NCBI RefSeq assembly: GCF_037042905.1
Contig: NC_087250.1
Span: forward strand, 21,764,001 to 21,828,000
Length of the DNA: 64,000 nucleotides
Direction of reading: 5' to 3'
Source of the DNA: Lytechinus pictus
Taxonomy: Eukaryota
In this document: one piece after another, positions 1 to 64,000 of the stretch
Layout: each line of letters opens with the position of its first letter
How positions within the stretch are numbered: the stretch's first letter is position 1
Program-made: the position numbers and the translations under genes
Notes under the pieces: model-generated
What the model saw: the letters and a program-made list of their open reading frames with translations, nothing else
Databases searched by the model: none
What the model was told of the DNA's origin: nothing

Positions 1-645
1 CGTTGCCAACCTTGTGTCTTCGTCGACTATCCAACGAATCTCCAACCTACTAGTTTCCAACATTTTGCCATTGTCAACCGTCCAACAAATCTCCAACAAA
101 CTAGTTTCCAACTTTGTCAACGTTGTCTCATTGTCGGTTGATCAACAAATTTCCATCGAACTGGTTTCCAACGTTGCCAACGTTGTGTAATTGTTGGCTG
201 TTCAGCAACTATCCAATTAAACATGTTTCCATCGTTGTGCCATTGTCGACTGGCCAACAACTCTCCAACTAACAAGTTTCCAACGTTGCGAACGTCGTGT
301 CATTGTTGATTGTTCAACAACTTTCAATCGAACCAGTTTCCAACGTTGCCAACATTGTGCCTTTGCTGGCTGTTCAACAACTATCCAATCAAACGTGTCT
401 CCAACGTTGTGACATTGTCGACTGTCCAACAACTCTCCAACTTACTAGTTTCCAACGTTGTGCCATTGTCGACCGTCCAACAAATCTCCAACAAACTAGT
501 TCCAACTTTGTCAACGTTGTGCCATTGTCGGTTGTTCAACAACTTTCCAGCGAACTAGTTCCCAACGTTGCCAACGTTGTGCCTTTGCTGGCTGTTCAAC
601 AACTAACCAAGCAAACGTGTTTCCAACGTTGTGACAATTTGCCAT
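1..645. repeat. Degenerate tandem array of ~50-60 bp units (CCAACGTTG / GTCGAC / ACTAGT cores), truncated by the window start
   Basis: Recurrent ccaacgttgtgccattgtcgac..tccaacaactctccaac..actagttt units. The overlapping ORFs are just repeat translations. Confidence 0.85.
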
Positions 646-1989
646 AAATGGATTTTTACACATTTCTATCAATAAAAATGATAGAATATGATGACAGTTA
701 TTTTTGGAAAGAGTATCTTCAACAGCATTCATCGTTTCACGGTTCAATGAACATTTATTGAAAACAAAAAATACGATTTTCAAATATCATAGGCAAGTAT
801 TGTTTCATTTTGGTAACTGAAAATGATATTTTCTCAACTTTTTCGTTATGTTCATGACCAATTAACATGCTTCAATGATTGAAAGGCGTTTAATTAAACA
901 TTCACGCTTGTTTGAACATGTGGAATGTGATTAGCTCTTTTTACGTTATTGGAAAAATGCAATTTGTAACCATGGATAGCTGTCACAAACCTCCTTGCAT
1001 AGTTCATTTTATTTTATTTTTAAGAAAATCCCGATGTTTAATGCATCAGTGAGCACACAATATTCGAAAATTATGCAAATGAGAAGAAAGTTCAAGGCCT
1101 TGGCCTCACTTTGTGCCGTATCGAATGGTTATTTTGGTGTGCGCGCCTTTTGGATAGTGTTACTCTGAAGCAATGTGCGAAGTTTCATGAAATAACTGTT
1201 AGCAGAACTAAGTAACAAACACCGTCCATGAAACAAACCCTCATTTCATATTTGTTAAAATTTTTTACTTCCTCTCTCATAGACTTGTGTACATTATGGG
1301 TGCAAATGTTTGAGAATAAGTAACCCCTTATTCAATATGGTGGAACTTTTTTTCAAGGCTGTCTTTAGTAATGTCATTTGGCAGTAATGTTTATCAACCC
1401 ATGGGCAGAATTCCGTGCAAAAATGAAATCGATTTGTTTATTCATGGATGAGTGAGCACGCATCAAAGTGGGAAAATTTGTATTTTCAATGTCACAGACT
1501 CATTTTAAAGGGTAATAAAGTGAATATTTGGGGCAAATTTGGTTTCAAATGTAACTTTAATTGCTGTTGTTTTTATCATCCATCATTTCTATCACCACAC
1601 ACTTTCCGAACTTTAAACATTTTCATGGTTGAGCGAGCACATTCGAAAACTTAGGAATGAATACTCTTTATACTGCATAAATGTATTCTTTTCCTAACAA
1701 TTTCTCATGATCAGTTTACTTTATGGACAAATCAGTGGTGGATCCTGAATTTTAAAGTGGGGGAGAGGCCTATAATCGGGGGAGCCACCAACATTTTCAA
1801 ATTTTAATGTGATCTAACAAGTTGTAGAGGATACTACCATAAACCCCTATGATGATACGTCACAATACAGGGGCGGGGGAAGGGTTTTAAAAGTGGGGGG
1901 GGGGGGGGTCTGACCATGCAAAAAATCGCAATCGTATGGTAATTTTTACATTTTTGTACATGAGTAGTTAGGGGTTAGACCTCATCCTA

Positions 1990-2403
1990 ATTGACCTTTG
2001 ACCTTTGACCTTTGACCGCATGACCTTTGACCCCAACTTCCGGTCACTGTTGACCCCGTGACCCCACCTTCCGGTCAATCATGACCTTTGACCTTTGGGT
2101 ACGCGGTAAACAGGAAATTGGATAATGGAGCGCGGGAAGCGATTTTAATTGGATAATGGAGCGCGGGAAGCGATTTTAATTGGATAATGGAGCGCGGGAC
2201 GCGATTTTAATTGGATAATGACTCCGCGTGGGGACGCCATCTTAATTGGATAGTGAAACGCGGGACGCGATTTTAATTGGATAATGAGGGTCGGCGTGGG
2301 GACGCCACGCTTCAACCCGGAAATGATGGGGGTGAATCTTAAAGAAAGAGTAAAAAGCAGCGCGTGCTATAAAACCCGCCAACTTGGACACCCGGCGCAT
2401 TCT
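1990..2403 (+). promoter_or_regulatory. Terminal enhancer/Pol II promoter of the element (TGACCT direct repeats, CCGGAA motifs, six ATTGG boxes, TATAAAA, Inr-like)
   Basis: (TGACCTT)n at ~1992-2097. ATTGG at 2117, 2148, 2179, 2210, 2245, 2276 in 31-bp repeats with GCGCGGGA. TATAAAA at 2368-2374 and CATTC ~30 bp downstream. Repeated wholly or partly at ~19250-19660, 20150-20565, 25520-25800 and 27575-27985. Confidence 0.6.
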
Positions 2404-2460
2404 GGACCTCGGACTAACCAGAACAGCTCTGCCGCAGGAACACCAATTTATCTACATGCC

Positions 2461-2702
2461 ATGTTGATAACCGTGTGGATGTTGTTTGCGCTTTGTTGCT
2501 ACGTAGTCACGACCAATACCACCAATGACACAGAGTGTAAGTTCGATGGTTGTAATCATATATCATATATATATATATATTACACTTTAATTTTTGTATT
2601 TTGACTTGATATATTACAGTTTTTACCTTTGGATTTAATCTGGGGCAACTTTTTTTGAAAAGTGAAAAGTTATCTTTCTCCGCCTACCGGCAGATATGTT
2701 GA
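2461..2702 (+). CDS. Candidate two-exon 52-aa signal-peptide-bearing micropeptide, join(2461..2536,2620..2702)
   Basis: gccATG just downstream of the TATA/Inr. Hydrophobic start MLITVWMLFALCCYVVT. GTAAGT donor at 2537 and T-rich ...ttacag acceptor at 2619. The copy-variable (AT)n lies within the predicted intron. Confidence 0.3.
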
Positions 2703-3823
2703 CCCAGACTTCCGGTCAGCCACGACGTCACGTACCGTGAAATGGTATTACGACGCAGTTACGCAACCACCGTGATGTCATAGAATTACCCTTATCGAAC
2801 CATCGGTATTGCACCACCGTGGCGCAATCGTCACGTATAGGATACGATGCACAAAACAGACGTATGATTTCTGCACAGTTTCCTATTTAAAAAAGGATCT
2901 TTTTTCGCCTACCGGCGGATATGTCAACCGCCTCGCATGACGTCACCGGCTACGCAAGCACCGTGATGTCATCCCAGGGAATTACCCTTTACCCGGTATT
3001 GCACCATCGTGGCGCAATCGTCACGTATAGGATACGATGCGCAAAATAGACGTATGATTTCTATACAGTTAAAAAGTGAAAAGTTATCTTTCTCTGCCTA
3101 CCAGCAGATATGATCAAGTGCCTCGCGGTTCACGAATCGATCGCCCCATGCACGGCCAACGCGCGTCATTGAACTTGGGATATCCTATTCAAGGTGAAAG
3201 CCGACTCTCTCTCTGCCTCTTATAAAAATTATTGGTAATCCAACATGTGATTATAATCCTGATAATAGTGACATCTCAAGCTCTACTCATTCCAGACTCT
3301 CCCCCATCAAAACTCTCTGACTTTTCCATACTGTTTTGTACATACTTCCATACTTTTCATTTTAACTCACATGACCTGCACGGCTCTCTGACTCGCAAAA
3401 GTATACTATATTGAAACCAGTAGATGACTCCTTTCAATCAACTTCATTCATCCGCAGTACAGATGGTGATAACATGAAACACTATACAGTCAAGGATTAT
3501 TATTTTATTATTATTATCATTTATTCTATTCCATTTCAATGTAGATAGGTTCAGATAGTGTATAAACAGCAGATGTTTATACAAAGGTAAAAATAATGTA
3601 AGATATGTTCTCAAATTACGTTGTCACAACAAAATAATTAACTGTTCATTGTTAATATTAAAGTGAAGTTCTCGTTTTTCTATTTCTTCGCTTAACTTAA
3701 ATATTGTAACACATGTCTATGGATGGCATTCAGAAAATATGAACACAATGATGTTCAAACTGTCATTTATGTTGACGGCGTTTTCTTGGATTATTATTAT
3801 TCGACAAGCTGATGTTTGTGCCT

Positions 3824-4474
3824 TTAGTTGTAGGTTCCATCTTCACCCTCCGTTTCTTCTCCACCATCATCATTATCGTCATCGTCACCTTGATACTGGA
3901 ATAAACCATCGAATTGTGAACCATGTCTGGCTAACACTCTCTGTACGGCTTTCCGGAATCCCATGCCATTCTCTAATCTTTCCGTGAGATCGGACACGAT
4001 TTCACGATTGATGTCAGCGTCTTCGAGGTACACGTTCTGCTGCAAGAACTGAGAGTAAAGATCGAAAAAGATGCGTTTGATTGCCCACATTAGTTTCACG
4101 TGAGCCTTTTCTTTAGCGTCTTCCTCGTCCATTCCTTCTGAGATGTATTTCTGATATTTTTCGTCTCTCAAGTCCTCGGTGGCCGTCATGGCTTGCTCTA
4201 ACCATCCTCGATAAGCGAGGTTGTCTTCAGTTTCTTCCATGTTTGCTGTCATTGACGATTCGTGTCCATCGCTTTCTGATATGCTCGTTTCGGAATCATC
4301 GTTGGATTCTTCAACTCTTTGCATTTGAGAGGGTGGGTCGGAGTCTTCATCTTCACTCGTTTCTTCTCCAGTATCATGCTCATTTTGTTCATGCCTCTGC
4401 ATATCATACTTCCTACTAAAGGTTTTATCGCATCGTGAACAAGCGTAACGGTTGGACATATCCAATGTATTCAT
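3824..4474 (-). CDS. C2H2 zinc-finger / acidic / helical protein (216 aa from first ATG), element-borne, copy 1
   Basis: Intact ORF: YACSRCDKTFSRKYDMQRHEQNEH = C2H2 finger, followed by a D/E/S-rich linker, a helical domain and an acidic tail. Confidence 0.8.
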   Translation of the reverse strand: MNTLDMSNRYACSRCDKTFSRKYDMQRHEQNEHDTGEETSEDEDSDPPSQMQRVEESNDDSETSISESDGHESSMTANMEETEDNLAYRGWLEQAMTATEDLRDEKYQKYISEGMDEEDAKEKAHVKLMWAIKRIFFDLYSQFLQQNVYLEDADINREIVSDLTERLENGMGFRKAVQRVLARHGSQFDGLFQYQGDDDDNDDGGEETEGEDGTYN

Positions 4475-4567
4475 GTTGACTCGATGATTATTTGCTGGGA
4501 AATGAAGAAAATTAACGTTCAACCTTGTAATAATACGTAATCATGAAACGAGCGCGAAGGTACTTTG

Positions 4568-5090
4568 ATTCTTACGGATTCTTATGGATTTTTGCGGATT
4601 TTTGCGGATTCTTACGGATTTTTACGGATTATAGCTTACGGATTTTTACGGATTCTTACGGACTCTTACGGATTCTTACGGATTTTTACGGATTTTTACG
4701 GATTATAGCTTACGGATTTTTACGGATTTTTACGGATTTTTACGGATTCTTACGGATTCTTACGGACTCTTACGGATTCTTACGGACTCTTACGGATTCT
4801 TACGGATTTTTGCGGATTCTTACGGATTCTTACGGATTTTTACGGATTCTTACGGACTCTTACGGATTCTTACGGATTTTTGCGGATTCTTACGGATTTT
4901 TACGGATTTTTACGGATTCTTACGGATGTTTACGGATTCTTACGGATTTTTGCGGATTCTTACGGATATTTACGGATTCTTACGGATGTTTACGGATTAT
5001 AGCTTACGGATTTTTACGGATTTTTGCGGATTCTTACGGATATTTACGGATTCTTACGGATGTTTACGGATTTTTACGGATTCTTAGGGA
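4568..5090 (+). repeat. 10-bp tandem array (TTACGGATTC/TTACGGATTT), ~52 units, left arm of palindrome 1
   Basis: Directly visible. The inverted shorter array at 5175-5355 has ~18 units. Confidence 0.95.
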
Positions 5091-5174
5091 TTTCTTACGT
5101 ATTTATCAATGCTTTCATATAATCTCAAGGAAAATATGTTCATCCACATTAGAATGACCCATGTAAGGATGCAT

Positions 5175-5355
5175 AAGAATCCGTAAAAATCCGTAAACAT
5201 CCGTAAGAATCCGTAAAAATCCGTAAACATCCGTAAGAATCCGTAAATATCCGTAAGAATCCGTAAAAATCCGTAAAAATCCGTAAGCTATAATCCGTAA
5301 AAATCCGTAAGAATCCGCAAAAATCCGCAAAAATCCGTAAGAATCCGTAAGAATC
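5175..5355 (-). repeat. Inverted copy of the 10-bp array (~18 units), right arm of palindrome 1
   Basis: (gaatccgtaa/aaatccgtaa)n. Confidence 0.95.
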
Positions 5356-5447
5356 AAAGTACCTTCGCGCTCGTTTCATGATTACGTATTATTACAAGGT
5401 TGAACGTTAATTTTCTTCATTTCCCAGCAAATAATCATCGAGTCAAC

Positions 5448-6098
5448 ATGAATACATTGGATATGTCCAACCGTTACGCTTGTTCACGATGCGATAAAAC
5501 CTTTAGTAGGAAGTATGATATGCAGAGGCATGAACAAAATGAGCATGATACTGGAGAAGAAACGAGTGAAGATGAAGACTCCGACCCACCCTCTCAAATG
5601 CAAAGAGTTGAAGAATCCAACGATGATTCCGAAACGAGCGTATCAGAAAGCGATGGACACGAATCGTCAATGACAGCAAACATGGAAGAAACTGAAGACA
5701 ACCTCGCTTATCGAGGATGGTTAGAGCAAGCCATGACGGCCACCGAGGACTTGAGAGACGAAAAATATCAGAAATACATCTCAGAAGGAATGGACGAGGA
5801 AGACGCTAAAGAAAAGGCTCACGTGAAACTAATGTGGGCAATCAAACGCATCTTTTTCGATCTTTACTCTCAGTTCTTGCAGCAGAACGTGTACCTCGAA
5901 GACGCTGACATCAATCGTGAAATCGTGTCCGATCTCACGGAAAGATTAGAGAATGGCATGGGATTCCGGAAAGCCGTACAGAGAGTGTTAGCCAGACATG
6001 GTTCACAATTCGATGGTTTATTCCAGTATCAAGGTGACGATGACGATAATGATGATGGTGGAGAAGAAACGGAGGGTGAAGATGGAACCTACAACTAA
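5448..6098 (+). CDS. C2H2 zinc-finger protein, copy 2 (inverted duplicate, one I>V change)
   Basis: Same ORF as 3824-4474 on the opposite strand. A pyrimidine-rich acceptor-like ttttcttcatttcccag lies just upstream, and AATAAA is at ~6397. Confidence 0.8.
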   Translation: MNTLDMSNRYACSRCDKTFSRKYDMQRHEQNEHDTGEETSEDEDSDPPSQMQRVEESNDDSETSVSESDGHESSMTANMEETEDNLAYRGWLEQAMTATEDLRDEKYQKYISEGMDEEDAKEKAHVKLMWAIKRIFFDLYSQFLQQNVYLEDADINREIVSDLTERLENGMGFRKAVQRVLARHGSQFDGLFQYQGDDDDNDDGGEETEGEDGTYN

Positions 6099-7169
6099 AG
6101 GCACAAACATCAGCTTGTCGAATAATAATAATCCAAGAAAACGCCGTCAACATAAATGACAGTTTGAACATCATTGTGTTCATATTTTCTGAATGCCATC
6201 CATAGACATGTGTTACAATATTTAAGTTAAGCGAAGAAATAGAAAAACGAGAACTTCACTTTAATATTAACAATGAACAGTTAATTATTTTGTTGTGACA
6301 ACGTAATTTGAGAACATATCTTACATTATTTTTACCTTTGTATAAACATCTGCTGTTTATACACTATCTGAACCTATCTACATTGAAATGGAATAGAATA
6401 AATGATAATAATAATAAAATAATCATCCTTGACTGTATAGTGTTTCATGTTATCACCATCTGTACTGCGGATGAATGAAGTTGATTGAAAGGAGTCATCT
6501 ACTGGTTTCAATATAGTATACTTTTGCGAGTCAGAGAGCCGTGCAGGTCATGTGAGTTAAAATGAAAAGTATGGAAGTATGTACAAAACAGTATGGAAAA
6601 GTCAGAGAGTTTTGATGGGGGAGAGTCTGGAATGAGTAGAGCTTGAGATGTCACTATTATCAGGATTATAATCACATGTTGGATTACCAATAATTTTTAT
6701 AAGAGGCAGAGAGAGAGTCGGCTTTCACCTTGAATAGGATATCCCAAGTTCAATGACGCGCGTTGGCCGTGCATGGGGCGATCGATTCGTGAACCGCGAG
6801 GCACTTGATCATATCTGCTGGTAGGCAGAGAAAGATAACTTTTCACTTTTTAACTGTATAGAAATCATACGTCTATTTTGCGCATCGTATCCTATACGTG
6901 ACGATTGCGCCACGATGGTGCAATACCGGGTAAAGGGTAATTCCCTGGGATGACATCACGGTGCTTGCGTAGCCGGTGACGTCATGCGAGGCGGTTGACA
7001 TATCCGCCGGTAGGCGAAAAAAGATCCTTTTTTAAATAGGAAACTGTGCAGAAATCATACGTCTGTTTTGTGCATCGTATCCTATACGTGACGATTGCGC
7101 CACGGTGGTGCAATACCGATGGTTCGATAAGGGTAATTCTATGACATCACGGTGGTTGCGTAACCCTTA

Positions 7170-8320
7170 CAAAAAATTCCTGCAGTACTTTAGTGGTACT
7201 CTGTTGTACCTGTGTGATACTTCTGTCATACACGACGGTACCTCAGAATTACCACAGGACTTCTGTGGTATCACTCTGTGATAGTTCTGTCATACTTCTG
7301 TGGTACAGGAAAATATGAAAATTTCCTGCAATACCTTAATGGTACTCTGTCGTACCTGTGTGATACTTCTGTTGTACAAAACTGTATATAGAATTACAAC
7401 AGGACTTCTGTGGTATCACTCTGTGATAGTTCTGTCATACTTCTGTGGTACAGGAAAATATGAAAATTTCATGCAATACCTTAATGGTACTCTGTCGTAC
7501 CTGTGTGATACTGCTGTTGTACAAAACTGTATAGAATTACAACAGGACTTCTGTGGTATCACTCTGTGATAGTTCTGTCATACTTCTGTGGTACATAAAA
7601 ATATGAAAATTTCATGCAATACCTTAATGGTACTCTGTCGTACCTGTGTGATACTTCTGTTGTACAAAACTGTATAAGGAATTACTACAGGACTCCTGTG
7701 GTATCACTCTGTGATAGTTCTACTTCTGTGGTACATAAAAATATGAAAATTTCATGCAATACCTTAATGGTACTCTGTCGTACCTGTGTAATACTTCTGT
7801 TGTACATAACTGTATACAATATCACTCTGTGATAGTTATGTCGTACTTCTGTTGTACATGAAAATTCTAAAATATCCTGCAGTACTTCTATGACAACCCT
7901 GCGATACTTCTGTTGTATATGAACATTTTTTAAATTTCCTGCAGTACTCCTATTACTAAGCACTTCTATGGAAACCCTGTGATACTTCTGTGGTACATGA
8001 ACATTTTGAAATTTCCTGCAGTACTCGATCCTATTAAAGACACTTCTATGAAAACCCTGTGATACTTCTGTGGTAAATGAAAATTTTGAAATTTCCTGCA
8101 GGACTCAATATAGGCACTTCTAAAATTCTATGGCAACCCCAGTGCTATACTTTCAAAATTTCCTGCGGTACTTCTCATGCAGCCACCCCAGAAATATGAC
8201 TGAAACTGTATCACAGACGCTACTGGTGTATTTTCTGTGGTACAGTACATGAAAAAATTAGTTTCCTTCAGTACTTGTATGGAAGCCCTGTTTGTACCAC
8301 AGACTAATTTTTTTATTTCC
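7170..8320. repeat. Left subterminal tandem repeats (~140-bp units, decaying inward) of the CMC-like element
   Basis: Repeated aatttc(c/a)tgcaataccttaatggtactctgtcgtacctgtgtgatacttctg...caggacttctgtggtatcactctgtgatag. Confidence 0.85.
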
Positions 8321-11300
8321 AGTGAGGGATTTATCTTTTTTTTCAGTTTCGGGAGAGGTCAGTAGCGTATTGAGTCTTATATTTTTAGAAGGCCATATGG
8401 CTTAAAAGGGCACCATTCATTTTAAAAAGTACAATTTTTTATATGAAAATTTAATTTTGTGATAGCTAGATTGTGACATATAGGCCCTATTTCAAAATTA
8501 TATTTCACCCTGTCCCATTGTGTAGGTCTATATCAGCGAGGGGGGGGGGGGGTTATGCCTACTGAGACTCAGAGGTTTTAAGTTTGATAGCTTCTATTTC
8601 TACGAGAAAGGGTACTATACGTACTATAGATCAAAACTAGGAGCAAAGCGCGAACTGAAAAATGCGAAAAATTATTGACCCCAAAATGGGCAACTTATAT
8701 TTTGAGGACTATTGTTCGTTTTCAGGGTTATTTCTTTTTCATGCGCTCTTTTAAATTTCAATTATCATTTTTGTTTTGTTTGTTCGCCACTTATTTTTCA
8801 TAAAAAACAGGATGAATAATTAAAAAATGACTATATTTAAAAGGGTACGTGTTGAAATATACAGGACACACCTAACACTCTTAGAGCTTAATGGTTGTGA
8901 GGAAGCCGGGTTGAATTTCAAAGAGATATTGTAATGAATAAAAATATAAGCATGAACGTATTATTCTACTTCATCCATCTCTGTCTAACAATACAAGAAA
9001 ATAATTGAAGGGGAGGTCAACGCTAGAGATAATCAATAAATAGAGTAAAATTCACAAAACAAAATGCTTAAAATTTATTCAAAATCGGATGACAAATAAC
9101 GAAGTTAAGTTGAATTTTAAGGATTTGCAATATTCCCATGAAACAGTTTTATTTAGGCATGTCTCATGAATATTCATTAGGTGGGCTGATGATGTCATAT
9201 CCCATGTTCTTTTGTACAATATATGAAATTAGATTTATTCAACATATTTCTACCAAGAACTTAAACAATTGGAATGACGACTAATTAACCGCATTAGTTA
9301 TTTAATGCAGCAACTTTACAATGGGGACACATTATTTACACATGTATTGAAAAAATAGATAATCATAATTTCATATCTAACATTAAAAAAGAAAAATGGG
9401 AATGTCACATCATCAGCCCACCAAATGAATATTCATGACGATGTGCACACTATCTGTTTTCACAAAATATTGATAAACAATTAACATAAGAAAGTTCAGC
9501 GTTGAATGTTGATTAAAAAATAAATCTCAGTTAAAATGCTATCTAAGATTTTGTTTTACACGTTTCATAACCAAGTTTTAATGCGATTCTGGCCCCTTAA
9601 AGTTTTTATTGCGAGAAAATACATTTTTCCAAGTTTCCCATCTATTTTTTTATTTATTTTTTTTTAGTAAAAAGGACCTATTTTCTTACAAATATATTAT
9701 TATAAATAAAATTACTTCAATATTTGTTCTCCTATTCACAATATTTTTTACAGGTGGAATAGGATAAACTAAAAATAGGATATTTAATTTCCATTTTAAG
9801 GCCTATTTTTTGCTTTATATCCCCGGTTTATATCTTTGCCACCTTGCAATATGTTAGCCAGGCTGGTTTATATCTATTTCTTTTTAAATCAAATAAATTT
9901 GGATATTTTCAATCTATTTTTATGATGCGAAGCTATATATAGTTTGTAAATATGTTTTTTAATTGCAAGAACAATCTTGTATCTCTGTTCACATATGATG
10001 GCAGTTTATTTTGCTTCTTTTTTTCTAATTTGTATGAAGTTTGTATCTATATATTTTCAAACTATTTTCCATCCTTAAAGTGTCACAACCGATATCATAT
10101 TATTTTTTACCTCGTTGGCAAAGTTATTATCTTTTCTTATGTTTCGCTTCAAAATGGTATCTTTATATTTGCTTGTCTTGCTCCTCCACCCCTTATCAAA
10201 ATACCCTGCCGGCACTTGATCTAAGATTATTTTCTTTTACTACTTGAACCTTATAAAGGGATCTTTCCTTCGATCGCAAGAAAGGATAAAATGTGTGTTT
10301 TTGAAAAGAAATAAAATTAAAAATACATAGGATTGGAGCTGTGATTTTCCTCATTGCTTTCTTTGTCATCCTACTTGCATACTAGTAGGCCTATATAACA
10401 TATTTTCAGTAAAATTGTGAGACATGTTTTTAAATCCTATCCTTATATTAAAAAAAAGAATAAAGAGAAAGAAAAAAATTAAAAGACATAGAAAAGAAAA
10501 AGAAAGGAAGAAGAAATAAATATTTGAATTTTACTTTATTCAATTCCTTTACGTTAATAATATGATATATAAATGATGGCGACAATAGTCAAATTGTCTG
10601 GTTGCCAAGTAAAAAGTAAGACCCCCCCCCCCCCCTCCGAGCTCCCCGTACAAACGCACGGACTGTACCGTATACGTGTTTCCGGTTCCGCCATTTGAAA
10701 AAAAACGTTCGTAACTGCTCAGCTGAACCCGAAGCTTGATGAAGAAGGCCGTCAATATTTCAACAAAAACTAACAGAATATGGATCAGATTCGGACAACG
10801 ACTTCTTAAGACATTCACACAACAGGCTAAACAGTAAGTTAGATCCATTTTTCGTAGTTTGGCGCGGCATGCACTTAAATTTCTTCGACTTTTTAATCAT
10901 TACCGTACGGCCACTGCACTGCCGTTGTTCCCGATCGCTTATCGGGTGGGGGCTGATCTGCGGTGTGCGCGGCCGGGGACGGCCAACGGCTGGCTAAGTT
11001 AGTAGTATATTGATGGCGGCGGTGAGGATGTTTGTATTGTCATGATTGTAGCCAGGTCAGGGGTGGGCGCTAATGCAGTTTCGCACCGGCCGATTAATAC
11101 CAGCATACCTCATCACCAATATTTGTTCCCAAATGTCATGACAAGTCTCTCAGTCACATTTGAAGTCAATATATCCACCACTTTTCAAAATATCGTGATC
11201 GGGAATGGCTGTAGCCTTGTAGGCCTAGCCAGGCGGCTTCTAGAGAGTGAAAATCATTTACTAACGTAACTTCGTAAGGTCACTCTCATATGAAGCCAGG

Positions 11301-11589
11301 GATCCTTTCTCATATACCCACACAGAGGAAGCCAAAACTTGAAACTTTCACCCCCGGCCCCGAGATTTCTACTTTCCTTCTAAAAGATCTAGCCTAACGT
11401 TAGACCTAAATCATGTAGGGCCTACATGGGATAAAACTTAATTTCCAACATTTCTACGCTCTCGTCGTTATTTTTGAAGAAGAAATTCATTCCAAAAAAT
11501 GCGAAAAATATCATGATTAGACGGAAGAGACTTGCCCGATGTTTACGCCGCCATCTTGTTTTCTATTGTTCTTCGCCAACGTTACAGAC

Positions 11590-12130
11590 GCGAACTTCGA
11601 GACCATGAACTCGATCTGATATTCTGAGTGACAGAGGTGGGATTTTATGGGGGTGGGGAATATAAAATTCATGCAACATCTTGATTTTTAAAAAGAATTA
11701 AAACTAATATTCTTACTTTACACAAAGTTTCATTTAGTTCCATGCTTTTATCAGTCTCAAAATTGGTGATTTAGAGCCAACATGAAGTTCCTCACACATA
11801 TTTATAATTCGCTGCCGATTTCAAAACATTGCATGCGGATGCAATATTCGCGAGATACCGGGCCTGGTCTGACCCGACCGACCTCACACGCATGCGATGT
11901 ATTGAATATTGATACGTGTGAGAAACTTCATGTTGGCTCTAAATCATCAATTTTGAGATGGATAGAGGCATGGAGAAGAACTGAAACTTTGTGTGCAGGA
12001 AGAATATTAGTTTTAATTTTTTTAAAGAGCGTGATGTTGCATGAATTTGATATCCCCCCCCCCCATAAGATCCCACTTTTTGTCACTCGGAATATCAGAT
12101 GACAGATCCAGTTCACGGTCTCAAAGTTTG
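11590..12130. mobile_element. Palindromic MITE (~540 bp)
   Basis: 11590-11790 is an imperfect reverse complement of 11920-12130 (ctgatattctgagtgacagaggtggg / cccactttttgtcactcggaatatcag). Confidence 0.7.
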
Positions 12131-12597
12131 GGTAGGTGGAGCGTAGTGTAGCAATAGTGAAGTGGAGTGGAGCCTGCACAAACTTCACTCGAGGTAGGCA
12201 ATCCCACAAATTTAAAAGAGGTTTCTATAAAATCAAGTCCGGCCTTCTATGAACATGACAAACTTACGAAAAGATGTGAAGTCAATTCACCCTAAATATC
12301 ATCAATATCCCTCAAATAGCTTCATTTAAGCACTAATTTCTCTTCCGGTTGATAAAATATGGATCCGTCTTTAATTTCCAAAATTGTTCGTCTAACTAGC
12401 TAAAGGACGCATGTTTTATCTACATATTAAAGACACTACATAGAAAAGACTAGGCACAAAGACTATTATACATGTAAATCGATGCAAAGCATTACGCGAT
12501 GTCGGCAAAGTGCCCAATCTTCTTATTGTAAAGACTTTAGCGACAATAACAGACTGTGAGTAAGGTTAAAATGCTCCTCTACTTTTAATGTTTTCAT

Positions 12598-13583
12598 TAG
12601 TGCTGTTGTCGGGAACAAAAATCCATGTCGACATGTCGCTTAAAAATTAATCCCGACATCGACAATGTCGACATGAAAAAGGGACCGTAATTTAGCCTGG
12701 GCTCCCTAACATAAAAAAAAAGCATTCGATCGTGGAACAACACTCTCAATCAAATATATTCACCTTGACACGAGTGATATCCCCACACTAGATCTATATA
12801 ATACAGGCTCAGTTCGGGAATTGAGCTTCCAAAATCACCGATTTAATCCACATTTTTTTTCTGGAGAATCAAGTTTTTGTACCAGGATCCGGTTTCGAAA
12901 GCATTGCTCAATAACACTCGTAGCCAATTTGAGAATCACCAATTACAACAGTGATCATTGCTGCAAACGCAAGCTCCTCAATTTGACAATGAAAAGTAAT
13001 GAAAATCGACTGATAATTTCAGTATCACTTCCGCGGCGATCCGTGCAACGATCTCCAAACGAATGAAGGGAAGTTTTCTGTGACTTCGTGATATGAAGTA
13101 AGCGCTCAATTGCGGCAGTCACAACTTTGACAAAAACACGTGTTCGCTGCTGCTCACGTTTATGTGAAAAGTAATGCATTGAGGAGCAACGTATTATCAA
13201 GCACGGTGAATAGCGCGCGATGGGTACATATTTCCGTGGATGGGTACGGTGAATGCTACTCTCGCTATAACGGGATATCGAGGGCGGTTGATCGGGCAGG
13301 CCGGCCCTGCACTGACGTATTTCTACTGCCGCACAGCTCGCAGATATTCTTTTTTCATTTAATGCGCTGCTAAGCTGAATAAACCTTTTAATCGCGCCAA
13401 TTACTGTGGATAAATGCTTCTAACTTTTCAGCTAATCTTTACACTCGTGATTGTAGGCTAGACCCCTTTTTATTTTATGTTTACATGTCGATGTGGGTGC
13501 GTGCATGTCGACATGTCGGAATTTTGAAAATCCTTCGTATGTCGACATCAATGTCGATATGAGGCCTATCGACAACAGCACTA
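12598..13583. mobile_element. Non-autonomous hAT-like element
   Basis: TIR tagtgctgttgtcg / cgacaacagcacta, 8-bp TSD gttttcat, and GTCGAC-rich subterminal motifs. Confidence 0.85.
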
Positions 13584-15041
13584 GTTTTCATTGATTTTAT
13601 GTTGAATATTATTAAAGAATATGACTCTTTGCACCTGAATTGTAACACTGAAATATGGAAATGAAGAAGTTTTATCATGTATTTTTATTACATCATGTAT
13701 TTGTATTAACCTGCAAATAAAATTTTACTATGTCACTCAAATTCATTTCATTTCATTAAAGATTCAAAGAGGGATCTCTGGATGATCGAGCAGCAAGTCC
13801 AGCATTATGTGGGAAAGATACTACAGGTGTACACAGAAAAGGCCATGTTCTTGTACAAGACACGGTTGGAGTTCATAAAAGGTGATTATATAGGCATTCA
13901 CTTCAGTAGATATTATAATTACAAAATTAAGCAGATTGTATTCATGCAGTGGCATACAGTGTAATCCTTGTTAGAAGATATAGATTTATTCTTCATTGTT
14001 TTATTAAAGAGTTTCAATATGTGCTTATGACAATTTGTTTGCATTATAAATTGTTTGTCACTCTTCGGCTTAGTTTGCTTTTATAAGCAAGAATATGCTA
14101 AGAGAGATAGCCGCAAGGACCTCATTATCCGATAGATATGTACTTGTGAAAAGAGATCTAGATGGGGGCAAAACACCTTATTTCTTGTATTTTTATGTTG
14201 TTCATGTTATCGTAATGGTATGTGTTTTTTTTTCTACAGATTAAGCTGCCTCGTGCTATACAGACTTGGATATTAACAAGCTGTCCAATGAATGGTGACT
14301 ACTCAAGAGGAGCCAGAAAGTCAACTAAAGCCAGGGTATTTTGGGAGTTGATATGGCCGGGGAAGGGGGGAGGGGGGGTTTCCAGGGCCCCCCCCCTTCC
14401 TTGAGATCTTGACCGCACAATCGCGTCTAACATTGGCACATGGGTTGTCTAGGGCATAATTTACAAAATTAAATTGTAAATTATTTCACGCAAATTGTTA
14501 GTAAGTGATAATACTAATTTATGCGTAATTAGAATACAAAATCATACTTTTTCCTCTATTGCATTGACTTTGTACACAAAATCACGTTTTTGAGCAATTT
14601 TTGGTATGACATGTACTTACATAATGTCACGTTATTACAGAACCACGTACCGGGTGACACAAGATTGGTCTCAAAAGATGCACAAGACTAGAAAGAGGCA
14701 TGTTTTAAAAAAATTGTGCGACAGCATGGTCGCAAAATTTTTGGAAGGGGGGGGGGGTCAAATTGGTCCAATTTAACTAAGGGTTAATAACTGGGAGGCT
14801 GTTAGCTGCCTTTTTACTTTCAAGTCTTGCACATCTTTTGAGACCAAATTTGTGATGCCTGGGTACGCTGTTCCGAAATTTCGCAACATTTTTATGTATT
14901 AATCCAACACAAATACTGTTTCTTGCTAAAAATTCACAATTAGTATACCAGTAATATACATTTATCAAGTCAAATTATTTAATTACATTTATAATCATAA
15001 AAGCTTTGATAAAGTATAAAAAAAAAAAAAAGAGTTGTATG

Positions 15042-15968
15042 TAGGCCTGGGACTTTCGGGTTTTTTCTCTTCGGGTACCCGTGGTAATTTTCGGGTGGGT
15101 ACCTGAAAATCATGTCACTTGAAATATGACTGGTGGAAAAACCCCATAGGTGACGTCATCAAGCCAATGCGATGCAAGCCAATTTATGAATGAAAATATA
15201 GTAAGCATGCGCATTGCAAGCCTCCCGTGCCCCACGCAGTATTCCATCGAAACAAGTTTCAATACTCTGTCACCTCGTACCGAAATCGACCTAGAATTCC
15301 ACTTTCCTATATATCATATGAATTATAAAAGGTTTTCTCACCGATACTGCACAGGTAAGCAAATTTTTATTCTTGCTTTTCCGTCAAAATCTTACGAAGT
15401 AGCATCGATATTACATCGTGTTCGTGAGTTTGTATCGCTACGTGAACAAAGTCAATTGATTTCCGGGTTTCGGAGCGTCAAATGCGCCAGCCAATCACGA
15501 TCGTGTTCCCATTTTCGGTTTATGATGAACTAAAAATGGTAACAAGAACGTGATTGGCTGGTGCTTCGTAGGTCGATTTTGGTATGAGGTGACAGAGTAT
15601 TGCAGACTTGTTTTGACGTAATACTGCGTGGGGCTGAGGCTTGCAATGCGCATGCTTACTATATTTTCATTCATAAATTGGTTTGCGTCGCAGTGGCTGG
15701 ATGACGTCCCTGCGCTGCAAAAGAAACATGGCGATGATTGAACGATCTCGGTCACATCATCATCACTTGAAAACTTGTATATTTATGGATATTTAGAGGG
15801 TAATTGGTGAAATTCAAAATGAGGCTTGTGTACTTTTGTAATGAGTTACAATCATGTCTTACACTACGCAATACAAATCAAATACATGTACATTATACTG
15901 GTGAGCAATTTTCGGGTATCGGGTATTGATTTTTCTACTCGGGTACCCGGGTTTTAGTCCCAGCCCTA
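15042..15968. mobile_element. Non-autonomous hAT-like element with an internal inverted repeat (15150-15290 / 15570-15710)
   Basis: TIR tagg(c/g)ctgggact / agtcccagcccta, 8-bp TSD gttgtatg, and CGGGTA subterminal motifs. Confidence 0.85.
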
Positions 15969-17879
15969 GTTGTATGAAAATTTTCAAAAATAATGAAAGG
16001 TAAAAGAAAACAAGATTACAATGTCCATTGCAAGGGGGCTAGTCTAGCTATTCAGGATAATTGGGATTTTATTCAGTTTTTAATTGACATAACATTATGA
16101 CAAGATCCCTCCATTTAGTGTATAAACAGCACATGGCCATGATTGAAATTCATATAACATTAAAGTATGCAAACCAGGCAGCTACATGTACATGTAGGAC
16201 TCACTGCTTGTCAATTCTATTGTCTGCCAGGGTCAAGTGACATACAGTGCACATGTATAACATGTGTGAAAGTACATAAGAAAATCAGCTTTTTATTTTT
16301 GTACTGTAACATTGGGTGAACTGGTGATCACTTTGGATATGATGCTCTTCATATTGGTTTATTTTATGTATATGAATTTTTGGATAATCATTAAGAATTA
16401 AAGCCATTTACTTAATATATGGAAGCATAAGCCCATCAAAGAACAGAATTATGTCATGTACAGCTAATTCATTTTGCGTGATATTACAATTGTAATTGTT
16501 TACTTGAGCAAGTAATTTGAATTGCTGCATGACCTAAACAATGACATGTTCCAATTCGAATAGTAACATGACCTAAAGAAGAGTTACTCCACCTCGATTG
16601 AGAGTGCTTATGTTAAATAATTGATGTTGCTACTTCAAATAATTGAGGTCAATCAAATTGGTCATAATTATTCAAGTCAATTTTGAGCTATATGTCATAA
16701 TTAATTAGGTCATATACTAATTGAAATTACTAAATGACTCGAGTAGGTATGAATTCACATTGCCACATGACCTTAATTATTTTATGTAGCAACATCAAGT
16801 ATTGAACGTCATTTAGTTATCAATTATGACATGTAGCAAATCAAATTACATGCCGCAATTTCGTGTTTATGATGGGCTCATGCTTACATTCATATATAAC
16901 CCTTCAATACGTAGTTGGAGCAATTCTTAGACAAGAAGACTGTGTAAAATGATATGCCTATTCAATGTCAAAAAGGTTAATGTCTCAATAGATTTGATCT
17001 ACGTTTTGGCAAAGTAATCTTATGTTCATATTTTTTCTAACCTATGGTGAACGTTCTAAATCATGTGAAATTCATTCAAAAATATCTTTCAGTATTTATG
17101 GACTTAAGTGAATTCTGAGCAAAATGAAGTGATTATGATTACGTTCATGTACTTTAAGTTTATACTGGTGATCAACACATCATAATTTCATCCCTTACTG
17201 TATGTGCACCATGCATTATCTGTACATGCAGAAGTGGTTATCCATTGTTTCATAACATGGTTGAGTAAAGGATGTTCTGCTTTTAGTATTAAGCCAATCG
17301 GGTGTTGACAAGAAGGGGAAAATGCAATTGCTCAGCTATTACAGTTTTTTTTTGCAACCATAATACTGGTTAAGCCTTGGTTACATTCGCCGGCTCGTGG
17401 CCTTACGTCGAGTCAAAATTAACAGTCTTAATCATCCTTGTACCAGCTACTACCAGCTACACGTGGGTGGTTTGTACAGGAATACCTAAAACTGCTGATT
17501 TTGTCTCGCCGTAAGGCAACCGGTCAAGGAATGTGACCAAGGTATTAATAATAATCGCTTATTGTTGTGTTAGAGGGAAGGATTCTGGGTCGAATCTAGC
17601 TTTCTTTATGTGATCTCAAAATGGCAGCAATGTATGAATAGTGAAAGTAGTTCATGTGGCATCTCAATGTTCATGGATATAAATCTTTGTACATGTCTTA
17701 TCCTAAAGATGAAATGTTACTGCATTATTCTAGCAGTCATTTATGATATCAAAGATGTTCTATACTGTGCATAGTACAGCTCATACATAATAAAGGTATG
17801 TGAATATGCTTTTAACGTCTTTGCAAATTTGTGGGTTTTTTCACGCCTCTTTTCATTAGTCAAGATGTCAAAGTTGTTG

Positions 17880-18875
17880 TGCTGGATCACAGGAAATTCT
17901 TACAAACTACTACGCCTAACAAACCAGTGCAGGACGGTGTCGTGAGAAAATCGCACAGACTACTACAGGACAATACCATAGGATTGTCACAGGAAATCAA
18001 CAAGAATACCCCTGCAGGATTACCACAGTAAAGTATCACAAGAAGGCTGCAGGATGAGACCAATAATGCCACAGAAGATATCAAAGATCAGTATCACAGG
18101 AATACCACAGGACAGTACTGCAGGAATTGTCCTGCGGTAAGGTCTCTTGGTATTCCTGCAGTACTGTCCTGTAGTACTGTTCTGTAGTACTTTCCTGTGA
18201 TACTGGTCTGCGGAATTCCTAAAGTACTGTCCTGTCATACTGTCCTGTGATACTATTTATCACCACAGGATAGTATCACAGGACAGTACTACAGGAATAC
18301 CAGACCAGTATCACAGGACAGTACTACAGGAATACCAGACCAGTATCACAGGACAGTACTACAGGAATACCAGACCAGTATCACAGGACAGTACTACAGG
18401 AATACCAGACCAGTATCACAGGACAGTACTACAGGACACAGTACCAGAAGCCTGCGGTACTCCTGTAGTACTGTCCTGCGATACTGTTCTGTAGTACTTC
18501 CCTGTGATACTGGTCTGCGGTATTCCTGTAGTACTGTCCTGTCATACTGTCCTGTCATACTATCCTGTCATACTGTCCTGTCATACTATCATGTGATACT
18601 ATCCTGTGATACTATCCTGTGATATTGTCCTGTAGTACTAATAGTAGTGTGGTAGTGGTTGTAGCGGTTGTAGCGGTTGTGGTGATCGTGTCCTGTCATA
18701 CTTCCTGCCATACTTATGCGGTTATTACCACAGGAAGTATCACAGGACACGGACCTGTTGTACTCCTGTTGTACATTTCTGTAGTACCGTCCCAAATTAC
18801 GTGCACGTAATTCCTGCAGTACTTTCCTGCGATACTTCCTGCAGTACATATCACAGAGTACTACAGGAATTTTTT
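17880..18875. repeat. Right subterminal repeats of the CMC-like element (35-bp and 12-bp units, both orientations)
   Basis: (cagaccagtatcacaggacagtactacaggaatac)n at 18270-18435, and (tactgtcctgtca-like)n at 18530-18630. Confidence 0.85.
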
Positions 18876-19056
18876 GTAAGGGAACTGCGTCGTAATACCA
18901 TTTCACGGTGACGTCGTGGCTGACCGGAAGTCTGGGTCAACATATCTGCCGGTAGGCGGAGAAAGATAACTTTTCACTTTTCAAAAAAAGTTGCCCCAGA
19001 TTAAATCCAAAGGTAAAAACTGTAATATATCAAGTCAAAATACAAAAATTAAAGTG

Positions 19057-19094
<38 letters not shown>

Positions 19095-20722
19095 CATGAT
19101 TACAACCATCGAACTTACACTCTGTGTCATTGGTGGTATTGGTCGTGACTACGTAGCAACAAAGCGCAAACAACATCCACACGGTTATCAACATGGCATG
19201 TAGATAAATTGGTGTTCCTGCGGCAGAGCTGTTCTGGTTAGTCCGAGGTCCAGAATGCGCCGGGTGTCCAAGTTGGCGGGTTTTATAGCACGCGCTGCTT
19301 TTTACTCTTTCTTTAAGATTCACCCCCATCATTTCCGGGTTGAAGCGTGGCGTCCCCACGCCGACCCTCATTATCCAATTAAAATCGCGTCCCGCGTTTC
19401 ACTATCCAATTAAGATGGCGTCCCCACGCGGAGTCATTATCCAATTAAAATCGCGTCCCGCGCTCCATTATCCAATTAAAATCGCTTCCCGCGCTCCATT
19501 ATCCAATTAAAATCGCTTCCCGCGCTCCATTATCCAATTTCCTGTTTACCGCGTACCCAAAGGTCAAAGGTCATGATTGACCGGAAGGTGGGGTCACGGG
19601 GTCAACAGTGACCGGAAGTTGGGGTCAAAGGTCATGCGGTCAAAGGTCAAAGGTCAATTAGGATGAGGTCTAACCCCTGCTACGTAGTCACGACCAATAC
19701 CACCAATGACACAGAGTGTAAGTTCGATGGTTGTAATCATGTAATATATATATATATATATATATATTACACTTTAATTTTTGTATTTTGACTTGATATA
19801 TTACAGTTTTTACCTTTGGATTTAATCTGGGGCAACTTTTTTTGAAAAGTGAAAAGTTATCTTTCTCCGCCTACCGGCAGATATGTTGACCCAGACTTCC
19901 GGTCAGCCACGACGTCACCGTGAAATGGTATTACGACGCAGTTACGCAACCACCGTGATGTCATAGAATTACCCTTATCGAACCATCGGTATTGCACCAC
20001 CGTGGCGCAATCGTCACGTATAGGATACGATGCACAAAACAGACGTATGATTTCTGCACAGTTTCCTATTTAAAAAAGGATCTTTTTTCGCCTACCGGCG
20101 GATATGTCAACCGCCTCGCAAGCCGTAGTTAGGGGTTAGACCTCATCCTAATTGACCTTTGACCTTTGACCGCATGACCGCATGACCTTTGACCCCAACT
20201 TCCGGTCACTGTTGACCCCGTGACCCCACCTTCCGGTCAATCATGACCTTTGACCTTTGGGTAGGCGGTAAACAGGAAATTGGATAATGGAGCGCGGGAA
20301 GCGATTTTAATTGGATAATGGAGCGCGGGAAGCGATTTTAATTGGATAATGGAGCGCGGGACGCGATTTTAATTGGATAATGACTCCGCGTGGGGACGCC
20401 ATCTTAATTGGATAGTGAAACGCGGGACGCGATTTTAATTGGATAATGAGGGTCGGCGTGGGGACGCCACGCTTCAACCCGGAAATGATGGGGGTGAATC
20501 TTAAAGAAAGAGTAAAAAGCAGCGCGTGCTATAAAACCCGCCAACTTGGACACCCGGCGCATTCTGGACCTCGGACTAACCAGAACAGCTCTGCCGCAGG
20601 AACACCAATTTATCTACATGCCATGTTGATAACCGTGTGGATGTTGTTTGCGCTTTGTTGCTACGTAGTCACGACCAATACCACCAATGACACAGAGTGT
20701 AAGTTCGATGGTTGTAATCATG

Positions 20723-20756
<34 letters not shown>

Positions 20757-21997
20757 CACTTTAATTTTTGTATTTTGACTTGATATATTACAGTTTTTAC
20801 CTTTGGATTTAATCTGGGGCAACTTTTTTTGAAAAGTGAAAAGTTATCTTTCTCCGCCTACCGGCAGATATGTTGACCCAGACTTCCGGTCAGCCACGAC
20901 GTCACCGTGAAATGGTATTACGACGCAGTTACGCAACCACCGTGATGTCATAGAATTACCCTTATCGAACCATCGGTATTGCACCACCGTGGCGCAATCG
21001 TCACGTATAGGATACGATGCACAAAACAGACGTATGATTTCTGCACAGTTTCCTATTTAAAAAAGGATCTTTTTTCGCCTACCGGCGGATATGTCAACCG
21101 CCTCGCATGACGTCACCGGCTACGCAAGCACCGTGATGTCATCCCAGGGAATTACCCTTTACCCGGTATTGCACCATCGTGGCGCAATCGTCACGTATAG
21201 GATACGATGCGCAAAATAGACGTATGATTTCTATACAGTTAAAAAGTGAAAAGTTATCTTTCTCTGCCTACCAGCAGATATGATCAAGTGCCTCGATCGC
21301 GGTTCACGAATCGATCGCCCCATGCACGGCCAACGCGCGTCATTGAACTTGGGATATCCTATTCAAGGTGAAAGCCGACTCTCTCTCTGCCTCTTATAAA
21401 AATTATTGGTAATCCAACATGTGATTATAATCCTGATAATAGTGACATCTCAAGCTCTACTCATTCCAGACTCTCCCCCATCAAAACTCTCTGACTTTTC
21501 CATACTGTTTTGTACATACTTCCATACTTTTCATTTTAACTCACATGACCTGCACGGCTCTCTGACTCGCAAAAGTATACTATATTGAAACCAGTAGATG
21601 ACTCCTTTCAATCAACTTCATTCATCCGCAGTACAGATGGTGATAACATGAAACACTATACAGTCAAGGATGATTATTTTATTATTATTATCATTTATTC
21701 TATTCCATTTCAATGTAGATAGGTTCAGATAGTGTATAAACAGCAGATGTTTATACAAAGGTAAAAATAATGTAAGATATGTTCTCAAATTACGTTGTCA
21801 CAACAAAATAATTAACTGTTCATTGTTAATATTAAAGTGAAGTTCTCGTTTTTCTATTTCTTCGCTTAACTTAAATATTGTAACACATGTCTATGGATGG
21901 CATTCAGAAAATATGAACACAATGATGTTCAAACTGTCATTTATGTTGACGGCGTTTTCTTGGATTATTATTATTCGACAAGCTGATGTTTGTGCCT

Positions 21998-22648
21998 TTA
22001 GTTGTAGGTTCCATCTTCACCCTCCGTTTCTTCTCCACCATCATCATTATCGTCATCGTCACCTTGATACTGGAATAAACCATCGAATTGTGAACCATGT
22101 CTGGCTAACACTCTCTGTACGGCTTTCCGGAATCCCATGCCATTCTCTAATCTTTCCGTGAGATCGGACACGATTTCACGATTGATGTCAGCGTCTTCGA
22201 GGTACACGTTCTGCTGCAAGAACTGAGAGTAAAGATCGAAAAAGATGCGTTTGATTGCCCACATTAGTTTCACGTGAGCCTTTTCTTTAGCGTCTTCCTC
22301 GTCCATTCCTTCTGAGATGTATTTCTGATATTTTTCGTCTCTCAAGTCCTCGGTGGCCGTCATGGCTTGCTCTAACCATCCTCGATAAGCGAGGTTGTCT
22401 TCAGTTTCTTCCATGTTTGCTGTCATTGACGATTCGTGTCCATCGCTTTCTGATATGCTCGTTTCGGAATCATCGTTGGATTCTTCAACTCTTTGCATTT
22501 GAGAGGGTGGGTCGGAGTCTTCATCTTCACTCGTTTCTTCTCCAGTATCATGCTCATTTTGTTCATGCCTCTGCATATCATACTTCCTACTAAAGGTTTT
22601 ATCGCATCGTGAACAAGCGTAACGGTTGGACATATCCAATGTATTCAT
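21998..22648 (-). CDS. C2H2 zinc-finger protein, copy 3 (I allele)
   Basis: Identical translation to copy 1. Confidence 0.8.
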   Translation of the reverse strand: MNTLDMSNRYACSRCDKTFSRKYDMQRHEQNEHDTGEETSEDEDSDPPSQMQRVEESNDDSETSISESDGHESSMTANMEETEDNLAYRGWLEQAMTATEDLRDEKYQKYISEGMDEEDAKEKAHVKLMWAIKRIFFDLYSQFLQQNVYLEDADINREIVSDLTERLENGMGFRKAVQRVLARHGSQFDGLFQYQGDDDDNDDGGEETEGEDGTYN

Positions 22649-22741
22649 GTTGACTCGATGATTATTTGCTGGGAAATGAAGAAAATTAACGTTCAACCTT
22701 GTAATAATACGTAATCATGAAACGAGCGCGAAGGTACTTTG

Positions 22742-23539
22742 ATTCTTACGGATTCTTATGGATTTTTGCGGATTTTTGCGGATTCTTACGGATTTTTACG
22801 GATTATAGCTTACGGATTTTTACGGATTCTTACGGACTCTTACGGATTCTTACGGATTTTTACGGATTTTTACGGATTATAGCTTACGGATTTTTACGGA
22901 TTTTTACGGATTTTTACGGATTCTTACGGATTCTTACGGACTCTTACGGATTCTTACGGATTCTTACGGACTCTTACGGATTCTTACGGATTTTTGCGGA
23001 TTCTTACGGATTCTTACGGATTTTTACGGATTCTTACGGACTCTTACGGATTCTTACGGATTTTTGCGGATTCTTACGGATTTTTACGGATTTTTACGGA
23101 TTCTTACGGATGTTTACGGATTCTTACGGATTTTTGCGGATTCTTACGGATATTTACGGATTCTTACGGATGTTTACGGATTATAGCTTACGGATTTTTA
23201 CGGATTTTTGCGGATTCTTACGGATATTTACGGATTCTTACGGATGTTTACGGATTTTTACGGATTCTTAGGGATTTCTTACGTATTTATCAATGCTTTC
23301 ATATAATCTCAAGGAAAATATGTTCATCCACATTAGAATGACCCATGTAAGGATGCATAAGAATCCGTAAAAATCCGTAAACATCCGTAAGAATCCGTAA
23401 AAATCCGTAAACATCCGTAAGAATCCGTAAATATCCGTAAGAATCCGTAAAAATCCGTAAAAATCCGTAAGCTATAATCCGTAAAAATCCGTAAGAATCC
23501 GCAAAAATCCGCAAAAATCCGTAAGAATCCGTAAGAATC
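22742..23539. repeat. Inverted pair of 10-bp TTACGGATT(C/T) arrays around the ~85-bp centre of palindrome 2
   Basis: Same as 4568-5355, with the left array one unit longer net. Confidence 0.95.
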
Positions 23540-23631
23540 AAAGTACCTTCGCGCTCGTTTCATGATTACGTATTATTACAAGGTTGAACGTTAATTTTCT
23601 TCATTTCCCAGCAAATAATCATCGAGTCAAC

Positions 23632-24282
23632 ATGAATACATTGGATATGTCCAACCGTTACGCTTGTTCACGATGCGATAAAACCTTTAGTAGGAAGTAT
23701 GATATGCAGAGGCATGAACAAAATGAGCATGATACTGGAGAAGAAACGAGTGAAGATGAAGACTCCGACCCACCCTCTCAAATGCAAAGAGTTGAAGAAT
23801 CCAACGATGATTCCGAAACGAGCGTATCAGAAAGCGATGGACACGAATCGTCAATGACAGCAAACATGGAAGAAACTGAAGACAACCTCGCTTATCGAGG
23901 ATGGTTAGAGCAAGCCATGACGGCCACCGAGGACTTGAGAGACGAAAAATATCAGAAATACATCTCAGAAGGAATGGACGAGGAAGACGCTAAAGAAAAG
24001 GCTCACGTGAAACTAATGTGGGCAATCAAACGCATCTTTTTCGATCTTTACTCTCAGTTCTTGCAGCAGAACGTGTACCTCGAAGACGCTGACATCAATC
24101 GTGAAATCGTGTCCGATCTCACGGAAAGATTAGAGAATGGCATGGGATTCCGGAAAGCCGTACAGAGAGTGTTAGCCAGACATGGTTCACAATTCGATGG
24201 TTTATTCCAGTATCAAGGTGACGATGACGATAATGATGATGGTGGAGAAGAAACGGAGGGTGAAGATGGAACCTACAACTAA
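23632..24282 (+). CDS. C2H2 zinc-finger protein, copy 4 (V allele)
   Basis: Identical translation to copy 2. Confidence 0.8.
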   Translation: MNTLDMSNRYACSRCDKTFSRKYDMQRHEQNEHDTGEETSEDEDSDPPSQMQRVEESNDDSETSVSESDGHESSMTANMEETEDNLAYRGWLEQAMTATEDLRDEKYQKYISEGMDEEDAKEKAHVKLMWAIKRIFFDLYSQFLQQNVYLEDADINREIVSDLTERLENGMGFRKAVQRVLARHGSQFDGLFQYQGDDDDNDDGGEETEGEDGTYN

Positions 24283-27200
24283 AGGCACAAACATCAGCTT
24301 GTCGAATAATAATAATCCAAGAAAACGCCGTCAACATAAATGACAGTTTGAACATCATTGTGTTCATATTTTCTGAATGCCATCCATAGACATGTGTTAC
24401 AATATTTAAGTTAAGCGAAGAAATAGAAAAACGAGAACTTCACTTTAATATTAACAATGAACAGTTAATTATTTTGTTGTGACAACGTAATTTGAGAACA
24501 TATCTTACATTATTTTTACCTTTGTATAAACATCTGCTGTTTATACACTATCTGAACCTATCTACATTGAAATGGAATAGAATAAATGATAATAATAATA
24601 AAATAATCATCCTTGACTGTATAGTGTTTCATGTTATCACCATCTGTACTGCGGATGAATGAAGTTGATTGAAAGGAGTCATCTACTGGTTTCAATATAG
24701 TATACTTTTGCGAGTCAGAGAGCCGTGCAGGTCATGTGAGTTAAAATGAAAAGTATGGAAGTATGTACAAAACAGTATGGAAAAGTCAGAGAGTTTTGAT
24801 GGGGGAGAGTCTGGAATGAGTAGAGCTTGAGATGTCACTATTATCAGGATTATAATCACATGTTGGATTACCAATAATTTTTATAAGAGGCAGAGAGAGA
24901 GTCGGCTTTCACCTTGAATAGGATATCCCAAGTTCAATGACGCGCGTTGGCCGTGCATGGGGCGATCGATTCGTGAACCGCGAGGCACTTGATCATATCT
25001 GCTGGTAGGCAGAGAAAGATAACTTTTCACTTTTTAACTGTATAGAAATCATACGTCTATTTTGCGCATCGTATCCTATACGTGACGATTGCGCCACGAT
25101 GGTGCAATACCGGGTAAAGGGTAATTCCCTGGGATGACATCACGGTGCTTGCGTAGCCGGTGACGTCATGCGAGGCGGTTGACATATCCGCCGGTAGGCG
25201 AAAAAAGATCCTTTTTTAAATAGGAAACTGTGCAGAAATCATACGTCTGTTTTGTGCATCGTATCCTATACGTGACGATTGCGCCACGGTGGTGCAATAC
25301 CGATGGTTCGATAAGGGTAATTCTATGACATCACGGTGGTTGCGTAACTGCGTCGTAATACCATTTCACGGTGACGTCGTGGCTGACCGGAAGTCTGGGT
25401 CAACATATCTGCCGGTAGGCGGAGAAAGATAACTTTTCACTTTTCAAAAAAAGTTGCCCCAGATTAAATCCAAAGGTAAAAACTGTAATATATCAAGTCA
25501 AATATCAAAAAGTCATATATCAAATCGCGTCCCGCGTTTCACTATCCAATTAAGATGGCGTCCCCACGCGGAGTCATTATCCAATTAAAATCGCGTCCCG
25601 CGCTCCATTATCCAATTAAAATCGCTTCCCGCGCTCCATTATCCAATTAAAATCGCTTCCCGCGCTCCATTATCCAATTTCCTGTTTACCGCGTACCCAA
25701 AGGTCAAAGGTCATGATTGACCGGAAGGTGGGGTCACGGGGTCAACAGTGACCGGAAGTTGGGGTCAAAGGTCATGCGGTCAAAGGTCAAAGGTCAATTA
25801 GGATGAGGTCTAACCCCTGCTACGTAGTCACGACCAATACCACCAATGCTGTTTATACACTATCTGAACCTATCTACATTGAAATGGAATAGAATAAATG
25901 ATAATAATAATAAAATAATCATCCTTGACTGTATAGTGTTTCATGTTATCACCATCTGTACTGCGGATGAATGAAGTTGATTGAAAGGAGTCATCTACTG
26001 GTTTCAATATAGTATACTTTTGCGAGTCAGAGAGCCGTGCAGGTCATGTGAGTTAAAATGAAAAGTATGGAAGTATGTACAAAACAGTATGGAAAAGTCA
26101 GAGAGTTTTGATGGGGGAGAGTCTGGAATGAGTAGAGCTTGAGATGTCACTATTATCAGGATTATAATCACATGTTGGATTACCAATAATTTTTATAAGA
26201 GGCAGAGAGAGAGTCGGCTTTCACCTTGAATAGGATATCCCAAGTTCAATGACGCGCGTTGGCCGTGCATGGGGCGATCGATTCGTGAACCGCGATCGAG
26301 GCACTTGATCATATCTGCTGGTAGGCAGAGAAAGATAACTTTTCACTTTTTAACTGTATAGAAATCATACGTCTATTTTGCGCATCGTATCCTATACGTG
26401 ACGATTGCGCCACGATGGTGCAATACCGGGTAAAGGGTAATTCCCTGGGATGACATCACGGTGCTTGCGTAGCCGGTGACGTCATGCGAGGCGGTTGACA
26501 TATCCGCCGGTAGGCGAAAAAAGATCCTTTTTTAAATAGGAAACTGTGCAGAAATCATACGTCTGTTTTGTGCATCGTATCCTATACGTGACGATTGCGC
26601 CACGGTGGTGCAATACCGATGGTTCGATAAGGGTAATTCTATGACATCACGGTGGTTGCGTAACTGCGTCGTAATACCATTTCACGGTGACGTCGTGGCT
26701 GACCGGAAGTCTGGGTCAACATATCTGCCGGTAGGCGGAGAAAGATAACTTTTCACTTTTCAAAAAAAGTTGCCCCAGATTAAATCCAAAGGTAAAAACT
26801 GTAATATATCAAGTCAAAATACAAAAATTAAAGTGTAATATATATATATATATATATATATTACATGATTACAACCATCGAACTTACACTCTGTGTCATT
26901 GGTGGTATTGGTCGTGACTACGTAGCAACAAAGCGCTTTCTGATACGCTCGTTTCGGAATCATCGTTGGATTCTTCAACTCTTTGCAAGGATGCTTGCTT
27001 GCGTAGCCGGTGACGTCATGCGAGGCGGTTGACATATCCGCCGGTAGGCGAAAAAAGATCCTTTTTTAAATAGGAAACTGTGCAGAAATCATACGTCTGT
27101 TTTGTGCATCGTATCCTATACGTGACGATTGCGCCACGGTGGTGCAATACCGATGGTTCGATAAGGGTAATTCTATGACATCACGGTGGTTGCGTAACTG

Positions 27201-27369
27201 CGTCGTAATACCATTTCACGGTGACGTCGTGGCTGACCGGAAGTCTGGGTCAACATATCTGCCGGTAGGCGGAGAAAGATAACTTTTCACTTTTCAAAAA
27301 AAGTTGCCCCAGATTAAATCCAAAGGTAAAAACTGTAATATATCAAGTCAAAATACAAAAATTAAAGTG

Positions 27370-27413
<44 letters not shown>

Positions 27414-29519
27414 CATGATTACAACCATCGAACTTACACTCTGTGTCATTGGTGGTATTGGTCGTGACTACGTAGCAACAAAGCGCAAACAACATCCACA
27501 CGGTTATCAACATGGCATGTAGATAAATTGGTGTTCCTGCGGCAGAGCTGTTCTGGTTAGTCCGAGGTCCAGAATGCGCCGGGTGTCCAAGTTGGCGGGT
27601 TTTATAGCACGCGCTGCTTTTTACTCTTTCTTTAAGATTCACCCCCATCATTTCCGGGTTGAAGCGTGGCGTCCCCACGCCGACCCTCATTATCCAATTA
27701 AAATCGCGTCCCGCGTTTCACTATCCAATTAAGATGGCGTCCCCACGCGGAGTCATTATCCAATTAAAATCGCGTCCCGCGCTCCATTATCCAATTAAAA
27801 TCGCTTCCCGCGCTCCATTATCCAATTAAAATCGCTTCCCGCGCTCCATTATCCAATTTCCTGTTTACCGCGTACCCAAAGGTCAAAGGTCATGATTGAC
27901 CGGAAGGTGGGGTCACGGGGTCAACAGTGACCGGAAGTTGGGGTCAAAGGTCATGCGGTCAAAGGTCAAAGGTCAAAGGTCAATTAGGATGAGGTCTAAC
28001 CCCTAACTACTTACATGCTTTTGGAAAAAAAGTGGGGGGAGGGGCTGAAGCCCCCCCCCCCCGCTTCCGCGGCCCCTGCAATACATTCTGCTCACTCAAC
28101 CATGAACATACAATATCAAAATTGTGTGTGGAGTGGCTAAATGATGGATAGTAATACAGCATAACACCATAAAATTCACCTAAAAACAACTTTTGCCCAA
28201 TCTGAAAAACGACTCTTGTGACTTTCAAAAATGATCATTTTTAATTCAATCTTTATTTACTCATGCATGAATCAATCGATCAATCTCATTTTTTTCCAGA
28301 AGCTGCTTAATGAGTTTAGAAAACTACCTACGAAATATCATATTTCAAAATAATTCCGTTCAAAAGTTACAGCAATTTGATTTAGGGGGGACTTACTTTT
28401 TTTGTTGTGTATAGAAAAACATATAGGCCTATTCTTGTTATAAAAGTCTAAAAAACAAGTGCATATGTATACCCAGAATTATGTTTACAACCCTCGTAAA
28501 TGTGATTTCATATTCATACTTCAATAATAAATGAAAAAAGAGTCAAACAATTATTAAAGGAATATATTCAGTATGAAGACCAGCAAGATGAAAAATGTCT
28601 CTTATTTACGTTATATAATGGGTGGGGGTGGAGTGTGAAACATAATTATTAAAGGCCTAATGATTGTATTAGTGTGTCAAATCTAACGCAAAATTAACCC
28701 CCCCTCCATATACCATTAACACCAATCGGAACCTGTCAATCCGTAGGCCTATATATCACGGACCTCCGGCCATGGCTATATCAAAATAAGAATTTCGGGC
28801 CATGATGTGATATGCGCTATACAAGAACCGCTTTATTATTATTATTATTATTAACTCAGCGACCGTCGAATGAATTGCATTCTAGTATAGATAATTAGAG
28901 CCTACTACACAACAAGATAACCTTGTTTCCTGAGTATTTTTCAAGGGGAAAACGAAATAAAGTTTTTGGTGCTTGGTTGTGAAACATGCATGAACTTTCT
29001 CCATATGGGAGTAAAAGAATGAAGTAATTAAATTCCCCTTTCACCCGGCTGATCTAAAATGAGGTAAGACGATGGTCAAAGCAGTGCCCCGCCCCCACTA
29101 AGAATATATATATATATAAAAATATGGGAAATAAAGAAAAGGACACTCAAACACAAAGTTGTTGTTGTTGTTTTAAATAGGTAAACTTAGTCAGTTTTTG
29201 GCTATTGTTGCCTTGTTAATTTGCTTTTTTCCAAAAACGGAATAATTTATTTTTTGAATCTATATCAGTGAGAAAAAATAAAGGAATTGAGGAAGAAAAG
29301 TTCTTAGGAAATCGTGCACGACCATCCCTCCTGGCCTGTATAGCACGTTATCCTGACAAGCCTGCTCGTTTGGACTATAGTTGGGAAAATAGTTTTTATA
29401 CGCATGCGCGAAAAATGCCAATAGCTGCAAGAATGAAGATGTGATATGACACTTTATATTTCCCCAGTTGAAGAGTCGATCGTTTCCAATTCGTTTCCTA
29501 TAGTATGCTACAATTTACA

Positions 29520-29601
29520 ATGAATTTCCAGCTGAGAACAACAATCATGTGCTGTTTAGTATTAAGTACATTTCATTCAACTGGATTGTTATCAAGAGCA
29601 G
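29520..29601 (+). CDS. Exon 1 (signal peptide) of a secreted PAN/Apple-domain protein
   Basis: MNFQLRTTIMCCLVLSTFHSTGLLSRA, then a g|gtaagg donor (phase 1) compatible with the exon at 31615. There is an alternative in-frame ATG at 29505. Confidence 0.65.
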
Positions 29602-29937
29602 GTAAGGTCTTCATTAGAATATAAATATCTCGATTTATCGTATTATTATATTCCAACATTAAAACCTGTTGTAAGTTTGGGTATAAATTCGAAGGATTTA
29701 ACATAAATCCAGATTGGCTGTGAATAGTGACCAGCCTAATATTAGATTAAGATTCAAACCATTCGGAATTAAATATAAAGCAAGAAGATTTGAATTCAAA
29801 TCATTTGAGACTTAAAAGATAATCCTAAAGATTAAAAATATATATGAAGATATCTAGGTAGAAAGATAGATAGCCGTAGATAGATAGAAATATATTGATA
29901 GGTATATAGATAGACAGATACATTACATAGATAGATA

Positions 29938-30249
29938 GGCCCGTATTCTAAAGTCGGGTTTAACTTAAACTCAGGTTTAAAGTTGTGGTTTAAGTATGGG
30001 TAGTCAATTGTTACATAAATCACTAACAGTAGAGATATCATACTTCAGCTCATTTGGCTCTCATATCATTCATAATTGTCTAGGAAGTATAAATAGATGA
30101 CTGTCTTCACCATCGATGAATCAGGAAAGAGCACAGTAAACATAAGAAACATACAACTTAGATAAAAATTATGATACTTTTGGCTGCCCATACTTAAACC
30201 ACAACTTTAAACATGAGTTTAGGTTAAGCCCGACTTCAGAATACGGGCC
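29938..30249. mobile_element. PIF/Harbinger-like MITE
   Basis: ~60-bp TIR ggcccgtattct...agaatacgggcc with a 3-bp TSD ata. A second, inverted copy is at 50019-50330. Confidence 0.8.
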
Positions 30250-31614
30250 ATAGAAAATAGATAAATAATTTATACTCAATAAGATGTGTCATGTGTGTTT
30301 GTGTGTGTCTGTCCAATTCTTTTAAATAGGTGTTGATGATTGCATGTATACACGTACCTTTTAAATTTTGTTTAAATCGGTAATACATTACATAATTTGG
30401 TTTGTAATCATGTTCGGAGCTTGGTTTTTTTTAAGGCTCAGCCTTTCTGCCACTCCTTATATATACTTTCATTTCTATCCGAGTAAAGTAATTTTTCATT
30501 CTTGGTTCTTTTCTGTTTGTATCGTTTTGCTTCCTATTAATGTCATAATTATTTGTATTGTATATTGTCTATGTTATTATGTCTTTTATGTTGTTTTTTA
30601 ATGAAAGCATTAAATAAATGATTTGAATAGATAGATAGAGGGGGAGAGAGAGTGATAGAGAGAGGGGGAGAGAGGGGGAGAGAAAGAGGGAGAAGGAGAG
30701 AGAAGTGGAGAGAGAGGGATAATCTCTATGATAGGAAAATGAATATCATTATAGGCTTTTCATCGACAAAATGATCGTAACGAAATGAAGTATATTTATA
30801 AATATCGGCCTATATTGAAATTATAATTTTCTCTGAAACGAAGTTGATATCATTATCCATATGGCCAATTTTCATCAAACAATGACAACGTTTGATTGGT
30901 GTACTGTTGACCGAGTAAAAAATAACCAAAAGGTAACTATCAAAAACACTTCCACGCACTTGGCAGATCGGCGATATCGATTTTTCACAAGAAAAAATTA
31001 AATGGTTTTATCCATTATGCTATTTCTGGCAATCGATAATCAAAATGACGTTCGTGGCTTGAGGATGAGGTTGCTATTGTTATAAGCACGAGTTTTATGA
31101 AAAAACTCAAGTTATTACTCAATGAAGTAACCAGTTTCATGATGGGTTTGTAAATTCATCTTAGGTCCTCACTAATATACTGCACTGGCCTATTTTCCCC
31201 AAGCGCTAAGTTCATGTCTTGCCCAATAATTATTTTTCGGGTTTTTTAAACTCTAACTCCAATACTATGAACAAAATAATAATAAACGCATACATTTTTA
31301 ACAGCTGGACAAAACGGAAGTCTTTTATTATTTAGGGCCAGCTCCCGTGTATGATTTGTTTACGGGGATGGGGTGGGGTACGTGGACCGTGAACAAGATG
31401 AATTCAATATGTCATCTTATTCTAAATTGAATAAATGAAACGGATCCCAAACTCATTTTATGTTCTTCTATTTCCTTCCTCATTTTGTCCCCCTTTCTCT
31501 TCTCAAATTTTTCCTTTGAAACGTCAAATTCTTGTCAAATGCTAACTTATATATGTTGGGATCAAATTGTGACATTCTTGTATGATTATATCACAATTTC
31601 TTATTCACCTGCAG

Positions 31615-31871
31615 AATTCAACCACGAGTCCGCCATTTTCACGCCAGTCAACACACGACGCTGCCTTCTAAACCACGTGATCGCCACCCACCAGCCAATG
31701 ACGTCCCTCGATTGCGCATCTTTGTGTAGCATGACGGAATCCTGTGTGTCGTTCAATACACGAGCCTATGAGAGTGTCTGCGAGTTGAACAGCCGGGCTA
31801 TTCGTCATGCGGATGTTGCTGATAATGATTTGATTGCTATCGATGGATGCGAATATTTCCAAAAACAGTAA
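31615..31871 (+). CDS. Exon 2 of the secreted PAN/Apple-domain protein (~112 aa total)
   Basis: cctgcag acceptor. C-x3-C ... C-x-S-F-N ... C-E-L-N pattern (DCASLCSMTESCVSFN...VCELNS) typical of PAN modules. Confidence 0.8.
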
Positions 31872-31897
31872 CCCACAGGAAGCCCCAGTGCCTGTGT

Positions 31898-32964
31898 CAG
31901 GGGCGGATCCAGCTTTCGCCAATAGGGGGGGCCGAAAAATATTTTCATCAACATTTTTCTCGATTGGCCGCTATAATCTGATTTTTTTTTTTTTTGGGGG
32001 GGGGGGGTTCAGGGGGTAGTCCTTACTAGAGACTGAAGTTTTAAGTATATGTTAGTTTTTATTGTTATAAACAAGATAAGGTATCTCATGTGGTCTTAAT
32101 ATATAATGCGAGCGCGAAGCGCGAGCTCAAATTCTTTGATATTTTATGTCCTTAGACCTGAAGATTCTGAGGAGATTTTATAATCATGAAAAAGATAAGT
32201 ATCCAACTAAACAATGCGAGCGCGAAGCGCGAGCTGAAATTTTATCATAGTAACGTGAAAAGGGACTCAATTAGGACTGTTTTTAGTGATTAATGAAGAG
32301 AATACAAGTATCACCAATTAAATAATGAGAGTGCGAAGCGCGAGCTCAAATTTTTTTATATTCCGACCTGAAAACTGGACAATCTAAGCGCGTTTTTATT
32401 TAAATACAGAAAAGGCTGTGTGTCTCAAACAAATAAATGCGAGCGCGAAGCACAAGCTCAATTGTTTTATATACTGACATGATAAAGGAGCATTTTGACA
32501 AAATTTGGTAAGAATTTCCAAAAAGGATAGGTAACTCACAAATCAAACAATGCGAGCGCTCAGCGCGAGCTGAAAATATTGATATAAACAATTTGTGTAA
32601 AACAAACAAAATAATTAAAGCTTGATGCGAGCTAAAATATTGTGTGCAAATTGATTTCAGATCTGGATATATAAGTGTCATTTAATCCTCTTGAATGGGA
32701 TTCATTGGCACAGGCAATGCGAGCGCAAAGCGCGAGCGAAATTTTTTATATAAAGTTCTTTTTCCAATTCTTCCCCTCACCCTTTTCTTGTTTCCTTTCG
32801 GGGTCGGGCCGGCCGTTACGAGGTTGTAAATTACACATCCTGGGTATGATACCTCTTTCCTACTTTTCTTTAGTGTTTTTCCTATAGTACACTTTTTCTG
32901 CAGGTTGTCAAAAAATAGGGGGGGGGGCCGGGGCCGGCTCGGCCCCCTCCTGGATCCGCCCCTG
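31898..32964. mobile_element. Non-autonomous DNA transposon (CAGGGGCGGATCCAG TIR, 5-bp TSD TGTGT) with internal GCGAGCGCGAAGCGCGAGC motifs
   Basis: tgtgt|caggggcggatccag ... ctggatccgcccctg|tgtgt. Confidence 0.8.
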
Positions 32965-35129
32965 TGTGTCTGTTCGAAGGACTTATATTATGAATTTTAA
33001 GGAGTATCAAAAGATTGCACAGTTATTATTAAGTTATTTTGTTTGTTTATGAAAAGTAGTTTTCTATCCCCGGGTTTTCTATAGGCCCGATTTCTATGAT
33101 ATATTGTATTTTCACCTTGTTTAAAAGCCATTGAAAACTACATTTTTTTGTAGACTTATATTCGCGGACGAATGAAATAATCTTGATGCATATACATGTA
33201 TATTTTAAGGCATCATTGATATTTGTTCAGGACAATGACAAGTTAACATGATTGTATATTGTCAATTTATAGTCAACGTCAGGTTAAGTGGAAAATTATG
33301 AACACAAATTACCAACATTCCTAAACGAGAATCAATCGTAATTTAAAAAAAGAAATTCACCATTGATTGATGCGTAATAATGATAATTTTGATAAGAGGA
33401 GGTATTATATCTTTTATGATTTCCATTATTGACAAAAATGAAACTCGGCTGTCAGTTGGTTTTGAAACAATTTGTTCAGATATACACACGTGCATTATAA
33501 AAAAGACGTTTGGAGATTATAAACCATACGCAGAATTTAAATTGTGCTGAAAAATTTGAATGAAATTAAAATGTCAGTTCTGATTAAATTGTACCACTAG
33601 GATTTCTATTTGTCTTTCTAATGAAATAAGAACTAGGACAGATATACGCATTTGTCATATTTAGCCTATATATTATTTACAACATAAATGGCATATGGCG
33701 ACTATGAGAAATTGTATCGCTACATGTATATGAATCACTCTTATTCATTCATTAATCCATACATTGGAAATTATTTCATTCATTTGTTCCTTCAATCATC
33801 CATCCATTCATTCGTTCATTCATTCATCAATCCATTCATTCATTTGGTCAGACGCCCTTTCAATCGTTCTTCCATTCCTTCATCCATCTAACCTTTACCA
33901 ATTCTGTTGCTTGTTCGCTCTTTCATTCATTCAAGAATTGACTCGTGCACTTATTCAAAGTTATATGATTTTACAGAGTAATTATCTTCATTCATCCACC
34001 CATCCTTCCATTTCTCCATCCATTCATCCACCCACCCACCCATCAATCCATTCACTTCTGGCAGCTATCAGAAGAAAGCTGAAATTACCTTTAAAGATAC
34101 TAAAAATAAAGTGGTGCCTAAATCCCACTACCATATATCAAGGACCTCTGGCCATTCTCTTCTGTTTTTTCAATGATATAAAAAGGTTACCAACACAACA
34201 TGATTTCAAATCCACCTTTTGAGGTAATAAAAATCTATATTTGCACATGAAAGACAACAAAAAAGCATAAAAAAACAACTTGTAACACAAGGGGCCCGTA
34301 ACACAAAGCTTAGCAATGATCATAGAACATTTCTCTACGATTGATTCCATTGACTACAATGTACAATCAATTGTTAGAATCAAGCGCACAATTAATTGCA
34401 AACCTTTCTGTTACAGGACCCTGAAGATCTTTTCAACTCGGACCAAACTTAAAAATACAACTACAATCTGTGGTTTAAAAAAGGGCATTCCCTAGCTACA
34501 ATTCTGATTGTCAGGTCTATTTAGGCATGGTTGAGAGACAGGGAGAAAAAAATATTCTACTTCTTCAACCCAGCAGCTTTTAATATATAGTTACACCTAA
34601 GTAACCTATTAAAATACTTTGAAACCAGGCAATTTTTCTTACATTTTTTGGGGCTGCCTACTGCATAAAATCAGTGATATTGGAGTATTTTTCAGGGCTC
34701 TTTGAGCTATTTCCGAGGTAAAATCGTCCTGAGCCCTCTGCTAGTATTTTTTTTTTTACATGACTTACATGACGCAGAATGCAGTGTAGGCTACCTATAG
34801 TCAAACAAAGGTAATATAATAGCTGGACCTCAAAATGGCGTAGAATTGATAACCAGCTCTTCATGTTTAACAATGCAAGAAAAATATATGAATAAAAAAA
34901 AACAATGCTGCAATTTTGACTACATTGTCTGATGTTCAATGCTACATTTTTAGCATAAATCCATGCAGGTCAAATGTCATGGCCCTGGGAAGCAGGGGTG
35001 ACGCACCCCCAAAAGATTTCCTTGAGGGTGCTGCGTGTATCATTCTCCATAGGCAGCACCCCCAGTTATTCCGGGAGATGTGTAAAATGGAAACATGTAA
35101 CGAAAATGACCTTCATTTTGTAATGAACC

Positions 35130-35803
35130 CCCGGGGGCCACTTCCATTGACGAGTGGATACCATGCGCGACCACGGGGTCTTGAAAAGCACCCTAAACAC
35201 GTATTTTCCATATTCTGAAAATGCACCCCTTAACAAGTATTGGCGTGTGAAACCCTACCCTTAACAAGTATTGGAAACAAATACTATTGGCAAGTATTCC
35301 CAGAATTGAGCCCCTGAACAAGTACAGCGATGTATTTTCCATATTCTGAAAATGCACCCCGTAGCAAGTATTAGAAACAAAACGATGCTCTTGGCAAGTA
35401 TTTCTTGAAATGAACCCGTAAACAAGTACAACGATATTTTATTGTTATGTCACGGGTCTGTCGATCGTCGGTTTTACCTTTACACACCATTATTTTGGTT
35501 TAGTACGGCCCCACCTTTCACACCTCGTGCAAATCGGACTCTAAACACGTAGTGTTGGGGCAAAAAGGACATTCTTTATAAAACATTTTGATTTTGTTTT
35601 ATCATCCCCGCATATTTGACCCTAAACACGTATATTTTTCAGAGCGAAATAGATACCCTTTTTTCAATATTTTTGTGTTTTTGACACCCTTATCACGTTA
35701 CGTACGCAACGTGCCCTATCTTGAAAAAGACATCCTTTTTACATGTTTTTTTGGTCGTGCATGGTATCCACTCGTCAATGTAAGTGGCCCCCCCCCCCCC
35801 GGG
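35130..35803. mobile_element. MITE with ~40-bp TIR nested in another short element (~34978-35944)
   Basis: cccgggggccacttccattgacgagtggataccatgc / gcatggtatccactcgtcaatgtaagtggcc..cccggg, with a near-perfect 8-bp TSD aatgaa(c/a)c. Confidence 0.75.
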
Positions 35804-38214
35804 AATGAAACCCCTTTTTTATGCTTTTCAAATTCATTGGTCCCAATATGACCTTTATTTGTAAGTGAAAAACTTTTTTTTGAATTTTTATGCTTTTCAA
35901 ATTTACATCAGCACCCCCAGTGAAAAATCGTTCCCAGGGCCCTGTCGACTGTACAATGCATAACATGCATATCAAAGTGTACAAACAAAAAAGGATGCAT
36001 AAAAAAAAAATCATCAGATTACTAAAATTATGTTGATTACATGTCACTCACACACAAACAGAGAGTATAAAAGATTTTGTTAGCTGCTGCTGATTCCTAT
36101 TAAAATGCTTTAAAGCTGACCATTCTAAGCTGATACAGTTTCCCATCATTATTTGCAGTCACTGACTTGAAATCTGTAAAAGGTTACATGTAAAGTACCA
36201 TATAATATAATATTACTTGTTTGTTTCAAAGGATGTAATTATACTGATGAATAGCGCCACCTTCTGGTGAATATGGGAAATTGATCTTTCTCTCCTGAAG
36301 AGATTACAATGTACCTTCATGCATTCATTGGCTTAACAACACAAACCTAAGCGATTAATCTTAAAGCTGATCTCTACTATTAAGTATACATAATGATAAA
36401 TGCAATCGACCATACATCAGCCTTTTGATTAATTTCTAAGATTTGTGGTACGGGGCCAAGAACGTCCATACTTAATTAAAGCAGCCTATAGATGTAGTAG
36501 ACACTTGTGGTCCCCCTGCTAGCACATTTTTTCTAAATTTCACCACAAGATGGCGCTATTCATTTTCAATAATGCTAATCAATGTCGTATATTGAGAGAG
36601 TCTTGCCAATCCAAGTTTTGTCAACCCACTGAGCCCATTGCCTGAAAAGTGTTTCATGAACAACTGGGCAGCATTTTTCTGAAAGGACGTTTGATCCGAC
36701 TAAGTCTGTTCAATCCGATAATTTGGTGGATTCACCATCTATCGGTTGATAGGCCGAAATTCGCAATGCCTCATGGGAATTATCATCATCTGTTGCATGC
36801 TAGTGCATGCATGCCATCATGCTGCGATGGCCGACACATCTGAACTGGCTTGTATATGCTGTTTAGCAGTGTCCAGGAGGGAGATAAATTTGCCACAGAT
36901 TTGTTTACCAAGTTTAGACCGTTTTCGGTGAATTCTTCCTCTAATTTTGCCAAATCTTTTTCGTGTTTGAAGCTTCACAGTCACAATACAATAGCACCGT
37001 ATGCTACCTATGCACGATGTCGACACCCGAACTTTGGCCCTGTTTGTTGCAATCGATAGATGGCCCACCGCATTGTGAATCCACCGAATTACAGCAGTAA
37101 TGGTGCCTCTTAGCCAATCAAATACAAGTTTACCCAACTCTTTCAATAGACGACACTGGTGCGTGTTTCATAAAGGAGTTGTAACTTTGCCATTATGGCA
37201 TCTACCATGGAAACCTTGATTCTGATTGGCTGCTGAGCCCTGTTACCATGGTAGTTGCCATAATGGCAAAGTTACAACAGTTGTAAGTCCTTTACGAAAC
37301 AAGCCCCTGGTGCGTGTTTCATAAACCTGTATGTAAAATCGTGCATGACTTTACAAACGACATGAACAAAGCTATCTGCATAGAGACACATCACGTACCG
37401 CAAGAGTCACCAGCACCCTATCACATAAAGCTGTTCGTTAGTTAAGAGCAGCTTTAAGAATGACTGGTGAACCTTTCTTACACACTAAACCATCGCCAAT
37501 GGTGTATACCGTTTACCAAAAGAGAGGATCACCAGTCGTTCATTACTTACGAACAGCTTTATGAAACACCCGCCTGATGTCTACGATTGACTGCATTGAT
37601 TATTTTACATGATCAAACTTAAAATTGAGCCTAAAATTCAATGGCCAAGTATTACGTCACAGGGCCCATAGGTATGTAAAGTCATTCATAACTTACAAAC
37701 AGCTGCACGAAACACCCGCCGGTTAGGTGTTTCATAAAGCTGTTATTAAGTTACGAGCAGCTTTACGAACGACTGGTGATACTTTCTTAGACCCCAAATC
37801 AACATCAATGAGAATGTGGCGCTTTAATATTAAAAAGAATAATCATATAGGATTTATATAGCGCACATATCCACCTTGTTCGGTGCTCAAGGTGCTCCTA
37901 TATTACCCCGGCTAAGCTAGTCTCCCTGGGGCCCGTTGCAGAAAGATTTGTGTTTAAACGCAAGCCAAAAGTTCAATCGCAAGTCCCAAATGTGCGCTTT
38001 TGATTGGTTGAAAGTCAAGTTGCGATGATTTTTAGAGTTGCGATTGATTGCAACTCTTTCTGCAACAGGCCCCAGGGGCTCCTGTTCCTGTGCTCAAAGC
38101 TTTACTACAAGCTTGGCTTACCAGTCGTTTGTAAAATCGCTCGTAACTTACGAACAGCTTTGCGAAACACCAACCTCAAGTCAATATACTATTCCTATAT
38201 AGCACTATCCTTGT

Positions 38215-38405
38215 TTAGTTTGGAAGTAATTCTGCATTTAGTTCACATAGTTGTACTAAGAAACCATCGTTGGGTCCAATCTCCCGTTTTTTCCTGACTG
38301 CCCACGTTGCTTCCTGAGCGGTCATTCCACGTCTGATCATAAGGTATGCGATGGCCACCGTCGCCGACCGACTGAATCCCACAACGCAGTGAATCAACAC
38401 CTTGG
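38215..38405 (-). CDS. DUSP3: Atypical dual-specificity phosphatase (DUSP3/VHR-like), last coding exon with catalytic loop
   Basis: KVLIHCVVGFSRSATVAIAYLM...IGPNDGFLVQL: HCx2GxSRS and AYLM motifs. ttccag acceptor. Exact orthology within DUSP3/13/26/29 is not resolved. Confidence 0.9.
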
Positions 38406-39107
38406 CTGGAAAGAAAATAATAAAAATAAATGATAAAACCTAGCTTACCAAATCAAAGTTACCTCAACTCCGCATTGTGCCACTAACTATTAAAAAATTA
38501 ATTATCTTTTTCAAACAAACACTGAAAATTCCAGGAATTAAAATGAAATTATACCTGAAAGCTACAATTGATATTTCTGATAATCTATTTTGTCAAGAAT
38601 GTCAATGTCATATATTATGCCTTGAGTTGGAGTAAATATGTAAAATGTAAAACCTTTTAAGGTTTTACATTTTGTGGGTAAGCAAACATGGTCAAATACA
38701 TTGGAATAGATCAGTTTGAAAGAGAATGATAAAGTGTTATGTGTAGTTTGGTTGATTTATGCTCTGTTCATGGTACCCCTAAATATCCTTCACCGTTCTT
38801 GCATTTTGAAAAGCTATCCTCCAGTGTTCCCCCTTCCTAGAACAAGGAAAACTAAAAGCTCTGCAGTGGAACCTACTCTCTTGCTGTGCACAAGATATTC
38901 ATCAAAGAACTGAACAGCAGTACATAAGTGCCACCCCCCATCAAAATATTCCCATGTCCCCCTTCCTAAAAGCGGGAAAACTCAAAGTGCTGCAGTGAAA
39001 CCTAACCTATTGTGCAAGAACTTCATCAATGAAATGAACTACCAAAGTGCTGCTTGTGGCCCCCTTCAAAATTCTCCAGTGTCCCCCTGCCCACATGTAG
39101 ATCCATG

Positions 39108-39367
39108 TGGAGCATTGTGGCCCAGTGGATTAGTCTTTGAAACAGAGGGTTGTGGGTTCGAATCCCAGCCATTGCGTAATTTCCTTCAGCAAGAAATTTA
39201 TCCACATTGTGCTGCACTCAACCCAGGTGAGGTAAATGGGCACCAGCAGGATTCATTCCTTGAATGCAATGAGCACTGAAAGGCAGCTCGAGCTAAAGCC
39301 CGGGAAACAATAATAATAATAACAATGCGCCTCGTAATAGAATATTTCTAGATAGATGGCGCTATAT
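39108..39367 (+). mobile_element. tRNA-derived SINE
   Basis: A-box tggcccagtgg, B-box ggttcgaatcc, conserved core and a ggcgctatataa tail. Related inverted copies are at ~39895-40150 and ~40570-40823. Confidence 0.75.
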
Positions 39368-39723
39368 AATTGATTGATTGATGAAAAATTAACGACACTA
39401 TCAACACATGCGTGTCATATAAGTGTCAGACAGTTAATCTGGAAAGGTTACAGTACAAATTACCCTAATGCAACTTTACAAAGGAACAGGATGATAAAAT
39501 AGTAATTATCAGTAATAAATTAATAGGTTAACTACTTCCCCGGGATAACTTCCCTACTCTTTACGAAAAGAGGAGTAGGTTTTTTAACGTGCAAATGGTG
39601 TGACTCTCCTTTACACAGGACCGACGGCTTAGAGTCTCCTCCGAAAGACTAGATGGCGCTATATAAATGCATATTATTATTATTATCCAGGAAAAATAAA
39701 AGAACTGTATAAATGAAACGTAC

Positions 39724-39838
39724 CCTCTTGTTGTGCAAGTACTTCATCAATGAACTGAACGGCTGTACCAAAGTGCTGTTTTAGGTTAGCCCTGGGCTCA
39801 TCAGAGACGGGAAGACCACAGTATTTGATGTTTGCATC
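39724..39838 (-). CDS. DUSP3: DUSP3-like phosphatase, coding exon 3
   Basis: DANIKYCGLPVSDEPRANLKQHFGTAVQFIDEVLAQQE (general-acid Asp loop). AG/GT boundaries, phase 0/1 consistent. Confidence 0.88.
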
Positions 39839-39894
39839 CTAGAATGATGAAGAAAATAATAAAAGAAACAAATCTTAATAACAATAAAAAGCAT

Positions 39895-40150
39895 TTAGCG
39901 CTATCTATCAAGAACTAATCTATTCCAAGGCGCAATATATATTATTACCCCAGCTTAAGCCCGAGCTGCCTTCCAGCGCTCAGCACATTCAACAAATTAA
40001 TCCTGCTGCGTACCCATTCACCTCACCTGGGTTGCGTGCAGCACAATGCGGGTAAATTTCTTGCTGGAAGAAAACACGCCTTGGCCGGGAATCGAACCCA
40101 CGCCCCTCTGATTGAAAGACGCGATTCGTAGCCACTAGACCACAACACCC
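39895..40150 (-). mobile_element. tRNA-derived SINE (same family as 39108)
   Basis: Reverse-complement similarity; B-box ggttcgattcc. Confidence 0.7.
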
Positions 40151-40569
40151 CAACATCTTGAAAGACCTTTCAACGATATTGGAAGCCAAAATAATTATTA
40201 TTTGAAAGGAATGGAGAAGTAGATTACAACAAAACAATGCTCTTATCTGCTGAATATTTAACTTTAAACACTCCTGAAACACTTTGTGAACCTTAAAATG
40301 GGATTTCCTGTGCCTCTTAATAACCTGAATTCATGGTACGTCAGCGTCACCAATTAAAGATTATGGGCATTTTTATGACTAGAAAAGACCATTTTAAATT
40401 TTGGTTTTTCAAATGAAAAAAAAAAACCTTTTGGAAAAAACAAGTATTATACAAAATCATGAAAGGATTCGAGGAAGGCCTCACGTCACATTTGCTGGTC
40501 TTGGCCTAGAGCCAAGTCAAGTGTACTTTGGTAACTTAATAACAATAATAATGATAATAATAATAGCTG

Positions 40570-40823
40570 GTTTTTATATAGCACTTTTGGCCCGATGATA
40601 CAATATGCTGCTACTACTACCCCCGCTTTAGCTCGAGCTACCATCACTAGTGCTCAGTGCATTCAAGGAATTAATCTTGCCGATCACCCATTCACCTCAC
40701 CTGGGTCAAGCGCAGCACAGTGTGGATAAATTTCTTGCTAAAAGAAAAGATGCCATGGCTAGGGTTCGAACCCACAGCCCTCTGTTTGGAAGGTGAGATT
40801 CAAAACCTTGTGACCACAACGTG
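40570..40823 (-). mobile_element. tRNA-derived SINE (same family)
   Basis: Reverse-complement similarity to 39108-39367. Confidence 0.7.
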
Positions 40824-40834
40824 CCAAAACTTAC

Positions 40835-40949
40835 AACATAATATGCTTGATTTGTATCAACCCGAAACATCCTCGCCGGGCCTTCAGCACAGTTCAACAC
40901 ATGAGTAATACCTAGGTCTGCAAGCTTGTTCAGATCCCTGGCTATTTCT
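40835..40949 (-). CDS. DUSP3: DUSP3-like phosphatase, coding exon 2
   Basis: EIARDLNKLADLGITHVLNCAEGPARMFRVDTNQAYYV (GITHVLN motif). Splice sites and phases fit. Confidence 0.88.
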
Positions 40950-41499
40950 CTGAGAAAAAAATGTGAAGTAAACACTGTCAGATTAAAATAGAATAGCAAC
41001 TCAGTCGATTGATCAACCATATATTTATTCCACTCAAACTCTATAAGAAAAAAAAATCACCAATACAGAAAGAAAACTTTGAGCATTAGCCAAGATACCT
41101 TACATCATAACACCAACAATATTCCACTTTCACAACAAATGCATCAGAATTTTTAGGAGATGTGAAATAAATTTACAAAAAGAAAGAAAAAAACAAACTA
41201 AAACAAAACAAGCAATATCTAAAGGCTTTATTCATTTACCCCTGGCTTGGCCGCACACATTGTATGCACCTCTTTCTACTCCTTAGGCCCAGGGGAACAT
41301 TCTAACAAGAGTTTCTAAATTCAACTGCCTCACATACATGTACTTAATTGCATCCTACAGAGTCCCCATTTAACACCTGGGTGGAGAGTTTCAAAGTGTG
41401 GATCGATGCCTTAAAAAGGGCAGGAGGACATGACAGGAATCAAACACATAACCCTCTGATAACAAAGCAAGTCTCAAAATGGCTGAAACATCACAATGC

Positions 41500-42102
41500 T
41501 ATGGAAGCTTAAAATTGCCACCCAGATGTTCAGATAATAATCTCGTCATGTCTACAACCCTTGAAAAAAGATGATGAGATTACAAGATCTTGGATCTCGT
41601 CATGTCTACACCCTGTGGGAGAGATGATGAGATGACATGATCTGGGATCTCGTCATGTCTGCATCCCATGGGAGAGATGATCAAATGACAAGATCTTGGA
41701 TCTTATCATGTCTACATCCCGTGGGAGAGATGATCAGATGACAAGATCTTGGATCTCATCATGTCTACATCCAGTGGAAGAGATGATCAGATGTCATGAT
41801 CTCGTAACTCGTCATGTCTACATCTTTTAGAAGAGATGATCAGATGACATGATCACGGATCGAAGATCTTGTCATCTGATCATCTCCTCCACAGGATGTA
41901 GACATGACGAGATCCAAGATCTTGTCATCTGATCATTCTTCTCCCACAGGATGTAGATATGATGAGATCCAAGATATTGTCATCTCATCATCTCTCCTAC
42001 AGGATGTAGACATATCTCGTCATGTGGACATTTTTTTCTAAGGGATGTAGACATAACAAGATTATTATCTGAACATCTGGGTGGCACTTTTAAGCTTCCA
42101 TA
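41500..42102. mobile_element. Foldback-type MITE with inverted arrays of ~57-bp units
   Basis: tatggaagcttaaaa.tgccacccagatgttcagataataatct at both ends (inverted). A partial relative is at ~52910-53103. Confidence 0.8.
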
Positions 42103-42443
42103 CAACGCTTCGATAAATTATTCAATAGATTGACTTATAGTTAAGAACATGCAATGTAAATATTTTCTATTATATAAGTTGAAAAATAATTGTCATGAAT
42201 TTCATTAAATTCCAAAATCAAACTCCTCCCTCGTTCTCCATCCCCCCCCCCCCTCCCCTCATCCACCTTCTTCTCCTTTACAGACCATTATACTGCCAAT
42301 CATCGCCTTGTGTAGTTTGTTGGAAGGCAGATTAAAATGAAATCAAACAAAGAAATCATCGGCCCAATTTCACAAAGATGGTTTTGAATTGACGCCTGTT
42401 GTCATGGTCAACCACGCTAACTGAGTCCACTGTTTTGAATTAA

Positions 42444-43038
42444 AGGGGAATCCAACCCAAATAAAAACTTGTTTTTATAAGAAAAAGAAAAATCAGACAA
42501 GTTGATAGGTGAAAGTTTGAACAATATTGGACAAACAACAAGAAAGTTATGAATTTTTAAAAGTTGTAAATATTGGTAATCACTACACCCATGGAGACTT
42601 CAAATTTGCCACATATGGGATGTCATAGTGATGTAAGGCAAGGACTACTCTTCCATGTACTCCAATACATATTATGGCTAAAATGTCATTTTTCCCAAAA
42701 GTTTTATTTCAAATTATATTTTTCTTTCATGAGGACATAAAACAATATACTACCTGGATTATATTTAGATTACTGCCCCAGGGGAATGGGTACTTATGAG
42801 AAAACCACAAATCCCTGATAATAAAGTACATGGCCTATGGGAAAGTTGTCCTTGCCCCTTGTCATAATATACTTACCCAGTTGCCAATTTGAAATCTACA
42901 TACTATTAGTGATCTCAATTTTAAAGCAGCTATAACTTTCTTATTGCTTGTCCGATTTCTTTCAAACTTTGCCCATTCTGTTTAATTTATTTTTCTCCTT
43001 CTCAACACAACATTTTATGGCCAAGGCTGGATTTCCCT
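42444..43038. mobile_element. TTAA-targeting MITE (Kolobok-like AGG...CCT ends)
   Basis: ttaa|aggggaatcca ... tggatttccct|ttaa. A near-identical inverted copy is at 56002-56565. Confidence 0.8.
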
Positions 43039-43232
43039 TTAAGGATTCCTCCTACAAACACTAGAATTAAATGGCACACTTGGACAAAAGCACGCATCAG
43101 CATTGGATATTTTTTAACATACACGGTAAACAAGCGTAATTTATACAGGAAATCTGCATAAACCATGGGTTTAACTGAAGGTTTTCAAAACCACCTTTGT
43201 CACTTTGGGCCATTCTGACTATCAAGACTTAC

Positions 43233-43360
43233 TCTCCACCAACAAACACACGATCATAAACTTCATTAACGTCACAGCTTGGTTCGTACAGGAATCCCAC
43301 ACCAGCCCTGCACAGAGACTCCAGTTCTTCCGGAGTACAGGAAGCGCTCTTGGTTGCCAT
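43233..43360 (-). CDS. DUSP3: DUSP3-like phosphatase, first coding exon (182 aa total over 4 exons)
   Basis: MATKSASCTPEELESLC...DVNEVYDRVFVGGE with a gtaagt donor. The four exons sum to 549 nt in frame. Confidence 0.85.
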
Positions 43361-45132
43361 AGTGAGAGGATGATGACTGAAATAACTGAGTGAAAAGAAT
43401 AACAAACATTTACTAAGTATCATCATAAGTAACACAATTTTTGATCTGATTTGTTTTGATTCAACTTTTGATTATTCAGAAATTGTTCACATTTCCAGAA
43501 CTTTATTTGTTCAAACCCACCTACCATCACCTGTTCACTGCAACCACCCTGCCAGTGGGGAATCTTACATGTAGGACTATGGTATGCCAATGCAGTACCC
43601 ATCATACATTAAAGAATTTCATTAAAATATCACTTTTGTGACCAAAATACTAATTTCCATACAGTTGCAATTCATTCTCATATAAAGTAACATGCAAATA
43701 ATTTTTGTATTCATCAGAGCACTCAAAAACTTGACTTTTGGGCATATTTTGCATACATCATCTATTGGTGGACAGTAAAATTTCAAGAAAATTGTCATTT
43801 TTCAATCTCTATTTTCAATGTAAAATGAAATAATAAAAATAATTCAATTTACTTCTGGGTCAATTGATATGAATAGCTGCAATGGATACTGATTATGTAA
43901 AAATGAAATCAAGTATTTGTTCTCAAGAACAAGAGAAAATAAGCCTAGAATTGCCAACCTTATTTCACTACACAGGGAGTAGTAGAGAACCTTGTTTGTT
44001 CATTGAATGAGTGCCTACCATTAGATTCAATGGGAACTCTGCCTTGGTTATAAAATGATGTGTGGGATAGGAGAAACTTGAGGCAGAATGGTGAAAGTTT
44101 GAAAAAAAAAATGGTGAAAACAATGTTTTTAAGGTTATTGTCTGATATTTATCACATTTTCACAAATCTAAAAGCTACTTGTCACTCTGAATCTGATATT
44201 TTTTTACTTGTCCTCATCTAAGACTAAATATAAATTCAACTTTTTATTTCCCTTTTAAAGCAAAGAATAATTAATTTGTGAATAAACATCCCACTAACAT
44301 TAGAATGATTAGGCTATTTGAACACAAAGCAGATCTTTTGAATAGATACTTCCTCCTTTCCCTCTCCTAGTCTATTCCAGACACATCCCCCTTTTCTAAA
44401 AAAATGTTTGTTTTTGTTTGCATTAAGTACCGTAACTAAATAACTGACCTTCCCAGTTGGTACTAAAAAACCACGGCTAGAGCCTAGAGGCTAGACTAGA
44501 GCCAGAGGCTAGAGTGTGAATCCCTAGTCAGTAGCATGATAATATGATAAATATGCATAATTGAAACGCTTTTGAATACAGGCCATCTGTTGTGGTCTGA
44601 CTTCCTGACTTCATTTCCTAATCTTTAATAAAGTTACTAATACTAACTCTTAGCGCTGCAATTCCGCGGGCGCAGCGGAGCTCCATGGAGTCGAGCCATG
44701 CATTGCTAATTGGGTGGGCCAGAGTGTCGGCCAAGCGACTCGAGAGGCTCAGCTCCGAGCCTCCGCTACACAGCAAAATTGAAATGGAGAAGCTTTACCA
44801 TGTTTACTGCATTTCCTGTAAACTAATCGTTAGAAAGCCAGCCAAATAAAGAGTCATCTACTCACGAATTGTCTCCCTGCAAACAGGTCCTTCCAGCATG
44901 TCCGATAAAACACCGTCAAAACGCCAAATCTTAGCCTTTGGCTTTGACTTTTTTGGCAGAAAATTCTGACGGCCGCTGCCTTTAGTCTCACAATATTGCG
45001 CAATGTTGATATTCCTGACCCAATGAACGTAGAGGGCTCTGTCTGCAATCGATGCTTGATGACGGACAAAACCTCTCACTTTGAGTCTTCCTTTTCTTTT
45101 CTCTTTTACTTTCATAACCCTTGGGGTCAGGG

Positions 45133-45421
45133 CACTGGCGTACCTAGGATTTTCCAGAAGGGGGGGGGGGGATTTTTTGGAGGATATTTTGTCCGCGAAA
45201 AAAATTGACAAGCAAAAAAAAGAAAAAGTCTTCAAGTTCAAAAGAGGGGTTCACGTCTGTTTTTATTGCATTTTTACATTACAAATTATTAATTTGGCTT
45301 CCAAAAGGGGGGGGGGGGCGTCCCCTTTATCAGTTGTGACTCGTTAGGGGGTAGGGATACGTCCCCTGCATGAGTTGTGACTCGTCAGGGGGGCAGTCTG
45401 CCCCCCTTAGGTACGCTAGTG
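45133..45421. mobile_element. hAT-like MITE
   Basis: cactggcgtaccta / taggtacgctagtg TIR with an 8-bp TSD ggtcaggg. Confidence 0.7.
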
Positions 45422-46232
45422 GGTCAGGGGCGGCGAAACCAGGGGCACTAACACTTGCCCCCCCCCCCCCTATCCGTAGGGAGAAATGCGCTTTTTCAAA
45501 ATGGAAAGTGCCCGTTTTTCAAAATGATATGTGCCCTTTTTAAAACAAAATACCTTTGATTTGAAATAAAAACATTAGGTTAGAAATTCACAAAATCTTT
45601 GGCTCAAAATCTTTGGCTAATTAAGGTACTCATTCTGTTCTTGGTTACAAAACGTGCTTAGAATGTCATATTTTTAGGTTGGAATATCACAAATTTTCAG
45701 CTCGTGCTTCGCACTCTTCGCATCTCTTTGATAAAAAACCCTTCTTGGAATGTTTGATTTTCAGGTCCTATTGGTACATGAATTAATGACCAAAATTTGA
45801 GCTCGCGATTTACGCTCGCAACTTCTCGCAAGGATGTTCTTTTAAAAGGAATGCGCGATAATTGTCCAAAAAGCGAGTTTCACAACTTCAGGTTTGAACA
45901 TGTTTTTCCAAACCGCTCGCTCTAGGAAAAAAACATAAATAGGCCTATGTAGGTCTAGTTTATCAATCAGAAATCACTTGAAATGTCTTTGCTCAACTAA
46001 ATTACTACACTTGAACACACACATTTATCAGGGGCGCTGCGTATGTTATTTAACATTGTCAGCACCTCAGGAAAGCCGGTTGACAAGCAAAAAATAAAAA
46101 AAATGAATAAATAAAAATGGTAATTGCTGCCAAAATGAAGGGGGTTTGAGAGCAATGACAGTACTTTCTTTCTTTTTTTTTAGCTCGTCATTTTTTTCTG
46201 AACAAACCCCTACATAAAACATGTTTAATAGA

Positions 46233-46448
<216 letters not shown>

Positions 46449-46804
46449 ATAAGGAAAAAAAGTAAGCAGATAAGGGGGAAAATATTATTGTTTGGCTTGA
46501 GAGATTGCAGGACAAGTGTCTTTTTTTTTACTGATCTTCCTTATTTCACTTGCCATAATGATTAGCTGTTATGATTGCGGGCAACAACGGGAAGATAAGA
46601 GAGTGCTCTGTTTATTTTTACCTTTTTATTTGAAGGGCAAGGTAGTTCACCCATCCAAACTATACAGTAATTGATTTGAATAAAGAAGAAAAACAATCAG
46701 GCTCTATAGATTAAATGCCTCATCAAAATCGGAAGAAATCAAGATAACATTTTAAAGCTTTAGACAAACACATTCCTTTCACAAAGAGTGACTGAGCATT
46801 ACAG

Positions 46805-48434
46805 CAGCGGTGTAACAGGGGTCGGTGGCCAGGGGGGGGGGGGGGGCAAGATCCAAAAATTTCCCGGTCATATCATGGTATGAACAGGCGTAATGGTGTA
46901 ATGAGGCGACTATTTTGAGAAGGCCAGATATTGCGTATCGGGCAGAATTTATCTTTAAAAACAGTTGCGAGCGAGCGAAGCGAGCGAGCAAAAATTTGGA
47001 CCTTTTTTATACAAAAATCAAATTTTGTGATAGATTTAATTTGACATGATATCCAGAAAATAATATATTTCACTCTTCTCTCTTTAGATTCCTTTTTTGT
47101 GGTCTACGCCACTGTGAACAGGATTCTTTGTGGAAGTAGCGTGAACAGTAAAAAAAAGAAGATAAAAAAACAGGGGAGCAGTATAGCATATGTGCTAAAA
47201 AGCTGCTTTAAATAAGTCCCGAGCGAGCGAAGCGAGCGAGAAAAAAAAATCACCTTTTCATGAGAATCTAACTTTGAGCTATTTTTTTACATTATATTCA
47301 GTAAATAAAATCATATATTCTACACTTTTCCTTTGCTTTTCTTTCCTCTTTTTTTATTATTCTTGTTTGTAGAACTTTTGGGGGCCATGGCCCAACCCTT
47401 CCATACGCAGTGCTGTGCGTTTGGGGTCCGGGCGGAGCTCCCGGAACTTCTTGATATCAAAGCCATTTAAACCTCGCAGATTGCCGCTATTTTAATCAAA
47501 TCGCGGTCATACAGAATATAGCTTTTATACAACACATTTATTCAACCCGGTTGCATAATGAACCAAATATTTTTAAGGGGCAAAACATAGCAATGTGGGA
47601 AAATTTGTAAAAAAAAGTCGCCAGCATGCAAAGCGAGCTGGAAAAAAAATTGCCAATTGAAATTAAATTCTAATTATGTGATAGCTTTTTCCATTATATT
47701 CAGCAAATATTACATTTCATTGTTTTCATTCATTTCATTATACGTTGTCTCCTACAACTTCTTTTATTTTCTCTTGGGTGTGGAACCAAGATCCCCCCGC
47801 GCCTGTATGCCAGTGATTGATTGTGATTGAACGAGGGGGGGGGGGGCGTTATAGAGCCATTTGAAGGTTATAAATGAAGAGCCCCTACTGCGTGGGGTCT
47901 GGGGCAAAGCCCCGGTAGCTTATTTGCATAAAATTTAGCAAGCTTATAACACAATGTTGTATGCAGTCCATCTTTTTTCCCGCTCTTTAATTTCAATCAT
48001 CGGCAGCCCGGTCGTGTTATTATGTTTTTTCCTTGTCCCTTTTCTTTCCCAATTTAGCTTTTGACTAACCCTCTCTACCTTCATTTCCCGCTATTGTTTG
48101 CCATTTTTTCATCTTTTAATTCATTTCCCACCTTGCTATTGCATTACATAGGCCTATTTCGGAATGATTTGTTCTTTCTCAAATGTTCTTCTTTCGTACA
48201 TTTTCCCGCTTTCCTTCCTTTTCCTTTTCCTATTTCGGAATGATTTGTTCTTTCTCAAATGTTCTTCTTTCGTCATTTTCTTTTCCCTTTCCCTTTCCTT
48301 TTCCCCTTTCCTTCCCCTTTCCCTTTCTTTCTCCCTCTTTTTTTTTCTTTTTCCCGTTTTTCTTTTATTTTCCCGGTGAAATTTGCCAGGGGGGCAACTT
48401 GCCCCCCTGCCCCCCCCCGCCTGTTACGCCACTG
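46805..48434. mobile_element. Non-autonomous hAT-like element
   Basis: cagcggtgtaacagg / cctgttacgccactg TIR with an 8-bp TSD cattacag. Confidence 0.75.
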
Positions 48435-48452
48435 CATTACAGCCGGGCATAG

Positions 48453-48660
48453 AGGTCCCATAGTGGCTCAATGGTAGTGCGCCCGCCTGAGGGAGTTCGT
48501 GGGTTCGATCCCCGGCCGAGTTTATACCAAAGACTGTACAAATGGGACCTTCTGCCTTCTTATCAGGCGCTCGACATAAATTATGAGAATGAAGAAGGCC
48601 TAATGCAAAGCTCACTGATAGTGGCTTCCCTGGGTAAATAAGAGATGTTATCAGTTTTTA
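48453..48660 (+). mobile_element. tRNA-derived SINE (second family)
   Basis: A-box tggctcaatgg and B-box ggttcgatccc, followed by a non-tRNA body. Confidence 0.65.
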
Positions 48661-50018
48661 TTATAATAAGACTTTGATTCTGTTGTAGGCTACATTAATT
48701 TTGTATTCGGCAGAAATAAATGTCTAATCCCATGTCACTTAAATATAATGTGTTTAATTTTATCTCCTAGGATTTTTTTTTCCTTCAAAATATAGCAGGG
48801 CCTACGTGTCCCAAAATGTGCCTGATAGTGTGTTCACACTCACAGTGTGGACAAACAAAAGGGCGATTCCATGCTAGAAAAATCAGCCATTCTCACAACA
48901 TTTTTCAACCTGCTGTCCAAATGAACGAAGAACTTCAATTTGCTTTGTGGTAATATTAAAGTACTACTGGGTAGACATGCAAAAAACTGACAACCAACAA
49001 AAATATGTCGTCCATAGGCAGATAGGTGAATTAGAGCTTAAGATATTGCGTGTCGTACGACATTATATTTCTGCGTCCCGTACGACACACAACATTTTCA
49101 CCTATAACTTCCCCATAATCAATTGTTTTTTTGTTGGCTATTACTTTTTCACATGACTACCCACTAATAGCTTTGTCATTGACAAACAAGAATATTTTAT
49201 TGCTCAAGCATTCGGCTAGGAAACTAGAAATTGTTGTCAAAATGTCCCGTACAACACGTATGGAATCGCCTAAAATAGTTTTTTCAGCGTGGGCATGCTT
49301 AGTGCGAATCAAATGTTTCTAGTCTATTCTGCCGTACTTTGGCAAAAGGAAGCAAGTTACTAAAGTATAATTTGTTGTAAATGAGCAATGCATGTGTTCG
49401 CCATTTACATAGGTGCCACTTTTAACAGCATATTTCCTTCAATATCTTTCCATATAGAATGGTCATTTCTTCCCCAAATCTTGCCTGAACGTGCAACATA
49501 CAAAGGGTGTTTCAGAAACAACAACTCAAATTTAATTGTGTCACTTGCTTCCTTTTGCCAAAGTTGGGCAGTATTGTCTATTAAGAGACAATACTGTAAA
49601 GAGTATCACAGTCGATGACTTGTGTATACAGTGTGATATTATTCCACACTATCAAGTCTGATCATTCTACCAGCATGTAAACTATGATTGTGGACACGAT
49701 GTCAACACACTTTGAATGCACTTGACTCAGTGTGAACACATTGTGAGCACACTGCAAATACACTATGTACACACACTGTACATAGTGTGAACATAGGGAA
49801 TACTGTGCACACTGCGAACTTACTGTGGATACACCATGAACATACTGCGTACATTGTGTGAACACATTGTGAGTTCCATTAGTTCACTTGCTGCGCTCGC
49901 TTTCACAATGCCGTGTCAATGGATATGGGGGGAAATATGTAACTCATTAAAATAACGTACGGACAAGGGATTCGTTTACATTCAAGACACACACATCCAC
50001 ATCCACACAAAACCCAAT

Positions 50019-50330
50019 GGCCCGTATTCTGAATTCGGGTTTAATTTAAACTCAGGTTTAAAGTTGTGGTTTAAGTATGGGAAGCCAAAAGTATCACATT
50101 TTTTATTAAGTTGTATGTGTCTTATGTTTACTGTGCTCTTTCTGGATTCATCGATGGTGAAAACAATCATCTAGTTATACTTCTTAGACAATTATGAATG
50201 AATTGAGAGTCAAATGAGCTGAAATATGATATCTTTACCTGTTAATGATTTATGCAACAATTGGCTATCCATACTTAAACCACAACTTTAAACCTGAGTT
50301 TAATTTAAACCTGCTATCAGAATATGGGCC
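50019..50330. mobile_element. PIF/Harbinger-like MITE (inverted copy of 29938-30249)
   Basis: Same TIRs and body. Confidence 0.8.
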
Positions 50331-52121
50331 ATTAAGATTAGTCAGAGTGTAGAAGTAAAATTTAATAGATAACTTGCTTAGTCCATGCAGGTGGGTGTTT
50401 CATAAAGCTTTTCGTAGGTTCAGAGCGACTTTAAGAACGACTGGTGATCCTTTTTTTTTTTTTACTGCAAATGGTATAAACCAAAACGTTCATTGGCGAT
50501 GGTTTCCGTAGCGCGTAATATTAAGAAAGGATCACCAGACGTTTTACAGTCGCTCTTGCTATATGAAACACCCCCTGGTAATTTGCTATGAGGTAAAATT
50601 GGTAACTGCATGTTACCAGTCAACTCTAACTGGTCAAGTTTATTTAACCTAATAGGGTGTAACCACATAGGGAGAATGATTGCCCCAATTAAATTTGGGG
50701 GCGTCAAACACTGGGAGTTGTCTCTATATTGGTGAATAATGCAATTAAGAAACATTTTGAGCAAGAGTCAACGCCATGAACAAATAAAATGCATGGATTT
50801 ATATAAATTCAAACCACTTGATAAAAAAGAAGAATTAGCACATTGAATAGAAACTACGTAAATAATGGGACACACAGGTATAATGTCCTCTGAGGATATG
50901 AATGGTGAGCTTGAGACCGATTTTGACCAAAGTTTGATGAGCAAACTTCTGGGTCCCGTCTTACAAAGACTTGCAATTGATCTGATCAATCGCAACTATG
51001 GAAAGCCAGCAACGTCAACATCTAAAATACATTTTTGTTCAAAATATTTTCTAGAAATGACTTATATTCACATATTTACTGTTTCCTTGACAATTCAGTG
51101 TGCTTCTTTTAGTTTTCAAAGGACATTGAGGAAATTTCCAAAAGAAAAAAGTTATGACACTTGGATTTCCATATACTTAAGATTGATCGAATCATTCGTA
51201 ACTCTTTGTAAGACGTGGCCCATTGAAGACTGGGAAGGCGACAAGGTATTTTGAAAGGAGCAAGACGACCAATTTATTCATGTTATTTATCAGAGTTGAA
51301 TTACATATAAATTGATATTAATGAATTTACACGACCTATTCCTCTTTTTAATATCATCTTTATTCTCCTCCTTTTTTTTCTTCACTTCCATTTTATCGCT
51401 CCCCTGCAACCCCTCCTCGCCCCGATAGCGTCGCCCCCAATGGGACATTACAAGTTAAGTAGATCATATTGGGTGCTAGAACAACTGACATTATAAATTT
51501 TATGTACACAACTATTTTTCCTAATAAGAGTTATATTTTATTAATGAAGTTCTAAAAGTTTGAGTTTCTCTCTATGCGCTTAAAGGAATTTGAATAAATT
51601 TTATTTTGAATTTCAACAAAGTAATGTCACTAACGGAAAGCTTTAGTAATGGGTAGCAAGTCCCGAACTCTAGGGGGTGGTTTCAAATGAGTCAAATTTG
51701 GGTCACTATAACATATTCTAACAAATAAAACGTTTTCCGTCTCAAGTTCCTCATGACATTTAGCCAAAATGGCATCCATTTTGGAAACAGGATTTAATGA
51801 CGCTCTCTGAAATCCCAAATCAATACAGTATGTGCCCATGAGAGTATATTTTCAGCTGCTGTAGTAGCATTTAAGCATGCACAAAAGGGTTTTTCAAAGT
51901 TCTCAGCTTCCATAACAAAAAGAAAACCATTCCTGTTATTTGTTCATTTTCATCGAGTTGAGAGAAGCTGACATTAGCTATCAAGGAGCTAATAAATCCA
52001 CAAAGTCAACATGTTGGTAAGAAAGTATTGAAAAAGAAACTGGTTTTAGTTTGCAGGTTGATACAGGTTTTATCCCACCGCTGCCACCAGTAATGACGTC
52101 ACACATAAGCAATCTGAAACA

Positions 52122-52710
52122 TTATTCATCAAGGAGCCAGACGTTGAATTCCTTAAACGTAGATACCTTTCCATCTGATCGTCCTAAATGGTTTCCATGA
52201 GCTATATATACTTGGTCCGCATGTTGGTCATGCCACGTCCAATTGAAAAACTGTTTCCCAATCGGGAATTTGTAGTAATCAAAATATTGAATCCCCAAAT
52301 GTCGTTTATTTTCCTTGAGAATAAAGGACAAAGCGACCTGGTCCGTTTCCACTTTGCCCGTATAGTAGGCCAGTCTTTCGATCCAGTCATAAACCATTTT
52401 AATCACAACAGACGTTGATTTCATGTAGAAGAAACACGGGCAAGGGAAACGTGCCATTTTCCCCTGAGCAAGCCAGATGTCGTAGTTATCGTATTCATCA
52501 AGGACCAGCTTCACGGGATCCTTGAACCAGACTGCGTCGATGTCAACGAGAAGAACGTCATATCCTGACTGAAGGATGGAAAGGATGTAGACGGTTCTTC
52601 GCCGAATGAGGTGCTGGTATGTGGAGATGTTCTTTGAAAGTTTTCCGGGCAGTGCGAACTGGCTGGATAGGACGGTTCGAAACCGCTGAGTAGTTTTCTC
52701 GAAGAAATAT
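52122..52710 (-). CDS. Nucleotide-diphospho-sugar transferase (GT77/PF03407-like), last exon
   Basis: Y..LIRRRT.YILSILQSGYDVLLVDIDAVWFKDP (DxD), C.CFFY, DQVAL, FPIG and H.NH...DGK...FKE..VW motifs. ttccag acceptor in phase 2. Confidence 0.88.
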
Positions 52711-53358
52711 CTGGAAGTCATAATGAAGAAAATAATCATTACGATAGAAGAGATGAGTTGGTCTACTATGGACCTAGAGACAGTCAACCATAAGCCTAAA
52801 GATTTCCAACAATATGCAAACGTTTCCAGATTTTTTTTTTTTTTTTTTTTGGGGGGGGGAGGGGTATAATTTCATTATTATTTCCAATTTAAGAAAAAAA
52901 TAGAATTGCCATCTCGTCATGTTTACATCCAGTGGGAGAGATGATCAGATGACAAGATCACGTCATCTGATCATTCCTTTTACCAGTACAGGATGCAGAT
53001 ATGACGAGATCCGGTATCTCGTCGTCTCGTCTTTTTTTCCGAAGAGGTGTAGGCATGCACGAGATGAATCTCTGAACATCTGGATGGCACCTCCAAGCTT
53101 CCATTTTTTAGGCAAAGGTCTTTTTTAAACCAGTACCCTAGAAATTGATGGGTGATGTATGAAGAAGAAGAAGAAGAAGTAGAGGAAGAAGGTAAGAAGA
53201 AGAAGAAGAAGGAGGAGGAGGAGGAGAAGAAGAATGGTTTTTTTAAGTAACAGAATATAGGTGAAAGAGTCGGAGAAAAACAATGCGAAGGAAACCGATG
53301 AGAAAAAGAGGACATATAGTAAAGAAAGTTCAATTCTGGAAAGTATCTGTCGGCTTAC

Positions 53359-53600
53359 TTGTGCGTTTCTTCATCTTCTGCCATTAGAAGGACATCGTAT
53401 GGTAACTTAAGTCGATCGATGCTTGCTCGCCAGTTGTCCGTTAAATCTATAAAGTTTTTATCTGTAGCTGTGAGTATGATGAACGGTGGCGGCTTCTCAT
53501 ATGTGAACTGTTGGCTGTCTGTCCGGAAAACCTGTTGGTACGAAGGGATAGTTTTAGTTATCAATCTACCCGATTGTTTTACTCCCGCTCCCTCATTCCG
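53359..53600 (-). CDS. GT77-like transferase, internal exon (5' boundary uncertain)
   Basis: IILTATDKNFIDLTDNWRASIDRLKLPYDVLLMAEDEETH, the typical N-terminal part of the domain. The gtaag donor in phase 2 fits the next exon. Confidence 0.75.
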
Positions 53601-54891
53601 TTTGATTCCATCTCACATGGTCTAGTCTGATCCTTGTTCCCTTCAAACAGACCTTTGGTCTAACAGCCCATTTCCAGACAATATGCAGTTAGGCTATACC
53701 ATGTATACCAAGAGTTTTGTGACGTCGCTATTCACTTTGTCCAACATCATTAGCACACATGGTTATCTGCTCTGTTCATAAAGCAATTTGTCTTCTAAGA
53801 AGTAAAATCGATCTTAGATGACGTGGAAATTTGACCAACTGGACATTAGTCTTGGTGAGAATTAGACCAAGTGATCATTAGACCAAGTGTAGCCCAAACG
53901 CCAATTAGACTAAATTGATTACAGACCTAGTTGTGCTTTAGCACATGTATACCTTTACCTCATGAGGTAGAAGAAGCGACTACTTGTGCACAAAGTGAAT
54001 ATAAACCCTTTTTGTAACAGTCTTGGTGCAGCTATCCCACCGCTGCCACGCTATATAGTGACGTCACAAAAATCTGGAAATGTCCACATACCGGATCTGA
54101 GAACAAATTTAATAATTAGTCAGGGCCATTCTGCATAATATAGAGGAGGGCTCCGACAACCCTTGACAGATTCTTTTTATTTCAGATTTGACGATAAGAA
54201 AGAATGTTCATTAAATCCCAATAGGTTACATTGGAGGCAATTCACATACTGTTCAGGGAAGAATCAAATTTTGTTTCCTATCATAATGAGGATATATACG
54301 AACTATTTAACAATTCGTACAATAAGATACAAAAGTAGTGATTGGTCGACGCCATCGGTTCCTTCATTTGAGTAGCGACAAAAATGTGCCTATCCATAAA
54401 CTGTTCCGTGAAATTAAGCGAAACTTTCTTACATCCAAGTTTGATTAAATCGCTAATTTTTCTTATCGTTTTTTTTTTAATAGTTTAATGAAAATAAACT
54501 TTTTGGTGGGGTCGTCTGCCTCTTGAATCAATTTTTTTTAAAGATACCAGTGAGTTGTATTTGATAGTAGAATAGTGTTCATCATCACTGAATATTATAT
54601 GAATAAGCTTCCCTTCGTTTTTGACACACCCTGACAGATTTCGGGCTGCTTTTGGTGTCTATCGTCACTCATTGGTAACAGTACATTTGCTCCAGAGACA
54701 ATTGCTCCGGGCTTATTTTCATCTTAGATGTAGGGTAACGGTTGCAATAGGATTTTATGCTAGATTTATGGTTAGGTGTAGGATAGATAAAAGTGTTGAA
54801 CCCAGAGTTGAAGTTGGTCATTCGATTAGTGTGTGGAATTTAGAGCGGAGCAATTGTCTCCGGAGCAAATGTCATGGGACCCATTCTTTAC

Positions 54892-55130
54892 CTGGAAAAG
54901 CCCCGGAAGTACATTCTCCGAGAGGGCTTCTTTGAGTTCGGCCATTTTACTCGGCACGGGTATGATAGGTTCACGGTGTACAAATGACACATTAAAGCCA
55001 AGCTTTCTGAACTTCTTCATAACGTCTTCGTTGTGCGTTGGTCTCTTAAACACGGGTCTCCATTCCGGCTGCGCTGGTTTTTGTCCCTGGGGGCGCTGTT
55101 TACGTATCTGACTCCTTTTTAGCACGATAC
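54892..55130 (-). CDS. Probable stem-region exon of the GT77-like type II membrane protein
   Basis: ttttcag acceptor, open frame and cag|gtaaag donor. The phase 1 start fits the exon at 59740. Confidence 0.6.
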
Positions 55131-56001
55131 CTGAAAAGAAATCAAATATAACAATTATCGATTTGTCTCTAGGTCAAATTCTTGTTTAATTTTGTAAAGT
55201 GCCTGTTTTGTGAATTTCTACAACATTTCTACTAGAAGTTTGCACCAAGCAGCCCCCTTTTCAACTTTGTAATGCAAGAAACCTCACGGTGGTAAGCTCG
55301 ATCTCTAAGGTCGATCTCTTTGCTCCCTCGTTTATGTTTTCGATCATTTTAGTTATCCAGTACCAGATAGGCCTAATGAATTATACGTACGGACCTTTCA
55401 TTTAGATGAGGTTTAAATCAGGAGCATAATACAGGCATGTATTTCATAATTGTTGTGTAAACTCTACAACCCGCCTTGGGTTGATCGACATTAATTCATT
55501 GATTCGTACGTGCTTGGTTCAGTCAAAGAATAATCTAATCCTCTTAAAAACGAATGAGTTTTTACTGTATGAGTGAAATGCGTTTCGATGTGTTCTTAAG
55601 TCTTACCAAAATGGCATGATGATAAACTACAAGCATGGCCCTGGGAAGCCGGGGAGCTGGGGATACTGAAGCACCCCGATATTTTTTCCCAGGGGTGCTG
55701 CGTGTATTATTCTCCATAGGAAGCACCTCCTCGAATTCTGGCAGGTGTTACAAAATTGAGCCTCTATTCTGTAGTTGGGGTTTTTTGCTTTTCACCTTTC
55801 TCGGGACCAATATAACCTTGGTTTTGTAGTGAAATTTGTTTGTTTGTTTGATTGTATTTTTTTTGCTCGTCAAGTTTCTCGGGAACGAAATAACCTTCAT
55901 TTTGTAGGAAATCCCCCTCATGTTTTTTCTTTTGATTTTTGCTTGTCACATTTACTACAGCACCCCAAGTAAATAAATCGTTCCCAGGGCCCCAAATTTA
56001 A

Positions 56002-56565
56002 AGGGGAATCCAGCCTTGACCATAAAATGTTGTGTTGGGAAGGAGAAAAATAAATTAAACAGAATGGTGAAAGTTTGAAAGAAATCGGACAAGCAATAAG
56101 AAAGTTATAGCTGCTTTAAAATTGAGATCACTAATAGTATGTAGATTTCAAATTGGCAACTGGGTAAGTAAATTATGACAAGGGGCAAGGACAACTTTCC
56201 CATAGACCATGTACTTTATTATCAGGGATTTGTGGGGCAGTAATCTAAATATAACCCAGGTAGTATATTGTTTTATGTCCTCATGAAAAAAAAATTTAAT
56301 TTGAAATAAAACTTTTGGGAAAAATGACATTCTAGCCAAAATATGTATTGGAGTACATGGAAGAGTAGTCCTTGCCTTACATCACTATGACATCACATAT
56401 GCGGCCAATTTGAAGTCTCCATGGGTATAGTGATTACCAATATTTACAAATTCAAAAAATCATAACTTTCTTTTTGTTTGTCCGATATTGTTAAAACTTT
56501 CACCTATCAACTTGTCTGATTTTTCTTTTTCTTATAACAAGTTTTTATTTGGGTTGGATCCCCCT
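56002..56565. mobile_element. TTAA-targeting MITE (inverted copy of 42444-43038)
   Basis: ttaa|aggggaatcca ... tggatccccct|ttaa. Confidence 0.8.
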
Positions 56566-58749
56566 TTAATGAGAATTGTGACCAGGTGGGTGTTTCATAA
56601 AGCTGTTCGTAAAGTTACGCACAACTTTACGCACGACTGGAACATGTTCTTAGGTCATAAATCAATTATATAGGGATATCACATAGCACAAGAAAGGATC
56701 ACCAGTCGTGCGTAAAGTCATTCGTATCTTACGAACAGCTTTATGAAACACCCACCAGGAAACCTAGAATGAAAAACTATATAGTTCTCTGATTGACCGT
56801 GTGGACCCTTCGGATGACCATGATATATTCAATGAACCAGTCTCCTAATCGGATTGAAACTGTCAGATCTTCATGGCTGACAATGATGGCACGCATGTCG
56901 GCTATTATTCAGCTATATCTTCTTAAATCTAAGAAGATTCCTTATACCCCCGTCACACTTATTCGGAATCAGCAGGAATCGAGCAGAAGCTGGAAAGAAA
57001 AAATATTCAAAAAATCTAGAAATTTTTGGGAGGAACTTATGAATTCATCAAACTGGAGATGAAATTCAGTAAATTGACCAGGTGTATCATCATACACTAG
57101 TCAAAATGAACCGCAATGGAGTCAGCTTGATAATTCGTGCTACGTTCTTGGACATTCTAGGGGCATTCTAAATATTCTGACTGCATTCTGAGTGCATTCG
57201 AAATATTTTTGTCGTTTCTTTTGGCCGTCCCGATGGTTTTGGTCATGTTCAAAACATTCGAGGGGTATTCTCGAACGATGTTGGAAGTAGATTTAAATGA
57301 CCAATTGGTGGTCAAACAATAGTCCTTTCATTCAGGCCAATTCTGCTTGATTCGGAATAAGTGTGATGGGGGCTTTAAGTATGTGATGACAGCTCTCCAT
57401 GAGTATCACCAGGGCCCCGTAACACAAAGCTTAGCAATGATCGCAAAACATTTTTTTTAACGATTGATTCCATTGACTACAATGTACAATCAATCGTAAA
57501 AATCAAGCGTACGATTAATCGCTAACCTTTGTGTTACGGGCCCCTGTTAAAGTAAGCAGGTTTTCGAGTAGGAGCAGGTATGTATTCTCGCCTTTTATTT
57601 TATTTTTTAAGACTTTTCAACTTAGCTCCGTCGCCCCTTGAAATCGGCATAATCTTTTCCCTCTGAAACCAGTTACATTAATCATTCACCATATACTCTG
57701 TAAACTAGAACAGTAGATTTGAAGGTTTATAATACCATCATCAGCTAGGAAATAGCCAACGCTTAAGCACATTTTCTTAAAGAAGCTGAGCAGCGTACAA
57801 ATGGGGAGGGGGCAGCTTGGGGCACTTGCCCCCCAAAAGGAAATATATAAATAAAAGTTTAAAAAGTTCTCGACCAAGAACAACAAAAAATTGGAAAGAA
57901 AAGGAAGAAGAGAAGAGAAAAGTATGATATCATTTTGTTATTGCTATGTTAAAATCTATCACAAAATTGGATATTTGTAATAAAGCAAAACCTCAATTTT
58001 TTTGCTCGCTAACAACTTTTCAGACATTTTCCCCGATCCGATTTATTCTGGCCTCATTACGCTGCTGACGCTAATTTATTTTTTAGATGACATTGGGCTG
58101 TTATTAGCCAATTAGATTAACATGATCTTCCAAGAACATGACAGTGCACATATTTACCAACATATTAGTTGCATTGACCATTCCCTTTTAAACAAAGGGA
58201 AGTTCACCCTGAAAAAAGTTTGTTGCAAAAATGGAAGAAAAATATAATGCAGAAATATTGAAGGTGTAAGGAAAATCCGTTAAAGATTAGGAAAGTTTTT
58301 AGAATGTTAAGTTTCGGATTTAGGACGTCATAATCGAGTAGCTGCCCTATATGCTAAGTAATATAAAATGCATGGATGTCATTTTTTAATGGTTCCTGAT
58401 GACTTATCTTTGTTTTCTTTTTATGATCAGGTGTGAAATGATATGTCTATTGATAAACAAAAGTTACAGTAAAAGCAATTTTTTTGTTGTTGAGAAAATG
58501 ACATTTTATTGATTTTTTTACCATTCGCTATGAAGGAACTATGCTCGCATATGACGTCACAAATCAAATATCTAAAATCTTAACAACTTTTAAATTCTGT
58601 GATGGATTTTTCCCTCAAACCTTCGGCAATATTTTTAAACATTTTCCTGCTGTTTTTTTATAATAAACTTTTTGTCAGGGTGAACTTCCTTTTTAAGTAT
58701 GTATGAAACTTCCCATTCCTCCTTACACTATTTTCTTCTTCCCTCATAA

Positions 58750-59029
58750 CATTGGCGGAAATCCCAGGGGGACAGGGGGACGCGTCCCCCTACCAAAAAA
58801 GTAGGGGGGGACACAATATCAATTGCCCCCTATACTATTTTTGGTCTGTTATGATGAAGAAAAATACATCATTAACAATGGAAATAATACATGTATATTT
58901 GGTTGAAAACCTTTTTTTTTTTTTTTGAGGGGAGGGTTAAAATGACCTTAATTTTGTGGTGATATTCTTTTTTTTTGCTTGTCAAAGTTTCCAGCCCCTC
59001 CTTACCTTTGGGGACAGATTTCCGCCATG
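58750..59029. mobile_element. hAT-like MITE
   Basis: cattggcggaaatc / gatttccgccatg TIR with an 8-bp TSD cctcataa. Confidence 0.7.
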
Positions 59030-59739
59030 CCTCATAACAAAATAACTAAATCATTATTTTGTTTTCAATACTTGATTAACCAGGATCCAGTTCACTGTTT
59101 TGCTTGCTCAGACCATGGATCAGACTAGACACGTTTGAATGCTTCTATAGAGAAAGAGTTGAGTAACAGTTTTGCACCTAATAACTATCGTGCATTAAGT
59201 GTGTAAAATTGGTCGTTTAATAAATTTAGTGCACTTTAAAGTCGCTTGTGATCACTCAACACTCAAATGACTCAATTAGGCTATACGGTGTGGACATAAT
59301 AATAAGTACTGCGTTAGTTGGGGGGGGGGGGGGGGATGCGCGCGCGTGTGTGTATGTGTGGGTATATTCGTCTAAAAGTATCTTCAATGTCCCTTCTCTC
59401 TAAAAAATATAAATCAAATATATATTAATCCATAAATGAATGAATTAATGGATCATTCAATCATTAATCAATGCATAGATAAATAAATAAACAAATAGAT
59501 GGTAAAATGACAATGAAAATAAAATGTTGAAATGGTATAACAATAGGAAAGATGCTGTAAAATGCAAGATCGTAGCTTATTGTAGTGTTACCAATGTTAT
59601 CATAATAGGGATTAGATTTATTAAAAATCGTTAAGTTGAAATCCCCATCAATTGGGCAAAACGATTTTTTTGAGTATTTTTGTTTATATTTGGAACAATA
59701 AATGATTTATTAGTATTATTATTATTTTTTTTAATTTAC

Positions 59740-59887
59740 CTCCTCTTCCTGAAGATTCAAAGTATCGGGATGACAGGACGACGAGGAGCGCGACAGCCAT
59801 CTGGATGACGACCACGACGACGAACATCCTGACAGTGAGAAGCCTCCCCGGTACGAGGAAGGACGCGATGGACCGCCTGCTACTCAT
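59740..59887 (-). CDS. Probable first coding exon (cytoplasmic tail + transmembrane anchor) of the GT77-like gene
   Basis: MSSRRS...RMFVVVVVIQMAVALLVVLSSRYF with a g|gtaaat donor. The upstream acceptor at 59918 implies a further 5' UTR exon. Confidence 0.65.
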
Positions 59888-61457
59888 CGTCGATGTCGTC
59901 GATCACGAGCTTAAAATCTGCATAAGTCAAACACAAAGAAAGGCAAAACATCATCGTAGTCTCGGGATTTTACGACAGGGGCGTTACAGGGGGCGGTGGC
60001 ACGTCCACATGAGTATTTTTTTTTTTTTGGGGGGGGGTTAATACTAAGTAGGACTAATGTTTTAGGGGGGGGGGGAATTCCCTACACTCTAAAAAACGAA
60101 GAGCTAATCTAGCTCTTAAGATGCGTGTATGGTGACTGTACTTTGGAGTGCTGATTTTTCCCGTTCAAATTTGAACTATAGACAAATCAGCACTCCGAAG
60201 TGCAGTCACTATACACGCTCCTTAAGAGCTAAATTAGATCTTAAGGAGCGTGTACTACTGTAGAAAGATCAGTAACTCACAGTGTGTTCCGCAGTAGGTA
60301 CACAGTGGTTGATTTCAAGTTCAGTGTTGACCTCTTGGTGTTGGCTTTAGGTCAATATACACGAGTATAACACCAAACATAAAATGAAAATGGTCCTGAA
60401 AAGTCACTCACTAGTCTAGTTGTTGAGATGTCAATAGTGTGATCTGGATCAATTTAACAAGCTCAGAATAGGTTTCGGCGCTAGTGGAAGCAATCCAGAT
60501 TCCAACACCAACGGCAACACCGGACTTTGGAATCACCCAGTGTGGAACACAATTCTCACCTTCACACTATTCAATTTGAATATTTCAACAGTGTGAATCA
60601 CAATTACACATGGTCTAATATACAATGTGAACCCAATGTGTGCCAGTGTTTCATTTCCAGCATTGCTAACAGAAGTAAAAGGAAAAAAAGTGTCAACATT
60701 ATCAAAATACTGTCTGAGTAGTTTTACTCTTTATTTTCCTTGTTAGCTTCGAAACTGAAGGTCAAATAGAGGTAGCCCCCCCCCCCCCCCAAAAAAAAAA
60801 GAAACACCGCCACCCACACTTCACTGCATTTTTATCGAATAAATGTGAGCATGGATTCCATTAGTAAGAGTCCCATTTGCATTGGCGTGTCATTCAACTG
60901 TACCCCGAACCCCCCCCCCCCCTCCCACTGTGTAGTAAATATAGGCAAGCATATTTTCCCTAGACTAGTTCTTGAAAGATTTCTTTGTATTTCACACCCC
61001 ATTTTTTTAATACCATTCGACTAAAGGTTTTATTTACACGGAAAGGAAAATTCCTCGACGATCGTCTACTCGTATCCAGGCAATTTTCTCATCATGTCCT
61101 TCCTTTGGTTTCTAGAACTACCCAAAAATGTTAGAAACTTTTTGTCGAGGACATTCGTTTAAAGATAACCTGTGGGTATAGGCTTAGAAACCGTATCTAT
61201 TTTCCTACATATTGTAGGATCCGGTCAATTATTATTCTTCGCATGTCAGGCTTAAAGGAAACCTCGGTGTTTACTGCAAAAACATTTGAATTGCTTCATG
61301 AATAATAATGTTGTTTTCCTTATTGACCCGAACAATTCAATTTGTGCGCCATGGAATGTGCTACCAATGGAATAAACAAATAACGATTACATAACTTGAA
61401 TCGAGTATCATTTCGTGTGTAAAATTTCCACTTGAATGATCCATTGCTAGCTTTTAG

Positions 61458-63061
61458 TATAGGTTTTCCCGTCCAATTTCGCACTTAGCGCATGCAAAAG
61501 TAAAGATAGGTCATTTAATTTTGCACATAGTGCATGACAAAGTATAAATAGGTCATTCAATCTATTAGACAGTGCAGCCAAAATCACCAGTCGGCATTCA
61601 AATTCGCTATAGTGCAACCAAAATGGCCATTTGGCATTCATAATCGCTTTAGAGCAACCAAATCCGCCATTCGGCATACGAATTTGTACATAGTGCAACC
61701 AAGTTTGCCCGTGAAACCCCCTCGAGCTATGTTAGAGCATTCAATTTCGCCATTGTGCATCCAATTATACAATTTGTGCATGCAATTTAGCACACGTAAT
61801 TTTTTCTATTTGTTTTATAACTTTCTCATGTTTATATTATCTTCCATTTTATGGGCTTTAAGTCACCGAAAAAAATATAAATATTGGATGGCTAAAGGCA
61901 TATAAATTAACAGAAGGAAAATTTCCTGACATTTCCCTGTGTTAATTCATATGTCTTTTTTATCTTTGTAATTTTTTGTTCTTAATGCATATTTTCTTGT
62001 CATTTGCACCATCTCTTCGATATATGCATTGACTAGAGACATAATCATAGCATGTATCATGATTTTCTTCTTTCATATTTACGTTTAATGTTCTTTTTAT
62101 CTTGCATCTGTTTTCATGTGACTTTAATCATTTAAAGCAATAATCTTTTCATCAAAACTTAAGACATTGACTACGATTTTCTTCCCTTATGTAATTCTTT
62201 TTGAACCTTTTATATTCTTAAAAAAACATGATAACTAAATGTATATATCGTAATTGCAGATGGTTATATTTTACAGATCTTTGGTAAGAAAATTTACATG
62301 TTAGAGTTCAAAGCACAAAACTCGGTCTTTTTCAGCCATTGATTACTTTAGCATGTATACAATATCATGATTTTCTTCTTTCATAACATACTTTTTTTTT
62401 TTTTATCTTGTATCTGTTTTCATATGCCTTTAATCATTTATAACAATAATCTTTTCATAAAACATTAAGATATTGACTACGGTTTTCTTCCCTTATATAA
62501 TTCTTTTTCAACCTTTTATATTCTTAAAAAACAATAACTAAATGTATATACTTAATATGATATCGTAATTGCAGATGGTGTATAACTTCCTAAAAAAGCA
62601 GGCCACTTCTTTATGTAATTTACATGATTTTTTACAAGCATCTGTAAAGAATAATGTAAATTGTCCAGTGCAGTTTTATGAATGGTCACTGGTGGCACAC
62701 ATACTTCAGGTTGGGAAAAACAAGCGAAGAATGTTTGAATATGTATTACAAGTCATGTATAGATACAGTGCTAAATTGAATGCACTAGTTATGAACATGG
62801 ATACTCAATAGCGAAATTGAACGCTCTGTCTTCAGTCACGTGACCTCCGGTGTTAACTTGAGTGCACTATGGCGAATCTGAATGATGTTTTGACACTTTT
62901 GATTGCTCTATAGCCAAACTGATTGCCCATTATGAATTTTTGGCGGCCCTATGGCGATTTTGAATGACTAGTTTGAATTTTTGGTTGCTCTTTAGCGAGA
63001 TTGAATGAACTATTTATACTCTTGCATGCACTAAGTGCGAAATTGAGCGGGAAAACCTATA
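61458..63061. mobile_element. Non-autonomous DNA transposon with long imperfect TIRs, TA-flanked, with an internal tandem duplication (~62050-62580)
   Basis: tataggttttcccg...aatttcgcacttag.gcatgcaa at the left and its reverse complement at 63020-63061. Confidence 0.75.
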
Positions 63062-64000
63062 TTATTCACTGTAAAAACGTTGTTTTAAGCACGTTGCTTA
63101 AGCCCGTCACTCTAACAACTACTGTTTAAATTTGGTAAACAAGTTGTTTAAAAAGGTTATAAAAAAGAAAAAATAAATAAACAACTTGTTATTCGAATGA
63201 CAGGCTTAAACAACGTCCTTTTTAATGTGTTGGGCCTACTTTTACCATGGATAAGGTAGTTTTATGTCATAGGCCCTATTCTTAACAATCATAGCGGCGA
63301 TTTGGGAATTAAGGTGAGTATGCAACAACGCTTTTGAAAAAGTATCGCTTAAGAGAGAACAGGATACTAGTATATCAGCCATTGTTCGATTGGTCAACAA
63401 TAATTACAATTCTACGCTCTCCCTATTTCTCCCATATCGTTTTTATATCCAATGTTATAGAAATGCCGCACTTTTCTTAATATATTCATTACCCCTTTTG
63501 CTCTGTGGAAATTAAAAAGAAATGAAACCGACTAATTCTCTTTATAATTCTCCTTAAAACAAAACGAAAATGAATGTAGATGAACGTATATACTTACTTT
63601 GGTAATTGCACGAAATATAAACCTTCTTATAACATCATCGACATATATGAGTTATGATCGAAACTATATGATTGTCGATAGTATCTCAGCTATCAGTGTA
63701 GTCATTGCGATATCACCCATTCGTTCCCAATATTTCCAACATATATCTGATGCACGTGTCAAAGATGATGATATGAGAGCGATCCTTAGGGGCGGAAATA
63801 GAAGGGCATCCGTCTTTCTCTCGTTGGATGGTTACCACACAAAGATTAAACTGCCAGTATCATCTAGTGTTTCTGGCGCAAACAGTGTTGGTTTCGTGCA
63901 TCAAAGATGAAGATGACATCGTTATGACGAATACCAATGAAAACAAAATGTTAATCCTTTTTAGACGATGTTCAATGTGAGAAAGTCATCCTTCATAACC

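Follow-up and report, generated by a model that had tools for sequence, protein, structure and literature searches.

The replication and movement of Polintons/Mavericks are known mainly from models. Autonomous members carry terminal inverted repeats (TIRs) ending in 5'-AG...CT-3', and non-autonomous derivatives are represented by Repbase-type 'Polinton-N' entries. In adenoviruses, incomplete particles hold inverted repeats of one end, and end-joined concatemers are formed when host repair is unblocked. Foldback families of the FB/TU type have target-site duplications (TSDs) of 8–9 bp. Foldback elements of sea urchins were described by Liebermann et al. 1983, as cited in a passage of PMC4079207. 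Here, we analyse a 64,000-nt stretch of the Lytechinus pictus genome (NC_087250.1, positions 21,764,001 to 21,828,000; hereafter the window, its contig C6), which contains at 1963–28011 a compound element that a first-pass annotation had read as an integrated defective viral genome. It is near certain that this locus is a rearranged compound copy of a non-autonomous, Polinton-mobilised family of palindromic elements.

Boundaries and composition of the compound

Read directly in the sequence, the outer end at 1963 is tacatg followed by AGTAGTTAGGGG, and that at 28011 is CCCCTAACTACT followed by tacatg. All three paralogs of the flanking repeat that were fetched read ...tttttgTACATGcttttgg... 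with one TACATG (empty site), so both outer ends mark one insertion site, and the perfect 6-bp TSD around AGTAGT...ACTACT stands as first described. The paralogs also match beyond the ends of what had been taken for a host MITE with its own intact TSD; the flanking repeat is therefore larger than was stated.

Copies were mapped by self-BLAST and tiling, with 1963–5175 as the reference arm for all U coordinates (Table 1). After subtraction of the nested element (7165–18882), the remaining 14,328 bp of 1963–28011 are tiled by U copies except for ~18 nt (~10 nt at 25512–25521 and 8 nt at 26988–26995). The claim that there is nothing but one ~3.2-kb segment is correct to that extent, although most of the segment is not viral end. 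The compound is ~2.4 units long, with two near-complete units plus fragments. Five copies of the terminus are present as claimed (forward at 1963 and 20125; reverse at 19678, 25818 and 28011), but only the outer pair is intact: the final 7 nt are missing at 19678 and 25818, and 1–3 nt at 20125. The four reported ORF copies were recovered as well. The module at 1963–2498 combines an intact AGTAGT terminus with TTGACCT heptamers and 31/66-bp tandem repeats, and the centre holds 52 forward (4567–5103) and 18 inverted (5174–5355) copies of a 10-bp satellite. The compound structure with one TSD is confirmed as real in the assembly.

Table 1 Features of the compound element, in window coordinates.
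Feature	Position	Strand	Details
Left TSD copy TACATG, 6 bp	1957–1962		Single TACATG in 3/3 paralogous empty sites
Polinton right-end module U1–536, left outer arm	1963–2498	+	87–90% identical to right end of C6:1299810-1316732
Unit A forward arm (S1, U1–3171)	1963–5133	+	Self-BLAST, tiling
C2H2 zinc-finger ORF copy 1, 216 aa	3824–4474	-	
Palindrome centre, asymmetric, 10-bp satellite	4567–5355		
Unit A reverse arm, inner part (U2801 to 796)	5163–7164	-	Self-BLAST, tiling
Zinc-finger ORF copy 2	5448–6098	+	
Nested unrelated non-coding 11.7-kb transposon	7165–18882		TIR CCCTTACAAAAAATTCCTG, 2–3-bp duplication (AA/AAC)
Unit A reverse arm, outer part (U798 to 8)	18883–19678	-	Terminus without last 7 nt; J1 next
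Filler segment S4 (U535 to ~1000, 19-nt internal deletion)	19679–20124	+	100% identical to inverse of 26485–26927
Unit B: forward arm, same asymmetric centre, reverse arm to U629	20125–25511	+	99.3% identical to 1964–7164
Zinc-finger ORF copy 3	~21998–22648	-	C6:21786001-21786648, 100%
Zinc-finger ORF copy 4	~23632–24282	+	C6:21787632-21788279, 100%
327-bp exact copy of 19382–19708	25522–25848	-	U311 to 8 + J1 + 30 nt of U535–565
Segment S7 (U1609 to 526)	25849–26936	-	
54-nt templated insert from ORF interior (U2308–2361) + 8 nt filler	26934–26995	+	Forms J6a, J6b
Right outer arm end S8 (U~1000 to 1)	26996–28011	-	Intact ACTACT terminus
Right TSD copy TACATG	28012–28017		Read in sequence

As in autonomous Polintons, the element is bounded by AGTAGT...ACTACT and a 6-bp TSD. 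A Pfam scan of 30 of the 35 ORFs of at least 75 aa in 1963–18882 returned no Polinton core domain, with no pPolB (PF03175), rve integrase, ATPase or capsid-like ORF among them, in line with the earlier statement that enzyme and capsid genes are missing; the other five comprise frames that overlap within the 10-bp satellite and mirror-image copies on the inverted arm.

The inner joins are of another kind. J1 (19678/19679) has 1 nt of microhomology, J2 joins S4 to the trimmed terminus at 20125, the 327-bp block is bordered by ~20 nt of filler on its left edge (J3) and 2 nt of microhomology on the other (J5), and the 54-nt insert lies between J6a (3 nt of microhomology) and J6b (8 nt of filler). 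At none of the window's inner junctions are intact termini found with a direct 6-bp duplication, and with microhomology or filler and no integrase-type insertion seen at them they are not transposition joins. Nested transposition as the source of the inner copies was rejected, given that 0 inner copies have two intact termini plus a direct 6-bp duplication. The breakpoint at ~U1000 is used twice (left side of J2, right side of J6b), as is U526–535, and 2 of 12 breakpoint sides lie within 8 nt of a terminus, for which a hand estimate with breakpoints uniform over the 3.1-kb arm gives a chance of ~4e-4. J1 itself occurs twice, inside the 100%-identical 327-bp block, and hence at least two rounds of events took place rather than one joining. 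The window copies can be told apart by (AT)n length, by a 7-bp repeat unit and a 4-bp insertion, and by private substitutions, of which each has at most 4; the compound is therefore young, and its parts similar in age.

A palindromic family with duplicated Polinton ends

An autonomous Polinton on the same contig (C6:1299810-1316732; 16,923 bp, TSD CATATT, ~541-bp TIRs) encodes pPolB (PF03175, 2e-34), an integrase with rve and chromo domains, and a Pox_A32 ATPase; another ORF, of 445 aa, is similar to DJR-capsid clusters (score 0.98), and four more had no Pfam match. The first 536 bp of every arm are 87–90% identical to its right end, with the terminal 23 nt identical, and U1–536 tracks that end beyond the TIR into sequence unique to it. 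Both element ends derive from one (right) Polinton end. Together with the 6-bp TSD and the AG...CT ends, this bears out the Polinton/Maverick affiliation. The expected autonomous parent exists, but it shares only U1–536 (536 of ~3,170 bp): ~2.6 kb of each 3.2-kb arm (~83%) is absent from it, and a single viral end does not account for the whole element. The 536-bp module is presumably what the helper integrase and replication proteins recognise, and from the shared ends and TSD we infer that the zinc-finger palindromes were mobilised in trans by helper enzymes. The helper lineage has 3 copies versus at least 31 paired elements of the palindromic family, which is put at more than 20-fold the helper lineage.

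The inverted-arm unit is no one-off but the usual form of an abundant family with 154 termini in the genome (83 forward, 71 reverse; control pattern 0/1). Adjacent terminus pairs span 2.6–6.9 kb in 31 of 36 cases; longer pairs of 38 kb and 48.8 kb are also present. A normal member is a palindrome of 2.6–6.9 kb with arms of 2.3–3 kb, each consisting of the 536-bp Polinton right-end copy, a family-specific body with the 216-aa ORF and half of the 10-bp satellite centre. Perfect 6-bp TSDs around AGTAGTTA...TAACTACT ends were found in 10 of the 12 copies checked, and TGAAAT, TTCTTA, TGCTTT and CACACT were read as TSDs of additional copies. Lengths cluster at ~5 kb and not, as had been expected, near the 16.9 kb of the parent, and there is accordingly no sign of selection for packageable size. 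With termini common to an autonomous element of the same genome, and many sites with their own TSDs, the family has the features of non-autonomous Polintons. The termini of a second family lineage recur only at C19:4647614-4662238 (14.6 kb), where no pPolB or capsid-like match identifies a helper.

The 216-aa C2H2 zinc-finger ORF, found in each arm, is more than debris. By our own count, 127 of the 150 matches scored, out of 310 candidates, have no internal stop, and between the two lineages dN/dS is 0.15 (dS 0.68); judged from these comparisons, the ORF is a conserved family gene under purifying selection. That it is a Polinton gene was considered and rejected: of the 36 pPolB matches (within 20 kb) and the 18 capsid-like matches, not one lies near any of these 150 scored matches. 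An AlphaFold model of the protein has a mean pLDDT of 68, Foldseek against the PDB retrieved only C2H2 fingers, none at E ≤0.001, and the best hit of a wide VIA-align search (Z 5.9) falls on generic helices. The protein is probably a DNA-binding finger with a helical C-terminal domain, as modelled.

Assembly of the compound before or after integration

Joins between a terminus and internal element DNA are present in the window and at three other loci. At C7 a single TSD bounds a compound of 8.8 kb whose inner ends lie at 0 and -1 nt; at C19, likewise with a single TSD, the inner ends are mirrored and lie at -4 nt; and the array at C17 has an intact inner terminus. Host DNA was found inside none of the four. 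Two window junctions within 8 nt of a terminus and the same junction type at three loci suggest that linear element copies with free ends were joined. We favour, with a probability of roughly 45%, that the compound was assembled before integration from linear extrachromosomal copies. Such copies and their fragments would have been joined end-to-internal by host-type end joining or template switching, which would account for 1–3 nt of microhomology, 8–20 nt of filler, the 54-nt templated insert and termini nibbled by 1–7 nt. The 14.3-kb product would have retained one intact terminus at each extremity and been inserted once, at TACATG, by a helper integrase, with the unrelated 11.7-kb transposon landing inside it afterwards. 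Several observations weigh against a pre-integration origin: the 327-bp J1 block implies two or more rounds of events, long palindromes break easily in chromosomes, and one break at ~U1000 followed by copying with template switches mimics the picture with one hidden junction. The substitutions are too few to give an order of events.

An origin in situ is a serious possibility, if short of an even chance. A 5–6-kb member would have integrated at TACATG, and its palindrome would later have broken (for example at ~U1000 of the right arm) and expanded to 14.3 kb within the original ends, by MMBIR/SDSA-like synthesis in which the template was switched repeatedly, by the capture of free linear sister copies, or by both. 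Deleting one block, from U1000 of the unit A reverse arm to J6b, restores a canonical element with one visible junction, which together with the reuse of ~U1000 and U526–535, the copying of J1 as a block and a templated insert with filler typical of host replicative repair fits this account; C8:33606844-33614830, an inverted duplication formed in situ that includes host flank and lies beside another family copy, is a precedent. However, breakpoints at U2–4 and U8 call for templates or fragments whose ends are element termini, and an integrated copy has none to provide; nor was any host DNA copied in, and one-TSD compounds recur at C7 and C19. It is improbable that the reiterated part (18883–28011) is an assembly artefact of mis-joined reads from a simple palindromic copy. 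The copies are inverted and 97–100% identical, and thus hard to assemble, and no independent contig bridged J1 or J2: a search found part of the stretch in 7 of 9 runs, and in the four runs whose Logan contigs were compared over 19300–20500 none covered 19669–19832 or bridged either junction, an outcome that is neutral as to the artefact. Nevertheless, a single sequence entered twice would not give the differences between copies, no more than 9.1 kb of repeated right-hand part separates the nested element from the host flank, a length that single long reads could anchor, and similar compounds exist at three other loci. Less probable still is the first-pass reading of a defective-interfering genome derived directly from an autonomous polintovirus by reiteration of one end. 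Both ends do come from the same right Polinton end, and the compound (14.3 kb) compares with a parent of 16.9 kb, but the sequence is not wholly helper-derived, the scored ORF matches keep their distance from pPolB, and the unit itself, a palindrome, belongs to an old family of many copies whose gene is under selection.

Beyond assembly before integration, we consider it possible, though rather unlikely, that the zinc-finger palindromes are hyperparasites of polintoviruses, a satellite-like lineage, and that the window, C7, C19 and C17 loci are fossil free replicative forms. Linear protein-primed replication on helper machinery would then keep the arms identical, and concatemers and compound genomes would form in the nucleus and integrate via their remaining intact ends. 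If true, this would be the first sequence-level evidence of an extrachromosomal linear Polinton-type stage in an animal.

Comparison with known systems

The family keeps one Polinton end in duplicate, its own DNA-binding-type gene under apparent selection and near-identical arms, and with its helper lineage it offers a natural system for the study of parasitism. Its inner joins at or within a few nt of termini are indirect evidence for free linear copies, and it is an example of a mobile element from which tandem arrays can arise. No description of palindromic gene-bearing non-autonomous Polintons was found in the literature searched.

The window element shares with the autonomous Polinton its terminal 23 nt, the first 536 bp and the TSD length, but has none of its pPolB, integrase, ATPase or capsid-like ORF in the ORFs scanned. 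With foldback elements (Drosophila FB and the sea-urchin elements) the family has in common very long inverted arms containing tandem repeats, a variable centre and the seeding of satellites or arrays; it differs in its 6-bp TSD throughout and its Polinton ends. Defective and concatemeric adenovirus genomes, which are protein-primed and linear, resemble it in their reiterated ends and the terminal nucleotides lost at joins, whereas the window unit, known from its sequence, belongs to an independent transposing, gene-bearing family fixed in the genome. Polinton-N elements are likewise multi-copy, share their 5'-AG...CT-3' ends with an autonomous Polinton, have a 6-bp TSD and carry no pPolB or integrase. 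In contrast to these, the zinc-finger family is a near-total palindrome with a conserved gene in both arms, takes both ends from one Polinton end, and forms compounds and tandem multi-end arrays.

A palindromic family with Polinton ends

Using the reference arm U (window positions 1963-5175, by which all arm copies are numbered) as a query against the 812-Mb eukaryotic assembly holding the window recovered many 5-6-kb palindromes with the layout of the window element. Searching for the terminus pattern gave 83 forward and 71 reverse occurrences (control pattern, 0 and 1), so the structure is not a one-off but belongs to a family, here called the ZF palindrome family. The first 88 termini of the listing form 36 adjacent plus/minus pairs, of which 31 are 2.6-6.9 kb in span; the median of all pairs is 5.2 kb rather than near the 16.9 kb of the autonomous parent. 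The remaining five are that parent (16.9 kb), the window locus (26.0 kb), an unrelated pair 9 Mb apart, and pairs of 38 kb (G000:C5:48689700-48727774) and 48.8 kb (G000:C8:29707589-29756382), which could be nested insertions within elements or bigger cargo-bearing forms. Copies have their own perfect 6-bp TSDs in 10 of the 12 with both ends located (20 retrieved); three further copies carry TGAAAT, TTCTTA and TGCTTT.

Within an element, the two arms diverge by substitution at a median of 0.60% (21 loci), against a median of 3.45% between elements (169 pairs yielding alignments >1 kb); arms are therefore either made identical at every transposition or held alike by gene conversion. The one outlier, at 5.4%, is chimeric (G000:C17:29772100-29779400): one arm is 95% like the window arm, with a 100% identical ORF, and the other about 88% alike.

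A pPolB match between two termini of the family pattern identified the expected autonomous Polinton sharing these ends, one of three copies of its lineage (on C6, C17 and C21). It has TIRs of about 541 bp (96.5% identity), an open pPolB of 1,247 aa, an rve integrase with chromodomain, a Pox_A32 ATPase and a PC4-like ORF; a 445-aa ORF akin to DJR-capsid clusters (score 0.98), with homologues only at pPolB loci, is a lead only. U1-536 matches the parent right end at 87-90% identity, and the match runs beyond the TIR into sequence found solely at that end, so both ends of the palindrome come from a single Polinton end, the right one. The proposal that the arms are copies of one viral end thus stands for U1-536 but not for U537-3213, which is absent from the parent.

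The zinc-finger ORF and a second lineage

The 216-aa ORF, present in four copies in the locus as first described, has a single C2H2 finger, an acidic linker and, at the C-terminal end, a helical domain that is conserved. Structure searches with the protein gave no informative match, and its named homologues are sea-urchin proteins, uncharacterised or mis-named. By our own count, 127 of 150 scored matches (310 candidates in all) lack an internal stop. A second lineage, with ends reading AGTAGTATATATAGG, has the ORF region alone in common with the first; between the two, dN is 0.104 and dS 0.675 (ratio 0.15), while same-lineage copies give ratios of 0.33-0.69 against the window ORF, on few changes. 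Termini identical to those of the second lineage form one other pair only, 14.6 kb apart (G000:C19:4647614-4662238), with no pPolB or capsid-like match inside.

Insertion site, layout and junctions of the window element

The left flank ends in tacatg, followed by AGTAGTTAGGGGTTAGACC from 1963; GGTCTAACCCCTAACTACT runs up to 28011 and is followed by tacatg. All three retrieved paralogs of the flanking repeat (1,567 candidate matches in the genome) carry a single uninterrupted TACATG, and therefore the outer ends mark one insertion with a 6-bp duplication, as had been read from the sequence. The accompanying claim of a host MITE with its own intact TSD is not confirmed, because the paralogs are alike beyond the supposed MITE ends, the proposed CAATA TSD included; the 'MITE' (1866-1962, 28012-28075) is a piece of a larger, very abundant repeat.

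Segment order was obtained from self-BLAST and tiling against U. Once the nested transposon is subtracted, copies of one ~3.2-kb segment do make up all but about 18 nt, and every terminus except the outer two is damaged. Polinton core domains, sought in 30 of the 35 ORFs of 75 aa or more in 1963-18882, were absent, in agreement with the earlier reading. The nested element, a non-coding transposon inside the reverse arm of unit A (1963-19678), has a perfect 19-nt TIR, CCCTTACAAAAAATTCCTG, a 2-3-bp duplication (AA/AAC), subterminal tandem repeats of 145 bp and 80 bp, and no ORF >154 aa.

Feature coordinates in the window (segments) and in the genome
Feature	Coordinates	Content	Next junction or TSD
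Segment 1		U1 to centre, then centre back to U796 in inverted arm	
Segment 2	7165-18882	nested element, 11.7 kb	
Segment 3		U798 to 8	J1: microhomology 1 nt
Segment 4		U535 to about 1000	J2: microhomology 2-3 nt, 19-nt deletion
Segment 5		U2 to centre, back to U629; 99.3% identity to 1964-7164	J3: filler about 20 nt
Segment 6		U311 to 8, J1 copy, 30 nt of U535-565	J5: microhomology 2 nt
Segment 7		U1609 to 526	J6a: microhomology 3 nt
Segment 8		U2308-2361 (54 nt), 8 nt filler	J6b: filler 8 nt
Segment 9		U about 1000 to 1, reaching right outer end	
Parent Polinton	C6:1299810-1316732	16,923 bp	CATATT
Second lineage	C20:8817011-8822079	5,069 bp, arms 99.9% identical	CACACT
C7 join	C7:12158867-12167656	three tandem right ends; inner ends intact or without 1 nt	one TSD
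C19 join	C19:11382436-11388577	inner unit without 4 nt at each of its ends; junctions mirror-image	one TSD
C17 array	G000:C17:8134560-8180127	tandem array, period 4,103 bp; U1251 joined directly to intact terminus	

Judged from their sequences, junctions J1-J6b bear signatures of host repair, not of integrase. J1 and its surrounding 326 nt are present twice at 100% identity, and therefore at least two rounds of events took place. Breakpoint sides fall once at U8, once at U2-4, twice at about U1000 and twice at U526-535, the last coinciding with the Polinton-module boundary at an 8-nt palindrome, CTACGTAG. This motif (window 2490-2500, U530-537; found in each copy) lies exactly where the Polinton-end module gives way to the family body, is used by J1 and J6a, and looks like two truncated AGTAG termini placed head-to-head.

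Origin of the compound and similar joins elsewhere

Private differences are few: four substitutions and a 4-bp insertion in the forward arm 1963-5133, and three in its counterpart in unit B (20125-25511). One site separates forward from reverse arms in both units. Unit B is therefore a copy of a whole palindrome, and all parts of the compound are young. An assembly error is unlikely, because the window copies are not identical to each other and single long reads could anchor a repeated part of this modest length. The joins fall at element tips without host DNA inside, which argues that free-ended linear copies took part in the joining. We lean, at a probability of about 45%, to a compound that would have been assembled before integration over one produced by in-situ break repair, itself a possible though somewhat doubtful origin.

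The same kind of join was found at three other loci, on C7, C19 and C17. Separately, at G000:C8:33606301-33615800 (positions 4338-8530 of the retrieved stretch), an inverted duplication takes in host DNA, with the right-hand host flank of one family copy recurring inverted ahead of a second copy. The C17 array, at least 36 kb long and with a one-ended member of the ZF palindrome family as its unit, is a transposon-to-satellite transition.

What the first reader, a model, noticed from the sequence alone, without database searches (positions are those of the whole stretch)
1963..19678. Snap-back palindromic mini-Maverick unit (~6 kb) present twice
SEEN: 1963-~5090 is the reverse complement of 5175-7163 + 18885-19678 (apart from array length), with only an ~85-bp unique loop. 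A second copy spans 20125-25502. The arms carry fixed differences kept in both units: the I codon at 4282/22456 vs the V codon at 5640/23824, and the long vs short 10-bp array. So the palindrome formed once and then propagated as a unit. INFERENCE: a copy-back replicon in which a displaced strand folds into a ~3-kb panhandle with origins at both ends, i.e. a minimal parasite of Maverick replication. Alternatively, an element with exceptionally long gene-containing TIRs that lost its whole interior.
Basis: partly seen in the sequence, partly recalled or inferred. Interest (0 to 1): 0.75.

Follow-up and report, generated by a model that had tools for sequence, protein, structure and literature searches.

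The report
Scrambled fold-back Maverick satellite insertion
A very young virus-like mobile element in a probable sea-urchin genome is made only of mirror-image and re-copied pieces of one 3-kb end segment carrying a single zinc-finger gene, which points to a little-described class of hairpin-shaped parasites of Maverick elements.

Summary
The palindrome is real: two 3.1-kb inverted arms, an 87-nt loop, one Ile/Val change and long versus short 10-bp arrays. But there are not two independent 6-kb elements. One 6-bp target-site duplication and the only complete (AGT)2//(ACT)2 ends enclose 1963-28011. Position 19678 is a template-switch junction that recurs at 25818, so the second 'copy' is a local duplication. 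Without a later 11.7-kb nested transposon, the insertion is 14,329 bp, all re-copied from one arm or its loop apart from fillers of a few to 19 nt. It has no polymerase, integrase or capsid gene; its zinc-finger protein is homologous to the C-terminus of A32-type ATPase fusions. Thin outside evidence suggests a palindromic family: one contig from another species label crosses the centre; a 37%-identical relative has a loop-less inverted array before its gene; paralogues have adjacent accession numbers. Best reading: a helper-dependent fold-back Maverick satellite, here multimerised by template switching. No parent was found, so copy-back (about 0.45) versus internal deletion (about 0.3) stays open.

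The parts
1957..1962 (+). left copy of the 6-bp target-site duplication
1963..28011 (.). whole Maverick-type insertion; 26,049 bp, 14,329 bp without the nested transposon and its 2-bp duplication
1963..5086 (+). left arm of unit 1 (reference arm), starting with the (AGT)2 end motif
1991..2307 (+). subterminal 7-bp and 31-bp tandem repeats; inferred origin and factor-binding region
   Evidence: function inferred
2368..2604 (+). TATA-like box and short inward ORF remnant (ATG 2461) with a hydrophobic N-terminus, running into an AT microsatellite
   Evidence: not shown to be a gene
2760..3126 (+). 175-bp tandem duplication (80% identical), enhancer-like; several junctions fall here
   Evidence: function inferred
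3824..4474 (-). zinc-finger gene, 216 aa, Ile allele, pointing outward
4567..5103 (+). long 10-bp array (52.4 units) with decayed inner edge
5087..5173 (.). 87-nt unpaired centre of unit 1
5174..7164 (-). right arm of unit 1, inner part: short array 5174-5355
5448..6098 (+). zinc-finger gene, 216 aa, Val allele (C2H2 finger, acidic linker, helical domain)
7165..18882 (.). later nested DNA transposon, 11,718 bp, 25-26-bp terminal inverted repeats, 2-bp duplication, no transposase-sized ORF; CACTA/EnSpm-like by recalled end features only
18883..19678 (-). right arm of unit 1, outer part; stops 7 nt short of the terminus (junction J1)
19679..20124 (+). re-copied arm piece 2498-2937 plus 4-nt junction J2
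20125..23270 (+). left arm of unit 2; lacks the first base; zinc-finger gene 21998-22648 (-), long array 22741-23287
23271..23357 (.). centre of unit 2, same sequence and same orientation as in unit 1
23358..25502 (-). right arm of unit 2; short array 23358-23539, zinc-finger gene 23632-24282 (+)
25503..25848 (.). 19-nt filler replacing arm 2599-2274, arm 2273-1970 reversed, second copy of junction J1, arm 2498-2527
25849..26936 (-). reverse copy of the unit-2 left arm (shares its private 4-bp insertion)
26937..26995 (+). templated filler: 51 nt of the zinc-finger gene with the right-arm (Val) allele, then 8 nt matching the loop edge
26996..28011 (-). true right end, arm 2960-1963 reversed, ending in (ACT)2
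28012..28017 (+). right copy of the 6-bp target-site duplication

Best explanation
A non-autonomous, fold-back Maverick/Polinton satellite, caught as a scrambled multimer. SHOWN: one insertion with Maverick ends and a 6-bp duplication, built almost wholly from one 3.1-kb arm; the basic unit is arm, 87-nt loop, inverted arm; each arm has an intact outward-pointing zinc-finger gene of a Maverick-linked family; the extra pieces arose by serial template switches in at least two rounds; an unrelated transposon inserted afterwards. INFERRED: a displaced or excised strand folds into a long panhandle whose duplex end is an origin for a helper's protein-primed polymerase; a helper integrase inserts it; fold-back synthesis or conversion keeps the arms identical; the 10-bp array beside the gene promoter is where strands slip and fold back. 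Origin of the centre: fold-back at the array about 0.45, interior loss from a parent with gene-bearing long repeats about 0.3, stepwise growth of the repeats about 0.15, other 0.1. Whether the multimer formed on free DNA before integration or in the chromosome afterwards is about even.
For: Single duplication and only two complete ends. End motif and 6-bp duplication are those of Mavericks (PMC8097293 section 7 and passages). No ORF able to encode a core gene; the ATPase parts of 4 of 4 fusion proteins find no match in the window. The finger plus helical domain aligns to the C-terminus of three ATPase-fusion proteins (hhalign 99.6%, E 9e-25); of 9 relatives scanned, one passes the Pox_A32 cut-off and one hits below it. 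J1 is duplicated; piece 25849-26936 equals the reversed unit-2 left arm apart from an AT-run; the filler has the right-arm allele: both are reverse complements of earlier parts of the same strand, as copy-back predicts. Of the 40 difference rows shown (295 not shown), 9 differ from the window in all covering contigs or reads of all 4 runs; all 9 lie where both arms are identical, so the arms change together or were copied recently. One contig of run X14 crosses long array, centre and inverted array into the gene and has its first part on the opposite strand. L001 starts with a 94-nt perfect inverted arm around unequal arrays just upstream of a 37%-identical gene. Adjacent accession pairs among paralogues. 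Published terminal repeats reach about 1.5 kb, half of this arm, which weighs against simple deletion.
Against: No parent and no stand-alone 6-kb copy with its own duplication was seen; no genome is held. The X14 support is 1 contig in 1 of 4 runs, with 30 other letters and 19 gaps, and the alignment over the loop was not visible. X1 has no depth in the loop bin, and one X1 contig carries at least 255 unrelated letters directly upstream of the gene promoter. L001 is 1 locus, broken at its first base, and may be a small fold-back element that merely sits there; this window holds unrelated inverted-array palindromes (41500-42102). Accession adjacency is not position. Each array has its own decayed inner edge, as two old repeat borders would. 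No run is close enough to be the same individual (best share of words 0.31), so the junctions have no read support.
Confidence: 0.65

Rival explanations
1. One reading: two separate 6-kb snap-back replicons, each propagated as a unit.
For: Both units carry the same arm asymmetries and the same loop.
Against: Neither inner boundary has a complete end or a duplication; junction J1 was copied with the unit; one duplication encloses both.
Confidence: 0.03
2. Ordinary internal-deletion derivative: the autonomous parent has 3.1-kb terminal repeats that hold the zinc-finger gene and array, and lost its whole interior. The scrambling is later palindrome instability in the chromosome.
For: Both arrays run from the same first units to the same last units and then have different decayed edges. 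Vertebrate Mavericks have accessory regions at both sides of the core. Long chromosomal palindromes provoke template switching (recalled).
Against: Reported repeats are 46-1,447 bp in 134 intact vertebrate elements and 100-1,500 bp in general. L001 shows a centre with almost no loop, which is simpler as a fold-back.
Confidence: 0.3
3. One-off local accident: a Maverick end fragment folded back once at or near this insertion event, and no palindromic family exists.
For: The arms differ at one fixed substitution outside the array, as expected of a recent copy. None of the window's junctions is among the 15 joints listed (2 not shown).
Against: The X14 contig across the centre, L001 and adjacent paralogue pairs point to palindromic centres elsewhere.
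Confidence: 0.15
4. Assembly or library artefact (fold-back chimeric reads, or two haplotypes joined).
For: The right arms of the two units are identical over 2,061 nt; no reads of the same individual were available.
Against: The two left arms differ by several private changes; the nested transposon with its own duplication sits in one unit only; both outer ends are exact with a perfect duplication; no host flank is duplicated.
Confidence: 0.05
5. A Foldback/Galileo-type cut-and-paste element that captured a Maverick gene and grew its repeats stepwise.
For: Galileo copies with the longest repeats are non-autonomous and recruit neighbouring internal sequence into the repeat (PMC3573991 passages). 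Stepwise growth could apply here too.
Against: End motif and 6-bp duplication are Maverick-type; Galileo has 7-bp duplications.
Confidence: 0.05

Closest known systems
Maverick/Polinton elements (polintoviruses, adintoviruses); PMC8097293, PMC10748475
   Same: (AGT)2//(ACT)2 ends, 6-bp duplication, inverted termini with short tandem repeats, intronless gene, net length inside the 12.7-24.6-kb range of intact vertebrate elements.
   Different: No polymerase, integrase, ATPase, protease or capsid gene; arms of 3.1 kb against a reported maximum near 1.5 kb; the gene lies inside both arms; the insertion is a multimer of one arm.
Copy-back and snap-back defective viral genomes; PMC13506859 passages
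   Same: Near-full palindrome with the same origin at both ends, template-switch junctions with 1-4-nt overlaps and templated fillers, dependence on a helper.
   Different: Described mainly for RNA viruses in infection; this one is an integrated DNA element. Derivation from one end of a parent, interference and packaging are untested.
Foldback/Galileo long-repeat transposons; PMC3573991 passages
   Same: Long, internally repetitive inverted arms of unequal repeat number, no transposase, structural instability.
   Different: Other ends and duplication length; carries a Maverick-linked gene; presumed self-synthesising rather than cut-and-paste.
Non-autonomous Polinton families in repeat libraries (recalled, not checked in any call)
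   Same: Maverick ends without core genes.
   Different: I could not check whether any such entry is a gene-bearing palindrome.
Ziftr zinc-finger genes of some adintoviruses (10.1101/2024.03.25.586562 passage); pm, the ORF after the ATPase gene in vertebrate Mavericks (PMC8097293)
   Same: A zinc-finger regulator-like gene in this virus group; pm lies next to the ATPase, to which this domain is fused in some relatives.
   Different: Homology to Ziftr or pm was not tested; these are leads only.

Membership tests
Maverick/Polinton (autonomous) | (AGT)2//(ACT)2 or (AG)3//(CT)3 end motif | tested here: met
   1963-1968 and 28006-28011; motif from PMC8097293 section 7
Maverick/Polinton (autonomous) | 6-bp target-site duplication | tested here: met
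   around 1963-28011 only
Maverick/Polinton (autonomous) | terminal inverted repeats | tested here: met
   1963-2960 against 28011-26996, 97.4% with gaps only
Maverick/Polinton (autonomous) | polymerase, integrase, ATPase, protease and capsid genes | tested here: not met
   no ORF above 238 codons in the arm or 154 in the nested insert; ATPase parts of 4 fusion proteins unmatched; polymerase, integrase and capsid were excluded by ORF content, not by a profile search
Non-autonomous Maverick derivative | retained sequence of Maverick origin | tested here: met
   domain homologous to the C-terminus of A32-type ATPase fusions; the Maverick identity of those ATPases rests on the Pfam hits and recalled knowledge, without genomic context
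Non-autonomous Maverick derivative | dispersed copies with their own ends and duplications | tested here: inconclusive
   no genome; related genes on several Lytechinus pictus contigs; family present in 4 of 4 runs laid, ends not seen
Non-autonomous Maverick derivative | replication and integration by a helper in trans | not testable with these tools
   inferred from ends, duplication and missing genes
Copy-back/snap-back defective genome | near-full palindrome with terminal origins | tested here: met
Copy-back/snap-back defective genome | both arms derive from one end of the parent | tested here: inconclusive
   no parent in 5 viral, 1 metagenome and 2 genome scans
Copy-back/snap-back defective genome | packaged with, and interfering with, the helper | not testable with these tools
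   only the 14.3-kb net length hints at it
Foldback/Galileo (P superfamily) | 7-bp duplication and P-type transposase or its ends | tested here: not met
   6-bp duplication, Maverick ends, no transposase ORF
CACTA/EnSpm-like (nested insert only) | short inverted ends, 2-bp duplication, transposase | tested here: inconclusive
   ends and 2-bp duplication seen; no transposase-sized ORF; family label recalled

The most novel reading that the evidence does not exclude
Animals host an old, widespread class of fold-back Maverick satellites built around an inverted repeat-array hub that drives two outward zinc-finger genes. They behave as true defective-interfering DNA viruses: on free linear DNA they multimerise by template switching up to helper-genome length (14.3 kb here), are packaged and integrated by the helper, and the finger protein, a relative of the packaging-ATPase C-terminus, binds the array or helps hijack packaging.
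Probability: 0.2. Interest if true: 0.85.

Novelty: new variant of a known kind. Interest (0 to 1): 0.56.

Why it matters
Maverick replication is modelled, not observed: a racket-shaped single strand copied by a protein-primed polymerase (PMC4196379 passage). A young insertion whose junction order can be read base by base is a fossil record of that polymerase's, or the host's, template switching. Gene-less or one-gene palindromes are also missed by surveys that demand core genes or a loop of many kilobases (PMC8097293, PMC10748475, PMC11131425 passages). If such satellites are families, they make testable whether Mavericks have defective-interfering parasites and whether those are selected for packageable length. 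If the centre is only a deletion remnant, the finding drops to an unusually long-repeat Maverick derivative with palindrome instability.

Tried and rejected
Own genome: none held, so the search for stand-alone copies could not be run. Parent search: viral contigs with P0001 (0 of 15 candidate stretches), A1 (0 of 8), the terminal 19-mer (0), A5 (0 of 72), A6 (0 of 57); genome contigs (0 of 7; 0 of 15); metagenomes (1 of 160, L001). Alignment A3 was too diverse for that tool. Longer fused forms: none among 8,000 candidates, weak evidence. Structure: model of mean pLDDT 63.9; no match at E 0.001 in viral or PDB libraries; Atlas gave generic C2H2 clusters and nothing for the helical domain. Rfam: 0 hits in 1900-28100. 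The 204-aa ORF across the array (4543-5157) is rejected as a product of a stop-free repeat unit; its Pfam hits have 0 matched stretches and it changes frame in unit 2. No RNA holder listed. Raw RNA run X23, about 6 in 100 read, gave 146 reads on both strands, only 10 at 99% or more; these come from relatives and I do not count them as expression of this copy. Enrichment of junction ends at the termini (2 of 12 within 8 nt, p 4e-4, micro-fillers left out, J1 counted once) was considered as proof of formation on free DNA and rejected: stalling at the base of a chromosomal hairpin predicts the same. The flanks looked like two halves of one small host element, but alignment gave only a G-run match. 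Earlier scan notes: nothing by protein, by DNA, among relatives or nearby. Literature searches that found no description of a palindromic gene-bearing Maverick derivative: (listings; open-licence library only).
Full report
What is in the sequence. A self-comparison and an exact-match decomposition show that 1963-28011 consists of pieces of one reference arm (1963 to about 5090) in both orientations, apart from the loop, an 11,718-bp nested transposon and short fillers. The order is: left arm 1; 87-nt loop; right arm 1, which is interrupted by the nested element and stops 7 nt short of the terminus at 19678; junction J1 to arm 2498-2937; junction J2 to arm position 1964; left arm 2; the same loop; right arm 2, with a 326-nt deletion bridged by 19 nt; J1 again at 25818; arm 2498-2527; arm 3569-2488 reversed; a 59-nt filler; and arm 2960-1963 reversed. 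The complete end motif occurs only at 1963 and 28011, and one 6-bp duplication flanks them. The boundary at 19678 and the reading as two units that moved separately are not.

Order of events. The two right arms are identical over 2,061 nt. Left arm 1 has three private changes. Left arm 2 has its own, including a 4-bp insertion that recurs only in piece 25849-26936, which otherwise differs from the reversed left arm 2 only in an AT-run. The filler at 26937-26987 has the right-arm allele in left-arm orientation. Both pieces are reverse complements of earlier parts of the same strand, which is what fold-back synthesis makes. Unit 2 has the same orientation as unit 1 and carries J1, so its template already held J1: at least two rounds were needed (inference). 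Junction overlaps are 1-4 nt, with short templated fillers. Piece 19679-20120 and unit 2 cover the site of the nested transposon without it, so that insertion came last (inference). Two of 12 junction ends fall within 8 nt of the terminus with no host flank (p 4e-4). This fits free linear DNA, but also stalling at the base of a hairpin in the chromosome, so it does not date the scrambling. The net length is 14,329 bp, inside the 12,723-24,620 bp of intact vertebrate Mavericks.

Is it a Maverick derivative? The (AGT)2//(ACT)2 ends and 6-bp duplication are the published marks (PMC8097293, section 7 and passages). No ORF could encode a core gene. The only clear gene occurs four times, intact, 216 aa: one C2H2 finger (Pfam E 9e-5, below the curated cut-off), an acidic linker and a five-helix domain. 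Fifteen relatives were found among 195 candidates; the named ones are Lytechinus pictus proteins, up to 97-98% identical over part of the length. The host is therefore probably a sea urchin of or near that genus (inference). A profile search gave 43 hits at E 1e-30 or better. In several distant hits the finger and helical domain are fused behind an ATPase; of 9 relatives scanned, P0143 passes the Pox_A32 cut-off and P0146 hits below it. The profile comparison with three fusions gives 99.6%, E 9e-25. The ATPase part has no match in the window. This ties the gene to the packaging module of Maverick-type viruses, though without genomic context. No known fold matched the helical domain.

Is the palindrome a family trait? 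No genome is held, so the evidence is indirect. (1) Reads and contigs of 4 runs were laid on 23200-25860. All four hold relatives, mostly 90-99% alike. In run X14, labelled as a different organism from the other three, one 471-nt contig runs from the long array across the centre and the inverted array into the gene start, and its first part lies on the opposite strand further along the arm. It has 30 other letters and 19 gaps over the centre, and I could not see the alignment, so homology of the loop itself is not shown. Among the 24 pieces listed (454 not shown) no other bridges the centre. X1 has no depth in the loop bin, and one X1 contig has at least 255 unrelated letters directly before the promoter: a truncated copy or a parent's interior. 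None of this locus's junctions is among the 15 joints listed (2 not shown), and a loose end of X5 at 25522 continues as the undeleted arm, so the deletion looks local. (2) Nine of the 40 difference rows shown separate the window from all four runs, and all nine lie where both arms are identical. The arms were therefore copied from each other recently or are kept identical. (3) L001, the only locus confirmed among 160 metagenome candidates, encodes a 37%-identical protein and begins with a 94-nt perfect inverted arm around a short and a long array of unrelated sequence, with almost no loop, 132 nt before the start codon (92 nt here). The contig breaks inside that arm, as an assembler would at a hairpin (inference); a small fold-back element at that spot is the alternative. 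(4) Paralogues come with adjacent numbers: LOC135157286 and LOC135157287 on contigs of the same length, and XP_011664919 and XP_011664920; other members are unpaired in that list, and numbering is not position. (5) P0003 has an internal tandem duplication, so other copies are rearranged too. Unchecked notes of this scan report a 4.26-kb palindrome with Polinton ends in the same genome and 14.5-kb and 13.6-kb ones in other genomes; these are leads, and a DNA look-up found no look-alike of this arm.

How it most likely works. The published model has an extrachromosomal single strand that forms a racket and is copied by the protein-primed polymerase before integration (PMC4196379 passage). A unit with 3.1-kb arms would snap back at once; the centre alone folds at -94 kcal/mol, z -18. 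The duplex end would present a complete origin to a helper polymerase, and both strands have the same end. Self-templated synthesis would explain identical arms, slipped arrays and the scrambled multimer. A helper integrase would give the 6-bp duplication. The finger genes point outward from the array; binding of the protein to the array is a guess. All of this is inference from anatomy. For the origin of the centre, fold-back at the array is slightly favoured (about 0.45): reported terminal repeats stop near 1.5 kb and L001 has almost no loop. Interior loss from a long-repeat parent stays at about 0.3, because each array has its own decayed inner edge. Galileo-like stepwise growth is about 0.15.

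Comparison and novelty. It is not an autonomous Maverick, because the core genes are missing. It works like a copy-back or snap-back defective genome as defined in PMC13506859 (passages), but derivation from one parental end is untested. Nine searches of the open-licence library listed no paper on palindromic, gene-bearing Maverick derivatives. I saw passages of PMC8097293 (plus section 7), PMC10748475, PMC3014272, PMC8502044, PMC6431247, PMC5499653, PMC9863843 (reference titles only), PMC13506859, PMC4196379, PMC11131425, PMC3573991, 10.1101/2024.01.15.575659, 10.1101/2024.03.25.586562 and 10.64898/2026.10.13.758929. I read no supplements; element tables in those of PMC8097293 and PMC8502044 may bear on repeat length and on the gene's identity. 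The founding papers of 2006-2007 and repeat-library entries for non-autonomous Polintons were not seen and are recalled only; they may already hold such elements.

Verdict. Real, very young, and larger than reported: a single 26-kb insertion holding a 14.3-kb scrambled multimer of a fold-back Maverick satellite. New variant of a known kind; interest 0.56.

Noticed in passing
window 7165-18882: Nested 11.7-kb DNA transposon with 25-26-bp inverted ends, 2-bp duplication, 145-bp and 13/35-bp subterminal arrays and no transposase-sized ORF; holds its own palindromes at 11593-12128 and 17961-18637.
   Followed up: partly
window 2368-2604: TATA-like box and a short inward ORF with a hydrophobic, signal-peptide-like start and two N-glycosylation motifs, running into an AT microsatellite; perhaps a relic viral secreted protein.
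   Followed up: no
window 41500-42102: Unrelated palindrome of two inverted 53-bp arrays with almost no loop, fold-back-like.
   Followed up: no
window 29938-30251 and 50017-50330: A 310-bp palindromic element present twice in opposite orientation, 89.5% identical.
   Followed up: no
window 42439-43042 and 55998-56570: Inverted 600-bp repeat pair, 91% identical.
   Followed up: no
window 52122-52739 (-): Host gene exon with a nucleotide-diphospho-sugar transferase domain, PF03407, E 3e-21.
   Followed up: no
window 1-636: About 10 copies of a 51-60-bp tandem repeat cut by the window edge.
   Followed up: no
L001 1-324: Hairpin of unequal 9/13-bp arrays directly upstream of a TATA-like box and the zinc-finger homologue.
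   Followed up: yes
proteins P0013, P0016, P0077: Gene models in which the zinc-finger N-terminus is joined to a sialyltransferase, a kinase or a ubiquitin-like domain; annotation chimeras or capture of host exons.
   Followed up: no
window 25514-25691: RNA run X23 shows its highest depth (18-20) over the 31-bp subterminal repeats, strongly one-stranded; reads are from relatives and the stretch is repetitive.
   Followed up: no
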